Of a stretch of 64,000 bases of DNA, positions 1 through 64,000 are shown piece by piece. The first letter of the stretch is position 1. Every line of letters starts with the position of its first letter. Location of the stretch: positions 4,529 to 68,528 of the forward strand of contig JAIPHU010000001.1 of assembly GCA_021735045.1 (NCBI GenBank), written 5' to 3'. The notes beneath the pieces were generated by a model. It saw only the letters and a program-made list of their open reading frames with translations. It was not told the origin of the DNA and did no database searches. Origin of the DNA: Candidatus Omnitrophota bacterium (GTDB lineage Bacteria > Omnitrophota > Gorgyraeia > Duberdicusellales > 4484-171). The position numbers and the translations under genes are program-made.

Positions 1-2439
1 ATTCTCCAAGAGCAAAACAAAGTTGTACCTTCGGGTTATTTAACTTCCGGGGGAGAGAAAATAAGAGCAACAACTACCGGAGTTTTTACTAGCCTTGATG
101 ATATTAAGAATTTAATAGTTAAGGGGGAAAAAAGCAATCAATTGGTTTTGCTTAAGGATATAGCCGAACTTCGGAAAATTACTGTAGAACCTCCCCAGGC
201 AGTTATGCGGTTTAATGGTAAAAAGGCTATTGGGATTGGAGTATCTACAGTATCAGGAGGAAACACGATTGTGGTTGGGGATGCTGTTGAAGCTGAAATT
301 GATGAGTTGACCTCTCAGCTTCCTGCTGGTCTTAAAATTAATACTATTAATTTTCAGTCGAAAAGTGTAAAAAAGTCAATTAATAATTTTCTGCTGGCGT
401 TAATTGAAGCCATAATCATTGTGATGGCGGTACTTTTTGTATCTTTAGGTTTTCGCAGTGGGTTGGTTATTACCAACGGTCTTCTTTTTAATATAGCTGC
501 TTTGATCATCATCATGCTGATGTTAGGGGTCAATCTGCAAAATGTATCAATTGCTGCTCTAATTATTGCTTTAGGGATGATGGTCGACGACTCTGTGGTT
601 GTCAGCGATAATATCTTAGAAAGGCTCCGGGCAGATGGCAGCAGTCGTGATACTGCAGGAAGGGAAGCGGCCCAAGCTACCGGTTTTGCACAATTTATTG
701 CTACTTTTATCGCTATTTGTTCATTCCTTCCTATTTATTTAGCAAAAAGCTCTACGGGGCAATTTTGCGAATCGCTTTTTTTGGTAGTGGCTATTGCTCT
801 TTCGGTTAGCTGGCTACAAGCGATGACAGTGGTTCCGGTAATTGGCGGTTACTTATTTAAAGTAAAGAAGAAAGCTAAAAAGGCTAAAGCTTATTCTGGC
901 CGTTTTTATCAGAAATACCGGCAAATTTTACGATATTGGCTTAAGCGCCGGTGGCCTTTGATGCTGATTATGTTAGGGCTTTTGCTGATAGCTAGTTATG
1001 GTTTTGATTTTATGAAGACACAGTTTTTCCCAAAAGCTGTACGGCCTCAATTTCAGGTTAACTATTGGCTTCCCGAAGGAAGTTCGATAGAAAAAACTTC
1101 TCAGGACTTAAAAAAAATAGAAAAATATATTTTAACATTAAACGGTGTAAAATCAGTTGCCACATCAGTTGGATCTGGCCCGCCTCGTTTTATGTTGGCT
1201 TTTACTCCTGAACAGCCCAACCCCAGCTACGGCTGTATGATTGTTAATACCGAAACAGCCCAAGATGTACCTGGGATCATTAAAAAAGTTGATTCTTACC
1301 TTGATAAGCACTTTCCTCAGGCTGAGCCGGTGATCTGTAGGTTTTCTACTAATGGTGGCCCTAATATTGGTATTCATGCTCGTATTTTTGGCCCTGATCC
1401 TGAGGTTCTTTGTAAGTTTTCTGCTCAGGCTGAAGCAATCATGAGAGAAGAAGGGGGCCAGGAGATACGCAATAATTGGCGACAGAAAGTTAAAGTGTGG
1501 GTTCCAAAATATAGTCAACCTCGAGGCAGTCTTTCTGGAATTAATCGAGAAGACATTGGACAATCACTTCTTACCTACAGCCAAGGTTTTCCGATTGGCA
1601 TTTATCGGGAAGGGCATAATTTGCTTCCAATTAAGATAAGGTTTCCTAAAAAGGATCGAAATAATAACAGTAATTTGGCGACAGTTCCAGTTTGGGGAGA
1701 GCAAGGAAGAAATAGTGTTCCTTTAGGAGCTGTAGTAAATAGTGCTGAACTTAAGTTGGAAAATCCGGTAATTCATCGGCTACACCGTTTTCGATATATC
1801 AGTGCCATGTGCAATCCACCGGAGGGCGGAACTATCAACGATTTTCAAAAAAAGCTTAAAAAACGGTTTGAGAAAGAACTTTCGTTGCCTGATGGATATT
1901 GGTTAGAATGGGGCGGTTTGTATAAGCTTATGAAAAGTTCTAACAAGAGTGTGTCTGTTAAAGTTCCAATAGCTTTGATTCTTATGTTGATTGGAATTAT
2001 TATTCTTTTTGACGGCTTGATTCAGCCTCTGATGATTATTCTTACCTTACCTCTTTCAATTATTGGAATTTCGTTTGGTATGGTTATTTTTCAAAAACCC
2101 TTTAATTTTTTGGCTACGATGGGTTTTTATTGTTTGCTTGGAATTATGATTCGAAACGGGGTGATTTTAGTTCAGGAAATCGATCGTACGATTAAAAAAC
2201 AAGATGATCCTTATCAATCTGTAGTTGAAGCTTCGGTAACTCGAATTCGGCCAGTATTGATCACTGCTTTTTGTACCAGTTTGGGGATGATTCCGTTGAT
2301 TTCGGATGTACTTTTTGGTTCTATGGCGATTACAATTATTTCCGGTTTACTTTTTGCTACCATTATTACTCTAGTTTATCTCCCGGTGCTCTATGCTTTA
2401 CTGCATCGGATATATCCAAAACAAAAAACAAATCGTTAA
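1..2439 (+). CDS. RND efflux transporter permease subunit (AcrB/HAE1 family), 5'-truncated by window edge
   Basis: Frame 1 is open from nt 1 (no stop) into the 142..2439 ORF. Multiple TM segments and AcrB-like motifs (GMMVDDSVVV, large periplasmic loops). Confidence 0.75.
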   Translation: MLQEQNKVVPSGYLTSGGEKIRATTTGVFTSLDDIKNLIVKGEKSNQLVLLKDIAELRKITVEPPQAVMRFNGKKAIGIGVSTVSGGNTIVVGDAVEAEIDELTSQLPAGLKINTINFQSKSVKKSINNFLLALIEAIIIVMAVLFVSLGFRSGLVITNGLLFNIAALIIIMLMLGVNLQNVSIAALIIALGMMVDDSVVVSDNILERLRADGSSRDTAGREAAQATGFAQFIATFIAICSFLPIYLAKSSTGQFCESLFLVVAIALSVSWLQAMTVVPVIGGYLFKVKKKAKKAKAYSGRFYQKYRQILRYWLKRRWPLMLIMLGLLLIASYGFDFMKTQFFPKAVRPQFQVNYWLPEGSSIEKTSQDLKKIEKYILTLNGVKSVATSVGSGPPRFMLAFTPEQPNPSYGCMIVNTETAQDVPGIIKKVDSYLDKHFPQAEPVICRFSTNGGPNIGIHARIFGPDPEVLCKFSAQAEAIMREEGGQEIRNNWRQKVKVWVPKYSQPRGSLSGINREDIGQSLLTYSQGFPIGIYREGHNLLPIKIRFPKKDRNNNSNLATVPVWGEQGRNSVPLGAVVNSAELKLENPVIHRLHRFRYISAMCNPPEGGTINDFQKKLKKRFEKELSLPDGYWLEWGGLYKLMKSSNKSVSVKVPIALILMLIGIIILFDGLIQPLMIILTLPLSIIGISFGMVIFQKPFNFLATMGFYCLLGIMIRNGVILVQEIDRTIKKQDDPYQSVVEASVTRIRPVLITAFCTSLGMIPLISDVLFGSMAITIISGLLFATIITLVYLPVLYALLHRIYPKQKTNR

Positions 2440-3125
2440 TCAGTATTTTTTCTTTTTTCTCTTCGGGAGATATAAAGATTTATTAGGTAGGCTACATAAA
2501 AGACAAGGTAAAAGCGTCCGATTAACCCTTCGAGGATTGTTAAAGTTTGGGCCATACTCGAAATTGGCACTATGTCACCGAAGCCAATAGTTAAAAGAGA
2601 GATAAAACTATAGTAAAAAAGTAACCCATAAAATCCTATTAACTCGGGGTGACGGCCATGGACTCCAAAATTAAAAGAACCCGGAGATATTAGTTCCAGA
2701 TTGACAAAAAGGCTAGCCCATAAAACTCCGATCAGAATATAAACACATAATCCTCCCATTACGGTATCGGCACTTATTTGCTTTTGCTGGGACAGATTTC
2801 TAATAATTAGTCCGGTTATAAGTAAAAGGTATAAGCTGGAAAGTCCAGTGGCAGCTATCAAAATAAACTTTTGATTAATAAAATAACTGGTGAATTCTCC
2901 CAAAATGGATGCTGCTCCTAAAATTATTGCTAATTTAAAGAAACGGCTGCGCCGGATGCTGTAGGCAGCAGCTGCTAGAAAAAGATAATAGAGGATATCT
3001 CCTATATAACCAGCTGCCAAAGTATTTTCAAAAAGGGGATTAGCCAGCATTAGAAGGAGAAAAATTCCCAGCAGAATAGCAAAACGATGAGTATCTGTTG
3101 CAATGCGAAAAAAATCGGATTTCAT
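2436..3125 (-). CDS. Potassium-channel-like ion transport protein (pore helix plus TIGFGD selectivity-filter-like motif)
   Basis: 229 aa with 5-6 TM helices. TIGFGD matches the K+ channel TxGYGD/TxGFGD signature. Convergent with the RND gene; the two stop codons overlap in TTAA. Confidence 0.55.
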   Translation of the reverse strand: MKSDFFRIATDTHRFAILLGIFLLLMLANPLFENTLAAGYIGDILYYLFLAAAAYSIRRSRFFKLAIILGAASILGEFTSYFINQKFILIAATGLSSLYLLLITGLIIRNLSQQKQISADTVMGGLCVYILIGVLWASLFVNLELISPGSFNFGVHGRHPELIGFYGLLFYYSFISLLTIGFGDIVPISSMAQTLTILEGLIGRFYLVFYVAYLINLYISRREKRKNTD

Positions 3126-3267
3126 AATTTGTTTTTATTATACCAAAAAAATAACTATTATAAAGCGAACTTTTATTGAAGCGAAGATAAATTAGGGTTA
3201 AATAAAGTTTTTATGCCTAAACTGATACTTAGAAAGCAAAGACAGGCGATGTAAGCTATAGGTTTTT

Positions 3268-3308
3268 TTGCATTGATCTATTGTATTTGGTAATATTATT
3301 GATATAAT
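3268..3308 (+). promoter_or_regulatory. Candidate sigma70-type promoter(s) for glmU: TTGCAT-17nt-TAATAT, followed by extended -10 TGATATAAT
   Basis: Read directly in the 216-bp AT-rich spacer about 35-70 nt upstream of the glmU ATG. Confidence 0.3.
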
Positions 3309-3341
3309 ATGATTTATCTTCAGTAACCAATTAACCAATTT

Positions 3342-4631
3342 ATGAATAAAACAACAGCAATTATATTAGCAGCCGGCAAAGGCAAAAGGATGAAAAGTTC
3401 TTTGCCTAAAGTCTTAAGGAAGGTTTGCGGCCAGTCGCTTATCTACTATGTTCTAAAACAACTATCGAAAATTAAAACTATTAAGCAGATTGTTATAGTG
3501 GTAGGTTATAAAGGCGATTTAGTAAAAAAAGAAGTAGAAGCTCTATCATCTGGCCAACTAAAGAACTTATCCGGAAAAATAAAATTTGTCAATCAAACTA
3601 AAATGTGGGGAACAGCTGATGCGGTTAAAGTTGCTTTAAGCAAAGTAAAAAATAAAGAAGCTTTAGTTACTTGCGGGGATAATCCTCTGATTCGTTCTGC
3701 TACTCTTTCTAAATTTATGTCTTATTCTAGAAGAAATAATCTTGATTGCTGTATTCTTACTTCAACTATAGATAAGAAAAATCAATTGGGAATGATTATG
3801 TATGACAGTCAAGGTAAAGTGCAAGCAATAAAGGAAAAACTTTCGCCAAAAGGAAAGGCAAAAAATTTTATAAGTAGGGGTGAAGTGAATAGCGGGACCT
3901 ATTATTTTTCTAAAAAAGAACTTTCAAAAAATATAGGGAAAATAAAGCGAAATAAACTCAAAAAAGAGTATTTTTTAACTGATATAATTAAAATTTTAGC
4001 CAATCAGGGTAGGAGAATAAAAACTTATTTAGCCAAAGATTCGTCAGAAGTGGCGGGAATAAATAATCTTTTTGAGCTTCAATTTGCGGAAAAAGTAGTT
4101 AAAACTAGGGTTATTAGTCGATTAACAGAAAAAGGAGTAGTAGTAGTTGACCCCAGTACAACTATAGTTCAAGAATCAGTAAAAATTGGGAAAAACACAA
4201 CAATTTACCCCTTTACCTTTATTGAGAAAGGTGCTATAATTGGCAGCAATTGTTCGCTTGGGCCCTTTGTCCATATTCGAGCCGGAACACGGATCAGAGA
4301 TGGTGTTAAGGCAGGTAATTTCTTAGAGATTAATCGTTCTCAACTAGGTAAAGGCGTAACAGCTAAACATTTTGGTTATCTTGGTGATACTGTGGTCTCC
4401 GATAATGTTAATATCGGAGCCGGTACTGTTGTAGCTAACTACGACGGTAGACGAAAGCATAAAACCTATATCAAAGAAAATTCATTTATTGGCTGCGATA
4501 CAGTTTTGGTTGCTCCGGTAACTATTGGAAAAAATTCAAAAACTGGGGCGGGTTCTGTAGTCACTAAAAATGTTAAAGAGAAAGAAGTTGTAATTGGGGT
4601 TCCGGCTCACCTTTTAAAAGCTAAGGAGTAA
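3342..4631 (+). CDS. glmU: Bifunctional UDP-N-acetylglucosamine pyrophosphorylase / glucosamine-1-phosphate N-acetyltransferase
   Basis: N-terminal AILAAGKGKRMKSSLPKVL nucleotidyltransferase motif and C-terminal left-handed beta-helix hexapeptide repeats. Conserved glmU-prs neighbourhood. Confidence 0.85.
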   Translation: MNKTTAIILAAGKGKRMKSSLPKVLRKVCGQSLIYYVLKQLSKIKTIKQIVIVVGYKGDLVKKEVEALSSGQLKNLSGKIKFVNQTKMWGTADAVKVALSKVKNKEALVTCGDNPLIRSATLSKFMSYSRRNNLDCCILTSTIDKKNQLGMIMYDSQGKVQAIKEKLSPKGKAKNFISRGEVNSGTYYFSKKELSKNIGKIKRNKLKKEYFLTDIIKILANQGRRIKTYLAKDSSEVAGINNLFELQFAEKVVKTRVISRLTEKGVVVVDPSTTIVQESVKIGKNTTIYPFTFIEKGAIIGSNCSLGPFVHIRAGTRIRDGVKAGNFLEINRSQLGKGVTAKHFGYLGDTVVSDNVNIGAGTVVANYDGRRKHKTYIKENSFIGCDTVLVAPVTIGKNSKTGAGSVVTKNVKEKEVVIGVPAHLLKAKE

Positions 4632-4633
4632 AC

Positions 4634-5581
4634 ATGGATAAGTTAGTAGTTTTTGGTGGTAGTGCTAATAGTCCTTTGGCTGAGAAAATTTGTAAAAATT
4701 TAAATACAGAACCAGCTAAGGCGCAAATTTCACGTTTTAGTGACGGTGAGGTACGGGTTCAGCTAAAAGAAAATGTAAGAGGAAAAGATGTTTTTTTAAT
4801 TCAATCAACTTGTCCGCCGGTTAATGAAAATTTAATGGAATTGTTGGTTATGCTTGATGCCACCAGGCGCGCTTCAGCTCAAAGGATAACAGCTGTAATT
4901 CCTTATTTTGGTTATGCTCGTCAAGATAGAAAAGATAGGCCCAGAGTACCAATTACTGCAAAGTTAGTGGCTAATATTTTAGCAAGTTCTGGGGCCGATA
5001 GGGTATTAACTTTAGATTTACATGCTGGCCAGATCCAGGGTTTTTTTGATATTCCCTTGGATCACCTATATGCAATTAATGTTTTTTTCGAATATTTTAA
5101 AAAAAACAAAATAAAGGATTTAGTAATTGTTTCTCCAGATGTAGGTGGAATTAAGATGGCTAGAGCTTATGCCAAGCGCTTTAGTGCAGATTTGGCAATT
5201 GTGGATAAAAGGCGCAAATCGCCTGAGTCAACTGAAGTAATGCATATTTTAGGTAATGTTGCCGGTAAAAACGTATTGTTGGTAGATGATATAATCGCAA
5301 CTGGTTCATCACTAGTTAATGGGGCAGCTGCATTAAAGAAGCAAGGAGCTAAGAATATCTTTGCTGCTATAAGTCATGGAATTCTATCTAATAATGCAAC
5401 TGATAAATTAAAAGATTCTGACATAGACTCATTGGTTATAACTGATTCAATTCCTTTAGGAGAAGATAAAAAAAGAGATAAAATAAAAGTTGTTTCTGTG
5501 GATAATCTTTTTGCAGAAGCTATTAAAAGAATTCATTTTGAAAAATCGATAAGCGTTCTTTTTGATTCAATAGGAGGATAA
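4634..5581 (+). CDS. prs: Ribose-phosphate pyrophosphokinase
   Basis: 315 aa with the PRPP synthetase fold (FSDGE, DLHAGQIQGFF, VVSPDVGG, PRPP-binding VDDIIATG). Confidence 0.9.
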   Translation: MDKLVVFGGSANSPLAEKICKNLNTEPAKAQISRFSDGEVRVQLKENVRGKDVFLIQSTCPPVNENLMELLVMLDATRRASAQRITAVIPYFGYARQDRKDRPRVPITAKLVANILASSGADRVLTLDLHAGQIQGFFDIPLDHLYAINVFFEYFKKNKIKDLVIVSPDVGGIKMARAYAKRFSADLAIVDKRRKSPESTEVMHILGNVAGKNVLLVDDIIATGSSLVNGAAALKKQGAKNIFAAISHGILSNNATDKLKDSDIDSLVITDSIPLGEDKKRDKIKVVSVDNLFAEAIKRIHFEKSISVLFDSIGG

Positions 5582-5582
5582 G

Positions 5583-6299
5583 ATGGAGAGAGCCAAAATA
5601 GAGGTAAAAAAACGTACCGATAAAGGCAAGCAAGCCGTTAAACGGTTAAGAGCAGAGGGTTCTATCCCAGCCATAGTGTATGGTAAAGATATAAGTTCTG
5701 CAGTTACTGTTTCTTCAGAAGGATTTAAAACTTTAAGAGATATGCATTTTTCTGAGAGTACCGTTATAGATTTGTTTATTTCAGGGGAGAAGAAATCAGA
5801 ATCAATCCCGGTATTGATTAAAGATGTTCAATACCATCCTTTAACCGACAAAGTTATTCACATAGATTTACTCCAGGTGTCTTTGAAAGAAAAGATTACA
5901 GTTCATATTCCGGTTGTTTTAAAAGGAGAGGCAAAAGGAAAAGAAGAGGGTGCTGTACTTGAACAAATATTAAGAGAGATAGAGGTAGAAGGCCTGCCTT
6001 TAAGTATTCCGGAAGATATTGAAGTTGATATATCCGGCCTGGAGATAGGGCATTCACTTCATGTTGCTGATCTTCAGCCTCCTGCTGATATTGCAATTGT
6101 AACCGAGCCTGAATCAACCGTTGCAACCTTGGTGGTTAAAAAAGAAGAGGAAGAAGAGGAAGAGGAGTTGGCAGAAGAAGCGCCTACAGAGCCTGAAGTC
6201 ATAAAAGAAAAGAAGGAAGGCGAAGAGCCGGCTGAGGCAAAAGAAGATAAAGAAGCAGAGAAGCCAGAAGCAAAGAAAGAAGAAGGTAAAAAAGAATAA
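5583..6299 (+). CDS. rplY: 50S ribosomal protein L25 / general stress protein Ctc, with a long E/K-rich C-terminal tail
   Basis: N-terminal L25 fold (RTDKGKQAVKRLRAEGSIPAIVYGK), then about 60 aa of EEEEEEE/K-rich low complexity. Canonical prs-rplY-pth order. Confidence 0.8.
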   Translation: MERAKIEVKKRTDKGKQAVKRLRAEGSIPAIVYGKDISSAVTVSSEGFKTLRDMHFSESTVIDLFISGEKKSESIPVLIKDVQYHPLTDKVIHIDLLQVSLKEKITVHIPVVLKGEAKGKEEGAVLEQILREIEVEGLPLSIPEDIEVDISGLEIGHSLHVADLQPPADIAIVTEPESTVATLVVKKEEEEEEEELAEEAPTEPEVIKEKKEGEEPAEAKEDKEAEKPEAKKEEGKKE

Positions 6300-6301
6300 A
6301 G

Positions 6302-6874
6302 TTGAAAATTATAGTTGGACTCGGTAATCCCGGTAAGAAATATTCTGAGAATAGGCATAATATAGGTTTTAAAGTAGTTGATCAGTTAGCTTGTAAATAT
6401 AAAGTAAAATTAAAACGGACTATTCGCCAAAAAGCTTGGCTGGGTGAACTAAAAATAGATTTCGATAGTTTTTTGCTGGTTAAGCCTAAAACTTATATGA
6501 ATAATTCTGGTCTTTGTGTGGGCAGAGTTTTGGCGAAATACAAAGTTCCAAGACAAGATTTGTTAGTTGTTTATGATGATGTTGATCTAAATTTGGGAAC
6601 TTTACGGATTAAAAAAAGTGGTTCTTCAGGGGGCCATAAAGGGATAGCCTCGATTATTGACATTTTAGGAACAAAAGAAATCAATCGTTTAAGGGTTGGA
6701 GTTGGCCGGCCAACTTTTGGTAGAGGTGGCCCTAACCGGCCTCTTACTGATTTTGTTTTATCTAACTTTTCAAGTGAAGAAAAAAAACAGCTTAAAGAAG
6801 TTATTAAAGAGGCGGCAGAAATTTCATTGAAATGGTTTGAGGATAGACAAGAAAAAACTATTAAAATTAGTTAA
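6302..6874 (+). CDS. pth: Peptidyl-tRNA hydrolase (TTG start)
   Basis: MKIIVGLGNPGKKYSENRHNIGF is the classic Pth N-terminus. Starts with TTG 2 nt after the rplY stop. Confidence 0.85.
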   Translation: MKIIVGLGNPGKKYSENRHNIGFKVVDQLACKYKVKLKRTIRQKAWLGELKIDFDSFLLVKPKTYMNNSGLCVGRVLAKYKVPRQDLLVVYDDVDLNLGTLRIKKSGSSGGHKGIASIIDILGTKEINRLRVGVGRPTFGRGGPNRPLTDFVLSNFSSEEKKQLKEVIKEAAEISLKWFEDRQEKTIKIS

Positions 6875-6876
6875 TT

Positions 6877-6967
6877 GATATCAACGAATTACAAATCAGT
6901 TACGAATATACGGATAAATATTTATAGAATTCGTAAATTAGTATGGATTCGTATGTTCGTTGATGGT
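6877..6967 (+). repeat. TACGAAT-rich palindromic intergenic element, copy 1 (inverted termini ATCAACGAA ... TTCGTTGAT)
   Basis: Two ACGAAT direct repeats in the left half and three ATTCGTA in the right half, bounded by an inverted ATCAACGAA/TTCGTTGAT pair. Sits directly upstream of rpsF. Confidence 0.5.
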
Positions 6968-6992
6968 AGAAAGTGACAAAAACGGAGGAAAT

Positions 6993-7346
6993 ATGGAGCG
7001 CAATTATGAATGCATGCTTATTTTAAGACCTGACTTACCAGAACCAGATAGAGAAAAAATTGCCGGTGAGATCGGGAAAAAAATTGAAGAGTTAAAGGGG
7101 CAAGTAAAGAAGTCTGTGCTATGGCGGAGTTTAAGAGACTTTCATTATTTTTTAAGAAGTAAAGGAGCCGAACGGACGAAATACTATAAGGGTTCTTATT
7201 GGTTGATTGAGTTTTTCTTACCTACAGAAAATCTTGATGAGTTAAAAGAAACGATAAGGCTTGAAGAAGGTATATTGAGAAGTCTTGTTTTGAATAAAGA
7301 GAGTGATAAGATTAAAATAGAACAGGAGAAAGTACAAGCTAGTTAA
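6993..7346 (+). CDS. rpsF: 30S ribosomal protein S6
   Basis: MERNYECMLILRPDL matches the S6 N-terminus, and GGAGG lies 6 nt upstream of ATG 6993. The ORF-track start at 6960 is probably too early. Confidence 0.85.
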   Translation: MERNYECMLILRPDLPEPDREKIAGEIGKKIEELKGQVKKSVLWRSLRDFHYFLRSKGAERTKYYKGSYWLIEFFLPTENLDELKETIRLEEGILRSLVLNKESDKIKIEQEKVQAS

Positions 7347-7379
7347 TTAGTAACTGGTTCATGGTTGATGGCTCACTCT

Positions 7380-7416
7380 GTATAGCGCAAAGCGCTTAGC
7401 GCTATGCACTTTGCTC
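7380..7416. repeat. GCGC-rich REP-like palindrome, copy 1 (GTATAGCGCAAAGCGCTTAGCGCTATGCAC)
   Basis: Nested palindromes ATAGCGC...GCGCTAT and AAGCGCTT. Near-identical reverse-complement copies at about 23800 and 50470. Confidence 0.45.
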
Positions 7417-7446
7417 TAAGCTAACTGTTAATAGGAGGGTTTATCA

Positions 7447-7869
7447 ATGGTAAGTTTGAATAAAGTATTTTTGGTAGGAAATTTAACTAGGGACCCGGAA
7501 TTACGTTATACCCCAGGAGGAACGCCGGTTGCTACTTTAGGATTAGCGGTAAATAGGACCTATAAAAGTAAAGATGGCCAAAATCAGCAAGATACTTGTT
7601 TTTTGAATGTGGTAGTTTGGAGTCAAATGGCAGAAGTTTCTAACCAATATCTTCAAAAGGGAAGCCCGGTTTTAATCGAAGGAAGATTACAGTCGCGGAG
7701 TTGGGAGAATTCAGAAAAACAACGCAGGACTACGATTGAAGTTGTGGCTAGTAGGGTGCAGTTTTTACCTCAGAGAAGATCTCGGGATCAAGAAGAACCA
7801 AAAGGAAAAGATACTGAAAAAGTAGTTAATTTAGATGATGAAGATAATAATCTAGGAGAGGCGATATAA
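7447..7869 (+). CDS. ssb: Single-stranded DNA-binding protein
   Basis: OB-fold N-terminus ([21 protein letters not shown]) and acidic C-terminal tail [11 protein letters not shown]. rpsF-ssb-rpsR-rplI synteny. Confidence 0.85.
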
Positions 7870-7870
7870 T

Positions 7871-8113
7871 ATGGCTAAAAAAAGTAAAAAAAGCAGACAA
7901 AAAATAACTCGTTTTAAAAAAAATTGCATATTTTGTAAAAAAGGATTAGAGATTGACTATAAAGATATAGATTTGATAAAAAGATATCTTACTAATCGAG
8001 GCAAAATAAAGTCACGCCGAATTACCGGAGTTTGTGCAAAACATCAACGTAAGTTAACCAAAGAGGTCCAAAGAGCAAGATTCCTGAATTTGGTACCTTA
8101 TGTAGTTAAATAA
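7871..8113 (+). CDS. rpsR: 30S ribosomal protein S18
   Basis: 80 aa with the conserved [34 protein letters not shown] motif. Confidence 0.9.
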
Positions 8114-8126
8114 GGGGGTCGATTTA

Positions 8127-8576
8127 ATGAAAGTTATTCTCTTAGATAATAACATGGAAAAGTTAGGAAAAGAGGGAGATGTTGTTGAAGTTAAAGACGG
8201 TTATGGCCGCAACTATCTTATTCCTAATAAGTTAGCTTTGTTAGCTACAAAAGCAAATTTAAAAAAAGTCGATCAGCTGAAACAAGAAAGAACCAAGAAA
8301 GAAGAAAAACAAAAACAGAGCTTGATGGATTTAAAAGATAAACTTGAAGGTTTGTCTCTGACAGTTACTACCGAAGCAAAAGACGATGACACCCTTTATG
8401 GTAATATCGGGCAGCTACAGATTATAAAATTGTTAAAAGAAAAGCAGGAAATAGAGCTACCCAAAGAGAAACTATCTTTACAAGAGCCTATCGATAAACT
8501 AGGTGTTTATAAGATCCCCATAAAGATAGATAAAGACCTAGAAGCAAATCTGCGCTTGTGGGTTGTTAGAAAATAA
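8127..8576 (+). CDS. rplI: 50S ribosomal protein L9
   Basis: MKVILLDNNMEKLGKEGDVVEVKDGYGRNYLIPNKLA is the L9 N-domain. Confidence 0.9.
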   Translation: MKVILLDNNMEKLGKEGDVVEVKDGYGRNYLIPNKLALLATKANLKKVDQLKQERTKKEEKQKQSLMDLKDKLEGLSLTVTTEAKDDDTLYGNIGQLQIIKLLKEKQEIELPKEKLSLQEPIDKLGVYKIPIKIDKDLEANLRLWVVRK

Positions 8577-8585
8577 AATAAGTTT

Positions 8586-9926
8586 ATGGATTTAGGAAAC
8601 CCCACTCAAAATATAAGCAAGATTCCTCCCCAAAACATTGAAGCAGAAATGGCCACTTTAGGGGCCATGCTTTTAAATGAAAAGGTCATCTCTGAAATTG
8701 TCGAGATCACTGATTCAGCTTTCTTTTATAAAAAAGAGCATAGAATAATTTTTGACACAATTATTGAGCTTTATGACAAACGGACAAAGATAGATGTTCT
8801 TACGGTTTCGGAAAGTTTGCGTAAAAAGAATGTTTTAGAAGAGGTTGGCGGGGCCGCTCAACTTACTGCTTTAGCTGATTTTGTGCCTTCTTCAGCTAAT
8901 GCCGCAAACTATGCACGTATTGTCAAAGAAAAAGGAATTTTACGATCTTTGATTGAAAATTCTTCTGAAATTATATCTTTAAGCTATAAAGGCCAAGAAG
9001 AAATAAGCGCTTTATTGGATAAAGCCGAGAAGTTAATCTTTGATATTAGTGATCGCCGAGTTGAAGGTGGTTATGTTCACATAAAAGATATAATTAAAGA
9101 TGGGATTGAGTTAATTGAGTCACTTTATCATAAAAAATCTCATGTGACAGGTGTTCCTACTGGATTTCGTGATTTTGATTTAAAAACTGCTGGGTTTCAA
9201 AAAGGTGATTTAATTATTGTTGCCGGTAGGCCTTCAATGGGGAAAAGTGCTCTGGTAACCTCTATCACTGGCCATGTCGCGATCAATAAAAAGATTCCTG
9301 TAGGTATTTTTAGTTTAGAGATGTCAAAGGAACAGCTTATGCAGCGCTTTTTATGTGCAGAAGCCAAGGTAGAAGTAAATAGGGTAAGAACCGGTTTTCT
9401 TTCTCCTTCTGAATGGCCTAGTTTAACTGCAGCGGCTGGTAAATTATCTGAGGCCCCGATTTATATTGATGATACACCAGCAATGAACATTTTTGAAATT
9501 AGAGCTAAGGCAAGAAGGCTTAAGGCACATCATGATATACAGCTTATTTTGGTTGACTATCTTCAATTGATTAGAGGGGCCGGTAGAACCGAAAGCCGTC
9601 AACAGGAGATATCAAAGATATCGCAAGGCTTAAAGGCTTTAGCTAAAGAGTTAAATATTCCTTTGATTGCAGTAAGTCAGCTTTCTCGAGCTGTTGAGTC
9701 TAGAGAAGGCCACAGGCCTAAACTTTCCGACTTACGTGAGTCAGGAGCTATAGAGCAAGATGCTGATCTAGTCGTACTTCTTTTTCGTCAAGAGTACTAT
9801 CAACCTGATGAAGAAAATAAAGGCATAGCTGAGGCGATTATTGCCAAACAAAGAAATGGCCCGGTGGGGACTATAAGTTTAGCGTTTTTAAAAGAATATA
9901 TGAGATTTGCTGATTTAGCAAAATAA
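8586..9926 (+). CDS. dnaB: Replicative DNA helicase DnaB
   Basis: 446 aa with the N-terminal DnaB domain (PPQNIEAEMATLGAMLL), Walker A GRPSMGKSA, and DnaB RecA-like motifs. Confidence 0.9.
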   Translation: MDLGNPTQNISKIPPQNIEAEMATLGAMLLNEKVISEIVEITDSAFFYKKEHRIIFDTIIELYDKRTKIDVLTVSESLRKKNVLEEVGGAAQLTALADFVPSSANAANYARIVKEKGILRSLIENSSEIISLSYKGQEEISALLDKAEKLIFDISDRRVEGGYVHIKDIIKDGIELIESLYHKKSHVTGVPTGFRDFDLKTAGFQKGDLIIVAGRPSMGKSALVTSITGHVAINKKIPVGIFSLEMSKEQLMQRFLCAEAKVEVNRVRTGFLSPSEWPSLTAAAGKLSEAPIYIDDTPAMNIFEIRAKARRLKAHHDIQLILVDYLQLIRGAGRTESRQQEISKISQGLKALAKELNIPLIAVSQLSRAVESREGHRPKLSDLRESGAIEQDADLVVLLFRQEYYQPDEENKGIAEAIIAKQRNGPVGTISLAFLKEYMRFADLAK

Positions 9927-9970
9927 AAGGGGGTTTGACTTTGGAAAATAAAGCGTCTATAATATTTTTT

Positions 9971-12262
9971 ATGAAAAAAATAGTTTTTACTTTTATTTTT
10001 TTAGGGTTATTGGTTATTTCTTTATCCGGCTATACTCAAGATGCAATTTCTCAGATTCAAATAGAGGGAAATGATCTAGTCAGTGACGCAAAGATAGTTT
10101 CGGAAATTAAAGTTAAAGCCGGCCAGCCTTTTAACGAAAATATAGTTAATGAAGATATCAAAAATCTTTATCAGACCGGATTTTTCCAAGAAGTATCTAC
10201 AGAAACTAAAAAAGGTGATCAGGGCTTGGTATTGATATTTAAAGTAAAAGAAAAACCAGTAGTAAATAAAATAACTATTGAAGGCCAAAGGTATATTCGA
10301 AAAAAACATATTCTTGATGAAATTAGCTTAAATGAAGGTAGCTTTGTTGATGATTATCGGATGAATCAGGCAGTTAAAAAAATTGAAGACCTTTATACTA
10401 AAAAAGGTTTTTCTCAGGCAGTAATAGACTATCAATTAATACCAACTCAAGACCAAAAAGTAGATGTTAAATTTAGTATAACTGAAAAAGGTGTAGTTAA
10501 GGTAAGATCAGTTAAGATTAAGGGAAATAAAAGTTTTTCTGATGATCGAATTAAGAAATTAATGAAAACTCGCAGGGCTTGGTTATTTAACAAAGGTATA
10601 TTTAAAGAAGAAGTGTTTGAAGATGACTTAAAAAGAATAAAAGGTTTTTATCAACATAATGGTTTTACCGATGTTTCTGTTGATTCAGAGGTTGATTTTA
10701 GAAAAAAAGGTGTTTATATAAATTTAACTATTAATCAAGGTAAAAAGTATTATATAGGAAAAATTGAGATTACTGGTAATAAAGAGATTGATACTGCAAA
10801 AATTCGTAAAAAATTAACAATTGCAAAGGGCGATGTTTTTAGTAAAGAAGCGGTTTATCAAGGCTCGTCTCAGATTAGGCAGCTGTATGTAGATAAGGGG
10901 TATATTTTTGCTCAAGCTGAACCGGTTAGTGTTTTGAATCCAGAGACAAAAAAGATTGATATAACTTATGATATTACTGAAAGCCATATTGCTTATGTTG
11001 AAGATATTCAAATAAAAGGAAACGAAAAAACAAAAGGTGAGGTTATAAGAAGAGAGTTAAAAGTTTATCCCGGCGAAAAGTTTGATGGTGAAAAAATGCG
11101 GGAAAGCAAGCAAGATTTAGAGAACTTGGGGTTTTTTGAAGATATAAGATTTCGAACTGAGCCTGGCTCAGAAAAAGATAAGGTGGACTTAGTTGTAGAC
11201 GTAACTGAAGCAAAAACTGGTTATTTTAGCTTTGGCGGCGGTTATAGTTCTATTGAAGAGTTTATTGGGTTTGTTGAGCTGCGTCAAAGAAATTTTGATT
11301 ATCAAAACTGGCAAACATTTACCGGTGCTGGGCAAGATTTGACTCTAAAAGCCAGCCTGGGAACGCTTACCAGCCGTTACCAGTTAAGTTTTACTAATCC
11401 TTGGATCTTTGATCAGCCGATATCTTTTGGTTTTGATGCTTACAAAAAAGGCCATGACCAGGATGATGATGTTGGTTATGCTTATTCAGAAGATATAACC
11501 GGCGGAGCTTTGCGTTTAGGCAAAGAATTTACCGATAAACTTAGCGGAAGAGTCCTCTATAGGTTTGAAAATGTAGATATCAGTGATGTAGTAAGTGATG
11601 CAAGTCAAGATTTAAAAGATGAAGCCGGCAGTAATAATTTAAGCAGCACTGAACTGTCGATAGCTTATGATACCAGAGATAACATTTTTTCACCGAGCAA
11701 AGGGGTTTATTTTTCTAATTCGCTGCAGTTAACAGGAAGTTTTTTAGGCGGAGACAAGAATTTTACAAAATTCTTTAGCAGATTAAGCCTTTATTTTCCT
11801 ATGGTCAATGATTCTGTGGTTGAGACCCGGTTTAAGGTAGGTTTTGCAGATCCATTTTCAGATACAGACAAGGTTCCTATTTATGAGCGGTTTTTTGCTG
11901 GAGGTGCCTCAACCATTCGAGGTTATCGGGAGAGAAAAGTAGGACCGATTGATAAGGGTAATAGTGACGATCCTCTTGGTGGTGAAGCTTTATTTGTAGC
12001 TAACTTCGAATACACTTATCCCTTAGCTGATTTTTTAAAGGTGGCAACCTTTTATGATATCGGTAATGTTTGGTCTAAAAACGATGATTTTTTTAAGGAT
12101 GAAGGAGGGCGTGAAGCTTTATATTCTAGTATAGGTATAGGCTTAAGAGTTAAGACTCCAATTGGGCCGGTAAGCGTAGACTATGGCTGGCCGTTAGATA
12201 AAGAACCGGGTGAAGATGGAAAAGAAGGTAGATTTCATTTTAGCGTAAGCAGAGGCTTTTAA
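9971..12262 (+). CDS. bamA: Outer membrane protein assembly factor BamA (POTRA domains plus 16-strand beta-barrel)
   Basis: Signal peptide MKKIVFTFIFLGLLVISLSGYTQ, repeated POTRA units, C-terminal barrel ending in F. Alternative upstream TTG starts at 9935/9941 are possible. Confidence 0.85.
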   Translation: MKKIVFTFIFLGLLVISLSGYTQDAISQIQIEGNDLVSDAKIVSEIKVKAGQPFNENIVNEDIKNLYQTGFFQEVSTETKKGDQGLVLIFKVKEKPVVNKITIEGQRYIRKKHILDEISLNEGSFVDDYRMNQAVKKIEDLYTKKGFSQAVIDYQLIPTQDQKVDVKFSITEKGVVKVRSVKIKGNKSFSDDRIKKLMKTRRAWLFNKGIFKEEVFEDDLKRIKGFYQHNGFTDVSVDSEVDFRKKGVYINLTINQGKKYYIGKIEITGNKEIDTAKIRKKLTIAKGDVFSKEAVYQGSSQIRQLYVDKGYIFAQAEPVSVLNPETKKIDITYDITESHIAYVEDIQIKGNEKTKGEVIRRELKVYPGEKFDGEKMRESKQDLENLGFFEDIRFRTEPGSEKDKVDLVVDVTEAKTGYFSFGGGYSSIEEFIGFVELRQRNFDYQNWQTFTGAGQDLTLKASLGTLTSRYQLSFTNPWIFDQPISFGFDAYKKGHDQDDDVGYAYSEDITGGALRLGKEFTDKLSGRVLYRFENVDISDVVSDASQDLKDEAGSNNLSSTELSIAYDTRDNIFSPSKGVYFSNSLQLTGSFLGGDKNFTKFFSRLSLYFPMVNDSVVETRFKVGFADPFSDTDKVPIYERFFAGGASTIRGYRERKVGPIDKGNSDDPLGGEALFVANFEYTYPLADFLKVATFYDIGNVWSKNDDFFKDEGGREALYSSIGIGLRVKTPIGPVSVDYGWPLDKEPGEDGKEGRFHFSVSRGF

Positions 12263-12323
12263 AGGATAAAGGTTAAAGGTAATTGAGGTATTCGCTAAAT
12301 AATAACATTTTTAATGGAGGTTT

Positions 12324-12830
12324 GTGATGAGAAAGTTTTTGGGGATTATTTTAGCAGCAGTAGTTGTTCTCAGTTTTAGTGTGTGTGGTTTTGCTGCAGA
12401 TTTAAAAATTGGTTATGTTGATACAATTGAAGTTTTTAATGAGTATCAAAGGACAAAAGAACAAGATAAACAGCTAGAAGCAAAAAAAGAAAAAGCTCAG
12501 GAAAGTTTAAAAACAAAAGAAAAAGAGATACAAAAGATACAAAGTAAATTAGAAGTATTAAAGGAAGACCAAAAAGAAGCAGAAAGAGCTAAGCTGCAAG
12601 AAAAGATGCAAGAATATAGAGATATACGCCAAAAAGAGTTTACCGACATAAAAAAAGAAAGAGATGAGATGATGAAAGAGATTATAGATGATATCGATCA
12701 AACAGTTAAGAATTATGCCAAGAAAAATAATTATGATTTAGTGGTTAATGGCAATAGTGTTTTATACGGCATAGAAAGTAAAGATTTGACCGACAAAATT
12801 CTTAAAATCATCAATAATAAATATAAATAA
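12324..12830 (+). CDS. skp: Periplasmic chaperone Skp/OmpH
   Basis: 168 aa with a signal peptide and K/E-rich coiled-coil. Conserved bamA-skp-lpxD position. Confidence 0.75.
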   Translation: MMRKFLGIILAAVVVLSFSVCGFAADLKIGYVDTIEVFNEYQRTKEQDKQLEAKKEKAQESLKTKEKEIQKIQSKLEVLKEDQKEAERAKLQEKMQEYRDIRQKEFTDIKKERDEMMKEIIDDIDQTVKNYAKKNNYDLVVNGNSVLYGIESKDLTDKILKIINNKYK

Positions 12831-12875
12831 AAAGACTAATTTTTACAGATTAAGCTAATAAAACTATTAAGATAG

Positions 12876-13907
12876 ATGAACTATAAGCTTTCGCAAATAA
12901 GTGAAATAGTAGGGGGAGAACTTTCGGGTAATCCAGATATTATTATTACCGGAATATCAGGGATCAAACAAGCCAAAGAAGGTGATATAACTTTTTTAGC
13001 TAACCCTAAATATTCTTCTTTACTAAATTCTACGGGAGCTTCTGCAGTTATTACTTCACGAGATATTTCTTCATCTCGGCCGGTAATTAAAACCGACAAT
13101 CCATCTGTTGCTTTTGCTAAAGTGGTTGATTTAGTTGTGGGCCAAAGCTGTAGCCACCCTCAAGGAATAAGTGCAAAGTCAATTGTAGATAAAGGGGCAA
13201 AAATAGCAGATTCTGTTTCTATAGGGCCTTTTACTTTTATTGCAGAAGGAGCAGAAGTAGGAGAAGGTTCGATTATCTATGGCGGCTGTTTTATCGGCCA
13301 TAAGGTAAAGGTTGGTAAAAATTGCTTGGTCTATCCAAATACTACTATTCGGGAGAAAACAGAGATTGGCAATAAGGTTATAATTCATTCAGGAACAGTT
13401 ATTGGCAGTGATGGTTTTGGTTTTGAGCTTAGCGATGGTTCCAGAAAAAAAATACCTCAGATTGGGATAGTTAAGATTGAGGATAATGTAGAAATCGGAG
13501 CTAATGTTACAATTGATCGAGCTCGTTTTGATAAAACAACTATTGGTAAGGGTACAAAGATTGATAATTTAGTTCAAATCGCCCATAATGTTACAATTGG
13601 AAAAAATTGTATCATTATTGCTCAAGTAGGGATATCAGGCAGTACGGTTGTAGAAGAGGGTGCTATTTTAGCGGGTCAAGCTGGTATTGTTGGCCATATT
13701 AAAATTGGCCGGCAAGCTGTTGTTGGAGCCCAAGCTGGAGTAACTAAGTCTGTTCCTGCTGAAACTAAAGTTTCTGGATATCCGGCAAAGCCTCATAGAC
13801 AGGCTGCTAAAATTAATGCTTGTATCCAAAAATTACCGGAACTTAATAAGAAGGTTAAACAATTAGAAGATAAGATAAAATCGCTAGAAGAGAGCCAAAA
13901 AAAATGA
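12876..13907 (+). CDS. lpxD: UDP-3-O-(3-hydroxyacyl)glucosamine N-acyltransferase
   Basis: 343 aa, LpxD N-terminal domain followed by hexapeptide repeats. Overlaps the next gene by 4 nt. Confidence 0.85.
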
Positions 13908-15211
13908 ATAAACAAAAAACAATTAAAAGTAAATTTTTTCTAGAAGGCAAAGGGCTTCATACTGGAGAAAACGCAAAACTTGAATTTTTACCTGCACCGG
14001 TGGGGACAGGAGTTGTGTTTATAAAACAAGACGTTAATCCGCCTATTTTGATTAAAGGGGATTTTAATTCAATTGATGATTTTGATAACTATCCCCGCAG
14101 AAGTTCGATTGGATTAGGAGATAATCATATTCAAACCATCGAACATCTTATGGCATCTTTATCTCTTTTAAGTATTGATAATATCCAAATTAATATATGG
14201 GGTAATGAGATTCCCGGGTTGGATGGAAGTGCCAAAGATTTTGTTGAAAAGATAAAAGAAATAGGAGTAGCTGCCCAAGAAGCTAGCCGAGAAGTTTTAG
14301 TAGTTAAAGAACCGATATGGTTGGAAGAAGGCGATAGTTCAATTGTACTTTTGCCTTCTGATGAGTTCCGTATTTCTTATGGCTTAGATTACGAAAATTT
14401 AAAAATTGGTTCTGGTTTTGCTGATATAGTTTTAGATGATAAACATTTAGATAATTTTTATCAAGCTAGAACTTTTTGTCTTAAAAAAGAAGTAGATAAT
14501 TTGCTTAAGATGGGTTTGGGTAAAGGAGCAAACTATAAAAACACTTTGGTTGTTTCAGACCAAGGGGTTGTCGATAACAAATTAAGATTCCACGATGAGT
14601 TTATAAAACATAAAATATTAGATTTAGTAGGTGATCTTTATCTAGCCGGCCCAATTAAAGCTCATATTATTGCAGTAAGAAGCGGCCATTCTTTGAATAT
14701 GAAGTTACTGCAAAAATTACGGAGATATAAACAAAAAACAAGTAGCGCTGGAGTTCCGTCTAGAGCTGGGTATATTCCAGAAAATACTGAGCTTGATATC
14801 GAAGAGATAATGAAAATACTTCCGCATCGCTATCCTTTTCTTTTGGTAGACAGGATTGTTGAGTTAGACCGGGGCAAAAGAGCTGTAGGGATTAAAAGTG
14901 TTACTATCAATGAGTATTTTTTTCAAGGACATTTTCCTGAAAAACCAGTCATGCCGGGAGTGCTTTTAGTTGAAGCTATGGCTCAAGTAGGGGGAGTGCT
15001 TATGTTGGCTTGTCCTGAGCATCGAGGCAAGTTAGCTTATTTTATGGCAGCTGATAAGGTAAAGTTTAGAAAAACAGTTTTGCCCGGAGATCAATTGGTT
15101 ATGGAAGTATGGACAAAAAAAATTAGAAGTAGAACTGGCAAAGTAGCAGCTAAGGCTAAAGTTGCCGGCAAAGTAGTAGCTGAAGCTGAACTTATGTTTT
15201 CGTTAGTTTGA
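13904..15211 (+). CDS. lpxC-fabZ: Bifunctional LpxC/FabZ fusion: UDP-3-O-acyl-GlcNAc deacetylase plus 3-hydroxyacyl-ACP dehydratase
   Basis: N-terminal about 290 aa are LpxC-like. The C-terminal about 145 aa are a FabZ hot-dog ([28 protein letters not shown]). Confidence 0.8.
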
Positions 15212-15215
15212 AATA

Positions 15216-15346
15216 CAGCCCCAAACCAGCCATTGAACCAGAGTTTGCCTTCAATCAAAGAAAGGATGCAAACACGGTTCAAGGCTGGGATAAACCGTAC
15301 TTGTTCTGGTTCTGGGCAGATAGATAACAGATTAACACAGATAAAG
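15216..15346 (+). ncRNA. Structured intergenic element, family 2, copy A (ACAGCCCCAAACCAG core) upstream of lpxA: candidate cis-regulatory RNA
   Basis: Shares ordered blocks with copy B at 39411: ACAGCCCCAAACCAG, GGCTG, AACCGTA, TTCTGGTT, GGCAGAT, ACACAGATAAA. The internal hairpin differs in sequence but keeps its structure (TTGAACC...GGTTCAA). Confidence 0.4.
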
Positions 15347-15365
15347 GAGATAGAGAGCAAGCGAG

Positions 15366-16154
15366 ATGGCAAAGAAAATTGATCCAAAAGCAATAGTAGG
15401 CTCTAAGGCGAAGATAGCAGATAATGTCGAGGTAGGGCCTTATGCTATAATTTCCGATGATGCCCAAATAGGGAGCGGTACAAAAATTGAGCCTTTTGCT
15501 CAAGTCCTCGGGCAGACTAAAGTAGGTTCTAACTGCCATATCTTTTCTCAAGCTGTAGTAGGAAGCATCCCCCAAGACCTAAAGTATAAGGGGGAAAGAA
15601 GTTATTTGGTTGTAGGAGATAACAACCGAATCAGGGAGTTTGTTACTATTAATCCTGGTACAGAAAAAGATGCAAAGACGATAATTGGTAATAATAACTT
15701 AATTATGGCTTATTCTCATATTGCTCATGATTGTGTTATTGGTGATGAAAATGTTTTAGCTAACGGAGCTACTTTAGCTGGCTATGTAGACGTTGGCAAT
15801 AATGTGGTAGTAGGTGGCCTTGTAGCTATTCATCAGTTTTGTCAATTAGGAGATCATTCCATAGTTGGAGGATGTTCTAAGGTTGTTCAAGACGTTCCTC
15901 CCTATTCGATGTGTGATGGCCATCCAGCAATTGTCAGAGCCTTAAATTCAATTGGCTTAAAAAGAAAAAATTTTTCTTCTTCGGCAATAAAAGATTTAAA
16001 AAAAGCATTTAAAATACTTTTTTTTAGCGATCACTCTTTTGATCAAGCAAAAAAAATTACTGGTGAAACGATTGGTTCAGTTGAACAGGTCAAGTTTCTT
16101 CTTGGTTTTATCTCAAACTCTAAACGAGGTATAGGTAGAAGACAAGATAAATGA
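15366..16154 (+). CDS. lpxA: Acyl-ACP--UDP-N-acetylglucosamine O-acyltransferase
   Basis: 262 aa, left-handed beta-helix hexapeptide repeats with the LpxA C-terminal helical domain. Confidence 0.85.
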   Translation: MAKKIDPKAIVGSKAKIADNVEVGPYAIISDDAQIGSGTKIEPFAQVLGQTKVGSNCHIFSQAVVGSIPQDLKYKGERSYLVVGDNNRIREFVTINPGTEKDAKTIIGNNNLIMAYSHIAHDCVIGDENVLANGATLAGYVDVGNNVVVGGLVAIHQFCQLGDHSIVGGCSKVVQDVPPYSMCDGHPAIVRALNSIGLKRKNFSSSAIKDLKKAFKILFFSDHSFDQAKKITGETIGSVEQVKFLLGFISNSKRGIGRRQDK

Positions 16155-16197
16155 TTTTAATTTATTTAGTAATTTTGCTTATCGATAAGGTATTTAT

Positions 16198-17010
16198 ATG
16201 CAAATAGGTATTATTGCCGGAAACAAGAACCTCCCTTTACTTTTAGCTAAAAGACTTTCCGAGAGTAAAAAATTTAGGAAAATAGTAGGAGTTTGTTTCA
16301 AGGGGGAAACTTCTTCTAAATTTTGTAAATACGTCGATCAATGTTTGTGGGTAGAAGTTGGTAAATTAAAAGATTTAAGCGAAGCTATTAAAACTCAAAA
16401 GGTAAAAGATTGGGTGATGGTAGGCCAAATTAATCCTTTAAATATATTTAAAGAAAAAAAATGGGATGATGAATTAAAAAAAATAGTTAACGAGCAAACA
16501 AATTTTTGCCCTCACACTATTTTTCAATTAATAATCAGTTATCTAGAAGCTGAAGGAATAAATTTTCTAGATTCTACTTTTTACCTAGAAAATGATTTAG
16601 CAAAAAATGGTTTGATGAATGGTTTTAGTTTATCTGATTCAACTAGAGAAAATATTGAGTTTGGTTTAGATAAAATATCTAAATTTGTTGAAATGGATAT
16701 AGGGCAAACTTTAGTTGTAAAAAATAATGCAGTAGTTGCTGTAGAATCTTTAGAAGGGACCGATAACACGATAAAAAGAGGAGCTAAAATAGCTGGATTA
16801 GGTATAACTGTATTGAAGTTTGCTAAAGAAGCTCAAGATTTGCGTTTTGATGTTCCGGTTGTTGGTATAGCAACTTTAAAGTTGCTTAAAAAAGTTCGGG
16901 CTGCTTGCTTGGCCTTAGAAAAAGATAAAACCATAATTCTAGATAAAGAAAAGTTCCTGGATTTAAGTAAAAAATGGAAAATTTCCGTAATTGGCCTAAC
17001 CCGAAGATAG
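16198..17010 (+). CDS. lpxI: UDP-2,3-diacylglucosamine pyrophosphatase LpxI (DUF1009)
   Basis: MQIGIIAGNKNLPLLLAK N-terminus; DIGQTLVV..AVE.LEGTD and VPVVGIATLKLL motifs resemble Caulobacter-type LpxI. Sits directly after lpxA. Confidence 0.6.
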   Translation: MQIGIIAGNKNLPLLLAKRLSESKKFRKIVGVCFKGETSSKFCKYVDQCLWVEVGKLKDLSEAIKTQKVKDWVMVGQINPLNIFKEKKWDDELKKIVNEQTNFCPHTIFQLIISYLEAEGINFLDSTFYLENDLAKNGLMNGFSLSDSTRENIEFGLDKISKFVEMDIGQTLVVKNNAVVAVESLEGTDNTIKRGAKIAGLGITVLKFAKEAQDLRFDVPVVGIATLKLLKKVRAACLALEKDKTIILDKEKFLDLSKKWKISVIGLTRR

Positions 17011-18902
17011 CCTTTGTTACAAAAGTTGCAGTTGTATTAATTTTTATTTTTGTCCTGCCAGCAGTTGTTTTAGCAAAAGATAAATCTAGCCAAATAAATA
17101 GTTATCTTAATACTGCCACAATTTTTGAAAAATCTTTTCAATACGAAAAAGCTATAGGGGTAATTAAGAGCTGTGAGTACCAAAATAATTCTAATATTTT
17201 AAAATATTTAGCGAAGCTTTTTTGTTTAACGGGAAAAAGTAAAGAAGCTTATCAAAAATTAAACAGTTTGACTAATAAAAGCTGGGTTGACTATCTGTAT
17301 TTAGGCTTAATAAATGAAAAATTAGGCCAAGTTAATCAAGCTATTGATGCTTATAAAAAATCTTTGAAATTAGAAAAGAATAGTATTGGCCTTTTTAGGT
17401 TAGCCAAAATATATCGGGCGAGAAAAAAATATAATAAGGCAGCTAATTTTTTTAAAAAGTTAATAGATTACGATTCAAGTATAAGGGTGGCTTATTATTA
17501 TCTTGGTCAATGCTTAAGAAAGGTTGATCAAAATAGAGAAGCTTACGAGAGCCTAGCTAAAGCATTTAGTTTTTTTCCTGGCCGGATTAAGGTAAAAGAA
17601 GAACTTAAAGAAGTAAAGCGAAAATTAGGTAAGGATTTTTTTGAAAAAAGAAAAAAATTAAAAGCTGAAAAAAGGCAAAAAGTTAAACTGGTTTCTTACC
17701 AAAAGCAAGAGAATGTTCCTTATGTCCGGATAGGAGTTGCTGTTGACTTAGGTAAATTTTCTTTACTTTCGCCTTCTGATTTTAAAATAAAAAGCAAAGA
17801 TTTAGTTTATGAAGGCAAACCAGACATTTTTTATCAGTTTCAGTTAAAAGAAAACAAGATTGTTTTATCAAACCATAAAACCGGCCAAGTTTATGAAACC
17901 TTTTTCTTACCGGTTGAAATCATTTCTAGGCCAATCAATAGGAAAAGTTATCCTTTCTATATATTAGATGTAGTGTATGGAAGCGGAAATTTTTGGCATA
18001 AAAAAATTGATAGGGCTTATCGGGGTAGCTTTGAGGTTATTTTAAAAAATAATAAAATTAACTTAGTAAATATTGTCAGCATCGAGGAGTATCTTTATGG
18101 AGTGTTAGCTGCCGAGATTCCGGCTGGAGCCAACAAAGAGGCTCTTAAAGCACAAGCTGTTTTAGCCAGAAGTTTGGCTATTAGGAATAAAGCAAGGCAT
18201 ATTGGCCAAGGTTTTGATTTTTGCGCCGATAGTCATTGTCAAGTTTATCATGGTTTATCGGCTGAGACCGAATCTACTAAAGAAGCAGTAGATGAAACCC
18301 GGGGTAGAATTATTTCTTATGAAGGTAAAGTCCCGGAAATTTTTTACCACTCTAACTGTGGAGGGTGTTTGTCCCCCGATATTTTTGGCCAAAAACAATA
18401 TTTAGCAAAAGGACGAGATTCAGAAAATAAAAATATGCCGCAATCAATATACAAAAAACAACAATGGTTTTTAGAATATCCAAAAACTTTTTGTTTTAGA
18501 AAAAGTTCTAAATTTCGTTGGCAACGAATCTATGATCAAGAAGATTTTAGTATTGCTTTTGGGGCTAGAATAAAAGATTTAACCAATATTATTCCTAGAG
18601 AGCAGAAAGATTGTTGTCGTTATGCTAAAATGGATGTTGTCATTGGAGATGAGTTAATAAGTTTAGAAAGTGGTTTAGAAATTAGAAACTTTTTTGACCA
18701 TCTTCGCAGCAGTGCTTTTTCTTTGGAGTTAAGAAAAAGTGCAGGAGCTGAAACTGAGATGCTTATTTTTTGGGGTTCGGGGTTCGGCCATGGAACAGGC
18801 CTTTGCCAGGAAGGAGCTATTGGCATGGCCAAGGAAGGTTATAATTATAAGCAGATATTAAACCATTATTATCCGGAAGGCAAAATAGAGAAATATTATT
18901 AA
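16974..18902 (+). CDS. TPR-repeat protein with a C-terminal SpoIID/LytB-like domain (signal-anchored)
   Basis: N-terminal hydrophobic anchor, TPR-like repeats (NQAIDAYKKSLKL, AYYYLGQC), a KR-rich linker, and a C-terminal SpoIID/LytB fold (VLAAEIP..AQAVLARSLAI...CADSHCQVY). Confidence 0.55.
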   Translation: MENFRNWPNPKIAFVTKVAVVLIFIFVLPAVVLAKDKSSQINSYLNTATIFEKSFQYEKAIGVIKSCEYQNNSNILKYLAKLFCLTGKSKEAYQKLNSLTNKSWVDYLYLGLINEKLGQVNQAIDAYKKSLKLEKNSIGLFRLAKIYRARKKYNKAANFFKKLIDYDSSIRVAYYYLGQCLRKVDQNREAYESLAKAFSFFPGRIKVKEELKEVKRKLGKDFFEKRKKLKAEKRQKVKLVSYQKQENVPYVRIGVAVDLGKFSLLSPSDFKIKSKDLVYEGKPDIFYQFQLKENKIVLSNHKTGQVYETFFLPVEIISRPINRKSYPFYILDVVYGSGNFWHKKIDRAYRGSFEVILKNNKINLVNIVSIEEYLYGVLAAEIPAGANKEALKAQAVLARSLAIRNKARHIGQGFDFCADSHCQVYHGLSAETESTKEAVDETRGRIISYEGKVPEIFYHSNCGGCLSPDIFGQKQYLAKGRDSENKNMPQSIYKKQQWFLEYPKTFCFRKSSKFRWQRIYDQEDFSIAFGARIKDLTNIIPREQKDCCRYAKMDVVIGDELISLESGLEIRNFFDHLRSSAFSLELRKSAGAETEMLIFWGSGFGHGTGLCQEGAIGMAKEGYNYKQILNHYYPEGKIEKYY

Positions 18903-18921
18903 GGCTGGCTAGATTTAAAAT

Positions 18922-19389
18922 ATGTATTTTTTAAAGAAAAGTGTAAATATAGTTATAGATTCAGTTATCCATATAGTTATTAGTTTAGAGATTTTTCTGA
19001 TTGCTTATTTTAAAACAGGAAAAGTTTTTTATCTCTTACCGGCTGTATTAGGTGGGGTATTAATAGATATTGATCATGTCATTGATTATTTAATTCAGTT
19101 TAGAAAAGTAGATTTTAAGGGGCTATTGTTTTTTCCTTACAGAAAAAGGAAAAATATATATTTATTTTTTCATTCTTGGGAATTGGTTATTATTTTTTTT
19201 CTTTTTTCGTTTTTTTATGATTCTTTGTTTTGGCAAATATTTAGTTATTCTTGGGCCCTACATTTGTTGGTTGATAATATTGATGGTGCAAAAGATAAAA
19301 GGTTTTTTCATTATTTTTTTATTTATCGGTTAGCTAAGAAGTTTAAAACAGAAAAGTTAAAAGGATTTATTTTTGACAAGCGGTTATAG
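18922..19389 (+). CDS. Small polytopic membrane protein, possibly a DUF457/YdjM-like metal-dependent hydrolase
   Basis: 155 aa with 4 predicted TM helices and conserved His/Asp in IDIDHVIDY and HSWE. Weak assignment. Confidence 0.3.
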   Translation: MYFLKKSVNIVIDSVIHIVISLEIFLIAYFKTGKVFYLLPAVLGGVLIDIDHVIDYLIQFRKVDFKGLLFFPYRKRKNIYLFFHSWELVIIFFLFSFFYDSLFWQIFSYSWALHLLVDNIDGAKDKRFFHYFFIYRLAKKFKTEKLKGFIFDKRL

Positions 19390-20778
19390 GTTGTTTTTTA
19401 TAAGGTAGGTTTCTATATCTTTTGTAGTTTGAAAATTACCCAGATCTCTCCAAATTGCTTTATTTTCCATGCATAAATAAATCGGTGTTTTTTGATCAAA
19501 CCTCTTGATCTCTCTGGTTATCTTCTTATAAATTATTTTTCGTAAAAACTCAGGATATCTTAGTTTTTTATCCTTGCCAATTAACAGTTCCCCATAAAAA
19601 ATATTGCTTTTGGGGAAGCGTTGTTCAACTATTGGTTTAAGTTGCCGGTTAGAGCGAAGCGTGCCTAAACTTATCCAGGCAAAAGGTGGTTTAAGTTTAG
19701 CATAGAGTAACTGGATTAACTTTTTATAATCTTTTTCCCAATTTTTATAATAGATAATAGGGTCAAAATGAAAAGCTAACTTAAAACCTATATCTTGTAT
19801 TTTTTTTGCAGCTGTTAATCTTTCTTGGAGTGAAGCGGCGCCTTTTTCTTCAAATTTAATAATTTTTTCAGGATTAAGAGACCAGGAGATAATTATATTT
19901 GAAACTGGTTTTTGGGTTAGTATATTTTCAATTTTGTTACTTTTTGTTTTTAACTCAAATAAGACATTTTTATTTTTAAAATATGAGATAAGTTCAGTAG
20001 AATAGTTGGTTATATGATCTAGAGCTAGGGAGTCGCAAAACTCACCGGTGCCAATTCGGATTGGCCTATCTATTTTCTTTCTAAACTTATCAAATTGTCG
20101 AAAAAAATCTGTTAAATTTGCGGGTAAAATTATACCAGCAGAATTTGTGTATTGTTGTAGGTAACAATAGGAACAATCAAAAGGACAGCCAAAACCAAGA
20201 TTAAATATCCAATAACCGCAGCCAAGATGGCCTTTTGTACAAGGGCAGGGTTTTAGAAAGTCCCGATTTTCTTCTACAATAAAAACAAAAGGTTTTTTTA
20301 GTTCAGATAGCCTAAATTTATTATTTTTAATGTAGTCTTTTAAAGAAGATATTTGTTTTATTTTTAAGTTGGGAAAATGTTTTTGAAAGTTGTCGATTAA
20401 ATAAGTTCCTTTTGTTTTTTTCTCAAAAAATAAAGTAGTTGGCCTAAAGGTATCTTTAACAGTCCAGTTGTCTTTGAGAGGGGCCTGCAGTTTATTTAAA
20501 AATATTTTTTTTCGATCAATATTTTTGTATGTAGAAGTTAAAGGAAAGCGAAGCTTAACTAAACAATCTTTAAGAGCAAAGAACTTATTTCTTCCTGTTT
20601 GCCTATCAACTTTTGAATTTGTTTTTAAGTAGTTGATAATTTTAGGTGTTGATATATTTTGTCTGCGGCTGATTTCAAAAATAAGTCTTTTTATATCTTG
20701 GTATTGATTTTGGTTTAACTGAAACGCAAATGTTTTTTCCAATTCTTCTTTTAAAGTTTTATCTATATAATTTTTCAT
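19384..20778 (-). CDS. Radical SAM protein of the spore-photoproduct-lyase (SplB) family with an N-terminal extension of about 120 aa
   Basis: The radical-SAM motif GCPFDCSYCYLQ (CX3CX2C) followed by YCYLQ resembles the SPL-family CxxxCxYCYL motif. The later ASLQERLTAAKK..GF region is SPL-like. Assignment made from memory of SplB sequences. Confidence 0.5.
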   Translation of the reverse strand: MKNYIDKTLKEELEKTFAFQLNQNQYQDIKRLIFEISRRQNISTPKIINYLKTNSKVDRQTGRNKFFALKDCLVKLRFPLTSTYKNIDRKKIFLNKLQAPLKDNWTVKDTFRPTTLFFEKKTKGTYLIDNFQKHFPNLKIKQISSLKDYIKNNKFRLSELKKPFVFIVEENRDFLKPCPCTKGHLGCGYWIFNLGFGCPFDCSYCYLQQYTNSAGIILPANLTDFFRQFDKFRKKIDRPIRIGTGEFCDSLALDHITNYSTELISYFKNKNVLFELKTKSNKIENILTQKPVSNIIISWSLNPEKIIKFEEKGAASLQERLTAAKKIQDIGFKLAFHFDPIIYYKNWEKDYKKLIQLLYAKLKPPFAWISLGTLRSNRQLKPIVEQRFPKSNIFYGELLIGKDKKLRYPEFLRKIIYKKITREIKRFDQKTPIYLCMENKAIWRDLGNFQTTKDIETYLIKNNL

Positions 20779-21604
20779 ATTTGTTTAAAAGGTTTCTATA
20801 TTTTTTGGCTTCTTTAGTTTTTTTTCTTAAAGTTGCGCCTTTTATATAGATTAAGCATTTGTTTTGTAGTTGCTGGTAGGCTGTTTGATATTGCTCTTTT
20901 TTTAAATTTTTAGTCTGAAGAATTTTATCTAAAGCATAAATTCTGAACTTATCTAGAGCTGGATATTTTTTAGATTGTTGATCTTTGTGCCCGCCTTCTT
21001 TTATGGTTAGGGTTTCTGGGATAAGGCATACCGGATATTGTGAGGTTGCCCTTAACCAAAAATCATAATCTTCGCAAGCTAATAAGTTTTGATCAAAATT
21101 ACCGATTTGGCTAAAAATATCTTTTTTGATTACAGCAGTAGAGATACTAACAGAACATAATCTAGCTGCATTTTCAAATATAAATCCGTCTGGTTTTTTA
21201 TGTTCTTTTTTTTGACTAAGGAGTTTACCATTTCTATACCAGATTTCTTTACTATGGAAGATTTTATAATCGGGATTTTTTTTTATGTATTTATAACTAA
21301 TTATTAATTTATCGGTACGGAATCTGTCATCTGAATCTAGAAAACAGATAAACTTTCCTTTAGCTTTGGTTATACCTAAGTTTCTTGCTGATGCGGGGCC
21401 TTTGTTTTCTTGGTAGTAGTAATTTAGTTTGGGATTTTTATAATTTTTGATAAGTTTTTTTGTAGAGTCATTTGAGCCGTCATCGACAATGATTAGTTCA
21501 TAGTGAGGGTATGTCTGTTTTAGCACAGAGTCTACTGCTATTTTTAGAAACTGTCTGCGGTTATAGGTAGGAATGATTATGCTAAAAAAAGGTTTTTTAT
21601 CCAT
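20759..21604 (-). CDS. Family 2 glycosyltransferase
   Basis: FSIIIPTYNRRQFLKIAVDSVLKQTYPHYELIIVDDGS and DSDD match the GT-A fold DxD. Start taken at MDKKPFFSII; the ORF track extends it to 21628. Confidence 0.7.
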   Translation of the reverse strand: MDKKPFFSIIIPTYNRRQFLKIAVDSVLKQTYPHYELIIVDDGSNDSTKKLIKNYKNPKLNYYYQENKGPASARNLGITKAKGKFICFLDSDDRFRTDKLIISYKYIKKNPDYKIFHSKEIWYRNGKLLSQKKEHKKPDGFIFENAARLCSVSISTAVIKKDIFSQIGNFDQNLLACEDYDFWLRATSQYPVCLIPETLTIKEGGHKDQQSKKYPALDKFRIYALDKILQTKNLKKEQYQTAYQQLQNKCLIYIKGATLRKKTKEAKKYRNLLNKYEKLYR

Positions 21605-21786
21605 AATAAATTTTGTTAAATAAAACACTAATTGCCTAGACGGTTTGGTTCTTATCTGTATAATTATAACATAATCGTCTTATATGCAAAGATCCGAAGG
21701 ACGATGGATGAAGGACGAAAGGACGAAACGTCCATCTTCCTTTCGTCTGTCGTCTATCAAAACATTGGCATAGCGAGTTAATTATT

Positions 21787-22905
21787 ATGGAAAATTCATT
21801 ATATATTCATATCCCTTTTTGTAGTAAGCGTTGCTATTATTGCGATTTTTATAGTACTATATATCAAAGAGATTTAGCCGAAGCCTTGATCAATGTTTTC
21901 GATCGGCAGATTGAAAATTTTGATTCGGTATTTGATACAGTTTATATTGGTGGAGGAACACCAACAGTATTGACGCTGGATTTGCTAGAAAGGTTGCTTT
22001 TAAAGTTAAAATCAGTAACTAGAGAAGTTAAAGAGTTTACCGTTGAGGCTAATCCGGAGAGCTTGGATGAAGATAAAATCAGTCTATTTCTTGATCATGG
22101 TGTTGATAGAATAAGTATAGGGTGTCAATCTTTTAGTAATCTTAAGTTGAATTTTTTAGGTAGAGCCCATTCAGTTAAGCAAGCTATAAGCTCAATAGAG
22201 AAAGCTAAAAAGAAAGGTTTCGATAATATAAGTATAGATTTAATCTACGGACTGCCGATTGAGTCTTATAAGTTATGGCAAGAAGATTTTGTTAAAGCTA
22301 CCAAGTTTCCTGTGACTCATATATCTGCTTATATGTTAACCTATGAGAAAGGTACTTGTTTATCTAGGAGCCTAGAGGCAGGTAAGATTTTATCTTTAAG
22401 TTCAGATAAAGTTGCTTTGATGTATAAACAGATGATAGACTATTTTACCAAGAGTAAGTTTTTTCAATACGAAATATCTAACTTTTCTAAAAAAGGATTT
22501 AAAGCTATCCATAATTCTAGATATTGGGAGAATCAATCTTATATAGGTTTAGGGCCTTCAGCTAGTTCTTATTTTTCAGGAATAAGGCGGCGGAATATCT
22601 CTTCTTTACCTAAATATATAAAGGCCGTAAAAGAAAATACAAAAGTTTGGGAATATTCGGAAAAGCTTTCGCTTGTTGCATCAGCAAAAGAAACAGCTGC
22701 TTTAAAGATAAGGACAATAGAAGGAATAGAGTTTAACTGGTTTAGGCAAAAAACTGGATTTGACTTTTTGAAGCTAGAAAAAGAACCGCTAGCAGCACTG
22801 TTTAATCAAAAGTTAGTCAAATGGGCCAAAGGCGGGAAAAAAGCAATAAAGCTTACTAGAAAGGGTTTTTTGTTTGCTGATACTGTTTCGGCAACTTTCC
22901 TTTAA
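21787..22905 (+). CDS. hemW: Radical SAM heme chaperone HemW / oxygen-independent coproporphyrinogen-III oxidase-like protein
   Basis: IHIPFCSKRCYYCDFYS radical SAM motif plus the HemN C-terminal domain, 372 aa. Confidence 0.75.
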   Translation: MENSLYIHIPFCSKRCYYCDFYSTIYQRDLAEALINVFDRQIENFDSVFDTVYIGGGTPTVLTLDLLERLLLKLKSVTREVKEFTVEANPESLDEDKISLFLDHGVDRISIGCQSFSNLKLNFLGRAHSVKQAISSIEKAKKKGFDNISIDLIYGLPIESYKLWQEDFVKATKFPVTHISAYMLTYEKGTCLSRSLEAGKILSLSSDKVALMYKQMIDYFTKSKFFQYEISNFSKKGFKAIHNSRYWENQSYIGLGPSASSYFSGIRRRNISSLPKYIKAVKENTKVWEYSEKLSLVASAKETAALKIRTIEGIEFNWFRQKTGFDFLKLEKEPLAALFNQKLVKWAKGGKKAIKLTRKGFLFADTVSATFL

Positions 22906-23044
22906 TAAGGCATTTTGCAGACGTCCTACTTTTAGCCATTTAGGTACACCCTATAAATCTGCAAAATCTGCAAGAAAAAAGAGATTAAAAGTTACTACCT
23001 TTGAGGTGGGAACTAAAGATTATGAAAATTTTTTCTTTTTTTTC

Positions 23045-23072
23045 TTGACAAAAGTCTCTTTTATAGTATTAT
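23045..23072 (+). promoter_or_regulatory. Candidate promoter for tRNA-Thr/rpmG/tRNA-Trp/secE-nusG: TTGACA-16nt-TATTAT
   Basis: Consensus -35 TTGACA and a -10-like TATTAT about 80 nt upstream of tRNA-Thr, inside a spurious 78-aa ORF. Confidence 0.3.
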
Positions 23073-23151
23073 CGAAAGGTCAGTTCTTGCAATATAGATC
23101 TGTTTTTTAAAATTATTTATCTGCTTTTGGCGAAAAACATCCCGCTATCGC

Positions 23152-23223
23152 GCCTGGATAGCTCAGGGGTAGAGCGCGTCCTTGGTAAGGACGAGGCCAT
23201 GGGTTCAACTCCCATTCCAGGCT
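23152..23223 (+). tRNA. tRNA-Thr (anticodon GGT)
   Basis: Cloverleaf folded by hand: acceptor GCCTGGA/TCCAGGC, D-arm GCTC-AGGGGTA-GAGC, anticodon arm CGTCC-TTGGTAA-GGACG, T-arm ATGGG-TTCAACT-CCCAT. Confidence 0.85.
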
Positions 23224-23339
23224 TAGAAGAAGGCGGGATGGGAACTTGAGAAGTTAAAAGTAGGCCTAAAAATTAGAAAGAACCAAAAAAATGACGGGGG
23301 GATTTTAGACCCTAAATTTTTGTATTTTCATAACTTATT

Positions 23340-23495
23340 ATGAGAGAATTAATTGCATTAAGATGTACAAGTTGTAAGCGTAAGAATTATTACACAACTA
23401 AGAACAAAAGGTTGCATCCTGAGAAGTTTTCTATAAAAAAATATTGTCCTTTTGAACGTAAACATATTCTTCATAAAGAAGCAAAGCCTAAATAG
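23340..23495 (+). CDS. rpmG: 50S ribosomal protein L33 (51 aa, below the ORF-track cutoff)
   Basis: Translates to [51 protein letters not shown], with C-x2-C...C-x-F-E zinc-ribbon L33. The TAG stop overlaps the first 2 nt of tRNA-Trp. Confidence 0.75.
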
Positions 23496-23567
23496 GCGAG
23501 TAGCTCAATTGGCTAGAGCACCGGTCTCCAAAACCGGGGGTTGTAGGTTCAACTCCTACCTCGCCTG
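23494..23567 (+). tRNA. tRNA-Trp (anticodon CCA)
   Basis: Acceptor AGGCGAG/CTCGCCT, D-arm GCTC-AATTGGCTA-GAGC, anticodon arm CCGGT-CTCCAAA-ACCGG, T-arm GTAGG-TTCAACT-CCTAC, 74 nt. Canonical position before secE-nusG. Confidence 0.85.
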
Positions 23568-23799
23568 TGTTATATTTGGAGATAAAAATAAATGTTCTTT
23601 TTAAAATGACAGGTAGAGATAAAGTAGCTGTTGGAACAAAATAAAAGCAGTTTAGCTATACAGGAAGCTCCGGCTTCGCCGGAGATTTGTTACAACTCTC
23701 CCGACGTCCTGATTATTTTTGGAAAAATAATCAGAAGTCGGGATCCCGACCGAACACGGGGTGTGAGCGTCGGGACTACCTCGCCTGCGGTGATTAATT

Positions 23800-23828
23800 C
23801 GCATAGCGCTAAGCGCTTTGCGCTGTGC
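23800..23828. repeat. GCGC-rich REP-like palindrome, copy 2 (GCATAGCGCTAAGCGCTTTGCGCTGTGC)
   Basis: Reverse-complement match to 7380-7410. Lies at the 3' end of the structured tRNA-Trp/secE spacer. Confidence 0.45.
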
Positions 23829-23858
23829 AAAAACTAGTTATTGGATGTTTAATCTATT

Positions 23859-24053
23859 ATGATAAAAAAAATTAAAGGTATCCCAAAGTTTTTTAAACAA
23901 GTACGAGAAGAGATGGAAAAGGTTCATTGGTCTTCTCGCCGTGAGATTATCTCGGCTAGCTTAATCGTAATAGTTGTAGCTGGGCTTTTAACTGTTTATA
24001 TTTGGGGGGTTGATTTAGGTTTTTCTAAGTTAATTCAACTATTTTTAGGATAA
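23859..24053 (+). CDS. secE: Preprotein translocase subunit SecE
   Basis: 64 aa with a single C-terminal TM helix and the conserved EMEKVHWSSRREI motif. Precedes nusG. Confidence 0.8.
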   Translation: MIKKIKGIPKFFKQVREEMEKVHWSSRREIISASLIVIVVAGLLTVYIWGVDLGFSKLIQLFLG

Positions 24054-24060
24054 TTTTAAA

Positions 24061-24588
24061 ATGCATAAATGGTATATTGTTCATACTTTAAGCGGTGCTG
24101 AAGAAAAAGCCAAGTGGAATCTAGAAGCAAAGATTAACTCTCATGACTATGGGAACTTAATTGATAAGATAGTCATACCGAAAGAACAGGTGACTGAAGT
24201 AAAGTTTGGAAAAAAGAAAGTGCTTGAGAGGAAGTTTTTTCCGGGTTATATCTTAGTTCATATGGAGATGAGCAAGGATAGTTGGCTTTTTGTAAAAAAT
24301 ACACCCGGGATTACAACTTTTATTGGCCCGCGGAAAAAACCTTCACCTATATCTGAAAAAGAGGTTGAACAGATTTTAAGTAAGGCCAAAGAAAGTGAGG
24401 CAAAGCCTGCGCCGAAGGTTAATTTTGAAAAAGGGGAAAGTGTGCGGGTTGGAGAAGGGCCTTTTGTTAATTTTACTGGTGTAGTAGAAGAAGTTTATCC
24501 CACAAAAGGAAAACTAAAAGTAAGTGTTTCCATTTTTGGCAGAACTACTCCTGTTGAGTTAGAGTTTTGGCAGGTGGAAAAAATATAG
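24061..24588 (+). CDS. nusG: Transcription termination/antitermination factor NusG
   Basis: KWYIVHTLSGAEEKAK NGN domain and C-terminal KOW (GESVRVGEGPFVNFTGVVEEV). Confidence 0.9.
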   Translation: MHKWYIVHTLSGAEEKAKWNLEAKINSHDYGNLIDKIVIPKEQVTEVKFGKKKVLERKFFPGYILVHMEMSKDSWLFVKNTPGITTFIGPRKKPSPISEKEVEQILSKAKESEAKPAPKVNFEKGESVRVGEGPFVNFTGVVEEVYPTKGKLKVSVSIFGRTTPVELEFWQVEKI

Positions 24589-24594
24589 ATGAAA

Positions 24595-24704
24595 TCATCT
24601 ACGAATGTAGATAATCATCACCGAATATACGAATGATATTACAAATTTTCCTACATTCGTAATTGATTCGTAGGTTCGATGATTATCTTTGTAAATTCGT
24701 TGAT
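24595..24704 (+). repeat. TACGAAT-rich palindromic intergenic element, copy 2 (upstream of rplK)
   Basis: Bounded by ATCATCTACGAATG ... ATTCGTTGAT, with internal inverted pairs GATAATCATC/GATGATTATC and CTACGAATGTAG/CTACATTCGTA. Shares the TTACAAAT core with the other copies. Confidence 0.5.
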
Positions 24705-24721
24705 AAAAAAGAGGATGTAAC

Positions 24722-25165
24722 ATGGCTAAGAAGAAAAAGAAGAAACAACCTGTAGGACAAATTAAGTTACAGATTCCGGCTGGAAGCGCTAATCCTGCAC
24801 CTCCGGTTGGCCCGGCTTTAGGCCAGCATGGGGTAAATATTATGGAATTTTGTAAATCTTTTAACGAAGCAACTAAACAAAAAGAAGGAATAGTGGTTCC
24901 GGTTGTAATTAGTGTATATAAAGACAGAAGTTTTGATTTTATAGTTAAAAGTCCGCCGGTTGCTTTTTTGCTTAAAAGAGCTGCTAATTTAGCAAAAGCT
25001 TCACCAGAAGCTGGTAAACAAATTATTGGTGAAGTTAAAAGATCAGCTGTTGAAGAGATTGCTAAAGAAAAACTAACAGATCTAAACACAACTGATATAA
25101 AACAAGCAATGAAAATAATTGAAGGTACGGCTAGAAGCTGTGGAATCAAAGTTGTGGGAGGATAA
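24722..25165 (+). CDS. rplK: 50S ribosomal protein L11
   Basis: [39 protein letters not shown] is the L11 signature. Confidence 0.9.
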
Positions 25166-25846
25166 ATGAGCGCTGGTAAAACTTATAAAAAAAGATTAGA
25201 GTTGATCGATAAAGAAAAGGCTTATTCGGTGGAGGAAGCTGTAGATATTATAAAGTCTTACTCTGCTATAGGGTTTGATGAAACGATTGAAGCCAGCGGC
25301 AAGTTAGGGATTGATCCTAAGGATTCAGAACAGATAATAAGAGGCGCAGTTGTTTTACCTCACGGTACTGGCAAAGAAAGTAAAGTTTTGGTATTTTGTG
25401 GTTCCGATAAAGAAGCAGAAGCTAAAGAAGCCGGAGCCGATTACATTGGCAATGATCAGATAATAGAAAAAATATCCAAAAAAGGCTGGGTTGATTTTGA
25501 TTATTGTATTTCCACACCGGCTATGATGAAATCAGTCAGTAAATTAGGGAGATTTTTAGGACCGAGAGGCTTAATGCCTTCGACAAAGACAGGTACAGTT
25601 ACTGAAAATGTCTCTCAAGCTGTAGAAGAAGCTAAAAAGGGTAAGGTTAACTTTCGAGCCGATAAGTTAGGCTGTATTCACGCTGGTTTAGGTAAACTAT
25701 CATTTACAAAGGAAGATATTATCGATAATTTAAATACTTTTATTTCAGCAATAGGTGCGGCTCGGCCTCAAAGTTTAAAAGGACAACTTATAAAAACGTT
25801 TTATTTGTCAACTACTATGGGCCCGTCAATTAAGGTAAAACTATAA
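25166..25846 (+). CDS. rplA: 50S ribosomal protein L1
   Basis: 226 aa L1 fold, next in the rplKAJL order. Confidence 0.9.
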   Translation: MSAGKTYKKRLELIDKEKAYSVEEAVDIIKSYSAIGFDETIEASGKLGIDPKDSEQIIRGAVVLPHGTGKESKVLVFCGSDKEAEAKEAGADYIGNDQIIEKISKKGWVDFDYCISTPAMMKSVSKLGRFLGPRGLMPSTKTGTVTENVSQAVEEAKKGKVNFRADKLGCIHAGLGKLSFTKEDIIDNLNTFISAIGAARPQSLKGQLIKTFYLSTTMGPSIKVKL

Positions 25847-25853
25847 TATTATT

Positions 25854-26744
25854 ATGGAAGCAAAAACAATTGGTATAGCGATACGTGAAAATATTATTAA
25901 AAAAGTTCAAGAAAGGGTAAGCAGTTCGTCTGTCTATTTTTTTATTGGGTTTAACAAGGTTAAAGCTTCGGCTTTAAGCGATCTGAGAAATCAATTAAGA
26001 GTGGTGGATAGTTATGTTTTTGTGGCCAAAAACTCTTTAATCAATAAAGCTTTAGAAGATGCTGAATTAGAGAACTTAAAGGATTATTTTCAAGGAGAAA
26101 CAGGAATAATCTCTGTATATAACGAAGATATTGTAAAACCATGTAAAGTAATTGTTGATTTTTCTAAAGAGAATGAAAGCTTTGCTATAAAGGGTGGAAT
26201 AATTGAAGGCAGAAAAATAACAAAAGAGGAGTTAGAGTCTCTAGCTAAACTACCAGGCCGGGAAGTTTTATTAGCCCAGGCTGTTTCTGGTTTAGCTGCG
26301 CCAATAACCGGTTTTGTTGCTTGTCTTAATCAAATAATTTTAAAGTTTGCTTGGGTTATAGAAGAGATTAAAAAAGTTCAAAGCCAAAAGTCCAAAGCCC
26401 AAAGTCAGGATAAGGATAAAGAAAAATCGCAAGAAGAAAAAGCTGCAACCACTGAAACAGGCAAGGATAAGGGAACAGAAAAAAAGGCAGAGAAGCAAGA
26501 AGGAAAGGATAAAGGTTCAAGGTTAAAGGGTAAAGAAAAAGAGGAAGAAGAAAAGGCTGAAGATAAGACTAAAGAGGAAAATAAAAAAGAAGAAGGAAAA
26601 AAAGAAGCCAAAGAAGAGGACAAAACTCGTGAGGAAAAAGTTGAAGAAAAATCTTCTGAGGAAAAGCCTAAAGAAGAACAAGAAGACAAAAAGGAAGATA
26701 AAAGTAAAGAATCTAAAGAAAACAAAGAAGAAAAAGAAAAGTAA
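25854..26744 (+). CDS. rplJ: 50S ribosomal protein L10 with a K/E-rich C-terminal extension of about 120 aa
   Basis: The N-terminal about 175 aa are L10-like. The last about 120 aa are (K/E/D)-rich low complexity (KEKEEEEKAEDKTKEENKKEEGKK...). Confidence 0.8.
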   Translation: MEAKTIGIAIRENIIKKVQERVSSSSVYFFIGFNKVKASALSDLRNQLRVVDSYVFVAKNSLINKALEDAELENLKDYFQGETGIISVYNEDIVKPCKVIVDFSKENESFAIKGGIIEGRKITKEELESLAKLPGREVLLAQAVSGLAAPITGFVACLNQIILKFAWVIEEIKKVQSQKSKAQSQDKDKEKSQEEKAATTETGKDKGTEKKAEKQEGKDKGSRLKGKEKEEEEKAEDKTKEENKKEEGKKEAKEEDKTREEKVEEKSSEEKPKEEQEDKKEDKSKESKENKEEKEK

Positions 26745-26756
26745 GGAGGGTTTGAA

Positions 26757-27134
26757 ATGTCTAAAGTAGAAGATGTTTTGAAAATGGTTGAAGAATTAAC
26801 GGTGTTAGAGTTATCAGAGCTAGTAAAAGCTTGTGAAGAAAAGTTTGATGTAAAAGCAAGTGCTCCAGTAGCCGCAGCTGCTGCACCAGCAGCCGCAGGT
26901 GGCGGTGAAGCTGAAGAGGAACAAACAGAATTTACGGTTAATCTTACCGACGTTGGTTCTAATAAAATAGCTGTGATTAAAGAGATAAGAGCTATTACTG
27001 ATCTTGGCCTTAAAGAGGCAAAAGGATTAGTAGATTCAGCACCGGCTGCTGTAAAAGAAGATCTTCCTAAGGAAGAAGCTGAAAGTATCAAGAAAAAACT
27101 TGAAGAAGCCGGAGCAAAAGTAGAACTGAAATAA
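26757..27134 (+). CDS. rplL: 50S ribosomal protein L7/L12
   Basis: N-terminal dimerization helix, Ala-rich hinge [11 protein letters not shown], and C-terminal domain [20 protein letters not shown]. Confidence 0.9.
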
Positions 27135-27140
27135 TTTTTT

Positions 27141-27212
27141 GTTCAATGTTCGACGTGCGACGTTCAACGTTATTTTTATAAAAAATATTAACGTAGAACA
27201 TGGAACATTGAA
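27141..27212 (+). promoter_or_regulatory. Long bipartite hairpin between rplL and rpoB: candidate attenuator or RNase III processing site
   Basis: GTTCAATGTTC pairs perfectly with GAACATTGAAC (11 bp), and inner GTTCAACGTTA pairs with TAACGTAGAAC (10/11), around an AT palindromic loop. There is no U-tract after it. Confidence 0.35.
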
Positions 27213-27244
27213 CGTAGAACAAAAACCAATAAAAGAGGAGATCT

Positions 27245-30200
27245 ATGGTAAAGAAGAGTAAGAAAGTTTCTTTTGCGAAAATAACAAATAGCCCTCCCAT
27301 GGCTAATCTTCTTAGTCATCAGTTGCGTTCTTATAAAGAATTTTTGCAAGTAAATGTTCTACCTGAAAAAAGAAAAAAGACTGGGTTACAGGAAATACTT
27401 CAAGAAGTTTTTCCAATGAAGAGCCCTGACAATCAATGCAGTTTAGAGTTTGTTTCTTATACCTTAGGTAGGCCTCGTTATACAATTGAAGAATGTAAAA
27501 GAAGGTCTCAGACTTATTCTTCTTCCTTAAGGATTCGCCTACGTTTAGTTGGCCTTTCTTCTGATATTCGCGAACAAGAGATTTATCTGGGAGAAATTCC
27601 CCTCATGACTCCTACTGCATCCTTTATTATAAATGGAGATGAGAGGGCTATAATCAGTCAGTTGCAAAGATCACCGGGAATATTTTTTGAAGAGCAGCTG
27701 CATACTGCAGGTAAACGTATTTACTTTGCTCGAATGATTCCTTACCGCGGTTATTGGCTAGAGTTTAGAGCTGATGTAGCTGATACTATAACTGCTGTTG
27801 TTGATAGAAGGAAAACCTTTCCTGCTACTCAAATTTTACGAATAATGGGCCTTTCAACTAGTGATGAAATATATAAACATTTTTCTGATAAACCTTATCC
27901 AGAAATAGTAAATACTGTTAAAAAGGACTCAACTACCAACACAGAAGAAGCATACCTGGAGTTTTATAAAAAGATGCGGCCAACTGAACCGGTTGCCCTT
28001 GAGGTAGCTAAGGAAGTTTTTAGCCGGATGTTTCTTGATCCGCGCCGTTATGATTTAGGCCGGGTGGGTAGATTTCTGATGAACAAAAAGCTGGGAATGG
28101 ATACTCGCTTATCTAGGAGGACCCTTGATTTAGAAACAATGGTTGCAGCAATTAAGCATCTTCTAGAAGTAAAAGCTGGGAAAAAGGATACTGACGATAT
28201 AGATCACTTATCGAATAGAAGAGTTAAGCTGATTGGTGAGCTTCTTCAACATCAAGTCAGGATTGGGCTTTTGAGGGTAGAAAGAACTTTTACTGAACGT
28301 TATTCACTAGTATCTTCAGGAGATTTTTCTATCCAGCATCTAATCAATTCAAAAGCATTTTCTAGCCAGATTAAAGATTTTTTTGCCCGTTCACCGCTTT
28401 CACAATTTATGGATCAAACCAATCCAATAGCTGAAATGACACATAAAAGAAGGTTGTCCGCAATGGGCCCGGGTGGCCTTTCGCGGGAAAGAGCCGGATT
28501 CGAGGTAAGGGATGTGCACCCGACTCATTACGGCCGAGTTTGTCCGATTGAGACACCCGAAGGAGCTAATATCGGTTTACTTACTTCTTTAACTACCTAT
28601 GCAAAAATTAATCCAATGGGTTTTTTGACTACACCTTATCGGCCGGTTATAGACGGTAAAATAAAAAATAAAATAGAGTATCTGTTGAGTGATGCAGAAG
28701 AAAATAAGATGATTGGTCAAATTACCTCTAATGTAGATTCTGGTGGAAAAATTTTAGATTCAGAAATTTATGCTCGTTTCAAAGGCAACTTTCCTAAAGT
28801 TTCACCTAAAAAACTTGAATATATTGATGTTTCAGCTCAGCAAATCATGTCGGTTTCATCGTCGTTGATTCCTTTCTTAGAGCACGATGATGCTAATCGA
28901 GCTTTAATGGGATCTAATATGCAACGACAAGCAGTTCCTTTACTTTTTCCCGAAGCCCCCTTAGCTGGAACTGGCCTAGAGCAAAAAGTTGCAAAAGATA
29001 GTGGAGCTGCGTTAGTTACCGAAGAGTCTGGTGAGGTTACGGCGGTAGATAGTTCTTCAATAAAAATAGATAACTATACTTATAAGCTAAAGAAGTTTTA
29101 TCGTACTAATGCTAATACTTGTATCAATCAAACTCCTTTAGTTAAAAAAGGACAGAAGGTAAAAAGAGGGGATATTATAGCTGATGGAATAGCTACCAAA
29201 GAAGGAGATATTTCACTAGGAACTAATCTTTTAGTTGGCTTTATGCCTTGGCGGGGTTACAACTTTGAAGATGCTATAGTTATTAGTGAGCGATTGGTAA
29301 AGGATGATGTGCTTACCTCCATTCATATCGAGAAGTTTGAAAGTGAGGCTAGAGAAACTAGGTTAGGAAATGAAGAGATTACTCGTGATATTCCCAATGT
29401 AGGGGAAGAAGCATTAAGTGACCTAGATTCAGAAGGGATAGTAAGGGTTGGTGCTGAGATCGCCTCTGATGATATTTTGGTGGGAAGGGTTACACCAAAG
29501 ACAGAAAAAGAGCTTTCTCCTGAAGAAAGATTACTAAGAGCCATTTTTGGGGAAAAAGCAGCTGATGTTAAAGATAGTTCATTAAGAGTACCTCCAGGGA
29601 TTAAAGGGGTTGTAACCAATGTAGAAGTTTTTCAAAGGAAAGAAAGAGGCCGGCGTTCTAAAAAAGAAAAAACAGTTGAACTTCAACGGACTAAAGAAAT
29701 TGAACAATATTACCAAGAAGAAAAAGAAATATTAGAGAAAGAAAAACTAAAAAGATTGAGTACTATATTAGGTAAACCGGAAAGTAAAATAAAAGCTCGC
29801 AACTGGCAAGAAAACGAAGAAGCAAATACTATAGTTAACTTATATGATCAAAGGTATGACGAGTTAATGATGGAGAAAGACTTAGAGCTTTCTAAAGTGA
29901 GAAAGGGAGATGAACTACCAGCCGGGGTATTAAAAAGAATAGTTGTATTTGTGGCAATAAAACGAAAAATTTCGGCTGGGGATAAGTTGTCTGGGCGTCA
30001 TGGTAATAAAGGGGTTATCTCAAAAGTTTTACCAGAAGAAGATATGCCTTATCTAGAAGACGGTACTCCAATGGATATTTTGCTTAATCCTTTGGGAGTT
30101 CCTTCTCGAATGAACGTGGGCCAGTTACTTGAGATGCATCTTGGTTGGGCAGCCAAGAAGTTAAATATTAGGGTCGAGACTCCAGTTTTTGATGGAGCTA

Positions 30201-30664
30201 GCCCAGAAGATATAAAAGATTTATTTAGAAAAGCTAACTTACCCGAGGACGGAAAGGTCGTTTTGTATGATGGCCATACAGGAAAACGCTTTGCTCAAAA
30301 GGTAGGGGTTGGCTATATGTATATTATGAAGTTGATCCATATGGTTGATGAAAAAATTCATGCCAGGGCAATCGGCCCTTACTCTTTAATTACACAGCAG
30401 CCCTTAGGTGGAAAAGCTCAATTTGGCGGGCAGCGTTTTGGAGAGATGGAAGTTTGGGCTCTTGAAGCCTATGGAGCAGCATTTACTTTACAGGAGATGC
30501 TTACTGTAAAGAGTGATGATGTAGAAGGAAGGACTCGAATCTATGAAGCTATTGTTAGAGGTGAACAAAAATTTAGGCCTTCAGTTCCTGAATCTTTTAA
30601 CGTTTTAGTTAAAGAACTCCAGGGGCTTTGTTTGAATATAAAAGCAGAAAAGGAGAAAAAATGA
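27245..30664 (+). CDS. rpoB: DNA-directed RNA polymerase subunit beta
   Basis: 1139 aa with rpoB conserved blocks (GKRIYFARMIPYRGYWLEF, NMQRQAVP, GEMEVWALEAYGAA). Confidence 0.95.
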   Translation: MVKKSKKVSFAKITNSPPMANLLSHQLRSYKEFLQVNVLPEKRKKTGLQEILQEVFPMKSPDNQCSLEFVSYTLGRPRYTIEECKRRSQTYSSSLRIRLRLVGLSSDIREQEIYLGEIPLMTPTASFIINGDERAIISQLQRSPGIFFEEQLHTAGKRIYFARMIPYRGYWLEFRADVADTITAVVDRRKTFPATQILRIMGLSTSDEIYKHFSDKPYPEIVNTVKKDSTTNTEEAYLEFYKKMRPTEPVALEVAKEVFSRMFLDPRRYDLGRVGRFLMNKKLGMDTRLSRRTLDLETMVAAIKHLLEVKAGKKDTDDIDHLSNRRVKLIGELLQHQVRIGLLRVERTFTERYSLVSSGDFSIQHLINSKAFSSQIKDFFARSPLSQFMDQTNPIAEMTHKRRLSAMGPGGLSRERAGFEVRDVHPTHYGRVCPIETPEGANIGLLTSLTTYAKINPMGFLTTPYRPVIDGKIKNKIEYLLSDAEENKMIGQITSNVDSGGKILDSEIYARFKGNFPKVSPKKLEYIDVSAQQIMSVSSSLIPFLEHDDANRALMGSNMQRQAVPLLFPEAPLAGTGLEQKVAKDSGAALVTEESGEVTAVDSSSIKIDNYTYKLKKFYRTNANTCINQTPLVKKGQKVKRGDIIADGIATKEGDISLGTNLLVGFMPWRGYNFEDAIVISERLVKDDVLTSIHIEKFESEARETRLGNEEITRDIPNVGEEALSDLDSEGIVRVGAEIASDDILVGRVTPKTEKELSPEERLLRAIFGEKAADVKDSSLRVPPGIKGVVTNVEVFQRKERGRRSKKEKTVELQRTKEIEQYYQEEKEILEKEKLKRLSTILGKPESKIKARNWQENEEANTIVNLYDQRYDELMMEKDLELSKVRKGDELPAGVLKRIVVFVAIKRKISAGDKLSGRHGNKGVISKVLPEEDMPYLEDGTPMDILLNPLGVPSRMNVGQLLEMHLGWAAKKLNIRVETPVFDGASPEDIKDLFRKANLPEDGKVVLYDGHTGKRFAQKVGVGYMYIMKLIHMVDEKIHARAIGPYSLITQQPLGGKAQFGGQRFGEMEVWALEAYGAAFTLQEMLTVKSDDVEGRTRIYEAIVRGEQKFRPSVPESFNVLVKELQGLCLNIKAEKEKK

Positions 30665-33600
30665 TTGAGGAAGTAGGTTTTTTTGACCGAATCAGCATAA
30701 AATTAGCTTCAAATGAAAGTATGAGGAGTTGGTCATCAGGCGAAATAAAAAAAGCCGAGACTCTTAACTACCGAACTCTTAAACCGGAGAAAGATGGGCT
30801 TTTTTGTGAGAGAATTTTTGGCCCAGCTAAAGATTGGGAGTGTCATTGTGGGAAACTAAAAGGAATAAAATTTAAAGGAACAAAATGTAACCGTTGTGGC
30901 GTTGAAGTCCTTCATTCATCTGTACGCCGCCAGCGAATGGGGCATATAGATTTAGCCACGCCAGTTACTCATATCTGGTTTTTTAAGGTTTTGCCTTCTC
31001 GATTAGGAGCAATTTTAGGTTTAAGTATAAAAGAATTAGAAAAAATTATTTATTATGAAGAATATGTGGTAGTCGATCCCGGATCTTCAAAGTTAAAAGA
31101 AAAACAGCTTATTAGCCAAGAAGAATATTTTGATACTCAAACTGAGTATGGCCCAGAAGTAAAGATAATGATTGGAGCTGAAGCGATTCGGGAGCTTCTC
31201 AAAAGATTAGATTTAGCTAAAGTTAGCAGAAATATCAGAAAGAAAATTGAAAAGAGTAAAAAAGCAGCCAATAAAAGGCTCTTAAAAAGACTTAAAATTG
31301 TAGAAGATTTGCGTCGTTCAGGGAATAAACCAGAATGGATGGTATTAAATATTTTACCAGTTATCCCGCCTGACCTGCGGCCATTAGTTCCACTCGAGGG
31401 AGGCAGATTTGCTTCATCTGATTTAAATGATCTTTACAGACGAGTTATCAATAGAAACAATCGCCTTAAGAAGTTAATTTCTTTGGGGGCACCGGAGATA
31501 ATTATTCGTAATGAAAAAAGAATGCTTCAAGAAGCAGTTGATGCTGTTTTAGAAAATGGGCGTCATGGCAGGCCGGTCATGGGCCCGCAAAATCGTCCGC
31601 TTAAAAGTCTTTCTGATATGCTTAAAGGTAAACAAGGACGTTTTAGGCAAAACTTGTTAGGAAAGCGTGTAGATTATTCGGGAAGAAGTGTAATTGTAGT
31701 AGGGCCAGAGTTGAAACTTCATCAATGTGGTTTACCTAAAGAGATGGCTCTTGAATTAGTTGAACCGTTTATTATTAAAAAATTACGGGAAAAAGGGTTT
31801 GTCCATACAATCAGAGGTGCGCGCCGGATGGTGGAGAGAGCCAGAATTGAAGTCTGGGATATTTTAGAAGATGTAATTAAAGGGCACCCTGTTTTATTAA
31901 ATCGGGCTCCTACATTACATCGTTTAGGAATTCAGGCATTTTACCCTACTTTAGTAGAAGGTAAGGCAATTAAACTACATCCTTTAGTTTGTGCACCTTT
32001 TAATGCTGATTTCGATGGGGATCAGATGGCAGTTCATCTTCCGCTTTCTTTGGAGGCGCAAGCTGAAGCAAAGTTGTTAATGCTGTCGGTGCATAATATT
32101 TTTTCTCCTTCAGATTCAAGGCCGGTTATTGTGCCTTCTCAAGATATGGTTATCGGATGCAGATATCTTACTACAGAAGCAGAAGGGCAAAAAGGTCAAG
32201 GAATAACTTTTGGCAACTCTGATGAAGTAGTAACTGCCTATCAAGATGATGAAGTGAAACTGCCTACCAAAATTAAATTTTTTCTTAAAAGAGACGGCGA
32301 AAGTAAGATTATTGAAACAACTGTAGGGAGAGTAATATTTAACAGAGTTTTGCCTAAAGGGTTTAGGTTTGTTAATGAACTTTTAGATAAGAAAAAAATA
32401 TCTAAAATCATCGATGATTGCTATGATCAGTTTGGCCACAATGCAGTTATTGAGCTTCTGGATAAGATTAAGGATTTGGGTTTTGAATATGCTACTTTAG
32501 GTGGAATAAGTATATCTAACAATGACTTAGAGGTTCCCAAGCAGAAATACGAGTCTATAGAAGAAGCTAACAAAGAGTTGGCTAAGGTTGATAGCCAATA
32601 TAAAAGAGGTATTATTACCCAACGTGAGCGCCATAATAAAATTATTGATATTTGGACTAGGACTACAGATAAAGTAACTGATTTAGTTTTTAACAATATG
32701 AGTAAGTTTAATCCAGTTTTTATGATGGCTGATTCTGGAGCTCGCGGATCTAAATTACAGGTTAGGCAGCTTGCCGGAATGAGGGGGCTTATGGCTAAAC
32801 CATCCGGTGAGATTATTGAAATTCCGATAACTTCAAACTTTAAGGAGGGGTTATCAGCTTTAGAGTATTTTATTTCTACTCACGGTGCACGAAAAGGTTT
32901 AGCTGATACTGCGTTAAAAACAGCAGATGCTGGTTATCTTACTCGACGTTTAGTTGATGTTGCTCAAGAAGTAATAATTGTTGAAGATGATTGTAAAACA
33001 GTAAACGGAATTACAGTTTCTGAAATTGTTGAAGGTGAAGAAGTTGTTGTAACTTTAAAAGAAAGGATTGTCGGAAGGGTGGCTGTTGACAATATAGTAG
33101 ATATTGTAAGTGACGAGGTTATCGTGAAAGCCGGCCAGGAGATATCAGAAGAAAAAGCAGATAAAATAGATAAATTAGGCTTGGAAAAAATAAGGATAAG
33201 AAGTGTGCTTACTTGTGAATCAGAAAGAGGTGTATGCGCTAGGTGTTATGGAAGAAATTTAGCTACTCGGAAGTTAGTTGAAGTTGGTGAAGCAGTTGGA
33301 GTAATTGCAGCTCAATCAATAGGGGAACCGGGTACCCAGCTTACCATGAGGACTTTTCATATCGGCGGTACTGCCTCACGTGTGGCTGAGCGTGCTTTTG
33401 TCAAAGCTAGAAATAAAGGTGTGGTTAAGTTCCATAATTTAAAAGTAGTTAAAAAGGGGAATCAATTTGTTGTTTTAAATAGGAATGGAATGATTAGTGT
33501 AAATGACCCTAAGGGGATTGAACTACAAAGGAATCCAGTTCCCCACGGTGCTTTTATAATGGTCCCTGAAGGTAATGAAGTTGAAAAGGGTAAGACTTTT

Positions 33601-34635
33601 GTAAAATGGGATCCATTTTCTTCTCCGATTCTTTCTGAGGTAACCGGAAAAATAAAATATGAAGATATTATTGATAAGATGACTATTCAAGAAGAGATGA
33701 ATGTTGCAACGGGGAGAAAAGAAAGAGTAGTTGTAGAGTTTAAAGGTGATTACCATCCTCAGATATTAATAGTCTCTAAAGATTCTGAGGAAGTATTAGG
33801 AATATATCCTTTGCCAACAGGGGCTCATATTATGCTTGAAGAGGGGGCCTTGGTTGAAGCGGGCGATGTTATTGCAAAAACTCCTCGTTTAGTTGAAAAA
33901 ACTAGAGACATTACCGGGGGTCTTCCTAGAGTAGCTGAACTTTTTGAAGCTAGACGCCCTAAGAATCCGGCAATTATTAGTGAGATTGATGGTTTTGTAG
34001 AATTTACTGAGAAAAAAGGCCAGCGTAAAGTTATTGTTCGCAGCCCAACCGGTATGAGCCGAGAATATAAAATTCCTACTGGAACTCATCCTATTGTTTA
34101 TCGTGGTGATAAAGTAACAGCTGGGCAACAGCTTACTGAAGGTCCGGTAGTCTTACAGGATATTTTAAGTGTTTGCGGTGATAAAGTATTACAGAGCTAT
34201 CTAGTAAATGAAGTACAAGAAATCTATAGATTACAAGGTGTAAGAATCAATGATAAACATATTGAAGTAATTATTCGAGAGATGCTGAAAAAAGTAAAGA
34301 TAGTTGACCCGGGTGATAGCGATTATCTTCCTGATGAAGGTATTGATAAGTGGGATTTTCGTAAAGCTAATGAAGCAATTATTAAAAAGGGAGGCCGGCC
34401 GGCGACAGCTCAGCCGATGTTACTGGGCATAACTAAGGCATCTTTAAGTACCAAAAGTTTTATCTCGGCAGCTAGTTTTCAGGAAACAACTAGGATTTTA
34501 GCCGATGCATCATCAGCAGGAAAAGTTGATTCGTTAAAAGGTTTAAAAGAAAATGTAATAGTAGGTCATTTAATTCCAGCAGGAACAGGATTAAAGAGGT
34601 ACCGGGAGGTTGAAGTAGAGAAATGCCAACAATAA
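30661..34635 (+). CDS. rpoC: DNA-directed RNA polymerase subunit beta'
   Basis: Zn-finger [16 protein letters not shown], catalytic [12 protein letters not shown], bridge helix and trigger loop. ATGA overlap with the rpoB stop; the ORF-track start at 30628 is probably too early. Confidence 0.95.
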
Positions 34636-35000
34636 ATCAATTAATTAAAAAACCAAGAGCTAAAACAAGAAAGAAAACTAAATCTCCAGCCTTAGGCAAA
34701 GCACCACAGAGGCGTGGGGTTTGCATCCAGGTAAGAACAGCGACACCGAAGAAACCAAATTCAGCTTTAAGAAAAATAGCTAGAGTTCGTCTCACTAATC
34801 GTCATGAAGTTACTGCTTATATTCCCGGTGAAGGGCATAATTTGCAAGAACATTCTATGGTTTTAGTACGGGGGGGGAGGGTCAAGGATCTTCCTGGAGT
34901 GAGATATCATATTGTTAGAGGGGCCCTAGATTGTCAAGGCGTCCAAGATCGTAAGCGTTCTCGTTCTAAATATGGCGCAAAAAGACCAAAGGCAAAATAA
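34623..35000 (+). CDS. rpsL: 30S ribosomal protein S12
   Basis: [14 protein letters not shown]...[10 protein letters not shown] is the S12 signature. Overlaps the rpoC 3' end by 13 nt. Confidence 0.9.
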
Positions 35001-35005
35001 AAGTA

Positions 35006-35097
35006 ATCAACGAATGTATGAATCAATTACGAATTTACAAATTTTTATGAACCCATATTCGTATATTCGTAGGGATTAGTAAAATCGTAGATGATAG
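35006..35097 (+). repeat. TACGAAT-rich palindromic intergenic element, copy 3 (between rpsL and rpsG)
   Basis: ATCAACGAATGTATGAATCAATTACGAATTTACAAAT ... ATTCGTATATTCGTAGGGATTAGTAAAATCGTAGATGAT. About 90% identical to copy 4 in the core. Confidence 0.55.
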
Positions 35098-35118
35098 TTA
35101 AATTAACGAGGTATAATT

Positions 35119-35586
35119 ATGAGAAGACATAGAGCACCGAAAAGAGAAAGAAAACCAGACCCAAAATACGGTAATCCTATATTAGGTCATTTTATTAATA
35201 TTATTATGGTTGATGGAAAAAAGAGTAAAGCACAAAGGATTGTCTATAATGCTTTTGATGCAGTATCAGAGCATCTGAAAGAAGATCCGATAAAAGCTTT
35301 ATTTACAGCCCTAGACAATACTCGGCCGCGGATGGCTGTGAAACCGCGTAGGGTTGGCGGGGCAACTTATCAAGTTCCCATGGAAGTACCTAAGGAAAAA
35401 GGTATTTTTATTGCTTTACGTTGGATCAAAGATTTCGCAAAAAAGAAAAAGAATCAACCGATGGAAAAGAAAATTGCTGATGAAATAATTGCTGCTTATA
35501 ATAATGAGGGGCCGGTGGTCAAGAAAAAACAAGATACTCATAGAATGGCAGAGTCAAACAAGGCTTTTGCGCATTTTAAATATTAA
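35119..35586 (+). CDS. rpsG: 30S ribosomal protein S7
   Basis: 155 aa S7 (KFSTALD-like ..DNTRPRMAVKPRRVGGATYQVP). Confidence 0.9.
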   Translation: MRRHRAPKRERKPDPKYGNPILGHFINIIMVDGKKSKAQRIVYNAFDAVSEHLKEDPIKALFTALDNTRPRMAVKPRRVGGATYQVPMEVPKEKGIFIALRWIKDFAKKKKNQPMEKKIADEIIAAYNNEGPVVKKKQDTHRMAESNKAFAHFKY

Positions 35587-35666
35587 GAAGATAGAAGTTA
35601 GAGGTTAGAAATTAGATAGAAGATAATTTTATTTTTGATATAAAAGTGAAGAATGCAAGTTTAGTT

Positions 35667-37733
35667 ATGGATAAAGAAAAGAGTTTAGCTAAGATTCGCA
35701 ATATTGGCTTTATAGCCCATATTGATGCAGGTAAAACTACGGTTACAGAAAGAATACTTTTTTATGCAGGTAGAACCTATAAGATTGGGGAAGTTCACGA
35801 AGGTACTGCTGTAACTGATTGGATGCATCAAGAAAAAGAAAGGGGTATTACTATAACTAGTGCCGCTACTTCTTGTGATTGGAAAAATCACCAGATTAAT
35901 ATTATTGATACTCCTGGCCATATTGATTTTACTGTTGAAGTCGAACGTTCTTTAAAAGTTTTAGATGGTGCAGTTGTTATTTTCTGCGGTGTTTCAGGAG
36001 TAGAGCCACAGTCAGAAACAGTTTGGCGTCAGGCAGAAAAATATGATGTTCCGCGAATTTGTTTTGTGAATAAGATGGATCGGGAAGGTGCTGATTTTTT
36101 TGCTGTAGTCTCTGAAATGAAGGAAAAATTTCAGATACCTATAGTTGCCTTGGAGTTACCGATTTATGATAACGATGAATTTAGAGGGGTAGTTGATTTA
36201 ATTGAAGAAAAAGCTTACTACTATGAAGGTAAATTAGGAGAAAAGATAAAAGAAGAAGAAATTCCAGAGAAATTAAAAGAGATTGTTGCTAATAAAAAAG
36301 AATTAATAATTGAAAAGATTGCAGAATTAGATGATGCCTTTATGAGTAAAGTTATTGAAGGAGAAAAAATTAAAAAAGAAGAGATAGTTTCTGCGATTAG
36401 AAAGTATGTTATTGGGAATAAGTTAGTTGCTGTATTTTGTGGTTCAGCTCTAAAAAATAAAGGAGTCCAACAACTCTTAGGTGCTGTTTGCAGCTATTTA
36501 CCGTCACCAACTGAGGTAAAACCGGTTTTGGCTAAAGTTGTTTCAAGTGATCAGGAAAAAGAAATCAAGGCTAGCCCGGGTGGGCCATTTTGTGCGTTAT
36601 GTTTTAAGATAGCAACAGATCCTTTTGTTGGTAAGTTGTTTTATGTGCGTATATATTCTGGTAGCATTGATTCAGCATCAACTATTTATAACGCAACTCA
36701 ACAAAAAAAAGAAAAAATAAATAAAATTGTAAAGATGCACGCCAACAAACAAGAAATTATAAAAAACGCTAAAGCTGGTGATATTGTTTGCCTGGCTGGG
36801 CTAAAGAATACAATGACCGGAGACACTCTTACAGAAAAAAAAGATCCGGTTATGATCGAAAATATAAAATTCCCTGAGCCAGTAGTATCTTTGGCTATTG
36901 AGCCTAAGACTAAAGCTGATCAGGAGAAGCTATTTGGAGCTCTGATGAAGTTAGCTGACGAAGACCCTTCTTTTAAAGTTACCTACAACCGGGAAACTGG
37001 ACAAAATGTTATATCGGGTATGGGGCAGCTTCATCTGGCAATTATGGTTGATAGACTATTAAGAGAATTTAATGTTAAGGCAAAAGTAGGTAAACCGCAG
37101 GTTGCCTATAAAGAAACTGTAAGCAAAAAGGTTCAGGCGACTGGTAAGTTTATTCAGCAAAGAGGTGGACAGGGCCAATATGGGCATGTTGAAATTGTTA
37201 TGACTCCATCTGGAGAAGGTACCGGGATTAGTTTTGAAAATAAAATTAAGTCAGGGGTAATTCCTAAAGAGTTTATATCTTCGGTAAAAGAGGGTGTGGT
37301 TGAAGCTTCTGAAAGTGGAATCTTAGGTGGGTATCCAGTAGTTGATCTAAAGGTTACTTTAATTGATGGTTCTTATCATGAGGTAGATTCTTCTGAATTG
37401 AGTTTTAAAATTGCCGGAGAGATAGCTTTTAAAGAAGGCCTGCGAAAAGCTAGATCGATACTACTTGAGCCAATTATGGATTTAGAAATTATTACACCGG
37501 TAGAGTATCTTTCTCAAGTAATTGGTGACCTTAATTCAAGAAGAGCAAAAATACATTTAGTTAAAGAAAGAAAAAATTTACGGACAGTTAGTGTTGAGAT
37601 TCCTTTAAGTGAATCTTTTAACTATGCAGATTCATTGAGGAACTTGACACAAGGCAGAGCCTCATATACAATAGAGCCTTCATATTATCAGAAGGTTCCT
37701 GAGGAATTGCTTTCAAAGATTTTAGGCATATAA
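35667..37733 (+). CDS. fusA: Elongation factor G
   Basis: [17 protein letters not shown]1 motif, DTPGHIDF, and domains II-V. Start chosen at [15 protein letters not shown]; the ORF track offers a GTG at 35646. Confidence 0.9.
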
Positions 37734-37750
37734 ATAGAATAGGCAATTGA

Positions 37751-37840
37751 TAAGCAGGAACAATCAACGAATGTACGAATCAATTACGAATTTACAAATA
37801 ATAAAATTCGTATATTCGTAGAGATTAGTAAATTCGATGA
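37751..37840 (+). repeat. TACGAAT-rich palindromic intergenic element, copy 4 (between fusA and tuf), flanked by 10-bp direct repeats GGCAATTGAT / GGCAATTAAT
   Basis: Inverted termini ATCAACGAAT / ATTCGATGAT. The core is nearly identical to copy 3. The flanking 9/10 direct repeat at 37741-50 and 37841-50 looks like a target-site duplication. Confidence 0.55.
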
Positions 37841-37880
37841 TGGCAATTAATAAAATGATTTTTATAAAAGGAGGTGCTTT

Positions 37881-39086
37881 ATGGGAAAAGAGAAGTTTGT
37901 AAGATCAAAGCCCCATCTTAATATTGGGACTATTGGTCACGTAGACCACGGTAAGACCACCCTTACTGCAGCCATTACACAAGTTCTGGCGTTAAAAGGT
38001 GGGGGCCAAGCTTTGAAGTTTGAAGATATTGACAAGGCTCCTGAAGAGAAAGAACGTGGAGTAACTATTAATATTGCTCACGTTGAGTACGAAACAGAAA
38101 AAAGGCATTATGCACATATTGACTGTCCGGGTCACGCTGATTATATTAAAAATATGATTACCGGCGCTGCTCAAATGGATGGGGCAATACTTGTTGTTGC
38201 TGCAACAGATGGGCCTATGCCACAAACCAGAGAACACTTACTTCTGGCACGTCAGGTTAATGTTCCTGCGATTGTAGTGTTTGTTAACAAGGTTGACCAG
38301 ATGGATGATCCTGAGCTGGTTGAGTTAGTTGAAGAAGAAGTAAGAGACTTACTTACTAAGTATGAGTTTCCGGGTAAAGATATACCAATTGTAAAAGGTT
38401 CTGCGTTAAAAGCTTTAGAAGATGCTACTGCAGGAAATCCTGACAGTGAAAACTGCAAGCCAATAGTAGAATTAATTCAAGCTTGTGATGATTATTTTCC
38501 GGAACCAAAACGTGATACCGACAAGCCTTTTCTTATGGCTATCGAAGATATATTTTCAATCTCAGGCCGCGGTACAGTTGCAACTGGAAGAGTTGAAAGA
38601 GGAATTGTTAAAACTGGTGAAGAGATTGAGTTAGTTGGGATTAAAGAAGAAACTAAAAAAACTGTAGTTACTGGAATTGAGATGTTTAGAAAAACTTTAG
38701 ATGAAGCACAAGCTGGAGATAATGCTGGTTTACTTTTACGGGGGGTAGAAAAGGAACAGGCAGAAAGAGGCATGGTTATTGCTAAGCCTGGAACCATTAC
38801 ACCGCATAAAAAGTTTAAGGCAAAAGTTTATGCTTTAAAGAAAGAAGAAGGTGGAAGACATACTCCATTTTTCTCAGGTTATAGACCACAATTTTATTTT
38901 AGAACTACAGATGTAACTGGTACTTGTAAGTTACCTGAAGGTGTTGAAATGGTTATGCCCGGTGATAATGTTGAAGTAGAAGTAACCTTGCTTCAACCGG
39001 TTGCTTGTGAAAAAGAGTTAAGGTTTGCTATCCGTGAAGGTGGAAGAACTGTAGGAGCTGGTTTAGTTACAGAAATAATCGAGTAA
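37881..39086 (+). CDS. tuf: Elongation factor Tu
   Basis: [27 protein letters not shown]. 401 aa. Confidence 0.95.
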
Positions 39087-39088
39087 GG

Positions 39089-39406
39089 ATGAAGTCACCA
39101 CTTAAAATTAGAATTAAACTGAAAGCTTTTGATCATAGGCTGCTTGATAATTCTGCTAAGGAGATAACAGAAGTAGCTATCCGTACTGGTGCTAAAATTA
39201 ACGGACCTATACCTATTCCTACTCGGAAAAAGGTTTATACGGTAAACAGAGCTACTAATGTTAACAAAAAATCACGAGAGCAGTTTATGATTGCGGTACA
39301 TAAACGGATAATAGACCTAGACAGCCCTACGGCAAAGACAATAGATGCATTAAGAAGGTTGAACTTACCAGCCGGAGTAAATGCAGAGATAAAGCAGGAA
39401 GTGTAA
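39089..39406 (+). CDS. rpsJ: 30S ribosomal protein S10
   Basis: 105 aa; [20 protein letters not shown] is the S10 signature. Confidence 0.9.
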
Positions 39407-39410
39407 TAAC

Positions 39411-39565
39411 ACAGCCCCAAACCAGAGTCGCCTTTGGCGACACGATTTAGGGCTGCCGTGAACCGTATTTATTCTGGTTTATGGCAGATGCACACAGATA
39501 AAATTACCGATAAACACAGATAAAATATCTGTGTGAATCTACTATAGATCTGTGTTTATCTGCGT
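39411..39565 (+). ncRNA. Structured intergenic element, family 2, copy B, between rpsJ and rplC, plus a 3' array of CACAGATAAA motifs in both orientations
   Basis: Identical 15-mer ACAGCCCCAAACCAG and ordered GGCTG / AACCGTA / TTCTGGTT / GGCAGAT / ACACAGATAAA blocks as at 15216. Internal hairpin GTCGCC-TTT-GGCGAC. Downstream palindrome ACACAGAT-AAAAT-ATCTGTGT. Confidence 0.4.
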
Positions 39566-39584
39566 GTAGGTTTTAGGAAAAAAA

Positions 39585-40433
39585 ATGATTAAAGAAATTT
39601 TTGGAAAAAAAATTGGAATGACTCAAATATTTAGCCCCGAGGGTGAGCTTTTGCCTGTCACCTTGGTTGAGATTGAGCCAGCTTGTATTTTAGAAAAAGT
39701 AAGCTACCCCAATAAAGAAAGGGCTAAAATTGGTTGTTTTAAGATCAAGGACACAAAAATTCCAAAAGTGAAAAAGCCTCAAAAAGGTTATTTTGAAAAA
39801 ATTGGGGTACCTCCTTATAAACTTGTTAGGGAAGTGGAAATAGAAGAAAAACCTAAAAGCACTGAAGCTAAAGCAGAGAAGAAAGAGGTTCATCAACCTG
39901 AAAACAGTAACGGCGAAGAAAAAAAAGGCCAGAGCCAAAAAGAAAGCTTACAAGAAAATAAAGATGATTCTAGAAAAGAGCAAGATACAACGGTAAAAAA
40001 AGAGCCGGGGGAAGGAGAGGCAAAAGAAGTTAAAAAAGAAGAAAAAAGTCCAGATAAAGGCCAAGCAGAAAATGATAAGAAAGTTTCATCTCGTTATGTG
40101 GGAATTGAAATTTTTAGCCAAGGCCAACTAGTAACTGTGCGGTCAAAAACTAAAGGTAAAGGATTTGCTGGTGCAATCAAACGTCATAATATGCAAAGAC
40201 AGCCTAGTTCGCATGGTTCTGGAATGCATCGCAGAGTAGGTTCTGTAGGTGCTTCTGCCACTCCTTCGAAAATTGCAAAAAATAAGAAGATGCCAGGTCA
40301 TCTTGGTTCAAACTATAGAGTTACTAAAAATTTAAAAATTTTAAAAGTAGATAAAGAAAGAAAAGTTATTTTTGTAAGAGGAAGTATTGGCGGCAGCAAT
40401 GGTGCTGTTGTTAGAGTAACTAAACAAAATTAA
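39585..40433 (+). CDS. rplC: 50S ribosomal protein L3 with a K/E-rich internal insertion of about 75 aa
   Basis: N-terminus IFGKKIGMTQIF and C-terminus KGKGFAGAIKRHN..GS.G are L3. Between them sits a low-complexity EKK/KEE insertion (282 aa total vs about 210 typical). Confidence 0.85.
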   Translation: MIKEIFGKKIGMTQIFSPEGELLPVTLVEIEPACILEKVSYPNKERAKIGCFKIKDTKIPKVKKPQKGYFEKIGVPPYKLVREVEIEEKPKSTEAKAEKKEVHQPENSNGEEKKGQSQKESLQENKDDSRKEQDTTVKKEPGEGEAKEVKKEEKSPDKGQAENDKKVSSRYVGIEIFSQGQLVTVRSKTKGKGFAGAIKRHNMQRQPSSHGSGMHRRVGSVGASATPSKIAKNKKMPGHLGSNYRVTKNLKILKVDKERKVIFVRGSIGGSNGAVVRVTKQN

Positions 40434-40441
40434 TAAATGCC

Positions 40442-41119
40442 ATGGAAGCAAAAAAAACAAAAAAAAGTAAAACCGATTTAGCTGATTTAACCCTAAAGGT
40501 TATAGATACAACGGGTAAATCCAAAGATAACATTTCTTTAGATAAGACTGTGTTTGATGGTAAAGTTTCCTTGGCTTTGTTGCAACAGGCAGTTAACACT
40601 TATTTATCTAATAAAAGAAGAGGGTTGGCTGTTGCTAAAACAAAAGGTGAAAAGAGAGGCGGTGGCAAAAAACCGTGGCGGCAAAAAGGTACAGGTAGAG
40701 CTAGAGTAGGTTCTATTCGGTCTCCTCTCTGGAAGGGAGGGGGAGTTACATTTGGGCCAAGACGCAGGTCTTACTATAAGAAATTTCCGGCTCGGATGAA
40801 AGCCCAAGCGCTAAAAAGTGCCCTTAATGCGAAGTTAAAAGATAAACAAATAGTTGTAGTTGATAAGCTAAACTTGGAGTCTTCTAAAACAAAAGAGTTT
40901 AATCAAATAGTTTCTAATTTGGGTATTAATAATAAAAAAACTTGTTTTATCATAGCTAACTTTGATCAAAATCTAAAGAAAGCTTCAGCTAATATTAAAA
41001 AAGTTATATTAGGCAAAGCAAGTGATATAAGCGCTTTAGGTGTTTTAGACTGTAAAAGTTTAGTTATAACAAAGGATTCTTTAGATATCATCCAAAAGAG
41101 GTTAAAGAAATGGCTCTAA
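40442..41119 (+). CDS. rplD: 50S ribosomal protein L4
   Basis: KPWRQKGTGRARVGSIRSPLWKGGGVTFGP is the L4 signature. Confidence 0.9.
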   Translation: MEAKKTKKSKTDLADLTLKVIDTTGKSKDNISLDKTVFDGKVSLALLQQAVNTYLSNKRRGLAVAKTKGEKRGGGKKPWRQKGTGRARVGSIRSPLWKGGGVTFGPRRRSYYKKFPARMKAQALKSALNAKLKDKQIVVVDKLNLESSKTKEFNQIVSNLGINNKKTCFIIANFDQNLKKASANIKKVILGKASDISALGVLDCKSLVITKDSLDIIQKRLKKWL

Positions 41120-41397
41120 GTTCACTATATTCTGTAGTTAAGATGCCGCTGGTTACTGAAAAGTCTAATCGGGATATTGCTTTAGGTAAATACAGTTTTA
41201 ATGTAGATAAGAGCGCTAATAAAATTCAAATACGCAAAGCTATAGAAAAAATTTATAAAGTAAAAGTTAAAAAAGTTTCAACTGAAATCGTCAAAGGAAA
41301 ACCAAAAAAGATAAGATGGGACCAGCCAGGTAAAACATCAGCTTGGAAAAAAGCGGTTGTAACCTTAAAGAAAGGATACGAAATAAAAATAAGTTAA
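41110..41397 (+). CDS. rplW: 50S ribosomal protein L23
   Basis: 95 aa, L23 fold (PLVTEKS...YSFNVDKSANKIQIRKAIEKIYKVKV). Confidence 0.9.
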   Translation: MALSSLYSVVKMPLVTEKSNRDIALGKYSFNVDKSANKIQIRKAIEKIYKVKVKKVSTEIVKGKPKKIRWDQPGKTSAWKKAVVTLKKGYEIKIS

Positions 41398-41406
41398 GGA
41401 AAAATT

Positions 41407-42261
41407 ATGGGAATTAAAAAATACAAACCAACATCACCAGGGCTAAGAACAAGAAAAACTTCTGATTTTTCAGAAGTTACAAAAAATAAACCGGAAAAGA
41501 CACTGACTAAATCTTTACGGCGTAGCGGAGGAAGAAATAACCAAGGTAAAATTACTATGCGTAGAAGAGGCGGTGGATCTAAGCGTAAATATAGGGTTGT
41601 TGATTTTAAACGAGATAAGTTTGACAAAGAGGCTGAAGTTTTAGCTATAGAATATGATCCTAATCGGAATGCTCGTCTAGCTTTAGTTAAATATCCAGAT
41701 GAAGAAAAAAGATATATTATTTGGCCAGCTAAACTAAAGGTTAAAGATAAAATAATAAGTGCTTCAGAATCAAGAACTAGTATAAAACCAGGTAATAGTA
41801 TGAAGTTAAAATATGTTCCTATGGGCACACTAATTCATAATATCGAGCTTAATCCAGGCCGAGGTGCAGTGTTGGTTAGAAGTGCCGGAAGTTGGGCTCA
41901 ACTTATGGCCAAAGAAAAGGGTATGGCTCAAATCAGGCTTGCTTCCGGTGAAGTTCGGCTGGTAAAAGAGCAGTGCAGGGCTACCGTTGGCCAAGTTGGT
42001 TTAGGCGAGTATTCTTCATTTAGTAAGGGTAAGGCTGGAAAAAATCGTTGGGCAGGGAAAAGGCCTAAGGTAAGAGGTGTGGCGATGAATCCTGTAGATC
42101 ATCCACACGGTGGCGGTGAAGGAAAAGCTGGGCAAGGCAATCCCCATCCAGTCAGTCCTTGGGGGCAGCCTGCTAAAGGTGGTAAGACACGGAGAAAAAA
42201 ACGGAGTGACAAATATATTATTAAAAAAAGAACTAAAGGCGGGAGAAGATCTAGAAAATGA
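41407..42261 (+). CDS. rplB: 50S ribosomal protein L2
   Basis: 284 aa; [16 protein letters not shown] and [13 protein letters not shown] are L2 signatures. Confidence 0.95.
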
Positions 42262-42545
42262 GTCGTTCATTAAAAAAAGGCCCATATGTTTTAGCGAAGT
42301 TGCTAAAAAAAGTAGAACGTGCTAAAAGTTCAGGAGATAGAAAAGCGATTAAGACTTGGTCGCGTGGTTCAATGGTTATTCCTGAATTTGTTGGCTTGAC
42401 TTTTGCTGTACATGATGGTAAAAAACATGTTCCTGTTTTTGTTACAGAAAGTATGGTAGGACATCGTTTAGGAGAATTTGTACCAACTAGAAAATTTAAA
42501 GAACATGGCGGAATAAAAGCTAAGAAATCAATTCTAAAAAAATAA
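42258..42545 (+). CDS. rpsS: 30S ribosomal protein S19
   Basis: [11 protein letters not shown]...[27 protein letters not shown]. Confidence 0.95.
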
Positions 42546-42553
42546 AATTTATT

Positions 42554-42922
42554 ATGATAACTAAATCAGAAGCAAAATATATTAGAATTTCTCCGACTAA
42601 AGTAAGGCCGGTAATAAAACTGGTTAAAGGTAGTAATGCAAAAGAAGCTGTGGAAAAGTTGGAATTTGTCAAAAAGAAGGCTGCAAAATATTTGCAGAAA
42701 TTAATTAAAACAGCTATAGCAGATGCCAAGAATAAAGGTTATGATCAAGATTCGTTATTTATCTCTAGGCTTGTGGCTAATCAAGGACCGGCTTTAAAAC
42801 GATATAGAGCTGAATCATTTGGAAGGGCCGCAGTTATTAGAAGAAGAATGAGTCATTTGATAGTAGAGTTAGATTCCAATAAAAAAATAATGCAGGAGAT
42901 AAAAAAGACAGGAAATAATTAG
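42554..42922 (+). CDS. rplV: 50S ribosomal protein L22
   Basis: 122 aa; the KYIRISPTKVRPVIKLVKG L22 N-terminus. Confidence 0.9.
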   Translation: MITKSEAKYIRISPTKVRPVIKLVKGSNAKEAVEKLEFVKKKAAKYLQKLIKTAIADAKNKGYDQDSLFISRLVANQGPALKRYRAESFGRAAVIRRRMSHLIVELDSNKKIMQEIKKTGNN

Positions 42923-42961
42923 GATTTAGAATTTAAACGTAATTTAAAAGGAAGTAAAGAA

Positions 42962-43636
42962 ATGGGACAAAAAGTTCACCCTTATGTTTTAAGAATTGGT
43001 TTTGGCAAGAGCTGGCTATCAAGATGGTTTTCTCCTAAAAAGGGTGAGTACGCTGATTTCTTGGAAGAAGATTTAGCCATTCGCCAAAAGATTAAAAAAA
43101 GTTATAGTTTAGGTTCAATTGCAACTATTGATATTGAGAGGGTCTCTTCTGGGGGAATAAGAATAAAGGTAAGAACTTCCCGGCCGGGAGTAATAATTGG
43201 AAGACGTGGTCAAGATATTGAAAGAGTGAAGAAAGATCTATCAGAGATGACTGGTAAAGAAATAATCATTGACGTTGAAGAGGTGTCCGATCAAGCTTTA
43301 GAAGGACAACTGGTGGCTGAGTTAATTGCTTTTCAGTTAATAAAAAGAGTAAAGTTTAGAAGAGCGATGAAAAAGGCTCTTCAGCAAGCACAGTCTTCTT
43401 TAGGAGAAGGAATAAAAGTTCAATGTTCAGGCCGTTTGGGGGGAGTTGAGTTAGCTCGGTCTGAAAGTTATAAATATGGTAAAATTCCCCTTCATACTTT
43501 TAGAACAGATATTGATTATGGTTTTGCAGTTGCTAAAACTACCTATGGTACTATTGGAGTAAAAGTATGGGTGTATAAAGGTCAAAAGCAGCTGGGAGAT
43601 TATTTAGTTAAACCAGAAAAAGAGAAAAAGAGATAA
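42962..43636 (+). CDS. rpsC: 30S ribosomal protein S3
   Basis: [19 protein letters not shown] and a KH domain. Confidence 0.95.
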
Positions 43637-43637
43637 T

Positions 43638-44048
43638 ATGCTTATTCCGAAAAGAGTAAAATACAGGAAAGCGCAAAGAGGAAAACGACGCGGGTTAGCT
43701 GTAGCTGGTTCAAGAGTTTCTTTTGGTGAGTATGGGATAAAAGCTCTTGAGTCTGGTTGGCTTAAAAACACCCAGATTGAAACAACTCGAGTAGTTCTTA
43801 CGCGTCGTCTGCGTAGGGGCGGAAAACTTTGGATACGAGTTTTTCCCGATAAACCAATTACAAAAAAACCAGCTGAGTCTCGGCAAGGAAAAGGTAAAGG
43901 AGATGTTGAAAGCTGGGTCCGCGTAGTAAGAAGAGGCAATGTAATTTTTGAAATTGGAGGAGTACCTGAAGATTATGCTAGAGAATCTTTTAGGTTAGTT
44001 GCATATAAATTACCCTTTAAGACTATGTTTGTTACCAGGAAAGGTTAA
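43638..44048 (+). CDS. rplP: 50S ribosomal protein L16
   Basis: [19 protein letters not shown] is the L16 N-terminus. Confidence 0.95.
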
Positions 44049-44055
44049 GATAATT

Positions 44056-44265
44056 ATGGCGGATATAAATAATTTACGATCACTTTCAGAAAAAGAGTTA
44101 AAGGAAAAGCTGCTCGATAACGAAAAAAAACTTATGGAGTTACAGTTTAAGAGAAGAAGTGGCCTAGATAAACCGCATCAATTTAAAAATATAAAAAAAG
44201 AGATAGCTCAAATGCATACTTTAATGAATGAAAAAAGGAGACAAGGTGGCGAAAAAACTAGGTAA
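44056..44265 (+). CDS. rpmC: 50S ribosomal protein L29
   Basis: MADINNLRSLSEKELKEKLLDNEKKLMELQFK is L29. Start taken at ATG 44056; the ORF-track start at 43999 overlaps rplP and is unlikely. Confidence 0.8.
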   Translation: MADINNLRSLSEKELKEKLLDNEKKLMELQFKRRSGLDKPHQFKNIKKEIAQMHTLMNEKRRQGGEKTR

Positions 44266-44491
44266 AATACTAGAGGGCGTTGTAATATCGGATAAAATGG
44301 ACAAAACTGCTGTGGTTTTAGTCAAGAGAAGGCTGCCCCACAGTAGTTATAATAAACTGATTATGACTAAGAAAAAATATAAAGCTCATGATAAAGATAA
44401 TAAAGTTAAAGTTGGCGATAAAGTAAAAATTATTGGCTGTCGGCCATTCTCTAAAGATAAAAGATTTAGGATTTATGAGGTTCTAAAATGA
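44228..44491 (+). CDS. rpsQ: 30S ribosomal protein S17
   Basis: GVVISDKMDKTAVVLVKRR is the S17 signature. An alternative GTG start at about 44246 with an AGGAGA RBS is equally plausible. Confidence 0.85.
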   Translation: MKKGDKVAKKLGKILEGVVISDKMDKTAVVLVKRRLPHSSYNKLIMTKKKYKAHDKDNKVKVGDKVKIIGCRPFSKDKRFRIYEVLK

Positions 44492-44853
44492 TAACTTTAA
44501 GATCAAAGTTGGATGTAGCAGATAATAGTGGTGCGAGGAAAGTTTCTTTTATAGGAGTTTTAGGGCGTAAAGGGAAAAAACATGCGATAGTGGGAGATGT
44601 TATCACTGGAAGCGTGAAAGAAGCTATCCCTAATTCTCCGATAAAAAAAGGGGAAGTAGTTAGAGCTGTAGTGGTTAGGACTCATTTTCCGGTAAAAAGA
44701 AAAGATGGTTTGGTAGTTAAATTTGATCGTAATGCTTGTGTAGTTATTGATAAACAAAACAATCCTAGAGCTACTCGTGTTTTTGGGCCAGTAGTAAGGG
44801 AGCTGCGGAGTAAATTTAGTAAGATTTTATCTTTAGCTCCGGAAGCAATATAA
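44488..44853 (+). CDS. rplN: 50S ribosomal protein L14
   Basis: LDVADNSGARKV..., 121 aa. Confidence 0.95.
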   Translation: MITLRSKLDVADNSGARKVSFIGVLGRKGKKHAIVGDVITGSVKEAIPNSPIKKGEVVRAVVVRTHFPVKRKDGLVVKFDRNACVVIDKQNNPRATRVFGPVVRELRSKFSKILSLAPEAI

Positions 44854-44864
44854 AGGATAAAAAA

Positions 44865-45179
44865 ATGAGTTTAAGAATTAAAAAAGGCGATAAAGTAATA
44901 GTTACCTCTGGTAAAAGCAAAGGTAAAAAAGGAAGGGTTTTAAGGTTTTTTCCCGATGAGAATAAAGTAGTAGTTGAAGGAGCGAACTTAGTTAAAAAGC
45001 ATAAAAAAAAGAAGTCTGAGTCAGAACCGGGCGGATTTCAAGAAGTTCCTCTACCACTTCATCTTTCATCGGTGCAGTTGTTTTGCTCGAATTGCAACAG
45101 AGGAGTAAAAACTAAAATAGAAATAGCTAAAGATAAAACTAAAACAAGAGTTTGTAAAAAATGTCAGAAAACAGTTTAA
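44865..45179 (+). CDS. rplX: 50S ribosomal protein L24 (C-terminus carries CxxC...CxxC)
   Basis: IKKGDKVIVTSGKSKGKKGRVL KOW domain. The C-terminus FCSNC...VCKKCQ is zinc-ribbon-like. Confidence 0.85.
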   Translation: MSLRIKKGDKVIVTSGKSKGKKGRVLRFFPDENKVVVEGANLVKKHKKKKSESEPGGFQEVPLPLHLSSVQLFCSNCNRGVKTKIEIAKDKTKTRVCKKCQKTV

Positions 45180-45736
45180 AAAATTATATTCCCAGATTAC
45201 TTAAGGTGTATAGAGAAGAGATTGTACCGGAGCTAAAGAAAAAACAAAATCATGCCAATCTTTATTCTGTGCCACGTTTAGTTAAAATTGTAGTAAATAT
45301 GGGAGTTGGAGAAGCTACAGCTGATTCTAAGCTGATTGAAAGTGTTTCTGAGCAGTTAGGCACAATTACTGGTCAGAAGCCTAAAATTTGTCGAGCTCGC
45401 AAAGCTATATCTAACTTTAAACTTAGGCAAGGAGTAGCAATAGGTTGTTGTGTAACTTTGCGTAAAGCTATGATGTATGATTTTTTTGATCGTCTGATTA
45501 CTGTAGCTATCCCGCGAATTCGTGATTTCAGAGGACTTTCACCTAATTCCTTTGATGGATCTGGAAACTATAACTTCGGGTTAGTAGAACAGGGAATATT
45601 TCCAGAGATAAATTTAGATAAGATAACTAGGACCCAGGGGATGAACATTTCGATACATACAACAGCTAGCTCTGACAATGAAGCTAGAGAACTATTAGAA
45701 GCTTTTGGGTTTCCTTTTAGGAGGAGAAATGGCTAA
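45161..45736 (+). CDS. rplE: 50S ribosomal protein L5
   Basis: 191 aa with the [16 protein letters not shown]5 motif. Confidence 0.9.
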
Positions 45737-45923
45737 AAAATCAAAAGTCCAAAAATGGTTAAGGGATAAAGAAAATCCTAAGTTTTCTACTCGTTACAGG
45801 AATAGATGCAGACGATGTGGAAGGCCTCGGGGTTATATTAGAGATTTTGAGCTTTGCCGAATTTGTTTTCGAGAATTAGCTTGGCAGGGGTTAATTCCAG
45901 GAGTTAAAAAAGCAAGCTGGTAA
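45729..45923 (+). CDS. rpsN: 30S ribosomal protein S14, type Z (zinc-binding, 64 aa)
   Basis: [35 protein letters not shown] has a CxxC...CxxC motif. GAGGAG RBS; start at 45729 rather than the ORF-track 45705. Confidence 0.85.
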
Positions 45924-45966
45924 AACACAGATACACACAGATGAGATATAGATATACACAGATAGA
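45924..45966 (+). repeat. ACACAGATA motif array (3 direct copies) between rpsN and rpsH, related to the 3' part of the family-2 elements
   Basis: AAACACAGATACACACAGATGAGATATAGATATACACAGATAG. The same 9-mer recurs at 15336-46 and 39491-39562. Confidence 0.4.
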
Positions 45967-45990
45967 AAAAATATAAAAAAAGGAAGGACG

Positions 45991-46386
45991 ATGAGTAGAA
46001 CTGATTTAATCGCAGATGCATTTACAATAATAAGGAACGCTACCAGGGCTAATAAAGAAGAAGCTTTTATACCTTACTCTAATAGTTTATCTAAGATATG
46101 CGAGATATTAAAAGATAATGAATATATTGCTAACTTTAAAGAAGCAGAAACTAAAAGTTTTAAACAAATAAAAGTGTATCTTAGCTATGATGGGAAGAAA
46201 AGTTCAATAACTCAAATCAAAAGAGTTTCTCGGCCATCGCGACGTATTTACAAGAAAAAAGATGATAATCTTTCAGTCTTAGGGGGGTATGGGTTGGCGA
46301 TAATTTCTACATCTAGCGGAATAATTACTGGTATTCAAGCTAAAACAAAAGGTTTAGGCGGAGAACTAATCGGGATGGTTTGGTAA
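45991..46386 (+). CDS. rpsH: 30S ribosomal protein S8
   Basis: MSRTDLIADAFTIIRNA is the S8 N-terminus, 131 aa. Confidence 0.9.
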   Translation: MSRTDLIADAFTIIRNATRANKEEAFIPYSNSLSKICEILKDNEYIANFKEAETKSFKQIKVYLSYDGKKSSITQIKRVSRPSRRIYKKKDDNLSVLGGYGLAIISTSSGIITGIQAKTKGLGGELIGMVW

Positions 46387-46400
46387 TATAAGGATAAAAA

Positions 46401-46940
46401 ATGTCAAGAATAGGAAAACAAAAAATTACTATTGCAAAAGAAGTAAAAGCTGAAGTTAAAGGTCAAAATATTGTTGTTAAGGGGCCAAAGGGAAGTTTGA
46501 GTTTTGATTTTAATTGTCTTATTGAACTAAAAATCGAAGATAATCTTATCTCAGTAGAAAGAAAAAACAACACAAAGGAAGCTAAAAGTTTACATGGAAC
46601 TACAAGGGCGATTATTGCAAATATGGTCAAAGGGGTAGTTGAGGGGTATAAAAAAGAACTGGAAATTATTGGTGTTGGTTATAAAGCTCAAATGAAAGGT
46701 AAGAATCTTGATTTAAATATAGGTTTTTCTCATCCGATTGAATTTTCTGTACCAGAAGGATTAAAGGTTTCAACACCATCTAATACCCGAATAGCAATTG
46801 AGGGAATAGATAAACAACAGGTAGGTCAGTTTGCAGCTAAAGTACGGAGAGTATATCCTCCGGAACCTTATAAGGGTAAAGGAATTAGATATTTAGGCGA
46901 AGAAGTTCGAAAGAAAATCGGAAAAGCATTAGCTAAATAA
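46401..46940 (+). CDS. rplF: 50S ribosomal protein L6
   Basis: MSRIGKQKITIAKEVKAEV, two L6 domains, 179 aa. Confidence 0.9.
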   Translation: MSRIGKQKITIAKEVKAEVKGQNIVVKGPKGSLSFDFNCLIELKIEDNLISVERKNNTKEAKSLHGTTRAIIANMVKGVVEGYKKELEIIGVGYKAQMKGKNLDLNIGFSHPIEFSVPEGLKVSTPSNTRIAIEGIDKQQVGQFAAKVRRVYPPEPYKGKGIRYLGEEVRKKIGKALAK

Positions 46941-46958
46941 GGATAAAGAATAAGAGAG

Positions 46959-47312
46959 ATGAAAAAACAAGCTAGAGCATACAGGCATAAGAGAATATTA
47001 AAAAAGATTCAGGGTACTGCTCAAAGGCCACGTCTTGTGGTTTTCCGGAGTCGTAAGCATATTTATACCCAGTTGGTAGACGATAAAAGCCAAAAGGTTA
47101 TTGCCGGTGTATCTACTTTATCTGCAGAGTTTAAGAAAAATAATAGCAAAACAGCAAATAAAGAAGCTGCTAAAGAAGTCGGGAAACTTATTGCCCAATT
47201 AGCAAAGTCTAAGAAGGTAAATACAGTTTGTTTTGACCGCGGCGGATATAAGTTTCACGGCCGAATAAAGAATTTAGCAGATGGTGCAAGGCAAGGAGGG
47301 TTGAAGTTTTAA
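46959..47312 (+). CDS. rplR: 50S ribosomal protein L18
   Basis: [19 protein letters not shown] is the L18 signature. Confidence 0.9.
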
Positions 47313-47776
47313 TGCAGAAAAAAACAGTGAAAAACAAAAAAGAAGAAAAAGCTTTTATCGAGAAAGTTTTATTTATTAATCGAACTACTAAAGTAACAAA
47401 GGGTGGTAAAAATCTTTCCTTTTCTGCTTTGGTTGTCGTGGGAGACGGTATAGATAGGGCTGGTTATGCAGTGGGAAAGGCTAATGAAGTTGCTAGTGCA
47501 ATTCGAAAAGGGATAAATAAGGCTAAAAAAGAGACAGTTAAGGTAAAACAGAAAGGGACAACTATTCCTCATGAAATTATTGGCAAGTTTGGTTCGATGC
47601 GGATACTTTTTAAATCTGCTTCTCGTGGTACAGGGGTTATTGCTTGTGGTCCGATTCGAGCTGTTTGTGAGTGTGCGGGGATAAAAGATATTTTAACAAA
47701 AAATATTGGTAATTCTACAAATCCGGTTAATGTAGTCAAGGCTACTTTTGAAGCCTTTAGGAACCTAAAAGGTTGA
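47312..47776 (+). CDS. rpsE: 30S ribosomal protein S5
   Basis: [25 protein letters not shown] (dsRBD plus the S5 C-terminal domain). Followed directly by rplO, with no rpmD in between. Confidence 0.9.
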
Positions 47777-47777
47777 T

Positions 47778-48233
47778 ATGGATTTATCAGATATAAAAAT
47801 AGTAACTAAAAATAAAAAAGCAAAACGGCGTGGCAGGGGAACTGGTTCTGGTTTGGGAAAGACTTCTGGACGAGGCCATAAAGGTGCTGGGCAAAGAAAA
47901 GGAAAAAAAACTCCTTATATTGGTTTTTCTGGAGGAAATATCCCTTTTTTCCGGCAACTCCCCAAAAGAGGCTTTACTGCTAGAAATGCAAAAAAATATC
48001 AAATAGTAAATTTAGTTACCATTGACCAAAGAGCCAAAGGTAATACTGAGTTGAACCCGGAAATAATGGAGAAACTTAATTTAATTAAAGATAAAAATAA
48101 ATTAGTTAAGGTTTTAGCTAATAAAGGCGATAAGTTTAGTTTAAAGATAACTATTAAGGCGGATAAGATTTCTAAGAAAGCAAAAGAAATTATTGAATCA
48201 AACGGAGGGGTTTTTGAGTGTTTAAAGCGGTAG
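47778..48233 (+). CDS. rplO: 50S ribosomal protein L15
   Basis: RRGRGTGSGLGKTSGRGHKG is the L15 signature. Confidence 0.9.
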   Translation: MDLSDIKIVTKNKKAKRRGRGTGSGLGKTSGRGHKGAGQRKGKKTPYIGFSGGNIPFFRQLPKRGFTARNAKKYQIVNLVTIDQRAKGNTELNPEIMEKLNLIKDKNKLVKVLANKGDKFSLKITIKADKISKKAKEIIESNGGVFECLKR

Positions 48234-49573
48234 CCAACGTTTTTAAACTACCTGATTTAAGAAAGAAGGTTTTAATTACCCTTTCCTTGCTAATAGTATA
48301 TCGAGCTGGATGTTTTATTCCCACTCCGGGGGTTAATACAGCTGCTCTTTCTCAGTTTTTTGCAGAAGTTGCTAAAAATCAAGGCCAAACTATCTTTGGA
48401 ATGCTTAACCTATTTACTGGCGGCGCATTGACGAAGTTAAGTATTTTTGCTTTAGGGGTTATGCCTTACATATCAGCTTCAATTATTATGCAGTTGCTAC
48501 AGAATGTGGTTCCGGCCCTAGAAAGGATTGCTAAAGAAGGCAAGGCTGGCTACGAAAAAATTAATCAATACACTAGATACTTGACGTTAGCTTTGTGTTG
48601 TGTCCAAGGTCTTTTCTTATCTTTTTGGCTTTCAAATCCTGCTAATTTTAGAGGACATTTGATTGTTCCCGAGCCGGGACTTTTGTTTAATTTTACCACG
48701 GTAATTACTCTAGCTTGTGGAACGATTTTTATTATGTGGTTAGGAGAGCAGATTCAAGAAAGAGGTATTGGTAACGGGATTTCAATTATTATTACCGCTA
48801 GTATAATGTCTCGTATTCCTTCATCGGTTAATCAACTTTGGCGGCTTTGGTCTCCGATGGATCCGGCAAATCAACAAATATCAACTCCGGTTGTAATTGC
48901 TTTAGTTGCTGTTTGGGTTTTTATGATTGCTGCTGTAGTTTTATTTACTCAGGGTCAGCGGAGAATTCCAATTCAATATGGGAGAAGAGTAGTCGGACGT
49001 AAGATGTATGGTGGCCAAAGCACATATTTGCCAATAAAGATAGATATGGCAGGGGTTATTGCAATTATATTTGCTTCTGCGGTTATTTCGTTTCCAGCGA
49101 CATTGGCTATGTTTTTACCTAAAGATATAAAAATTGTTCAGTTTTTACAAACTGTAATCCAGCAAAGAGGCCTTTGGTATAATTTGATATTAGTGGGGCT
49201 TATTGTCTTTTTTATGTATTTTTATACAGCAATGGTTTTTCATCCTTTAGAAATTGCAAATAATTTAAAGCGTTATGGCGGTTTTGTTCCTGGGGTAAGG
49301 CCGGGTAGGCCTACCGCTAACTATCTTGATTATGTTGCAACTCGTATTGTGTTTGTTGGAGCTATATATATTAGTATTATTGCAATTTTTCCAAATATTA
49401 TTATGGAAATTTTCCGGGTACCTTCTTATCAGTTAGCTTCGCTTTTTGGCGGCACAACACTTTTGATTATGGTCGCGGTTATACTCGACACAATGAAGCA
49501 AATTGAGGGACAACTCATGACTCGTCATTACGATGGCTTTATTAAAGGAAGTCCTCTAAAGGGGAGAAGATAA
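48218..49573 (+). CDS. secY: Preprotein translocase subunit SecY
   Basis: 451 aa, 10 TM segments, conserved SecY blocks (GGALTKLSIFALGVMPYISASIIMQLL). Confidence 0.95.
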   Translation: MFKAVANVFKLPDLRKKVLITLSLLIVYRAGCFIPTPGVNTAALSQFFAEVAKNQGQTIFGMLNLFTGGALTKLSIFALGVMPYISASIIMQLLQNVVPALERIAKEGKAGYEKINQYTRYLTLALCCVQGLFLSFWLSNPANFRGHLIVPEPGLLFNFTTVITLACGTIFIMWLGEQIQERGIGNGISIIITASIMSRIPSSVNQLWRLWSPMDPANQQISTPVVIALVAVWVFMIAAVVLFTQGQRRIPIQYGRRVVGRKMYGGQSTYLPIKIDMAGVIAIIFASAVISFPATLAMFLPKDIKIVQFLQTVIQQRGLWYNLILVGLIVFFMYFYTAMVFHPLEIANNLKRYGGFVPGVRPGRPTANYLDYVATRIVFVGAIYISIIAIFPNIIMEIFRVPSYQLASLFGGTTLLIMVAVILDTMKQIEGQLMTRHYDGFIKGSPLKGRR

Positions 49574-50215
49574 ATGAAAATTATACTTTTTGGAGCACCT
49601 GGTTCAGGTAAAGGGACTCAAGCAGATATGTTGGCTAAAGAATTTGATCTGGAAAAAATATCTTTAGGAGATATTTTACGCCAAGAAGTCAAAAAAGAGT
49701 CAGATCTAGGTAGGGAAGTTAAACAATACATGGACAAAGGAGAGCTTGTGCCCGATAGCACTGTAAAAGATGTAATCGATGCAAATTTAGCAGAGGATAA
49801 TTTTATCCTCGACGGGTATCCTCGGAATGGCCAACAAGCGCAAACATTAAATGATATTTTGAAAAAAAGAGATAGCTCAATAGACGCTTTTATTTATTTA
49901 GATGTTAGCCAAGAAACTATAGTTGATAGGCTTAGTAAAAGGAGAGTATGTAAAAAATGTGGAGCTAACTATCATCTTAACACAATGCCGCCAAAAGAAG
50001 ATAATATTTGTGATCAATGTAGTGCTGAGTTAGTTCAAAGGGATGATGATACCCCTGAAGTGATAAAAAAAAGATGGAATGTATTTTTAGCCAATAGCAA
50101 GGAAGTCTTTGATTTTTATAAGAAAAAAAATGTTTTTATATCTGTTGATGGCGACCAAGATAAAGAAAAGGTATTTGAACAAGTAAAAGAAAAGCTAGAG
50201 GCAAGAGAACAATAA
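49574..50215 (+). CDS. adk: Adenylate kinase (zinc-binding LID)
   Basis: GAPGSGKGTQ P-loop, LID CKKCGANYH..CDQC. Confidence 0.9.
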   Translation: MKIILFGAPGSGKGTQADMLAKEFDLEKISLGDILRQEVKKESDLGREVKQYMDKGELVPDSTVKDVIDANLAEDNFILDGYPRNGQQAQTLNDILKKRDSSIDAFIYLDVSQETIVDRLSKRRVCKKCGANYHLNTMPPKEDNICDQCSAELVQRDDDTPEVIKKRWNVFLANSKEVFDFYKKKNVFISVDGDQDKEKVFEQVKEKLEAREQ

Positions 50216-50220
50216 AATGT

Positions 50221-50268
50221 ATTCATTTATCTGCCGAAGGCAGATCCTGCCCGAAGGGCAGCAATGAA
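50221..50268 (+). promoter_or_regulatory. Three-way structured element after adk: outer stem ATTCATT/AATGAAT enclosing two tandem GC hairpins
   Basis: ATCTGCC-GAA-GGCAGAT and CTGCCC-GAA-GGGCAG hairpins are read directly. No U-tract follows. Candidate processing site or terminator variant. Confidence 0.3.
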
Positions 50269-50349
50269 TCCATCAGTAATTGAGAATAGTTATTAAGTTT
50301 ATTAAGATTATCGATTGGTATGTTGTTAAATAAAGTACGGAGATTACAA

Positions 50350-50463
50350 GATGAAAGTTAAAAGTTCGGTAAAAAGAGTTTGTAATAAATGTAAATTAAT
50401 AAAAAGGAAAGGAGTTGTAAGGGTGATTTGTAAAAACCCTAAGCATAAGCAACGGCAAGGATA
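50350..50463 (+). CDS. rpmJ: 50S ribosomal protein L36 (37 aa, below the ORF-track cutoff)
   Basis: Translates to [37 protein letters not shown] (C-x2-C...C...H zinc ribbon). Confidence 0.8.
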
Positions 50464-50469
50464 GTTGGC

Positions 50470-50496
50470 AAAGAGCATAGTGCATAGCGCTAGGCG
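50470..50496. repeat. GCGC-rich REP-like palindrome, copy 3 (AGAGCATAGTGCATAGCGCTAGGCG)
   Basis: Reverse complement AGCGCTATGCACTATGCTC matches 7394-7412 with one mismatch. Upstream of rpsM. Confidence 0.4.
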
Positions 50497-50518
50497 TTAA
50501 CAGGAGGATGAGATAAAT

Positions 50519-50887
50519 ATGCCAAGGATTTTAGGGGTAGATATCCCAAAAGATAAAAAAATAAAGATTTCTTTGCGTTATATCTATGGAGTTGGGCCTA
50601 AAAAAGCTGAAGAAATTTTAGATAATACCGGAATTGACCCGGAAAGAAAAGCTGGGGATCTTAAGGATGAAGAGGCTTCCCAGCTTGCTAAATATATTCA
50701 GTCAAACTATACTGTAGAAGGTGAACTAAGACGTCAAACTTCTCAAGATATTAGAAGGTTGATTGAAATTAAATCTTATAAGGGGATGCGGCACAAAAAA
50801 GGTTTACCAGTTAGAGGCCAACGTACTCGCTGTAATGCTCGAACAAAAAAAGGGCCTAAATCTCGAGTTGGTGGACAAAAGAGATAA
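50519..50887 (+). CDS. rpsM: 30S ribosomal protein S13
   Basis: MPRILGVDIPKDKKIKISLRYIYGVG is the S13 signature. Confidence 0.95.
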   Translation: MPRILGVDIPKDKKIKISLRYIYGVGPKKAEEILDNTGIDPERKAGDLKDEEASQLAKYIQSNYTVEGELRRQTSQDIRRLIEIKSYKGMRHKKGLPVRGQRTRCNARTKKGPKSRVGGQKR

Positions 50888-50964
50888 AAATATTTTTTAT
50901 AAAATTATTTAAGTTAATATAAATTTATCGATACTTATCAAAATCTATTAAGTGAGGAAAAAAT

Positions 50965-51363
50965 ATGGCCAAGAAACCAAAAAGAAAAGAAAGAAAAAAG
51001 AAGAGAGTTCAACTTCAGTCTTCAGCTGGAGTAGCTAGGATAAAAGCTACTTTTAATAATACAATCGTTTCAATAACAGATTTAGGCGGAAATGTTTTAG
51101 CCTGGAAGTCGGCTGGAGGAATAGGATTTAAAGGTGCACGTAAGTCAACACCTTATGCAGCTCAAATAGCTTCGTTAGAAGTTGCTAAGGCAACTAAGGC
51201 TATGGGCCTAAGAGAAGTTGATGTTATGATTAAAGGGCCGGGGCCAGGCCGTGAGGCAGCCATCAGAGCTCTTTCAGCTGCAGGTTTAAATGTAGGGCGA
51301 GTTAAAGTGGCAAGTCCTGCTCCACATAATGGATGTAGGTTGAAAAAGAAGAGAAGAGTCTGA
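50965..51363 (+). CDS. rpsK: 30S ribosomal protein S11
   Basis: [28 protein letters not shown] is the S11 signature. Confidence 0.95.
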
Positions 51364-51380
51364 ATATAAGAATAAAGTAG

Positions 51381-51401
51381 GGGCGAAGCTTGTCTTCGCC
51401 C
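51381..51401 (+). promoter_or_regulatory. GC hairpin GGGCGAAG-CTTG-TCTTCGCCC immediately upstream of rpsD
   Basis: Perfect 8-bp GC stem in the 59-nt rpsK-rpsD spacer, about 20 nt before the rpsD start. No U-tract. Confidence 0.3.
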
Positions 51402-51422
51402 GATAAAATAATAGGAGAAAAT

Positions 51423-52052
51423 ATGGCAAGAGATTTAAGACCAAAATGTAAACTGTGTCGAAGAGCAGGAATGAAGTTATTCCTAAAAGGAGTCAGGTGT
51501 TTAACTGAAAAATGTGCTGTAGCTAAAAGACCAACTCCCCCTGGGATGCAAAGAAGGCAGAGATCTAAACCTTCTTATTATGCCCTACAGTTACGGGAAA
51601 AGCAAAAAGCAAAGAATATTTATGGCTTACTTGAACGTCAATTTAGAAGATTTTTTGAAATTGCGCATAAATCTGAAGGAGCTACCGGACAAATTTTGGT
51701 TCAGCAGCTTGAAAGAAGATTAGATAATATAGTTTTTAGGTCGCTTTTTGCATTATCGCGGTCTCAAGCCAGGCAATTAGTCCGTCATGGGTTTGTTTTT
51801 ATTGATAATCGGAGGGTTGATATTCCTTCATTTTTGGTTAAAAAAGATCAAGTGGTTGAATTTAGAATAGATGAAGGGGTAAAAAATTTAATAAAAGAAA
51901 ATATTCAAATAAGTGAAAAAGAAAAAAGCGTGCCGGAATGGATTAGTGTTGATAATCAAAACTATAAAATTACAATAAAAAGACTTCCTACTAAGGAAGA
52001 TCTTACTATACCTATACAAGAACAGTTGATCGTTGAGCTTTATTCTAAATAA
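51423..52052 (+). CDS. rpsD: 30S ribosomal protein S4
   Basis: MARDLRPKCKLCRRAGMKLFLKG (zinc-ribbon S4 N-terminus) and an S4 domain. GGAG RBS; the ORF-track start at 51390 is too early. Confidence 0.9.
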   Translation: MARDLRPKCKLCRRAGMKLFLKGVRCLTEKCAVAKRPTPPGMQRRQRSKPSYYALQLREKQKAKNIYGLLERQFRRFFEIAHKSEGATGQILVQQLERRLDNIVFRSLFALSRSQARQLVRHGFVFIDNRRVDIPSFLVKKDQVVEFRIDEGVKNLIKENIQISEKEKSVPEWISVDNQNYKITIKRLPTKEDLTIPIQEQLIVELYSK

Positions 52053-52079
52053 TTGCATTTTTAATGGGAGGAAAAAATT

Positions 52080-53066
52080 ATGGGGATAAGTTGGAGAGAT
52101 TTTCAATTTCCAAAAAGAATAACCGTTGATCAAGATAGTTACAGTCCAACCTATGGTAAATTTATAGCAGATCCTTTGGAAAGAGGTTATGGGGTAACCC
52201 TTGGTAATTCATTGCGGCGCGTTCTTCTTTCCTCGATAGAGGGTTCTGCAGTTACATCAATCAATATTAAAGAGGCTCAGCATGAGTTCTCCCCTATAGA
52301 GGGAGTTTTAGAAGACTTACCGGAAATTATCTTGAATATAAAAGGGCTTACTTTGCGCGCTTATTCTCGGTCACCGAAGAAAATTTATGTAAAAGCTGAA
52401 GGCGAAAAAAATATCAAGGCCAGAGATATTGTTACAGATGAAACAATAGAAATAGTGAATCCTGATCATCATATTGCTACAATTACTGATCCTGGGAAAA
52501 AATTGAATATTGAAATGGAAGTAGGCCGTGGCCGCGGTTTTGTTCCAGCTGAAGCTAATAAACGAGAAGATATGCCAATTGGAGTTGTTGCTATTGATTC
52601 GATTTTTACTCCTGTAAAGAGAGTAGCGTTTAAGGTTGAAAATACTAGAGTTGGAAAAAGGACAGATTATGATAAATTGATTTTGGAAATTTTTACCGAT
52701 GCTAGCATTGAGCCTAAAGAAGCTTTGATTTACGCTTCAAAGGTTTTAAATAAACATCTTGAGCTTTTCTTTACTTTAGGTGAATTACCGGAAGAAGACT
52801 ATGAGGAGCTTACTCCAGAAGAAATTTCTTTATATGAGAAGCTTAAACTGCCAGTTTCTGAGTTGGAACTTTCAGTAAGAAGTGCTAACTGCCTACGAGA
52901 AGCCAATATTAAAACTTTAGCAGAGTTGGTAACAAAAACAGAACCGGAAATATTAGCTTATCGTAATTTTGGAAAAAAATCTTTAAATGAAGTTGAAGCT
53001 CTCTTAAAAACAATGGGGCTTTCTTTTGGCATGAATATTGATGAAGAAAAAATGAAAAAGGTATAA
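52080..53066 (+). CDS. rpoA: DNA-directed RNA polymerase subunit alpha
   Basis: 328 aa with an N-terminal dimerization domain and C-terminal alphaCTD (LSVRSANCLREANIKTLAEL). Confidence 0.95.
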   Translation: MGISWRDFQFPKRITVDQDSYSPTYGKFIADPLERGYGVTLGNSLRRVLLSSIEGSAVTSINIKEAQHEFSPIEGVLEDLPEIILNIKGLTLRAYSRSPKKIYVKAEGEKNIKARDIVTDETIEIVNPDHHIATITDPGKKLNIEMEVGRGRGFVPAEANKREDMPIGVVAIDSIFTPVKRVAFKVENTRVGKRTDYDKLILEIFTDASIEPKEALIYASKVLNKHLELFFTLGELPEEDYEELTPEEISLYEKLKLPVSELELSVRSANCLREANIKTLAELVTKTEPEILAYRNFGKKSLNEVEALLKTMGLSFGMNIDEEKMKKV

Positions 53067-53069
53067 AAT

Positions 53070-53567
53070 ATGCGACATAAGAAAAAAGGAAACAAACTAT
53101 CACGTTCCCGGGCCCAAAGGAAAGCGTTGCTTAAATCTTTACTTAGGTCAATAATTATTAGCGAAAAGATTAAAACTACTACCCCAAAAGCAAAAGTAGT
53201 TAAGCCTCAAATTGATAAAATTATTGGCTTGGCAAAAAAGAATAATCTTTCTGCTCGGCGTCAAGCTTTTAAAATTATTGGTGATCATTCTTTAGTCAAA
53301 AAACTTTTTAATCAGATTGGGCCTCGTTTTAATGATGGCCAAGGTGGTTATAGCCGCATTTATAATCTTGGTTTTAGAAAAAGCGATGGAGCTTCATTGT
53401 CTCAGATAGAGCTAACTAAATTAGCAAGCAAAAAGGTTGCCAAAGAAACTACCAAAAAGACTAAAAGTAAAACAACAAAAGAAGAGGCTACAGGAAAAAA
53501 AGAAACTTCTAAAGAAAAAGGGTTATCTGGGTTAAAAAAGATGTTTAAAAAAGGGAAAAAATCCTAA
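53070..53567 (+). CDS. rplQ: 50S ribosomal protein L17 with a K-rich C-terminal tail
   Basis: MRHKKKGNKLSRSRAQRKALL is the L17 N-terminus. About 45 aa of extra K/T/E-rich tail. Confidence 0.9.
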   Translation: MRHKKKGNKLSRSRAQRKALLKSLLRSIIISEKIKTTTPKAKVVKPQIDKIIGLAKKNNLSARRQAFKIIGDHSLVKKLFNQIGPRFNDGQGGYSRIYNLGFRKSDGASLSQIELTKLASKKVAKETTKKTKSKTTKEEATGKKETSKEKGLSGLKKMFKKGKKS

Positions 53568-53573
53568 ATTTAT

Positions 53574-54731
53574 ATGTCAATAAATCCTCAGGTTTTATCT
53601 TTAACAAAATCAGCTACCTTAAAGATTACTGCTTTAACTAAACAGATAAAAAAACAAGGCAAGGATGTTGTTAATTTTGCAGCTGGAGAGCCTGATTTTG
53701 ATACTCCAGATTTTATAAAAACTGCTGCCAAAGAGGCCATTGATCAAGGCTTTACTAAATACACACCTTCTTCAGGTGATAATCGATTAAAAGAAGCAAT
53801 TGCTAACAAATTAAAAGTTAACAATGGTATTTGTCTAGATAAAGAAAATGTTATCGTTACTTCTGGAGCAAAATATGCTCTTTTTATCGCCTTGTTATCT
53901 TTGCTATCAGTCGATGATCAGGTTCTTATACCGTCACCTTACTGGGTGAGTTATCCTGAGATGGCTAAGCTTACTTTGGGTAAAGCTAAGTTTATCGACT
54001 TAGCAGAAGAAAATAATTTTAAATTAACACCTGAGCTTTTAAATAATTCAATAACTAAAAAAACAAAAGTTCTTATTTTTAACTATCCTAGCAATCCTAC
54101 CGGTGTAACTTACAGTAAAAAAGAGCTCATAGATATTTCAAAAGTCATAAAAGATGCTAATATTTATGTAGTAAGTGATGAGATCTATGAAACTTTAGTG
54201 TATGATAAAAAGTCTCATATTAGCTTTGCTAGTCTAGACTCTATGCAGGATAAAACCTTGACCGTAGGAGGTTTTTCAAAAAGTTTTGCCATGACTGGAT
54301 GGCGGGTTGGTTATTTAGCAGCAAATAAAGATTTAGTGAAAGAAATTTCAAAGATTGTTGGCCATACTACTTCATGTCCCTGTTCTATATCCCAGGCGGC
54401 TGCTTTAGCAGCATTAGGTGATAATAAATGGCAGAGTCAGGTCGGTTTAAAGTTTGAAGCCAGAAGAGATTTACTTTATCAAGGATTAAGCAATACTCCT
54501 AAGGTAAAGCCGTTTAAATCGGAAGGAACTTTTTATATGTTTTGTGATATTAGGGAAACAGGCCTAAGTTCTTTTGAATTTTGCTCACGGTTGTTGGAAG
54601 AAGAACTTGTATCTTGTATACCGGCAAGTTCTTTCGGCAAAGAAGGTTTTATTAGAATTAGTTTTTCTACTAGTTTAAAACAGATAAAAAAAGGAATAGA
54701 TAGAATTAATAATTTTATCAAGAAACTTTAA
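53574..54731 (+). CDS. Class I/II pyridoxal-phosphate aminotransferase (aspartate aminotransferase-like)
   Basis: 385 aa. NFAAGEPDFDTP, the GFSKSFAMTGWRVGY PLP-lysine region, and N.PSNPTG. Confidence 0.75.
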   Translation: MSINPQVLSLTKSATLKITALTKQIKKQGKDVVNFAAGEPDFDTPDFIKTAAKEAIDQGFTKYTPSSGDNRLKEAIANKLKVNNGICLDKENVIVTSGAKYALFIALLSLLSVDDQVLIPSPYWVSYPEMAKLTLGKAKFIDLAEENNFKLTPELLNNSITKKTKVLIFNYPSNPTGVTYSKKELIDISKVIKDANIYVVSDEIYETLVYDKKSHISFASLDSMQDKTLTVGGFSKSFAMTGWRVGYLAANKDLVKEISKIVGHTTSCPCSISQAAALAALGDNKWQSQVGLKFEARRDLLYQGLSNTPKVKPFKSEGTFYMFCDIRETGLSSFEFCSRLLEEELVSCIPASSFGKEGFIRISFSTSLKQIKKGIDRINNFIKKL

Positions 54732-54818
54732 ACACGGAACACGAAATCCGAAATACGAAACAATTTTTAAATTATTAAGATTTCAGATTTGCTTCGAGCA
54801 TTCGAATTTATTTTAGAT

Positions 54819-56072
54819 ATGTCACAAACTGTTGTAGAAAAAATATTCTCAAATCATGCCAAAAAAACCCTTAAAGCTGGTGATGTAGGAGTTTGTCAGG
54901 TAGATTTTTGTTTTTCGCAAGATGGAACTTCAGCTTTAGTCTTAGATAGTCTCGCCAAATCAAAAAAAAGTATTCTTAATCCTAAAAAATATGCGATGTT
55001 CATTGATCATAGCAGCCCATCTCCTAATTTAGGTGTGTCTAGAGTTCATTCGCGCATGCGCAAGTTTAAAAAAAAGAATAAGAACCTTCTTTTTGATGTT
55101 GGTTGCGGTATCTCACATCAACTAATCATTGAAGAAGGTTTTGCTGTTCCAGGCAATCTTATTTTAGGTGCAGATTCTCATAGTTCAACTGCGGGGGCTT
55201 TAGGAACTTTAGCAATGGGGGTTGGTTCTACTGATTTAGCAGTTACACTTTCTACCGGTAAAAATTGGTTTAAAGTTCCCCAAACCTATAAGATAATTGT
55301 TAAAGGAAAGATTCCTTTTGGGGTTTATAGTAAAGATATTATTCTTTATATAATAAGCAAATTAGGTTCAAATGGAGCTACTTATAAGTCAATTGAATTT
55401 TCCGGAGAGGTGATTGATAAACTTTCAATGGATGCGCGTTTTACTATAACTAACATGACTATTGAATTTGGGGCTAAAGATGGATTAATGCCTGTAGATA
55501 AAAAAGCTAAAAAATTTTTGGAAAAAATAGGAGTTAAAAACTATAAAAATATTTCAGCTGATAAAGACTGTAACTATGAAAAGGAGATTGAGTTTGATAT
55601 TACAAAGATTTCTCCTTATGTAGCATCTCCTCATGAGGTAGATAATGGAGTGCCGATTGAAGAAATTAAAGGAAAAAAAATCGATCAGGCTTTTTTGGGA
55701 ACATGTACTAATGGGCGTCTGGAAGATTTAAAAATAGCTGCAGAGATTTTAGCAAAAAATAAAATTCATCCTCAGGTTAAATTTTTAGTCGCACCGGCTT
55801 CCCGAGCCATATTCCAAAAAGCGCTGGATAAAGGATATATAAAGAAATTTGTTGAATCCGGCGGAATCATTCTGCCTACCGGGTGTGGTCCTTGTGTGGG
55901 AACTCATCAAGGGGTTTTAGCAGATGGGGAAGTAGCAATCTCTACAGCAAATAGAAATTTTAAAGGAAGAATGGGTAATCCGAAAGCTTTCATTTATTTA
56001 GCTTCTCCGGCAACAGTAGCAGCATCTGCGATTAAAGGAGAGATCGCTGACCCGCGAGAAGTCCTAAAATAG
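54819..56072 (+). CDS. leuC: Aconitase-family dehydratase large subunit (LeuC / homoaconitase-like)
   Basis: MSQTVVEKIFSNHA N-terminus, and GTCTNGRLEDL / PTGCGPC cluster-binding cysteines. The ORF-track start at 54789 is slightly earlier. Confidence 0.7.
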   Translation: MSQTVVEKIFSNHAKKTLKAGDVGVCQVDFCFSQDGTSALVLDSLAKSKKSILNPKKYAMFIDHSSPSPNLGVSRVHSRMRKFKKKNKNLLFDVGCGISHQLIIEEGFAVPGNLILGADSHSSTAGALGTLAMGVGSTDLAVTLSTGKNWFKVPQTYKIIVKGKIPFGVYSKDIILYIISKLGSNGATYKSIEFSGEVIDKLSMDARFTITNMTIEFGAKDGLMPVDKKAKKFLEKIGVKNYKNISADKDCNYEKEIEFDITKISPYVASPHEVDNGVPIEEIKGKKIDQAFLGTCTNGRLEDLKIAAEILAKNKIHPQVKFLVAPASRAIFQKALDKGYIKKFVESGGIILPTGCGPCVGTHQGVLADGEVAISTANRNFKGRMGNPKAFIYLASPATVAASAIKGEIADPREVLK

Positions 56073-56083
56073 GGAGGTTTTTT

Positions 56084-57130
56084 ATGCGAATAAATGATAT
56101 TTTAGAATTAGCTGAAACAAAGGGTGCCAGTGATATTCATTTTACAGTAGGACTTCCTCCGATTTTGCGAATAGATGGAGAGTTGATTATCACCGATCTG
56201 GAAACTTTAACTAAAGAGAGTTCTAAGTCATTAGTCTATAGTATGATTAACGATGAAAGAAAGGCTGCTTTTGAAAAAAATCGAGAATTAGATTTTTCAT
56301 TTACTTTACCGGATATGGACCGTTATAGGATAAACGTTCATTACCAACGAGGTAATGTCGAGGCAGCCTTAAGAAGGGTCCCTAAAAAAATTCCTTCAAT
56401 TGAATCATTAGGGCTGCCGGATATTGTTTTTGATTTAATAAAAAAACCAAATGGGCTAATTCTGGTTACCGGGCCAACTGGAACGGGAAAAAGTACAAGT
56501 TTAGCTGCTATGGTTGATTTTATTAACAAAAACAGAAAGGAACTTATTATCTCTATCGAAGATCCTATAGAGTTTGTCTATAAAAATCAAAAAAGTATTA
56601 TTAAGCAGAGGGAGGTTTTTGCTGATACACACTCTTTTCCTGAAGCTTTAAAAAGAGGTCTTAGGCAGGATCCAGACGTTATGGTTGTAGGAGAAATGCG
56701 AGATCTTGAAACAATTACAACTGCCTTGACTGCGGCTGAGACTGGCCACCTTGTACTTGCTACTTTGCATACACCAGATGCTCCCCAAACGATACAAAGA
56801 ATTATAGATGTTTTTCCCCCTCACCAACAAAGGCAAATAACAGTTCAACTTGCTGAAAGCCTACAGGCGGTTATTTCACAAGTTTTATTACACCGGGCTG
56901 AAAAAAAGGGAAGAATATTAGCTACAGAAGTAATGGTTTCAACTCCAGGAATAAGAAACCTAATCAGGGAAAATGATATCGCCCAAATTCCTTCTCTGAT
57001 TCAGATGGGTGGACAACACGGAATGTATACTATGGATAAGTGCCTAAAAACTTTTTATAAGAAAGGATTGATTACAAAAAAGGCAGCTTTAAGAAAAGTA
57101 AAAAATATAGCGGAGTTTAATAGCTTATAA
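56084..57130 (+). CDS. pilT: Type IV pilus retraction ATPase PilT-like
   Basis: ASDIHFTVGLPPILRIDGEL, Walker A GPTGTGKST, and the IEDPIEF / Asp box / His box of PilT. Inserted between leuC-like and leuD-like. Confidence 0.8.
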   Translation: MRINDILELAETKGASDIHFTVGLPPILRIDGELIITDLETLTKESSKSLVYSMINDERKAAFEKNRELDFSFTLPDMDRYRINVHYQRGNVEAALRRVPKKIPSIESLGLPDIVFDLIKKPNGLILVTGPTGTGKSTSLAAMVDFINKNRKELIISIEDPIEFVYKNQKSIIKQREVFADTHSFPEALKRGLRQDPDVMVVGEMRDLETITTALTAAETGHLVLATLHTPDAPQTIQRIIDVFPPHQQRQITVQLAESLQAVISQVLLHRAEKKGRILATEVMVSTPGIRNLIRENDIAQIPSLIQMGGQHGMYTMDKCLKTFYKKGLITKKAALRKVKNIAEFNSL

Positions 57131-57132
57131 AA

Positions 57133-57630
57133 ATGATTTTAAAAGGTAAACTATTTAAATTTGGTGATAATATCAATACCGATTGGATAATTTCTGGTCG
57201 GTATAAATTTTCTATTACTGATATGAAAGAACTTTCCCGTTATTTATTTGAAGATATACGCCCCAATTTTTATCAAGAACTTGTTGCTAATAAATCTATA
57301 ATTGCCGCCGGTAATAATTTTGGAATGGGATCTTCTCGTGAGCAAGCACCCTGGGTTATAAAAGAAGCCGGAGTATTAGTTGTAGTAGCTAAAAGTTTTG
57401 CTCGGATTTTTTATCGCAATGCATTTAATATTGGACTCGCCTTGATAGAAGCAGATACTGATTTACTAAAGGAATCTGATAGGATAAATATTGATTTAGA
57501 TAAAGGAAAAATTAAAAAAGAAGATAAACTAGTGTCTAAGTTTAATCCTTGGAATAATTTTCAAAAAGAATTGATAAAATCTGACGGAATTTTTAATTAT
57601 TTAGAAAAGCATAAAGGATTTTCAATTTAA
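57133..57630 (+). CDS. leuD: Aconitase-family dehydratase small subunit (LeuD-like)
   Basis: 165 aa; GDNINTDWIISGRY and GMGSSREQAPW swivel-domain motifs. Confidence 0.7.
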   Translation: MILKGKLFKFGDNINTDWIISGRYKFSITDMKELSRYLFEDIRPNFYQELVANKSIIAAGNNFGMGSSREQAPWVIKEAGVLVVVAKSFARIFYRNAFNIGLALIEADTDLLKESDRINIDLDKGKIKKEDKLVSKFNPWNNFQKELIKSDGIFNYLEKHKGFSI

Positions 57631-57632
57631 TT

Positions 57633-58721
57633 ATGAGTTATAAAGTTACACTTATACCTGGTGATGGTATTGGCCCAGAAGTTACTCAAGCTGCTTTAAT
57701 CTGTGTAGATGCTCTTGGCCTAGATATTGAGTGGGAAACAAAGATTGCTGGTAAAAGTTCAATGGATCAAGGCGGAGAATTGCTTCCTAAAGATACTATT
57801 GATTCGATTAAAAAGAATAAGGTGGCTTTAAAAGGGCCAATTACAACTCCGGTAGGTAGCGGTTTTCGGTCGATTAATGTTGCTATAAGACAGCTTTTTG
57901 ATCTATATGTATGCCTTAGGCCGATTAAATCTTTTAATAGTCCAAAGGCTTTGTATCAAGATATAGATCTAATAGTAATTCGTGAAAATACCGAAGATCT
58001 TTATGCAGGGGTAGAGTTTAAAGAGAAAGACTCAGATACAGATAAATTGATTGAGATTATAAATAAAACTGCGCAGAAAAAGGTTAGGCCGGGTAGTGCG
58101 ATATCTATTAAGCCAATATCAAGAAGTGCTTCAGAAAGGATTACAAAATTTGCTTTTGAGTATGCACTTGCTAATAAGCGAAAGAAGATTAGTTGTGTTC
58201 ATAAAGCAAATATTATGAAATATAGTGATGGACTTTTTCTAGATAGTTTTATCCAGATTGCCCAAAACTACAAAGATAAGATTGAATATAATGATGTAAT
58301 AGTTGATAATTTATCCATGCAGCTTACTCAAAGACCAGAAAATTTTGATATGCTAGTACTACCTAACCTTTACGGAGATATAATTTCTGATTTAGGAGCG
58401 GGGTTGGTTGGGGGCCTTGGCCTTGCACCAGGAGCAAATATCGGCCAAAATATAGCTGTATTTGAACCGACTCATGGAAGTGCTCCTAGGCATGCTGGGA
58501 AAAATAAAGTAAATCCTGCCGCTACAATTTTATCAGCAGCTTTAATGATCAAATATTTAGGAGAAACAGAGAAAGCAATAAAATTAGAAAAAGCTGTTGC
58601 TGCGGTAGTTAAAGAAGGTAAGTTTTTAACTTATGATTTAAAAGCTGACCGTAATGACCCTAGTGCAGCTACTACCCAAGAGTTTGCTGAAGCTGTGGCT
58701 AAAAAAATAAAAAGTTTCTAA
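57633..58721 (+). CDS. Isocitrate / 3-isopropylmalate dehydrogenase family protein (NAD-dependent)
   Basis: 362 aa; LIPGDGIGPEV, NLYGDIISDLGAGLVGGLGLAPGAN. Substrate (isocitrate vs isopropylmalate vs homoisocitrate) cannot be resolved from sequence alone. Confidence 0.7.
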   Translation: MSYKVTLIPGDGIGPEVTQAALICVDALGLDIEWETKIAGKSSMDQGGELLPKDTIDSIKKNKVALKGPITTPVGSGFRSINVAIRQLFDLYVCLRPIKSFNSPKALYQDIDLIVIRENTEDLYAGVEFKEKDSDTDKLIEIINKTAQKKVRPGSAISIKPISRSASERITKFAFEYALANKRKKISCVHKANIMKYSDGLFLDSFIQIAQNYKDKIEYNDVIVDNLSMQLTQRPENFDMLVLPNLYGDIISDLGAGLVGGLGLAPGANIGQNIAVFEPTHGSAPRHAGKNKVNPAATILSAALMIKYLGETEKAIKLEKAVAAVVKEGKFLTYDLKADRNDPSAATTQEFAEAVAKKIKSF

Positions 58722-58722
58722 A

Positions 58723-59613
58723 ATGATTAAAAAAATATCAATTATTGGAGCTGGAGGAGTAGGTTCCAATCTTGCCTTTAACATTTTAAATAATTTAAGT
58801 ATTGAACAGCTTGTTTTATTAGATATAAATCATGATCAAGCTAAGGCAGTTGCCTGTGATCTAGAAGATACTCGTGGTATCTTAGATTTTTCAACTCAGA
58901 TTAAAGGAGTTAAAAATTACTCAAAGATTAAAGATTCTGATATTGTTGTTTTTTCAGCAGGAATTCCTCGCAAGGAAGGGATGAGCCGTCTTGATTTGTT
59001 AAGAATAAATGCAGATATTGCTAAGGGGGCAGCTGCACAAATTAAAAAATATAGCCCAAAAAGCATTGTTATTGCAATAACTAACCCTTTAGATATTATC
59101 ACTTATTTAATTTTAAAAGAAACTAAGTTTTCTCCGAAAAAAGTTTTTGGAATGGGCTCTTCCCTGGATACAAGCCGTCTTCTTAATATTTTATCAAAAG
59201 AAACAGGAAAATCTGCTAGTTCTTGCCAAGCTTTTGTTTTTGGACCTCATAGTAAAGATATGATTGTTAATTCTACTGCCAGAAAGCAGAAAATTAGAAA
59301 AGGAACAAGAGAAACTGTTAAATATAGAGGAGCTAAGATTGTTAAGCTATTTAAAAATAAAAGTGCTGTTTTTGGCCCTTCGGTGGCTTGTTGTAAGTTA
59401 ATTGAGGCAATTAGCCATAATAAAAGTCAGATAATTCCAGTATCAGTATTGTTAAATGGTGAATATGGCATAAAAAATATTTGTTTAGGTGCTCGTTGTC
59501 TTATAGATAGATCAGGTATTGCCAAGGTAATCGAAGAAGATTTGACTGTGGCCCAAAAAAGAAAGTTAAAAAAAATTAGTTTTTCCCTCAAAGAAACCCT
59601 CAAAAAAATCTAA
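58723..59613 (+). CDS. mdh: Malate dehydrogenase (LDH/MDH family, Arg at the substrate-specificity position)
   Basis: IIGAGGVGSNLAF Rossmann, GIPRKEGMSR (Arg implies MDH rather than LDH), ITNPLD. Confidence 0.7.
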   Translation: MIKKISIIGAGGVGSNLAFNILNNLSIEQLVLLDINHDQAKAVACDLEDTRGILDFSTQIKGVKNYSKIKDSDIVVFSAGIPRKEGMSRLDLLRINADIAKGAAAQIKKYSPKSIVIAITNPLDIITYLILKETKFSPKKVFGMGSSLDTSRLLNILSKETGKSASSCQAFVFGPHSKDMIVNSTARKQKIRKGTRETVKYRGAKIVKLFKNKSAVFGPSVACCKLIEAISHNKSQIIPVSVLLNGEYGIKNICLGARCLIDRSGIAKVIEEDLTVAQKRKLKKISFSLKETLKKI

Positions 59614-59747
59614 CAGGAGTGGTTTAGTATTTTTTCTGTGCCGGCAAAAGCATTTGACAGCCTTTAGTTTTATCGCTACAATTATTCTTAAAAAAGGAGA
59701 TAAGCATCGTCAAAAAGCTTGTTATTTTTTTCTTTGTTTTTATTTGT

Positions 59748-60266
59748 TTGTCTATTTTTGAAAGTTTTGCTTTAGATAGTGTTGATGTTTTGTCAGGGTA
59801 TCTTGAGGCAAATTTAGAAGAAAAAGATGAATATCGGGCTATCCCTTTATTGGTAGGATTAAATTTTAACGGTAATTCTTTTTTTGAAAGGGTCGGTTTG
59901 GATTTACCGGGACGGGTTGATTTTATTCTAGAACCGTTTGTTAATACTGTAGTTAATCCAGATAAAAATATCGAAGTCGGGTCAAATTTTCTCATTAAAT
60001 ACACCTTAACTTTAACAAAAAAAGTTCAGCCGTTTGTAAAGGCAGGAGCAGGGGTAGTTTATATGAGTCAACACACAAAAGAGCAATCTACTCAATATAA
60101 TTTTTTGCCTCAGGCTGGAGGGGGAATTCAGTATTTTTTCAGTGATAGAGTTGCCTTAAATCTTGAATATCGTTATCGGCATCTCTCAAATGCTGGAGCT
60201 AAACATCCCAATAGCGGGATAGATTCGGATTTAATTTTATGTGGGTTGTCGTTTTATTTTAAATGA
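59748..60266 (+). CDS. PagL-like outer-membrane lipid A deacylase (start uncertain; see findings)
   Basis: Small beta-barrel (alternating hydrophobics, C-terminal F-Y-F-K). The H-x-S in RYRHLSNAG resembles the PagL His/Ser catalytic pair. The in-frame upstream sequence encodes a signal peptide but has no canonical start codon. Confidence 0.5.
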   Translation: MSIFESFALDSVDVLSGYLEANLEEKDEYRAIPLLVGLNFNGNSFFERVGLDLPGRVDFILEPFVNTVVNPDKNIEVGSNFLIKYTLTLTKKVQPFVKAGAGVVYMSQHTKEQSTQYNFLPQAGGGIQYFFSDRVALNLEYRYRHLSNAGAKHPNSGIDSDLILCGLSFYFK

Positions 60267-60715
60267 TAAAAAAAATAACAATCGATAAAGCTAAAGAAGT
60301 TCAGCGGTTGATAAACTCAGCAGCTCGAGAGGGACAAGTTTTGGAGAGGTCCTTAAACTATATCTATGAAAATATCAGAGATTTTCGGGTTTATAAAGAG
60401 GGAGAAAAGATAGTTGCTTGTTGTAGCTTACACGTTGTAGGCTGGCAGTCTTTAGCCGAGATAAAATCGCTAGTTGTTGACAAAGGTTATCGAAAAAAGA
60501 ATATTGGGAAAAAGTTAGTAGCGGATTCCCTTAAGGAGGCAAAAAGCCTAGGGGTATCTAAGGTATTTGCTTTGACTTTTTCTTCCCGGTTTTTTAAAAA
60601 ACAGGGTTTTAGCTTGATTGATAAAAATGATCTACCTCATAAAATTTGGACAGAATGCCTTAACTGTAAATATTTTCCGGATTGTAAAGAAGAAGCTGTA
60701 ATTATTAAAATATAA
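60263..60715 (+). CDS. GNAT family N-acetyltransferase (short ArgA-like)
   Basis: 150 aa; acetyl-CoA binding VVDKGYRKKNIGKKL. Overlaps the upstream gene by 4 nt. Confidence 0.65.
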   Translation: MIKKITIDKAKEVQRLINSAAREGQVLERSLNYIYENIRDFRVYKEGEKIVACCSLHVVGWQSLAEIKSLVVDKGYRKKNIGKKLVADSLKEAKSLGVSKVFALTFSSRFFKKQGFSLIDKNDLPHKIWTECLNCKYFPDCKEEAVIIKI

Positions 60716-60732
60716 AAATTAAGGAGGAAGCT

Positions 60733-61896
60733 ATGTTTCTTGTGGACCATAATTTAACTGAAGAGCAAAAAATGCTAAGAGATTTAGTTCGTCAAATAGC
60801 TGAAGAAAAAATTAAACCATTTTCAAGCCAGATGGATGAAAAAGAAGAATTTCCTACTGAAATCATGAAAGTTTTAGCCCAATCAGACTTATTTTCTTTA
60901 TGTATTCCTACTGAATACGGAGGTATGGGAACTGGACTTATGGATTTATGTATAGCTACTGAAGAAATTTCCCGTGTTGATGGAGGAGTTGCTGCTTCTT
61001 ATGCTGCATCTTTTTTAGGGATGTTTCCTATTCTTTTGTTCGGGACCCAAGAGCAAAAGAAAAAATATTTGCCGGCTATTGCATCAGGAGAAAAACTAGC
61101 TGCGTTTGCTTTAACTGAACCTGAGGCTGGTTCCGATGCTTCTGCGGTAAAAACTACAGCAAAGTTAGAAGGTGATTCTTATATTTTAAACGGAACAAAG
61201 CATTTTATTACCAATGGTGGAGATGCTGAAATTTATACAGTTATTGCAGCAACAAATAAAAAAAGAGGGGCACGCGGAATGTCTGCTTTTATTGTAGAAA
61301 AAGGTACAGAAGGATTTAATTTTGGCAAAAAAGAAGAAAAATTAGGTATTCGTGCTTCTTCAACCGGTGAGTTAATTTTTGATGATGCTAAAGTCCCTGC
61401 GAGCAATCTTCTGGGCCAACGAGAAGGCACTGGTTTTATTGCTACGATGAAGACTTTTGATCAATCAAGGCCAGGGGTTGCGGCTCAGGCAGTAGGAATA
61501 GCTCAGGGAGCGTTAGAGTCAGCTACCAGATATGCCCATCAACGCGTACAATTTGGCCAACCAATAACCTCTTTCCAAGGTATTCAATGGATGCTTGCTG
61601 ATATGGCAACAAAAGTTGAAGCTGCCAGAAGTCTTGTTTATTCTACTGCTTCTATGGTTGATAGAGGCCTGAAATCTGTAGGAGGTGCTTCTGCAGCTGC
61701 TAAGCTTTTTGCTTCAGATATTGCTATGGAAGTTACAACTGATGCCGTCCAGATCTATGGCGGATATGGATATATGAAAGAATATCCTGTAGAAAAGTTT
61801 ATGCGTGATGCTAAAATTACCCAGATTTATGAAGGAACGAATCAAATACAAAAAGATATTATAGCTTTAAACTTAATTAAAAAATACGCCAAGTAA
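60733..61896 (+). CDS. Acyl-CoA dehydrogenase (short/medium-chain type)
   Basis: 387 aa; AFALTEPEAGSDAS, YEGTNQIQ, and a catalytic Glu near the C-terminus. Confidence 0.85.
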   Translation: MFLVDHNLTEEQKMLRDLVRQIAEEKIKPFSSQMDEKEEFPTEIMKVLAQSDLFSLCIPTEYGGMGTGLMDLCIATEEISRVDGGVAASYAASFLGMFPILLFGTQEQKKKYLPAIASGEKLAAFALTEPEAGSDASAVKTTAKLEGDSYILNGTKHFITNGGDAEIYTVIAATNKKRGARGMSAFIVEKGTEGFNFGKKEEKLGIRASSTGELIFDDAKVPASNLLGQREGTGFIATMKTFDQSRPGVAAQAVGIAQGALESATRYAHQRVQFGQPITSFQGIQWMLADMATKVEAARSLVYSTASMVDRGLKSVGGASAAAKLFASDIAMEVTTDAVQIYGGYGYMKEYPVEKFMRDAKITQIYEGTNQIQKDIIALNLIKKYAK

Positions 61897-61988
61897 ATCA
61901 TTAGCGAATGTACGAATCTTTTGCGAATATACGAATAAGTATTATACTATTCGTAAATTCGTACAGATTAGTAAATTCGTAGATAAGG
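61897..61988 (+). repeat. TACGAAT-rich palindromic intergenic element, copy 5 (upstream of aroK)
   Basis: ATCATTAGCGAATGTACGAATCTTTTGCGAATATACGAAT ... ATTCGTAAATTCGTACAGATTAGTAAATTCGTAGAT. The GATTAGTAAATTCG block is shared with copies 3 and 4. Confidence 0.5.
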
Positions 61989-61997
61989 ATATTTTTT

Positions 61998-62504
61998 ATG
62001 AGGAACATTTATTTAGTGGGCTTTATGGGTACAGGAAAAACTGCTGTAGGTAGAGTTTTAGCCGACAAGCTCTCAAGAAGATTTGTTGAGATGGATCAAC
62101 TAATAGAAAAGCAAGAAAACAAAGAAATTAAGGATATTTTTGCAGAAAATGGCCAAGAGTATTTTCGTAAATTAGAAAATCAATTATTAAAAAAATTGTC
62201 TTCTCAGTCAAATCTAGTTGTTAGTTGCGGCGGAGGGGTTGTTTGCAATCAAGATAATTTAGATATTTTACAAAATACAGGCTATGTGTTTTCACTTTCT
62301 GCTTCGCCAAATTCAATTTTTGAGAGGATTAAAGGATCTAACCATAGGCCTCTTTTAAATGGGGCAAATCCTTTAGAGAAAATAAAAGAGCTTTTAGAAA
62401 TTAGAAAACTTTTTTATAAAAAAGCGGGTATAAAAATAGATACAGACAATCTTTCTGTTGAAGATGTTGCTGATTATATTTTAAAATTGTTAGAAAATGG
62501 CTAA
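61998..62504 (+). CDS. aroK: Shikimate kinase
   Basis: IYLVGFMGTGKTAVGR P-loop, 168 aa. Confidence 0.85.
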   Translation: MRNIYLVGFMGTGKTAVGRVLADKLSRRFVEMDQLIEKQENKEIKDIFAENGQEYFRKLENQLLKKLSSQSNLVVSCGGGVVCNQDNLDILQNTGYVFSLSASPNSIFERIKGSNHRPLLNGANPLEKIKELLEIRKLFYKKAGIKIDTDNLSVEDVADYILKLLENG

Positions 62505-63402
62505 AAAAAGCTCTATATTATTGAATCTAGCCGGGATCGGGCCTACCAAAGTTAAAAAAATAGTTGAGTGTTTATCTGATTTAGATGATATTTTAAAGTT
62601 AAAAAATTCGGATTTTAGAAATTTTTCTTTTTTAAGAAAAAAAGATATTGATCGAATAATTTCCTTAAAAAACTCAACTCTTCTAGAAGATGAATTAAAA
62701 TTAATAGAAAAATATAAGTTAAAAGTTATAGATCTTTTTGATTCAAATTATCCTTATTATCTGAAAGAAATAAGTTCGCCACCTTTAGTTTTATATACAA
62801 AAGGAGATATTAACCTTTTAGGTAAAGAATCCGTTGCCATTGTGGGAACACGAACTCCCACTAGCTATGGGAAAGAAATTGCCTTTGATTTTTCTTATAA
62901 GCTTGGTTCATTGGGTGTAAATATAGTTTCTGGTTTAGCCTTAGGAATAGATAGTTCAGCGCATAAAGGTGTGCTGAAAGCCGGTGGATCTACGGTAGCA
63001 GTGTTGGGAAGCGGATTAAGCTATATTTATCCGCGTCAAAATAAAAGATTAGCGGAATCAATCGCAAAAGAAGGCTTATTAGTTTCTGAATATCCAGTAA
63101 AAACTGTGCCTTTAGCCTCTAATTTTCCTCGGCGAAATAGAATTATCAGTGGTTTGTCACAAGGTATAGTTGTGATAGAAGCAGCTCAGCGCAGTGGTGC
63201 TTTAATTACCGCTAATTTTGCCCTAGGGCAAAATCGAGAAGTGTTTGCAGTCCCCGGTAGAATAAGTGATTTTCAAAGCAAGGGTCCGAATTCTTTAATT
63301 AAGGAAGGAGCAAAATTAGTAGATTCGATTGAAGATATACTAGAGGAAATAAACCTGTCAATGGTAGAACCTAAAGGTTCAAGGTTAAAGGTTCAAGATT
63401 AA
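62497..63402 (+). CDS. dprA: DNA processing protein DprA/Smf
   Basis: VAIVGTRTPTSYG...SGLALGIDSSAHKG...GGSTVAVLGSGL Rossmann-like DprA core. The dprA-topA pair is conserved. Confidence 0.85.
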   Translation: MAKKSSILLNLAGIGPTKVKKIVECLSDLDDILKLKNSDFRNFSFLRKKDIDRIISLKNSTLLEDELKLIEKYKLKVIDLFDSNYPYYLKEISSPPLVLYTKGDINLLGKESVAIVGTRTPTSYGKEIAFDFSYKLGSLGVNIVSGLALGIDSSAHKGVLKAGGSTVAVLGSGLSYIYPRQNKRLAESIAKEGLLVSEYPVKTVPLASNFPRRNRIISGLSQGIVVIEAAQRSGALITANFALGQNREVFAVPGRISDFQSKGPNSLIKEGAKLVDSIEDILEEINLSMVEPKGSRLKVQD

Positions 63403-63422
63403 AACGCTAAAACGTGGTAAAC

Positions 63423-64000
63423 ATGAGTAAATATTTGATTATTGTAGAATCTCCAACAAAAGCAAGAACTCTCTCTTCTTTTTTAGGTAAAGACTACGAA
63501 GTGGTTTCTTCAAAAGGGCATCTGGTTGACTTGCCTTCAAGCAAATTAGCAGTAGACGTAGGTGAAACTTTTGAGCCAAACTATACAACCCTAAAGGGGA
63601 AGAAGAAAATAATTTCTGAATTAAAGAAAAAAGCTGCAAATAAAGAAGCTATCTATTTAGCTACTGATCCAGACCGGGAAGGGGAAGCTATTGGTTGGCA
63701 TATTAAAGATAAGTTAAATAAAAAAGGCAAACAATTCTATCGTATAATTTTTCATGAAATAACTAAAGATGCCATCGGAGAGGCTTTAGCTAATCCTGGT
63801 CAACTTGATTCTAAGAAAGTTAACGCTCAAATGGCAAGAAGGGTTTTAGATAGGGTGGTGGGTTATCGGCTTTCACCTCTTTTGTGGAAAAAAATCGTTC
63901 GCGGCCTTTCTGCCGGACGAGTTCAGTCGGTTGCTTTACGGTTTATTGTTGAAAGAGAAAGAGAAATTGAAAAGTTTATTCCAGAAATTACCTATAGTTT
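63423..64000 (+). CDS. topA: DNA topoisomerase I, 3'-truncated by window edge
   Basis: MSKYLIIVESPTKARTLSSFLG TOPRIM N-terminus, open to the end of the window. Confidence 0.85.
   Translation, partial: MSKYLIIVESPTKARTLSSFLGKDYEVVSSKGHLVDLPSSKLAVDVGETFEPNYTTLKGKKKIISELKKKAANKEAIYLATDPDREGEAIGWHIKDKLNKKGKQFYRIIFHEITKDAIGEALANPGQLDSKKVNAQMARRVLDRVVGYRLSPLLWKKIVRGLSAGRVQSVALRFIVEREREIEKFIPEITYS

Follow-up and report, generated by a model that had tools for sequence, protein, structure and literature searches.

Heptamer hairpins in operon spacers of an Omnitrophota contig share their arms with gene-carrying cassettes

The Coxiella 23S rRNA gene harbors a selfish intervening sequence (IVS), which has a terminal stem of 28 bp, carries an ORF in its loop, and is excised by RNase III (PMC4990558). 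Tandem heptamers (GACAGAT) lie directly before the start of that ORF, and their number differs between strains (PMC4990558). The GxxExxY/PF13366 protein family, which also bears on the present work, has been listed as being of unknown function with multiple transfers (PMC3424549). Here, we analyzed a window of 64,000 nucleotides (the whole stretch of DNA under study) from a Candidatus Omnitrophota bacterium. One imperfect palindrome with inverted arms is common to five spacers of this contig, and a full-text literature search found no description of it. The copies are as follows:

6877..6967, unstranded: copy 1, in the pth–rpsF spacer; an imperfect palindrome with CGAAT-type units ordered ++-- (sequence, alignment, and unit cluster; RNA fold –23.8 kcal/mol, z –4.1; flanks pth and S6)
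24595..24704, unstranded: copy 2, in the nusG–rplK spacer; the longest of the five (sequence, alignment, and unit cluster; RNA fold –32.1 kcal/mol, z –4.6; flanks NusG and L11)
35006..35097, unstranded: copy 3, in the rpsL–rpsG spacer (sequence, alignment, unit cluster, and RNA fold)
37763..37841, unstranded: copy 4 hairpin, in the fusA–tuf spacer (sequence, alignment, unit cluster, and RNA fold)
61897..61988, unstranded: copy 5, in the acyl-CoA dehydrogenase–aroK spacer (sequence and unit cluster)

An earlier note on this DNA had proposed that these spacers hold five related elements that would align better than shuffled sequence, and they do. Local alignment scores were 29 to 54 for copy pairs, compared to a maximum of 20 with shuffled partners and 7 to 17 with other spacers of the window. 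Pairwise identity among the five copies was 71 to 85% over 80 to 90 nt. Copies 3 and 4 are indeed similar, at 85% (70/82) rather than the roughly 90% over about 80 bp first given. Each arm comprises about four TACGAAT-type 7-mers, not the two or three per half originally counted, and the GATTAG of the right arm is a degenerate unit. Copy 5 is the most regular, with 4 + 4 units at spacings of 8/11/8 and 8/10/8 (RNA fold –29.2 kcal/mol, z –5.5). In copy 2, the inner hairpin is wrapped by an extra outer layer, TCATCTACGAAT ... AAATTCGTTGAT. Across the five copies, RNA folds ranged from –21 to –32 kcal/mol, with z from –3.1 to –5.5. TACGAAT occurs 22 times in the window compared to 6.1 expected, a count reached by no shuffle, and 19 of the 22 occurrences fall within the five elements. 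Clusters of CGAAT/ATTCG were found at these five places only in the 64 kb and nowhere in 16 kb of additional sequence from this contig, giving a density of five copies, each with inverted arms, in 80 kb. Pfam domains identified rplK, rpsG, and tuf, and NCBIfam identified rpsF, aroK, pth, nusG, and L11, which confirms the flanking genes named in the earlier note (rpsF, rplK, rpsG, tuf, and aroK). At gathering thresholds, Rfam returned two tRNAs only for the whole window and no family for the element; permissive E-value thresholds returned nothing relevant for copies 3 and 4, and the window holds no rRNA. The pattern was absent from viral contigs, and on that ground we rejected a phage origin.

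The window holds two other heptamer hairpins of the same architecture:

27141..27228, unstranded: GTTCAAC-type hairpin in the rplL–rpoB spacer, with about four 7-mers per arm (TRF period 7 and sequence; RNA fold –27.9 kcal/mol, z –5.1)
39484..39569, unstranded: CACAGAT-type hairpin in the rpsJ–rplC spacer (TRF and sequence; RNA fold –33.9 kcal/mol, z –6.5)

The CACAGAT units are comparable to the TACAGAT arms around the GxxExxY genes of two metagenomic loci (L170 and L198). They are also comparable to the GACAGAT heptamers of the Coxiella IVS (PMC4990558).

Copy 4 had been described as flanked by a 9/10 direct repeat that looked like a target-site duplication. The direct repeat is present, and it is longer than described, with a match of 11/12:

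37742..37753, + strand: GGCAATTGATAA, the left-hand repeat at copy 4, agreeing with the right-hand one at 11/12 positions
37842..37853, + strand: GGCAATTAATAA, the right-hand repeat, with no gap between it and the copy 4 hairpin

A 9-nt linker, gcaggaaca (37754-37762), separates the left repeat from the hairpin. A copy-4-like element in a related MAG (L030) has a similar linker, gtagaaaca; tblastn placed that element at a different locus, and it is not the orthologue of copy 4. The empty fusA–tuf site of another relative (L052) contains a single similar motif, TTAATCAATAA. Among the hairpins tested, only copy 4 and the L030 element have 12-nt flanking repeats (11/12), and these two stand out. 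With fold-based boundaries for the hairpins, whose arms differ by indels, flanking direct repeats showed no excess in sets of 124 and 110 hairpins, nor in 57 cassettes, and a fixed-length target-site duplication is therefore probably not a feature of the family.

A 20-base right-arm pattern has at least 120 instances in at least 113 stretches. Among the matches listed, record titles name 27 Omnitrophota, 43 Patescibacteria, and 40 Bacteroidota, with 3 unlabelled; the phylum labels are those of the MAG records, and some matching contigs are 0.15 to 1.7 Mb long. The element is spread, with almost the same sequence, over records labelled as three distant phyla, and the lineage specificity suggested in the earlier note does not hold. 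Matches almost never fall within ORFs. Loop length and unit number are variable, with apparent slippage, and many Bacteroidota copies among the matches listed are solo arms that are unable to fold. We left element-to-ORF-end distances unused; their tightness is partly an artefact because the units contain stop codons.

The earlier note had also proposed a check for empty sites in close relatives, and genus-level relatives are polymorphic for the presence of the element at orthologous sites. The rpsL–rpsG, fusA–tuf, and nusG–rplK junctions are empty in both L117 and L118; rpsL and rpsG are 10 nt apart in L117 and 14 nt apart in L118, where only 7 nt separate nusG from rplK. L052 and L115/L116 likewise have no element at the fusA–tuf junction. 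L115 carries other elements at these junctions, with a hairpin of different units (ATGTGTA) between rpsL and rpsG. Orthologues of copy 3 are present in L052 and L073. We conclude that the insertions are polymorphic among relatives.

These distributions bear on two regulatory readings of the elements. The first holds that they are lineage-specific promoter cassettes, acting as internal promoters before rpsF, rplK, rpsG, tuf, and aroK. They do directly precede genes for which model organisms have internal promoters, as the earlier note pointed out, and all five window copies have a single common orientation. Family-wide, however, the copies point either way at random (35:37) where the flanking genes are co-directional, the family is not restricted to one lineage, and the sites are empty in relatives. 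Moreover, no sigma-70-like hexamer pair was found inside copies 2 to 4, the copies scanned; near tuf, the site most like a promoter (TTGACA-17-TACAAT, 37644-37672) falls within fusA, upstream of copy 4. Internal promoters are already contradicted by these observations, and we give them next to no weight.

The second regulatory reading holds that the unit arrays are double-stranded DNA sites for an oligomeric regulator or nucleoid protein, so that the elements would be operators co-regulating their flanking genes. This would fit with the conserved feature being the 7-mer unit and its spacing rather than continuous pairing, with the resemblance of inverted arrays to multi-site operators, and with the translation genes that follow four of the five window copies. 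It fits poorly with the flanking genes at large, since 150 flanking ORFs gave 230 Pfam families with no common theme, and clustering of 1,018 ORFs from 113 loci gave no recurrent candidate regulator beside the copies. Seven copies lie between convergent genes, the elements are missing at orthologous sites of close relatives, several unit families occur within one window, and in the cassettes described below the arms bracket a whole gene. We judge co-regulation through such operators to be very unlikely. Thus, neither half of the promoter/operator proposal in the earlier note is supported.

Arms of the same kind surround genes at other loci. In L061 and L051, a GxxExxY gene (TIGR04256, E 1e-27 to 1e-31; PF13366) lies directly between TACGAAT arms; its product has a PD-(D/E)XK nuclease fold. 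The same inverted arms of four units flank the GxxExxY gene, within a few nucleotides of its start and stop codons, at most of 80 metagenomic loci (71 distinct). The unit type varies among loci, yet it agrees between both arms of one locus. Duplex energy averaged –33.7 when a locus's own arms were paired, compared to –15.7 with shuffled arms and –22.6 when the two arms came from different loci. The unit type also follows the similarity of the proteins, with the nearest protein neighbour having the same unit in 33 of 57 cases compared to 12.1 expected, and the observed difference was reached in 0 of 2000 permutations. The arms of copy 5 are identical to those of one GxxExxY cassette (L143) at 35/40 and 32/36 positions. 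We conclude that the window copies and the gene-carrying cassettes have arms in common. A second kind of cargo surfaced in a flank-complementarity scan for cargo genes, which was otherwise too noisy: L086 carries a four-helix-bundle gene (TIGR02436; 23S rRNA IVS type) flanked by arms built in the same way. In 47 of 50 cases, gene-carrying cassettes run in the same direction as the host genes on both sides, a strict sense orientation that contrasts with the orientation neutrality of empty copies. A search of the window, the 16 kb of additional contig sequence, and about 200 kb from Omnitrophota loci found neither a GxxExxY nor a four-helix-bundle gene. All but one of the labelled homologues of the closest cassette protein are from Patescibacteria, the exception being from Pacearchaeota, and a sequence search of solved structures returned nothing for GxxExxY. 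Separately, the clustering of ORFs from the 113 loci returned housekeeping families only, and we rejected a RAYT or transposase partner on that basis.

GxxExxY genes between arms of the same architecture, the identity of the copy 5 and L143 arms, and the L086 cassette together lead us to read the window copies as gene-less, IVS-like or REPIN-like miniatures. Specifically, the five elements are probably gene-less miniatures of two-arm cassettes that carry a gene for about 125 aa, persisting as selfish or near-neutral intergenic repeats. Proliferation is in keeping with this reading: one Saccharibacteria MAG has eight near-identical copies, loops included, and a copy-4-like element occupies a different locus in L030. 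Nearly the same sequence in three phyla, together with gene-carrying versions elsewhere, makes the element look like a widespread selfish repeat and not a promoter or operator. Of the two possibilities raised in the earlier note, the MITE-like one thus comes closer: the elements are multi-copy intergenic inverted repeats, they are present or absent in relatives, and they have a gene-carrying counterpart that shares their arms.

In the cassettes, two inverted arms of about four 7-mer units each bracket a gene for about 125 aa. The cargo is usually a GxxExxY PD-(D/E)XK nuclease, and in some cases it is a four-helix-bundle protein of the 23S rRNA IVS type. In our reading, cassettes and empty hairpins are gained and lost at gene junctions and occur preferentially inside co-transcribed operons. 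In the mechanism we propose, once transcribed with the operon, the arms would fold into an interrupted stem of about 30 bp, which would be tolerated and, by analogy with rRNA intervening sequences, probably cut by RNase III. The nuclease may recognize the unit arrays and drive copying, either by homing or by transposition without regular target duplication. Taken further, the heptamer hairpins could mark the two ends of mobile cassettes belonging to an unrecognised class that spans phyla, in which the GxxExxY nuclease recognizes 7-mer arrays (perhaps in hairpin or cruciform form) and drives their copying without regular target duplication; gene-less operon-spacer hairpins, and possibly classical rRNA IVSs, would then be non-autonomous or cargo-swapped members. 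We offer this broader proposal tentatively, as possible rather than probable.

Conversely, the hairpins could be primary. They would then serve the host as intercistronic RNA elements under selection in operons, where RNase III processing or RNA stability at these sites would uncouple the expression of neighbouring cistrons, with the GxxExxY and four-helix-bundle genes as loop parasites. The folds are strong, all window copies sit between co-directional operon genes, and the same kind of arm is used by two unrelated cargo families. In the Saccharibacteria MAG, each copy takes up exactly the stop-to-start spacer and provides the AGGAG of the next gene. Translation genes are over-represented among flanking ORFs in Patescibacteria (25/95) and Omnitrophota (7/50), but not in Bacteroidota (0/76), where many solo arms cannot fold. 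Orthologous junctions in relatives work with spacers of 7 to 25 nt and no hairpin, and copies occur between convergent and divergent genes too. In addition, the unit type follows the cargo protein, and a purely structural RNA would not be expected to stay identical in sequence across phyla. Between the units, bases show no covariation that preserves pairing (22 of 99 Watson–Crick, compared to 34.6 expected), so the stem may not be the selected feature. On balance, we consider a primary role as host RNA unlikely.

Our results provide the large GxxExxY/PF13366 family with a first genomic context and a testable role. The compact genomes of Patescibacteria and Omnitrophota harbor dense, fast-turning-over hairpin repeats in their most conserved operons. 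Conserved-looking palindromes upstream of ribosomal genes in these genomes should accordingly not be annotated as regulatory cassettes.

Several known systems resemble these elements in part. Like MITEs (Correia, RUP, ERIC, and BOX), they are short non-coding elements with terminal inverted repeats that occur in several copies, lie between genes that are transcribed together, and are inserted in some relatives but not in others. Unlike MITEs, the family showed no fixed-length target-site duplication in the hairpins and cassettes tested, varies in loop length and unit number, and yielded no DDE transposase partner here. In place of an autonomous MITE relative, gene-carrying elements with the same arms exist, none of them found in the Omnitrophota loci searched, and their product is a nuclease for which mobilization is a candidate role.

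The likeness to REP/REPIN–RAYT systems extends to extragenic palindromic repeats in solo and hairpin-doublet forms, neutral orientation, frequent residence in operons, and the apparent lack of regular target duplication. In both, a single small partner gene lies between inverted repeats, and each repeat variant has its own protein variant. The bracketed protein here, however, has a PD-(D/E)XK nuclease fold rather than that of an HUH/Y1 transposase; no RAYT-like family recurs in our loci, where GxxExxY/PF13366 and TIGR02436 genes lie between the arms. Each arm is an array of 7-mers, not a single palindrome of 20 to 40 nt. REP families are generally species-specific, whereas the present element is nearly the same across three phyla.

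Relative to the 23S rRNA IVSs of Coxiella burnetii, Leptospira, and Salmonella (PMC4990558), the window copies differ in lying in mRNA spacers rather than rRNA helices, in having many copies per genome, and in the PD-(D/E)XK nuclease as main cargo of the family. None of the 60 GxxExxY cassettes scanned lies in an rRNA gene, so the tie between this family and the long-unexplained rRNA intervening sequences is one of architecture. Both are small selfish insertions of patchy distribution that reside in highly transcribed operons, and in both a stem of about 28 bp, formed by inverted repeats at the two ends, encloses a short loop or a small ORF (of the S23p four-helix-bundle family in IVSs, or nothing in short versions). 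Tandem heptamers lie beside the ORF in both (PMC4990558), and in L086 heptamer arms enclose a four-helix-bundle gene.

The earlier note had described five similar elements in spacers of the window, and both their coordinates and their mutual alignment held up. Each element (copies 1 to 5) consists of two inverted arms, short arrays of TACGAAT-type 7-mer units, with a loop between them:

6877-6967, copy 1, between pth and rpsF
24595-24704, copy 2, between nusG and rplK
35006-35097, copy 3, between rpsL and rpsG
37763-37841, copy 4, between fusA and tuf
61897-61988, copy 5, between an acyl-CoA dehydrogenase gene and aroK

Pairwise identity among the copies, aligned with one another, was 71-85% over 80-90 nt, and their local alignment scores were 29-54, compared with at most 20 for shuffled partners (a check that the note had proposed) and 7-17 for the remaining window spacers. 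TACGAAT occurs 22 times in the window against 6.1 expected, a count reached in no shuffle, and 19 of these sites fall within the elements. Clusters of CGAAT and ATTCG are found in these five places only, with CGAAT preceding ATTCG (++--, +++---, ++++---), and an extra 16 kb of the same contig held no sixth copy. The best preserved, copy 5, has the clearest design: four direct units (8/11/8), a short loop, and four reverse-complement units (8/10/8); the GATTAG of the right arm is a degenerate unit. RNA folds of the window copies gave -21 to -32 kcal/mol (z -3.1 to -5.5). We conclude that the copies are members of a hairpin family.

The same arms also occur around a gene. At two Patescibacteria loci, TACGAAT left and right arms directly bracket an ORF of ~130 aa encoding a GxxExxY protein (TIGR04256, E 1e-27 to 1e-31; PF13366 PDDEXK_3), a family of unknown function with multiple transfers (PMC3424549). 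The AlphaFold model of one GxxExxY protein is confident (pLDDT 91.4), and all 38 homologues compared retain D75, E85, and K87, which is consistent with an active PD-(D/E)XK site. Scanning metagenomes with an alignment of such proteins yielded 80 loci (71 distinct), most of which have the gene between arms of the four-unit inverted design: four direct 7-mers ending at most a few nt from the start codon, and four reverse-complement 7-mers starting just past the stop codon. The unit varies by locus (TACGAAT, TACAAAT, TACTAAT, TACGAAA, TACGGAT, TACAGAT, CTCTAAT, and others), yet the two arms within one cassette match each other, with a mean duplex energy of -33.7 kcal/mol for own arms, compared with -15.7 for shuffled and -22.6 for cross-locus arms. 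Similar proteins tend to go with the same unit type: a protein and its nearest neighbour shared the unit in 33 of 57 cases against 12.1 expected, a difference reached in 0 of 2000 permutations. For all five window copies the best arm match was one cassette, L143, to whose arms those of copy 5 are identical at 35/40 and 32/36 positions. Judged by these alignments, the window copies share their arms with the nuclease cassettes.

Cargo and setting vary. A second cargo, a four-helix-bundle protein of the 23S rRNA IVS family (TIGR02436), lies between CACAAAT/ATTTGTG arms in L086; on this Saccharibacteria contig a GxxExxY gene with TCCGAAT arms and the TIGR02436 gene are less than 1 kb apart (4326-4691, 5305-5673). 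In a Bacteroidota MAG (L010, 1350-2140), a left and a right arm ~730 nt apart bracket an ordinary-looking 218-aa gene, by eye a putative orotate phosphoribosyltransferase, so arms can flank host genes, by chance or as a composite. Six Patescibacteria loci (L127, L144, L151, L173, L186, L188) carry full GxxExxY cassettes, with differing units, between a putative S7 gene, recognised by its C-terminal residues, and a putative EF-G gene, recognised by its N-terminal ones; if these assignments are correct, gene-carrying forms, too, would recur in the str operon.

To follow the elements among relatives, we compared the str-operon region at genus to family level (S7 identity to the window: L052 98%, L115 and L116 97%, L117 88%, L118 73%, L119 70%); the closest labelled homologues of the window S7 are from Omnitrophota. 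The empty sites that the note had suggested looking for were found, together with sites filled differently. Between rpsL and rpsG, the element is present in L052 and L073, and the spacer is element-free in L117 (10 nt) and L118 (14 nt). Between fusA and tuf, copy 4 is confined to the window among the relatives compared, with spacers of ~53 nt in L052 and 25 nt in L118; the nusG-rplK spacer of L118 is 7 nt. L115 carries a different hairpin, with ATGTGTA/TACACAT units, at the same spot between rpsL and rpsG (7343-7470) and five tandem TTCGGAT units between fusA and tuf (10150-10208). Thus, even at 97% S7 identity, a junction can have one unit family in place of another. In a sister MAG, an element resembling copy 4 (L030) occupies an unrelated locus, and in Saccharibacteria binchicken_co38_519 (L008, L055, L065) eight copies, near-identical even in the loop, separate ribosomal protein genes, each spanning from a stop codon to the next ribosomal protein gene's start, with the element end providing the AGGAG upstream of that start codon. 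The window copies come and go between relatives.

The proposal that the element is MITE-like and mobile is thus partly right; a regular target duplication was absent across 110-124 hairpins and 57 cassettes. The direct repeat reported at copy 4, and read as a target-site duplication, is nevertheless real:

37742-37753, left direct repeat GGCAATTGATAA, flanking copy 4
37842-37853, right direct repeat GGCAATTAATAA, flanking copy 4

It measures 12 nt (11/12 matching), and the 9-nt linker gcaggaaca separates its left member from the hairpin. Among 110 hairpins, 12-nt flank repeats were found only at copy 4 and the copy-4-like element of L030, whose linker, gtagaaaca, is similar; the empty fusA-tuf site of L052 has a single motif similar to the repeat. 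Duplication on insertion is therefore plausible for a young copy-4/L030 subfamily, though not as a property of the family.

The note's alternative, a lineage-specific promoter/operator cassette co-regulating translation genes, did not survive. A scan of one genome per species with the pattern ATTCGTANATTCGTANNGATTAG (20 specified bases) found at least 120 instances in at least 113 stretches; among the matches listed, record titles name 27 Omnitrophota, 43 Patescibacteria, and 40 Bacteroidota, with 3 unlabelled. The pattern is thus carried by at least three phyla, and binning error cannot account for this spread because several instances lie on long contigs (Bacteroidetes scaffolds of 1.74 Mb and 0.72 Mb, Patescibacteria contigs of 152 kb and 365 kb). 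Viral contigs did not contain it. Omnitrophota and Patescibacteria instances among the matches listed are mostly complete hairpins with loops of 0 to ~60 nt, and many of those in Bacteroidota are arms standing alone; 1.5-mers, or as many as ten units in a row, occur at some loci. In Omnitrophota AUK068 and 4484_213 MAGs (L014, L015, L028, L034, L045, L047, L057, L072, L092, L107), the TACGAAT hairpins have an extra outer CAATTAG/ACATTAG layer on both sides (e.g. TCAATTAGACATTAGAGCAATTAGAAATT), forming larger composite palindromes.

Orientation and flanks likewise argue against a promoter or operator. Among matches listed with ORFs on both sides, both neighbours run with the pattern in 35 cases and against it in 37, with 9 instances between divergent and 7 between convergent genes; gene-less copies are orientation-neutral. 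Flanking ORFs (n = 150 tested) fell into 230 Pfam families with no shared theme. Those similar to translation-cluster genes in the window made up 25/95 in Patescibacteria, 7/50 in Omnitrophota, and 0/76 in Bacteroidota, so the link to translation operons is a lineage-dependent bias and does not define the family. Copies 2-4 contain no sigma-70-like hexamer pair. Near tuf, the best site of this kind (37644-37672, TTGACA-17 nt-TACAAT, near-consensus at 11/12) lies in the fusA 3' end, upstream of copy 4, and could be an internal promoter of tuf; copy 4 would then belong to the tuf leader. Orientation distinguishes gene-carrying from gene-less forms: cassettes, in which the arms have a fixed polarity with respect to the ORF, run in the direction of the host gene upstream in 62/66 cases, of the one downstream in 55/57, and of both in 47/50. 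Most simply read, the cassette gene would rely on read-through transcription from the host operon, and the hairpin itself would have no strand-specific job.

Other units build similar structures in the window:

27141-27228, hairpin in the rplL-rpoB spacer, GTTCAAC-type 7-mers, ~4 tandem per arm (RNA z -5.1)
39484-39569, hairpin in the rpsJ-rplC spacer, CACAGAT-type units (RNA z -6.5)
45925-45964, one-sided CACAGAT-type array, just upstream of an ORF starting at 45991
35590-35625, one-sided tandem 7-mers GTTAGAG/GTTAGAA/ATTAGAT, rpsG-fusA spacer
54731-54762, one-sided tandem 7-mers ACACGGA/ACACGAA/ATCCGAA/ATACGAA

The two hairpins follow the TACGAAT design. One-sided arrays occupy three spacers; those at 35590-35625 and 54731-54762 have no convincing inverted partner and could represent decayed elements or arms on their own. 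The observation stands, and it reaches further than the note had supposed.

We file the element as an IVS-like or REPIN-like hairpin repeat, the version of a GxxExxY-nuclease cassette that lacks the gene. No Rfam family matches it, and full-text literature searches with its sequences returned no description. A partner gene in Omnitrophota was not found in the window, the extra 16 kb, ~200 kb of Omnitrophota loci, or the labelled homologues of the closest cassette protein. Transcribed within an operon, the element would form an interrupted stem of ~30 bp, and RNase III cutting, or plain tolerance of the stem, would account for insertions doing no harm inside essential operons; as for spreading, the unit arrays may serve as recognition sites of the nuclease. 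Several results call for caution about this account, among them the absence of a regular target duplication and of a partner gene in the Omnitrophota sequences searched. Inter-unit bases do not co-vary (Watson-Crick in 22/99 against 34.6 expected, T·T and A·A commonest), so pairing along the whole stem is not the conserved feature. None of 60 cassettes scanned lies inside an rRNA gene. By architecture, the closest described relatives are the 23S rRNA IVSs: that of Coxiella has a 28-bp terminal stem with an ORF in the loop, carries tandem GACAGAT heptamers directly before the ORF start, and is excised by RNase III (PMC4990558). Those heptamers resemble the CACAGAT unit of the window.

Follow-up and report, generated by a model that had tools for sequence, protein, structure and literature searches.

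Insertion sequences of the IS200/IS605 family have no terminal inverted repeats and produce no target duplication; they carry a hairpin at each end, and insertion takes place 3' of a tetra- or pentanucleotide specific to the element (PMC7290912, PMC5027513). They insert into the lagging-strand template (PMC5027513), and their ends-only derivatives, the PATEs, are mobilised in trans by a Y1 HUH TnpA (PMC7290912, PMC5027513). REP units are palindromes of 20-40 bp which are tagged with GTAG or CGTC at one end, the two tags defining two superfamilies (PMC3733652). In the 64,000-nt stretch of DNA analysed here (the window), two copies of one structured element are found, at 15219-15319 (copy A) and at 39415-39487 (copy B). 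We consider it likely, with a probability of roughly 60%, that they represent a new mobile-element family in Omnitrophota, miniature and non-autonomous, of the PATE/REP kind and probably moved by an HUH (Y1) enzyme.

The original prediction had taken two look-alike intergenic stretches as copies of a single structured element. They have the exact 15-mer ACAGCCCCAAACCAG in common, which occurs twice in the window, as well as further collinear blocks (GGCTG-N5-AACCGTA-N4-TTCTGGTT-N3-GGCAGAT). Such similarity might arise by chance or as a by-product of low-complexity spacer words: a lone 15-mer pair in 64 kb is close to chance level (about 2 pairs by our estimate), and both sites lie in ACAGATA-word spacers, which are alike anyway. 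The collinear pattern, with its 20 specified bases, is not near chance level: it yielded only about 1-4 chance matches in 596 Gb of genomes. Against a chance origin, the covariance model of the family matches copy A with 72.8 bits (E about 1e-14) and copy B with 83.1 bits (E about 1e-17), the E-values of six copies range from 1e-14 to 1e-24, the element is found in at least six independent assemblies, and comparison with relatives reveals clean insertion gaps. The scores of the window copies and of a copy in L019, together with the clean gap, rule out chance for all practical purposes, and the model scores confirm the two stretches as one element. The model search returned no further match in the window. 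Among the blocks listed as shared, the 15-mer and the collinear blocks hold, while ACACAGATAAA and the AT of GGCAGAT belong to the host spacer and are present in relatives devoid of the element.

Rfam 15, which includes ribozymes, riboswitches, r-protein leaders and IS605-associated RNAs, yielded no family match; in the window, only tRNAs pass gathering. The best scores around both copies have E-values of 0.5 or worse and come from unrelated miRNA or lncRNA models, as do those at the other loci. None of the Rfam 15 ribozyme classes matches the copies even at E = 10, in agreement with the earlier statement that no familiar ribozyme consensus is matched. Insertion sequences in plasmid and phage collections show no sequence similarity to the element.

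Copy A (101 nt, 15219..15319, plus strand as for all features below) is located between lpxC/fabZ (stop at 15211) and lpxA (ATG at 15366). Directly to its left, the host spacer provides an ACAG target motif (15215..15218); relatives without the element read ...GCACAG|ATAGACACAG... at this position. The CAG of this motif is also able to pair with the internal CUG of copy A. According to sequence and alignment, the copy begins with an extra 5' half-module, CCCCAAACCAG (15219..15229), which is the same as the 5' end of copy B. This half-module terminates in CAG, directly 5' of a second element-like start (CCATTGAACCAGAG), and may be a nested insertion or a recombinant, as judged from the sequence; copy A looks chimeric or degenerate. 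Its hairpin I (15226..15288; CCAGCC-A-TTGAACC / GGTTCAA-GGCTGG, from MFE folds and pair counts) holds an AGA/AC internal loop and a long variable apical stem (TTTGC...GCAAA). Hairpin II (15285..15319) has the invariant AACC/GGTT helix and the invariant loop GTACTTGTTCT (15297-15307), and its outer stem is broken by 5 mismatches. The adjacent ACAGATA-word spacer (15320..15349), which includes the ACACAGATAAA block and the Shine-Dalgarno sequence of lpxA, is outside the element and is kept in relatives without it.

Copy B (73 nt, 39415..39487) is located between rpsJ (stop at 39406) and rplC (ATG at 39585), and an ACAG target motif of the host spacer (39411..39414) is again found directly to its left. 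Hairpin I (39412..39455) pairs CAGCCC..AAACC with GATTT.GGGCTG, has the AGA/AC internal loop and the apical stem TCGCC-TTT-GGCGA, and has its 5'-most CAG supplied by host sequence. Hairpin II (39453..39487) has a 12-bp stem (CTGCCGTGAACC / GGTTTATGGCAG) and the conserved loop GTATTTATTCT (39465-39475), and shows compensatory changes relative to L019, L005, L006, L012, L016, and L010. The older host spacer which follows (39488..39584) is the target region and lies outside the element; it is about 90% identical in L017 and L019, both of which are without element there. It contains an ACAGATA-word hairpin (stem at about 39484-39563; -33.9 kcal/mol, z = -6.6). The 178-nt gap between rpsJ and rplC, which had been considered unusual, is therefore only partly due to insertion (73 nt); the other 105 nt represent this spacer hairpin, which is shared with relatives.

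Each element consists of two adjacent hairpins, with a core of 73 nt (101 nt in copy A). The consensus of hairpin I is CAGCCC-n2-3-AACC-[AGA]-variable stem-loop-[AC]-GGUU-n-GGGCUG and that of hairpin II is CUG-n5-AACC-[GUAYUURUUCU]-GGUU-n5'-CAG. The copies fold better than shuffled sequences, both as RNA (z = -4.1 and -4.9) and as single-stranded DNA on either strand (z = -3.6 to -4.4); the single-stranded DNA folds are significant, with z = -3.6 to -6.2. Pairing is retained in 93.5% of cells, compared to 83% in shuffles and 48% or less with slid partners. Double changes occur at 8 pairs, 5 of which are among the 9 pairs of hairpin II, and RNAalifold independently returns the same two hairpins. 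The hairpins are under selection. The 8 copies bear out the compensatory changes in hairpins of variable sequence, and with further homologs, covarying stems and the shuffle control all at hand, the proposal of a structured, evolutionarily constrained element is well supported. The stem mismatches (7 G.T, 5 A.C) show no clear strand asymmetry, so that either strand may be the one that folds.

The original prediction had also pointed to a complementarity between AACCAG and CTGGTT, and to a possible pseudoknot. The complementarity is real (8/8 between AACCAGAG and UUCUGGUU) but invariant, so that covariation gives no sign of the pseudoknot, and the nested two-hairpin fold accounts for the observed covariation.

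Eight copies are known from six or more genomes or metagenomes, two of them being incomplete or divergent. The complete ones are copies A and B and those in L019, L006, L012, and L016. ACAG flanks all six on the left and all six have CAG as their 3' end, the CAG at both junctions always having the same orientation relative to the element (6/6); the first base of the right flank is A in 7/7 copies. The copy in L010 is an exception, with junctions lacking CAG. Neighbours of the copies are lpxA, rplC, fusA, parA (with the copy upstream), rplQ, a 362-aa ORF/tsaD, and a tRNA 3' end. L019 carries a near-identical copy of the same subfamily, with the same apical stem (TCGCCTTTGGCGA; 81.9 bits), in the rpsG-fusA spacer, which is without element in the window and in L022. 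Copies in L006, L012, and L016 form a subfamily that occupies three different loci and has termini (5' CCC..., 3' ...CCC) without inverted repeats. In L010, a hairpin-I-type and a hairpin-II-type module are 135 nt apart, as expected for separable left-end and right-end modules. Copy number looks low, with 2 copies in about 80 kb of contig and none in several relatives. Preferred insertion sites are spacers rich in CAGA/ACAGATA words and gene tails of these genomes.

Three independent pairs of filled and empty sites with near-identical flanks were obtained. The rpsJ-rplC site is filled in the window and empty in L017, L019, and L020, which read TAA(C/T)ACAG|ATGCACACAG without interruption; the alignment shows a single clean 73-nt gap. 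L022 also has no element upstream of rplC. The lpxC/fabZ-lpxA site is filled in the window and empty in L025, L026, L027, and L028-L033. At the 3' end of rplQ, L016 carries a copy inside the gene, and its 90%-identical relative L038 is empty; removal of the element from the L016 sequence restores the ...E(N/D)RKQK... tail of homologs. The element truncates rplQ here. In the empty relatives, LpxA is 78-87% and L3 67-72% identical to the window proteins, and the spacers are the same, including the ACAGATA words. All three empty sites read ACAG|A, and the window insertions are precise at ACAG|AT. The patchy presence and the exact ACAG|A junctions indicate an insertion element, and we are highly confident that the copies are mobile or inserted DNA rather than a locus-specific regulator.

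A gene-specific leader of rplC or lpxA is rejected, because a leader should persist at the orthologous position, yet the element is absent upstream of rplC in L017, L019, L020, and L022 and upstream of lpxA in L025-L033. The roles that had been envisaged (cis-regulatory leader, ribozyme or sRNA) are thus not borne out: relatives have the same spacers without the element, and other copies are found in unrelated contexts. A broader version of this idea is that the primary role of the element is that of a structured RNA, which was spread to several operons and kept there for host benefit. It might be an sRNA, a small ribozyme that cleaves itself, or a portable module acting in cis on mRNA processing or stability. 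Invariant loops, covarying stems and RNA folds far better than those of shuffles fit this idea, as do the sense orientation of all copies, in or beside transcription units, the complementarity described above, which permits an alternative fold or pseudoknot, and the fact that intercistronic spacers of these genomes are already filled with long hairpins. However, the element is not required for expression of lpxA or rplC, being missing from the orthologous spacers of close relatives, and it truncates a gene in L016. No Rfam family matches, a terminator-like U-tract is not seen 3' of hairpin II in copies A and B (by eye), and copy A has a broken hairpin II. An RNA role would also leave the need for an insertion mechanism at the DNA level. 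We therefore regard a primary RNA function as unlikely; an RNA-level side effect or ribozyme activity may exist, but no observation made here calls for one.

The miniature mobile element which we favour inserts in a single orientation, directly 3' of ACAG and before A, and ends with CAG. In the pathway proposed here, an HUH (Y1) transposase acting in trans, of the IS200/IS605-TnpA or RAYT type, would cut out the top strand and insert it elsewhere as single-stranded DNA. For recognition of both hairpins, this enzyme would use the AACC/GGTT helix which they have in common as well as their conserved unpaired bases, and it would cut after CAG at each end; the internal CUG is able to pair with either CAG. 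The same contig (about 80 kb) and relatives (about 250 kb) yielded housekeeping genes but no transposase gene, so that the mechanism can only be inferred; we give the HUH/single-stranded DNA route even odds. The window copies are best seen as passengers in two operons, lpx and S10, whose transcription must run through them and whose mRNAs may incidentally gain stable hairpins.

The CAG on both sides may equally well be a 3-bp duplication of the target site or, on the right, the end of the element itself. If it is a duplication, the element could be a classical MITE, a deletion derivative of an insertion sequence with DDE transposase, having short terminal inverted repeats (CCCCAAACCAG / CTGGTTnnnGG) and a 3-bp duplication of CAG. 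The outermost 11-nt segments of copies A, B, and L019 (CAG excluded) show inverted similarity at 8-9/11 positions, CAG flanks every complete copy on both sides, and size and intergenic location are MITE-like. However, the inverted similarity can be explained by the resemblance of the 5' end to the 5' strand of hairpin II, and the copies in L006, L012, and L016, at three loci of which one has a verified empty site, end with CCC at both termini, which is not inverted. Moreover, CAG is non-palindromic, so that a symmetric cut-and-paste enzyme would yield both orientations, unlike observed; with a 50:50 outcome of a symmetric DDE reaction, the fixed orientation (6/6) has a chance of about 1/32-1/64. 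A MITE origin is thus improbable, though slightly less so than a primary RNA function.

The short constant core (CAG) at both junctions would also fit RNA-mediated retro-insertion, or a site-specific recombinase of the tyrosine, serine or DEDD (IS110-like) type for which CAG is the core. The copy in L010 abuts a tRNA 3' end, is flanked by the 9-nt direct repeat CGCCCCAAA and has a gene for a large serine recombinase 1.6 kb away. Yet two genes separate this recombinase from the copy, and it looks like an ordinary integrase. The many occupied sites differ beyond ACAG|A, unlike a single att site, no context of the reverse-transcriptase or bridge-RNA type was seen, and paired hairpins with a fixed-orientation 4-nt target are atypical of such systems. 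These routes are accordingly very unlikely. Similarly doubtful is that the element carries its own targeting information or catalysis, be it as a guide-directed ssDNA/RNA mobile element or as a portable RNA-processing module. Hairpin I can be closed by pairing between the internal CUG, which is invariant, and the host CAG directly left of the element; hairpin II can be closed by pairing of this CUG with the CAG at the end of the element. Such an arrangement resembles a built-in guide setting the sites of cleavage and joining. If true, the CUG guide, combined with the AGA/AC internal loop and the invariant loop of 9-11 nt, could be the hallmark of a novel type of mobile element, whereas an RNA-processing module would serve Omnitrophota beside the word-repeat spacer hairpins.

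The miniature mobile element may finally be compared with known systems. Like leaders of r-protein operons (e.g., the L4-binding S10 leader), copy B is an RNA-capable structured segment with covarying stems in the S10 operon, but the element is not kept at the orthologous site even in close relatives, occurs in unrelated operons and has no Rfam match. Integron attC sites have the inverse core RYYYAAC and the core GTTRRRY at their two ends. An attC site is rejected, the ends here being CCCCAAAC... and ...GTTTATG / GTTCGCG / GTTTACC, with no RRRY and no cassette context. In DDE-type bacterial MITEs (Correia/NEMIS, ERIC, RUP, and BOX among them), the terminal inverted repeats are clear, the target duplications are palindromic or of the TA type, and both orientations of insertion occur. 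These MITEs share with the element a length of about 100 nt, an intergenic or intercistronic location, co-transcription into stable RNA hairpins and a patchy distribution among relatives, but one subfamily here has no inverted termini and the flanking CAG is orientation-locked.

REP/REPIN sequences resemble the element as small extragenic palindromic hairpin units between operon genes. Their stems are retained through compensatory changes, and their presumed mover is an HUH Y1 enzyme (RAYT) encoded in single copy. They differ in that no GTAG/CTAC or CGTC/GACG is seen at any hairpin foot of the element (by eye), and in that a REPIN consists of two inverted copies of one REP, whereas two unlike hairpins, each self-complementary, are in tandem here. 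REPs reach tens to hundreds of copies per genome and flank a RAYT gene, compared to 2 copies in about 80 kb.

From PATEs, the element differs by its size (73 nt vs. about 270 nt; PMC7290912), by the near-likeness of its target ACAG and its 3' end CAG, which makes a 3-bp duplication a possible reading, and by the lack of TnpA, TnpB or a full-length parent among the about 80 kb of contig read. In the IS200/IS605 elements studied so far, the hairpins are subterminal and the cleavage sites some way from the hairpin feet, whereas here the hairpins reach the extreme ends. With respect to inverted repeats, termini without them (L006, L012, L016) are found beside the partly matching ones of copies A, B, and L019. 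The strand carrying all copies is gene-sense and rich in G (GC skew of +0.18 to +0.28 along the window). It has the sequence of the lagging-strand template, which would fit a PATE, but orientation relative to replication is fully confounded with that relative to transcription in the sampled copies. Like PATEs, the element inserts in an orientation-specific manner and with precise junctions 3' of a fixed tetranucleotide (ACAG in the six complete copies, with L010 differing), and it is a short non-coding sequence that has hairpins at both ends and apparently no need for terminal inverted repeats (PMC5027513, PMC7290912).

The window belongs to a MAG of a Candidatus Omnitrophica bacterium with 35% GC. 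Pairwise alignment of the two intergenic stretches upstream of lpxA and rplC re-found the blocks behind the original prediction of a structured functional RNA, in the order ACAGCCCCAAACCAG, a variable segment, GGCTG-N5-AACCGTA-N4-TTCTGGTT-N3-GGCAGAT and, later, ACACAGATAAA. The shared 15-mer occurs exactly twice in the window; taken alone, one such pair per 64 kb is close to chance expectation. Chance does not account for the collinear blocks, as judged from the scores obtained with a covariance model of the element (R1): 72.8 bits for copy A and 83.1 bits for copy B. The element proper spans 101 nt in copy A (15219-15319) and 73 nt in copy B (39415-39487). Compared with dinucleotide shuffles, both sites give better predicted folds, with z = -4.1 and -4.9 for RNA and z = -3.6 to -4.4 for either strand of single-stranded DNA. 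Rfam 15 gave no family match around both copies or on five loci, at the gathering threshold or at E = 10, in agreement with the original view that no known ribozyme consensus is present.

Further copies were sought with the 3' half of the element (GGCTGNNNNNAACCGTANNNNTTCTGGTT) as query; the pattern forces the hairpin-II loop, and conservation of this loop is thus partly by construction. The scan of one genome per species yielded two real copies, one cut at a contig end in an Omnitrophota MAG (L005) and one in an uncultured MAG (L006). Real copies from the JGI metagenomes are L010, L012, L013, and L016, with L013 having the same sequence as L006. Chance matches to the pattern in coding regions were discarded (L004, L007-L009, and L014, all from Psychrobacter; L011; L015). 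When R1 was searched with filters off against the window, the adjoining 16 kb of the contig, and about 250 kb of loci from relatives, no further site in the window rose above noise and the sole new copy was one between rpsG and fusA (L019). Copy density is low. The L019 copy reads AACTGTA and is outside the forced pattern, which shows that variants are missed by the pattern scans. Three patterns found nothing real in viral contigs, the plasmid and phage collections returned nothing but 27-nt chance matches in Klebsiella phages, and a literature search on Omnitrophota repeats gave nothing relevant. The contig with the truncated copy L005 also carries a c-di-GMP-I riboswitch (5435-5522; RF01051, 75 bits), which is unrelated to the element.

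Homologs with covarying stems were found, and eight copies (A, B, L005, L006, L010, L012, L016, L019) were aligned to R1 (alignment A4). Hairpin I has the consensus (A)CAGCCC-n2-3-AACC-AGA-[variable stem-loop]-AC-GGUUYA-GGGCUG and hairpin II the consensus CUG-n5-AACC-GUAYUURUUCU-GGUU-n5'-CAG. RNAalifold, run independently on A4, returned the same two hairpins. In this alignment, which has only eight sequences, is fitted to R1, and has a partly search-forced hairpin-II loop, 93.5% of the cells are paired, compared to 83% in column shuffles and at most 48% after shifting the partners by one to three columns. Both-sided changes occur in eight pairs, five of them in hairpin II, which has nine variable pairs (GGGGU/ACCCC, GAGGU/ACCUC, GCCGU/AUGGC, GCCGU/GCGGC, AUCCC/AGGAU); hairpin I has them in its apical stem, at two of three scored pairs. 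Pair counts and RNAalifold thus agree that helices are preserved while their sequence varies, as had been claimed from the two window copies. The complementarity of AACCAG and CTGGTT, on which a possible pseudoknot had been based, is also real and extends to 8/8 for AACCAGAG:UUCUGGUU. All 16 positions of this pairing are invariant in the eight copies and, because it never varies, covariation cannot test a pseudoknot or alternative pairing. The nested two-hairpin fold already explains all covariation seen.

Readings of the conserved loops as K-turn, T-loop, or sarcin-ricin motifs were rejected by eye, since the consensus positions do not fit. A small ORF was rejected because the variable region differs in length by 28 nt, not a whole number of codons. 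Stem mismatches, counted as a guide to the folding strand, show no clear strand asymmetry (7 G.T vs 5 A.C). An RNA-level function, as a processing site, stabiliser, or ribozyme, has the structure itself as its sole support and could coexist with mobility.

What we consider decisive is the comparison with relatives. The S10 region of the closest relatives was reached through L3 homologs (72% protein sequence identity to the window for L017; 67% for L019, L020, and L021) and the lpx region through LpxA homologs (87% for L025 and L026, 86% for L027, 78% for L028-L033). The rpsJ-rplC spacer is 105 nt in L017, L019, L020, and L021, reads TAA(C/T)ACAG|ATGCACACAGATAAAATTA...ATCTGTGTG..., and is about 90% identical to window positions 39488-39584. 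In a multiple alignment, a single clean 73-nt gap falls exactly at the ACAG/ATGC junction in 3/3 relatives aligned. The lpxC/fabZ-lpxA spacer of L025-L033 is 58-63 nt long and reads ...TGAAGCACAG|ATAGACACAGATAAATAACAGATTAACAC..., and in the window the element sits between ACAG and ATAG. The ACAGATA words, among them the last of the originally noticed shared blocks, are therefore host spacer. It also follows from these alignments that both window copies are lineage-specific insertions. L019 lacks the element between rpsJ and rplC but carries a copy of the same subfamily (subfamily 1, with copies A and B) in its rpsG-fusA spacer, where the apical stem TCGCCTTTGGCGA is identical and five of 73 nt differ; this spacer is free of the element in the window (35587-35645) and in L022.

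A third pair comes from subfamily 2 (L006, L012, L016). In L016 (194-282, minus strand), the element lies within the last rplQ codons and provides a stop codon (CCCGTAAACC), so that L17 ends ...KTENSP* and its lysine-rich tail (...EDRKQKAESKIQNA) is replaced; homologous L17 proteins end ...E(D)RKQK.... The related locus L038 (10400-10445), with 90% protein sequence identity to L016 and nearly identical DNA on both sides, reads GACAGAAAACAG|AAGGCAGAAAGC at the end of rplQ and is devoid of the element, and removal of the element from L016 restores ...TENRKQK... in frame. There are thus three verified filled/empty pairs (rpsJ-rplC, lpxC/fabZ-lpxA, and the rplQ 3' end). Dedicated control of lpxA or rplC, one of the roles originally envisaged, is excluded by the orthologous spacers of relatives, which are without the element. 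In our judgement, this comparison also takes away the attraction of the element as a candidate for a new regulatory RNA or ribozyme. We regard the element as a new family of very small, hairpin-bearing insertions in Omnitrophota, of the PATE/REP-like kind.

Some features of the adjacent genes were recorded. L3 (39585-40433) has 282 aa in the window and 214-310 aa in relatives, and is unusually long and variable, the typical bacterial length being about 210 aa; a K/E-rich stretch near 40010-40060 appears as a low-complexity repeat. A single ORF of 435 aa (13904-15211; Pfam LpxC and FabA domains) combines lpxC with fabZ, a fusion kept in all relatives examined.

The junctions of the insertions are constant. 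ACAG is the left flank and CAG the 3' end in 6/6 complete copies (A, B, L019, L006, L012, L016), and A is the first right-flank base in 7/7. The 3-nt CAG repeat at both sides leaves the boundaries ambiguous over as much as 3 nt: CAG may belong to the element and form its right end, or it may be a target duplication of 3 bp. A MITE moved by a DDE-type transposase is difficult to reconcile with this arrangement, since CAG is non-palindromic and yet always faces the same way with respect to the element. Subfamily 2 does not fit either: its termini are CCC at both ends and therefore not inverted repeats. Copies A, B, and L019 show 8-9/11 inverted similarity of their ends, a consequence of the likeness between the 5' end and the 5' strand of hairpin II. 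Wherever the context is known, the copy is in sense orientation to the neighbouring genes, and the window copies lie on the strand with a GC skew of +0.18 to +0.28; orientations relative to replication and to transcription are fully confounded in these copies.

The first 11 nt of copy A equal the start of copy B (CCCCAAACCAG), after which the sequence restarts with CCATTGAACCAGAG, similar to the subfamily of L006. Its hairpin II combines a subfamily-2-like 5' strand (CUGGGAUAAACC) with a subfamily-1-like 3' strand (GGUUCUGGGCAG), and five stem positions are mismatched as a result. This suggests that copy A is a chimera in which subfamily-1 ends enclose a subfamily-2-like core. It may have arisen, for example, when one element entered another behind an internal ...CCAG and the two then recombined in the identical 19-nt loop region; copy A is probably no longer a proper substrate for movement. 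Such a chimera fits the history of a mobile element, and a role as a selected lpxA regulator can hardly account for it.

L010 (10177-10407, minus strand; 48% GC) is an expanded, divergent relative of the element. Its hairpin-I-type module begins exactly at the 3' end of a tRNA gene (10402-10476) and is about 135 nt away from the hairpin-II-type module; this distance holds two more CCAGAG-hairpin modules, giving three in total. The two halves of the element are thus separable. L010 is bracketed by a 9-nt direct repeat (CGCCCCAAA) rather than CAG, and a gene for a 517-aa large serine recombinase (12005-13558), adjoining two more tRNAs, is found 1.6 kb away.

Most intercistronic spacers of the window genome and its relatives have one arm made of tandemly repeated words of 6-8 nt (TTCGTAn, GTTCnAC, GGACGAA, ACAGATA, GCGCTAA, GGTGAGT, AAGTCCT) and a second arm made of the complementary words. 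The resulting hairpins are 70-100 nt long, have z scores of -2 to -6.6, and are interrupted by a mismatch every 3-7 bp; none is followed by a U-tract. They were found in the window at 6875-6959, 7347-7446, 21690-21770, 27135-27235, 35001-35118, 37755-37850, 39484-39565, 45925-45970, and 61897-61990, and in relatives at L017 1347-1448, L019 8168-8262 and 9469-9577, and L022 9927-10000. Orthologous spacers keep the hairpin in relatives, while the word may differ by lineage. These hairpins are the preferred target of the element. The tuf-rpsJ gap is 2 nt in the window (39087-39088), and three relatives have a 102-109-nt spacer with a GTTCnAC-word hairpin (L017 1347-1448, L019 9469-9577, L022 9500-9608), indicating that spacer hairpins are gained or lost between close lineages.

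Omnitrophota is a phylum known almost entirely from MAGs, and this is apparently the first record of a 73-nt structured mobile element there. The main value lies in a clean description with three verified empty sites and a usable covariance model. A false lead is removed, as a riboswitch or ribozyme candidate in the S10 and lipid A operons is a selfish insertion, and R1 allows such insertions to be masked during annotation so that they are not misread as regulatory RNAs. The rplQ-truncating copy illustrates that the element can change coding sequence. With junctions that do not vary (ACAG|element...CAG|A), an anatomy of two hairpins, and verified empty sites, the family offers a compact test case for finding the responsible HUH-type enzyme and for hairpin-directed single-strand transposition in uncultured bacteria.

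Membership in the REP/RAYT system was rejected because the element lacks the GTAG/CGTC tag (PMC3733652) and the architecture of a REPIN. No transposase gene was found in about 80 kb of the contig and about 250 kb of relatives, and the top strand of the element would be moved by a Y1/HUH enzyme acting in trans. IS200/IS605-type elements and their ends-only PATE derivatives have no inverted repeats and no target duplication. Their insertion site lies 3' of a tetra- or pentanucleotide that is specific to the element, the Y1 HUH transposase binds a hairpin at either end, and they transpose as a single-stranded circle with the lagging-strand template favoured (PMC5027513, PMC7290912). Their hairpins are subterminal, whereas those of the element are terminal, which weakens the proposed mechanism, as do the ambiguous CAG, the low copy density, the mismatch count without strand asymmetry, and the confounding of replication with transcription. 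Features of the element that match the published hallmarks are its insertion at ACAG|A in fixed orientation, two hairpins under selection with a common AACC/GGTT helix and invariant unpaired bases, separable end modules, and, as subfamily 2 shows, no need for inverted termini.

Follow-up and report, generated by a model that had tools for sequence, protein, structure and literature searches.

The short motif ACACAGAT recurs in arrays before lpxA, rplC and rpsH in the window, the 64,000-nt stretch of DNA analysed here. Our leading, although tentative, reading is that these arrays all represent one intercistronic repeat module that is specific to a group of related Omnitrophota and would act as a transcribed platform for a putative sequence-specific factor. 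The module looks like a transcribed spacer element under selection. Omnitrophota are uncultivated; a literature search on intergenic or palindromic repeats in Omnitrophota found no paper describing such repeats. The comparisons cover ~80 kb of the source genome and ~150 kb from relatives, which are referred to by L numbers (L011, Logan SRR31818009; L013, GCA_021735295.1; L038 and L042, both GCA_021735345.1). L013 and L015 are sisters (0.89 identity at four-fold sites), and L039 is the outgroup.

The G+C content is ~35% across the window, and almost all genes lie on the + strand. Gene order runs rpoB-rpoC-rpsL-rpsG-fusA-tuf-rpsJ and then through the S10, spc and alpha ribosomal operons, with an lpxD / lpxC-fabZ / lpxA / lpxI cluster 5' of the ribosomal operons. 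The genes bordering the three arrays encode S10 and L3, S14 and S8, and LpxC-FabZ and LpxA. LpxC and FabZ (FabA-like) domains are found in one 435-aa ORF (13904-15211) immediately 5' of the lpxA array, and this lpxC-fabZ fusion gene is also kept in relatives. L3 (39585-40433), which is encoded on contig JAIPHE010000001.1 of the 'Candidatus Omnitrophica bacterium' MAG GCA_021735365.1, is unusually long at 282 aa; it ranges from 234 to 310 aa among close relatives, and the length variation is due to a lysine- and glutamate-rich insertion.

The arrays had been proposed from a sequence-only reading, and they are real. All four copies reported before rplC, two forward (from 39492 and 39514) and two reverse (ATCTGTGT, from 39527 and 39548), are exact, as are the three forward copies before rpsH (from 45925, 45935 and 45956), and the rpsJ-rplC spacer holds a further reverse copy with one mismatch. 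The central palindrome described before rplC is also exact (ACACAGATA-AAA-TATCTGTGT, 39514-39534). The second, outer inverted pair is present (CCGATAAACACAGAT / ATCTGTGTTTATCTG), but the match is 13/15 only. Before lpxA, one copy is exact (15335-15342) and others are degenerate (AACAGAT, 15326-15332, and GCAGATAGAT from 15316), so that the count of two copies given for this site was generous but fair. The distance to the next start codon (39585, 45991 and 15366) is 20-93 nt for all copies.

A random distribution of the motif was rejected within the window, because the exact 8-mer occurs eight times in 3,207 bp of intergenic DNA (~5% of the window) and once in 60,793 bp of coding DNA (binomial p for the intergenic excess, 3.4e-10). 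Eight of the nine exact copies fall in the three array spacers. With up to one mismatch allowed, an 11-mer yielded 11 matches against 1.67 expected, a number that none of 100 shuffles reached. The description of the motif as non-random, restricted to spacers just 5' of start codons and unlike the TACGAAT family (see below) in sequence thus holds. No more ACACAGAT arrays were found in the ~6.7 kb of contig left of the window or in the ~9.4 kb right of it.

A common build is seen at all loci. An arm of ~40 nt carries four sub-repeats with the core ACACAGAT at spacings of 10, 11-12 and 10 nt. The third sub-repeat is degenerate and keeps only ..GAT, and an F1-10-F2-22-F3 layout is found at every locus. 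Each arm begins 1-2 nt past the upstream stop codon, and ~20-30 nt separate its end from the next start codon. lpxA and rpsH are each preceded by one sense-oriented arm, and more forward, sense-oriented arrays occur before rplV and ompH in GCA_021735345.1. At rpsJ-rplC, the copy consists of an arm and then, in mirror order, its reverse complement, and it forms a ~90-nt hairpin. Where F1 of this copy is split in the window, L011 and L013 have an unbroken TAA(C/T)ACAGATGCACACAGAT. The features in the window are as follows.

39409..39414, + strand: 5' part of F1 (ACACAG) of the rpsJ-rplC module; the family-2 insertion separates it from the last two bases of F1
39415..39487, + strand: family-2 insertion of 73 nt between ACACAG and ATGC, with empty sites in L011 and L013
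39488..39526, + strand: forward arm of the rpsJ-rplC module, which begins with AT (the end of F1) and closes with the loop AAAAT; sub-repeats F2 (39492-39499), degenerate f TTACCGAT (39504-39511) and F3 (39514-39521)
39527..39565, + strand: reverse arm of the rpsJ-rplC module, which pairs with the forward arm as a nested hairpin; sub-repeats R3 (39527-39534), degenerate r ATCTACTA (39537-39544), R2 (39548-39555) and R1, the one-mismatch copy ATCTGCGT (39558-39565)
39575..39587, + strand: rplC Shine-Dalgarno sequence AGGA (39575-39578), A-run and start codon, unpaired in all predicted folds
45925..45963, + strand: single forward arm between rpsN (S14) and rpsH, starting 1 nt past the stop codon; sub-repeats F1 (from 45925), F2 (from 45935), degenerate f ..TATAGAT (45947-45953) and F3 (from 45956)
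15213..15218, + strand: 5' part of F1 (ATACAG) of the lpxA module, split by a second family-2 insertion
15219..15319, + strand: family-2 insertion of 101 nt in the lpxA spacer, with a longer internal hairpin
15320..15342, + strand: rest of the lpxA single forward arm, AT (the end of F1) and then AGAT; sub-repeats f AACAGAT (15326-15332) and F3 ACACAGAT (15335-15342)

The array before rplC had been taken for the 3' part of the family-2 element. This is wrong, as relatives have the array without that element. Judged by sequence comparison, family-2 is a separate MITE-like insertion into the first sub-repeat and not part of the array. Empty rpsJ-rplC sites are present in L011, L013 and L014, where the 105-nt spacer is the array alone, and empty lpxA sites (AGCACAGATAGA..), again with the array alone as spacer, are present in L041, L042 and L043. 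L038 has a filled rpsJ-rplC site (261-337) at the same position as the window, with an internal hairpin, GATTTTGC-TTT-GCAAAATC, wholly unlike the GTCGCC-TTT-GGCGAC of the window. A further copy lies in the rpsG-fusA spacer of L013 (5973-6045), again at ACACAG^AT. The family-2 ends CCCCAAACCAGA and TCTGGTTTATGG are inverted repeats (10/12 matching), and CAG is found at both junctions of the insertion. Each of the MITE features tested was found: terminal inverted repeats, a target-site duplication and empty sites in relatives. All four copies share one orientation and one target, ACAG^AT. Because family-2 prefers this target in the first sub-repeat, it is seen together with the array.

Family-2 copies share 15 conserved nt at the 5' end and ~45 at the 3' end (TCTGGTT...GG), and the internal hairpin is swapped wholesale from copy to copy. 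By eye only, the fold may be pseudoknotted, with interleaved pairings CAGCCC/GGGCTG and AAACCAGA/TCTGGTTT. Family-2 did not match Rfam. A scan of a genome collection with CCCCAAACCAG N44-74 TTCTGGTTNNNGG returned 20 matches, all of them chance matches in unrelated taxa and none from the source MAG or its relatives. IS1397 and ISKpn1 are insertion sequences that insert into REP units. Family-2 is like them in having a target inside a dispersed intergenic repeat and a 3-bp duplication, but it is a non-autonomous element of 73-101 nt with a structured core, and its copies all have one orientation. As a MITE-like element that targets ACAG^AT, family-2 is a natural marker with which cassettes could be followed across populations.

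Arrays are found at the orthologous rpsJ-rplC site in L011, L013, L014 and L038, at the orthologous lpxA site in L041, L042 and L043, and at the orthologous rpsH site in L038, with a degenerate form in L039. Across nine ribosomal-protein genes, identity at four-fold sites is 0.55-0.65 among the window, L011, L013 and L038, and 0.44-0.49 for the outgroup L039. In contrast to four-fold-site values of 0.60-0.65, the rpsJ-rplC array is 0.92-0.93 identical between the window and L011 or L013 (p<1e-10). In the lpxA spacer of four genomes, 19/21 motif columns are invariant versus 14/32 other columns (p=6e-4). Between the window and L038, the rpsH spacer is identical at 24/24 motif positions versus 10/15 spacer positions (p=0.005); L038 has three exact copies there and retains the spacing of the window, although the spacers have diverged. 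Cores are therefore kept where spacers and synonymous sites (~40% diverged) are not. Since the core remains constant while the spacers diverge, the core is, on this comparison with relatives, constrained at orthologous sites, and such a pattern would be absent from inert repeat copies. Farther out, a metagenome scan with L3 returned distant relatives only (31-49% identity), and the three rpsJ-rplC spacers read from these are plain (~13, 46 and 116 nt) and have no motif. In the more distant Omnitrophota, with L3 at 43-49% identity, the spacers are short and plain.

The module lies inside operons and no promoter dedicated to it is nearby, so that co-transcription within the operon mRNA is almost certain. 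On the mRNA, the array would be a multivalent single-stranded recognition platform for a putative trans-acting factor (protein or complementary RNA), and this factor would set the translation or stability of the downstream cistron. For the rplC copy, the reverse arm may mask the platform or may form a processing and stability hairpin. The genes downstream of arrays are rplC, rpsH, lpxA, rplV and ompH, and the forward-only arrays (lpxA, rpsH, and rplV and ompH in GCA_021735345.1) are all sense. About five independent sites that are all sense give a two-sided p of ~0.06, and with three loci only in ~80 kb of the source genome, such orientation statistics are weak. As RNA, the single forward arms are predicted to be unstructured, with an MFE of 0 (rpsH) and -0.3 kcal/mol (lpxA).

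Several observations argue against an RNA platform. The 10-11 nt phasing fits one face of B-DNA and is not required by single-stranded RNA. The forward arrays are no less structured than same-composition shuffles (z 0.4 and 1.2). The ACACAGAT hairpin folds with equal energies on the sense and antisense strands, so that no G-U asymmetry points to RNA; over 28 spacers, a mild sense bias was seen, which is confounded by strand composition. A further one is a cassette swap between L013 and L015.

These sisters have flanks that are 98-100% identical up to the stop and start codons, but their rpsJ-rplC cassettes are unrelated: ACACAGAT in L013 (9896-10000) versus (TAAGTCC)x4 in L015 (9927-10000). 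The sequences suggest that cassettes were exchanged, with the gene ends as breakpoints. As the swap is complete, the ACACAGAT motif is dispensable at rpsJ-rplC. L037 and the outgroup L039 have the TAAGTC type as well; thus both cassette types are old, and their occurrence departs from the species tree. The last S10 codon varies with the cassette, GTG in L013 and GTC in L015.

Such cassettes are widespread. Nearly each spacer longer than ~60 nt, in the window and in relatives, has its own short-repeat family, and at least 10 families other than ACACAGAT were seen in neighbouring spacers, with forward copies followed by reverse copies as the usual layout. Families in the window include TACGAAT (five sites), GTTCAACGT-type heptamers (rplL-rpoB), GGACGAA and GCGCTAAGCGC, and families in relatives include TAAGTCC x4, GGTGAGT/TTAACYAA, CGTATGT and GCTAATA. 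One family may occupy different spacers in different genomes. Spacers in the most conserved operons of the cell thus hold interchangeable short-repeat cassettes, of which at least one (ACACAGAT) is constant at orthologous sites. The cassettes would be either a cheap, portable means of tuning cistron output or a highly successful class of genomic parasite, and both outcomes bear on the tolerance or use of repeats in small, streamlined genomes.

The parasite side of this choice, which we consider rather unlikely, is that the arrays have no host function and are tolerated in spacers as dispersed repeat DNA, selfish or neutral, of the kind seen in REPINs, MITEs or minisatellites. The similarity of the cores would then come from replication, gene conversion, exchange among co-occurring relatives or the needs of a mobilising enzyme. 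Many parallel families of one build (TACGAAT at its five sites, GTTCAACGT, GGACGAA, TAAGTCC, GGTGAGT/TTAACYAA and CGTATGT) are consistent with this, as are the different spacers occupied by one family in different genomes, the whole-cassette differences between sisters and the inverted doublet that forms a hairpin, which is the REPIN layout (PMC3116915). Whole units of 10 and 22 nt are gained or lost between relatives at rpsJ-rplC and lpxA, and these indels point to slippage. All close relatives also come from related assemblies (JAIP.. accessions), so exchange between them would be possible. However, the 8-nt core is invariant at three orthologous loci where the spacers and the downstream leader have diverged, and an inert copy should decay evenly. 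The leader around the lpxA array has diverged, so this array was not recently acquired. In addition, single arms are neither palindromes nor provided with a GTAG or CGTC tag, and no transposase or RAYT gene was found in the ~80 kb of contig read.

In its general kind, the ACACAGAT module is a dispersed intergenic repeat. A REP unit is an imperfect palindrome of 20-40 bp that has, on one side, an unpaired GTAG or CGTC tag (PMC3733652), and REPINs are inverted REP doublets that form a hairpin (PMC3116915). Like these, the arrays are short, dispersed, extragenic, mostly located between co-directional genes and probably transcribed (PMC3116915, PMC3733652), several families occur per genome, and an inverted doublet gives a long hairpin, as in the rpsJ-rplC copy (-32.1 kcal/mol, z -6.3 in L011). 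Unlike a REP, the array unit is four direct sub-repeats and not a palindrome (0 and -0.3 kcal/mol for the single arms), the single arms have no GTAG/CGTC tag, are all sense and abut the stop codon, and orthologous copies are conserved core by core. In the window, L013 and L038, a GTAG lies 3' of the rplC hairpin; it is missing in L011 and at the other loci. Given the lack of a palindromic unit and of the tag, the array is not filed as a REP. Viewed as a MITE, the ACACAGAT hairpin has inverted core copies as termini and no visible target duplication, and relatives without the hairpin have another cassette, not an empty site.

Other repeat systems are also similar in part. Cyanobacterial STRRs are reportedly short tandemly repeated repetitive heptamers (Mazel et al. 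1990). The likeness lies in several very short tandem families in non-coding spacers of one lineage, and neighbouring spacers here do hold true heptamer arrays (TAAGTCC x4, TCTACGT and GCTAATA). In contrast, ACACAGAT is an 8-nt core at 10-12 nt spacing with non-repeated spacers, not a series of head-to-tail heptamers, and it has a fixed four-unit architecture in place of an open-ended tandem array. ERIC and Correia-type elements are imperfect palindromes of ~100 nt in operon spacers that are co-transcribed and can alter the stability or processing of flanking cistrons. The rpsJ-rplC copy is likewise an imperfect palindrome of similar length in an intercistronic spacer, but the ACACAGAT hairpin showed neither a target duplication at its termini nor a clean empty site; it is made of internal sub-repeats, and its half-elements occur as conserved single arms.

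The sequence-only reading had favored an operator array for a dimeric DNA-binding protein. A related view, distinctly unlikely in our assessment, is that the arrays are DNA-level sites on which a protein sits head-to-tail along one helix face, as on OmpR/PhoB boxes or iterons, and serves as a roadblock or an architectural factor. Successive 8-nt cores follow one another at intervals of 10, 11-12 and 10 bp, close to one turn of the helix, and their conservation between variable spacers is footprint-like. Two-fold symmetry is perfect in the rpsJ-rplC copy, whose two strands fold equally. On the reverse strand, CTGTGT-N4-CTGTGT resembles the half-sites of PhoB, which are CTGTCA at 11-bp phasing, and the direct repeats of 6-8 bp, 10-11 bp phasing and two to four copies are all similar to OmpR/PhoB boxes. 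Boxes of that family replace or adjoin the promoter -35 element, whereas the ACACAGAT arrays lie between cistrons without a promoter.

A sigma-70-like promoter scan of the three array spacers found none, and the same scan found a canonical promoter, TTGACA-17-TACAAT, at 59654-59682, which indicates that promoters of the source genome look canonical. All three arrays are intercistronic within co-directional essential operons, and dyad symmetry is seen in the rpsJ-rplC copy only; those at lpxA and rpsH, and at rplV and ompH in the relative, are direct repeats. The dimeric operator is thus unsupported, since there is no promoter to act on, the sites are intercistronic, two of three lack a dyad, sister genomes have unrelated cassettes at the same site, and one regulator for each of ten families is implausible. 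The same points weigh on head-to-tail binding, which would need a separate regulator for each of at least 10 families and would act between cistrons of essential operons, at a site where a sister genome has an unrelated cassette in place of the array. Moreover, the single arms all have one orientation relative to transcription, and a roadblock needs none. Comparison of the motif with known consensus sequences left the defining cores unmatched for the DnaA box (TTATCCACA vs TTATCTGTG), CsrA (ACA-GGA-UG vs ACACAGAUG), rut sites and IHF sites.

The rpsJ-rplC reverse arm contains three AUCUGUGU copies, phased as in the forward arms. Its predicted pairing with the rpsH leader (39527-39569 with 45921-45993) is -37.7 kcal/mol, compared with -14.8 +/- 3.4 for shuffled targets and -26.5 kcal/mol for its own adjacent forward arm. 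The reverse arm and the rpsH leader are 6.4 kb apart, probably on one transcript. It is a long shot that the forward arrays are multi-site targets of an antisense RNA from their own family. The reverse arm would be freed when the very abundant S10-operon transcript is processed, or would act in cis on the S10-spc polycistron, and would pair with the lpxA, ompH and rpsH leaders. If so, outer-membrane and ribosomal-protein synthesis would be coupled to ribosomal operon output, and the repeat families, at least 10 in number, would each provide a separate code for pairing between spacers.

Structured cis-regulatory RNA (a riboswitch, ribosomal-protein leader or thermometer) that would sequester the RBS is barely credible and already largely refuted: the rpsJ-rplC copy does fold far beyond chance (z -4 to -6), but the Shine-Dalgarno sequence and AUG lie outside the hairpin in all predicted folds, the lpxA and rpsH arrays have no structure, and the three downstream genes have no common ligand or autoregulator logic. 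RBS sequestration, the other function that had been suggested for the arrays, is therefore also unsupported, as the forward arrays are unstructured and AGGA and AUG are unpaired in the rplC hairpin. This hairpin has a predicted energy of -25.8 kcal/mol (z -4.0) in the window, and the uninterrupted L011 copy (-32.1 kcal/mol, z -6.3) shows nested helices F1/R1, F2/R2 and F3/R3. Compensatory changes were looked for in four orthologues of the hairpin, which were too similar; one C-to-U change leads to a G-U pair, and the others are mismatches. Rfam, at the gathering score and, for the family-2 and array regions, at E<=10, returned only tRNAs and microRNA noise. Small upstream ORFs, which CAG-ATG creates at some loci, are missing at the lpxA copy in the window and in L041 and were therefore discarded as an explanation.

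Several of the other families were also mapped. The TACGAAT family forms five imperfect hairpins of ~100 nt, with TACGAAT sub-repeats followed by ATTCGTA sub-repeats, at the following sites.

6875-6959: TACGAAT copy before rpsF
24589-24721: TACGAAT copy before rplK
35001-35118: TACGAAT copy before rpsG
37734-37880: TACGAAT copy before tuf
61897-61997: TACGAAT copy before a shikimate-kinase gene

The TACGAAT copy between pth and rpsF is kept in L043, and L041 has the cassette in another spacer. A heptamer-repeat hairpin of the GTTC(A/T)ACGT family lies between rplL and rpoB in the window (27135-27244), and this family is found between tuf and rpsJ in L011 (1347-1448), L013 (9469-9577) and L015 (9500-9608); the tuf-rpsJ gap in the window is 2 nt only (39087-39088). 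A double-hairpin module (..TATCTGCCGAAGGCAGAT-CCTGCCCGAAGGGCAG.., flanks GTATTCATT / AATGAATCC) is a dispersed element that occurs after adk in the window (50216-50265) and in L015 (20787-20840), and L039 has three copies in other ribosomal-operon spacers, within 6106-6378, 12006-12163 and 14225-14408. Before rplV and ompH in GCA_021735345.1 (L038 3229-3312 and L042 4390-4471), a composite element was seen, in which a hairpin (G)CATCCT...AGGATG(C) is followed by TTTGATTACACAGATTA.. forward sub-repeats.

A further hairpin family has GGTGAGT repeats in its 5' arm and TTAACYAA repeats in its 3' arm (L011 8405-8470 and L013 8168-8240). Its pairing relies on G-U, and the sense strand is predicted to fold 5.6-7.0 kcal/mol better than the antisense strand, which hints that at least this family may be selected as RNA. 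A heptamer array, TAAGCGATTAGCTATTAGCTATAAGCTATAAGC, is present on the contig of the window, ~4.5 kb upstream of its left edge (L044 2127-2200), just upstream of what by eye is a likely tRNA gene. In L039, a GCTAATA array lies between rplF and rplR.
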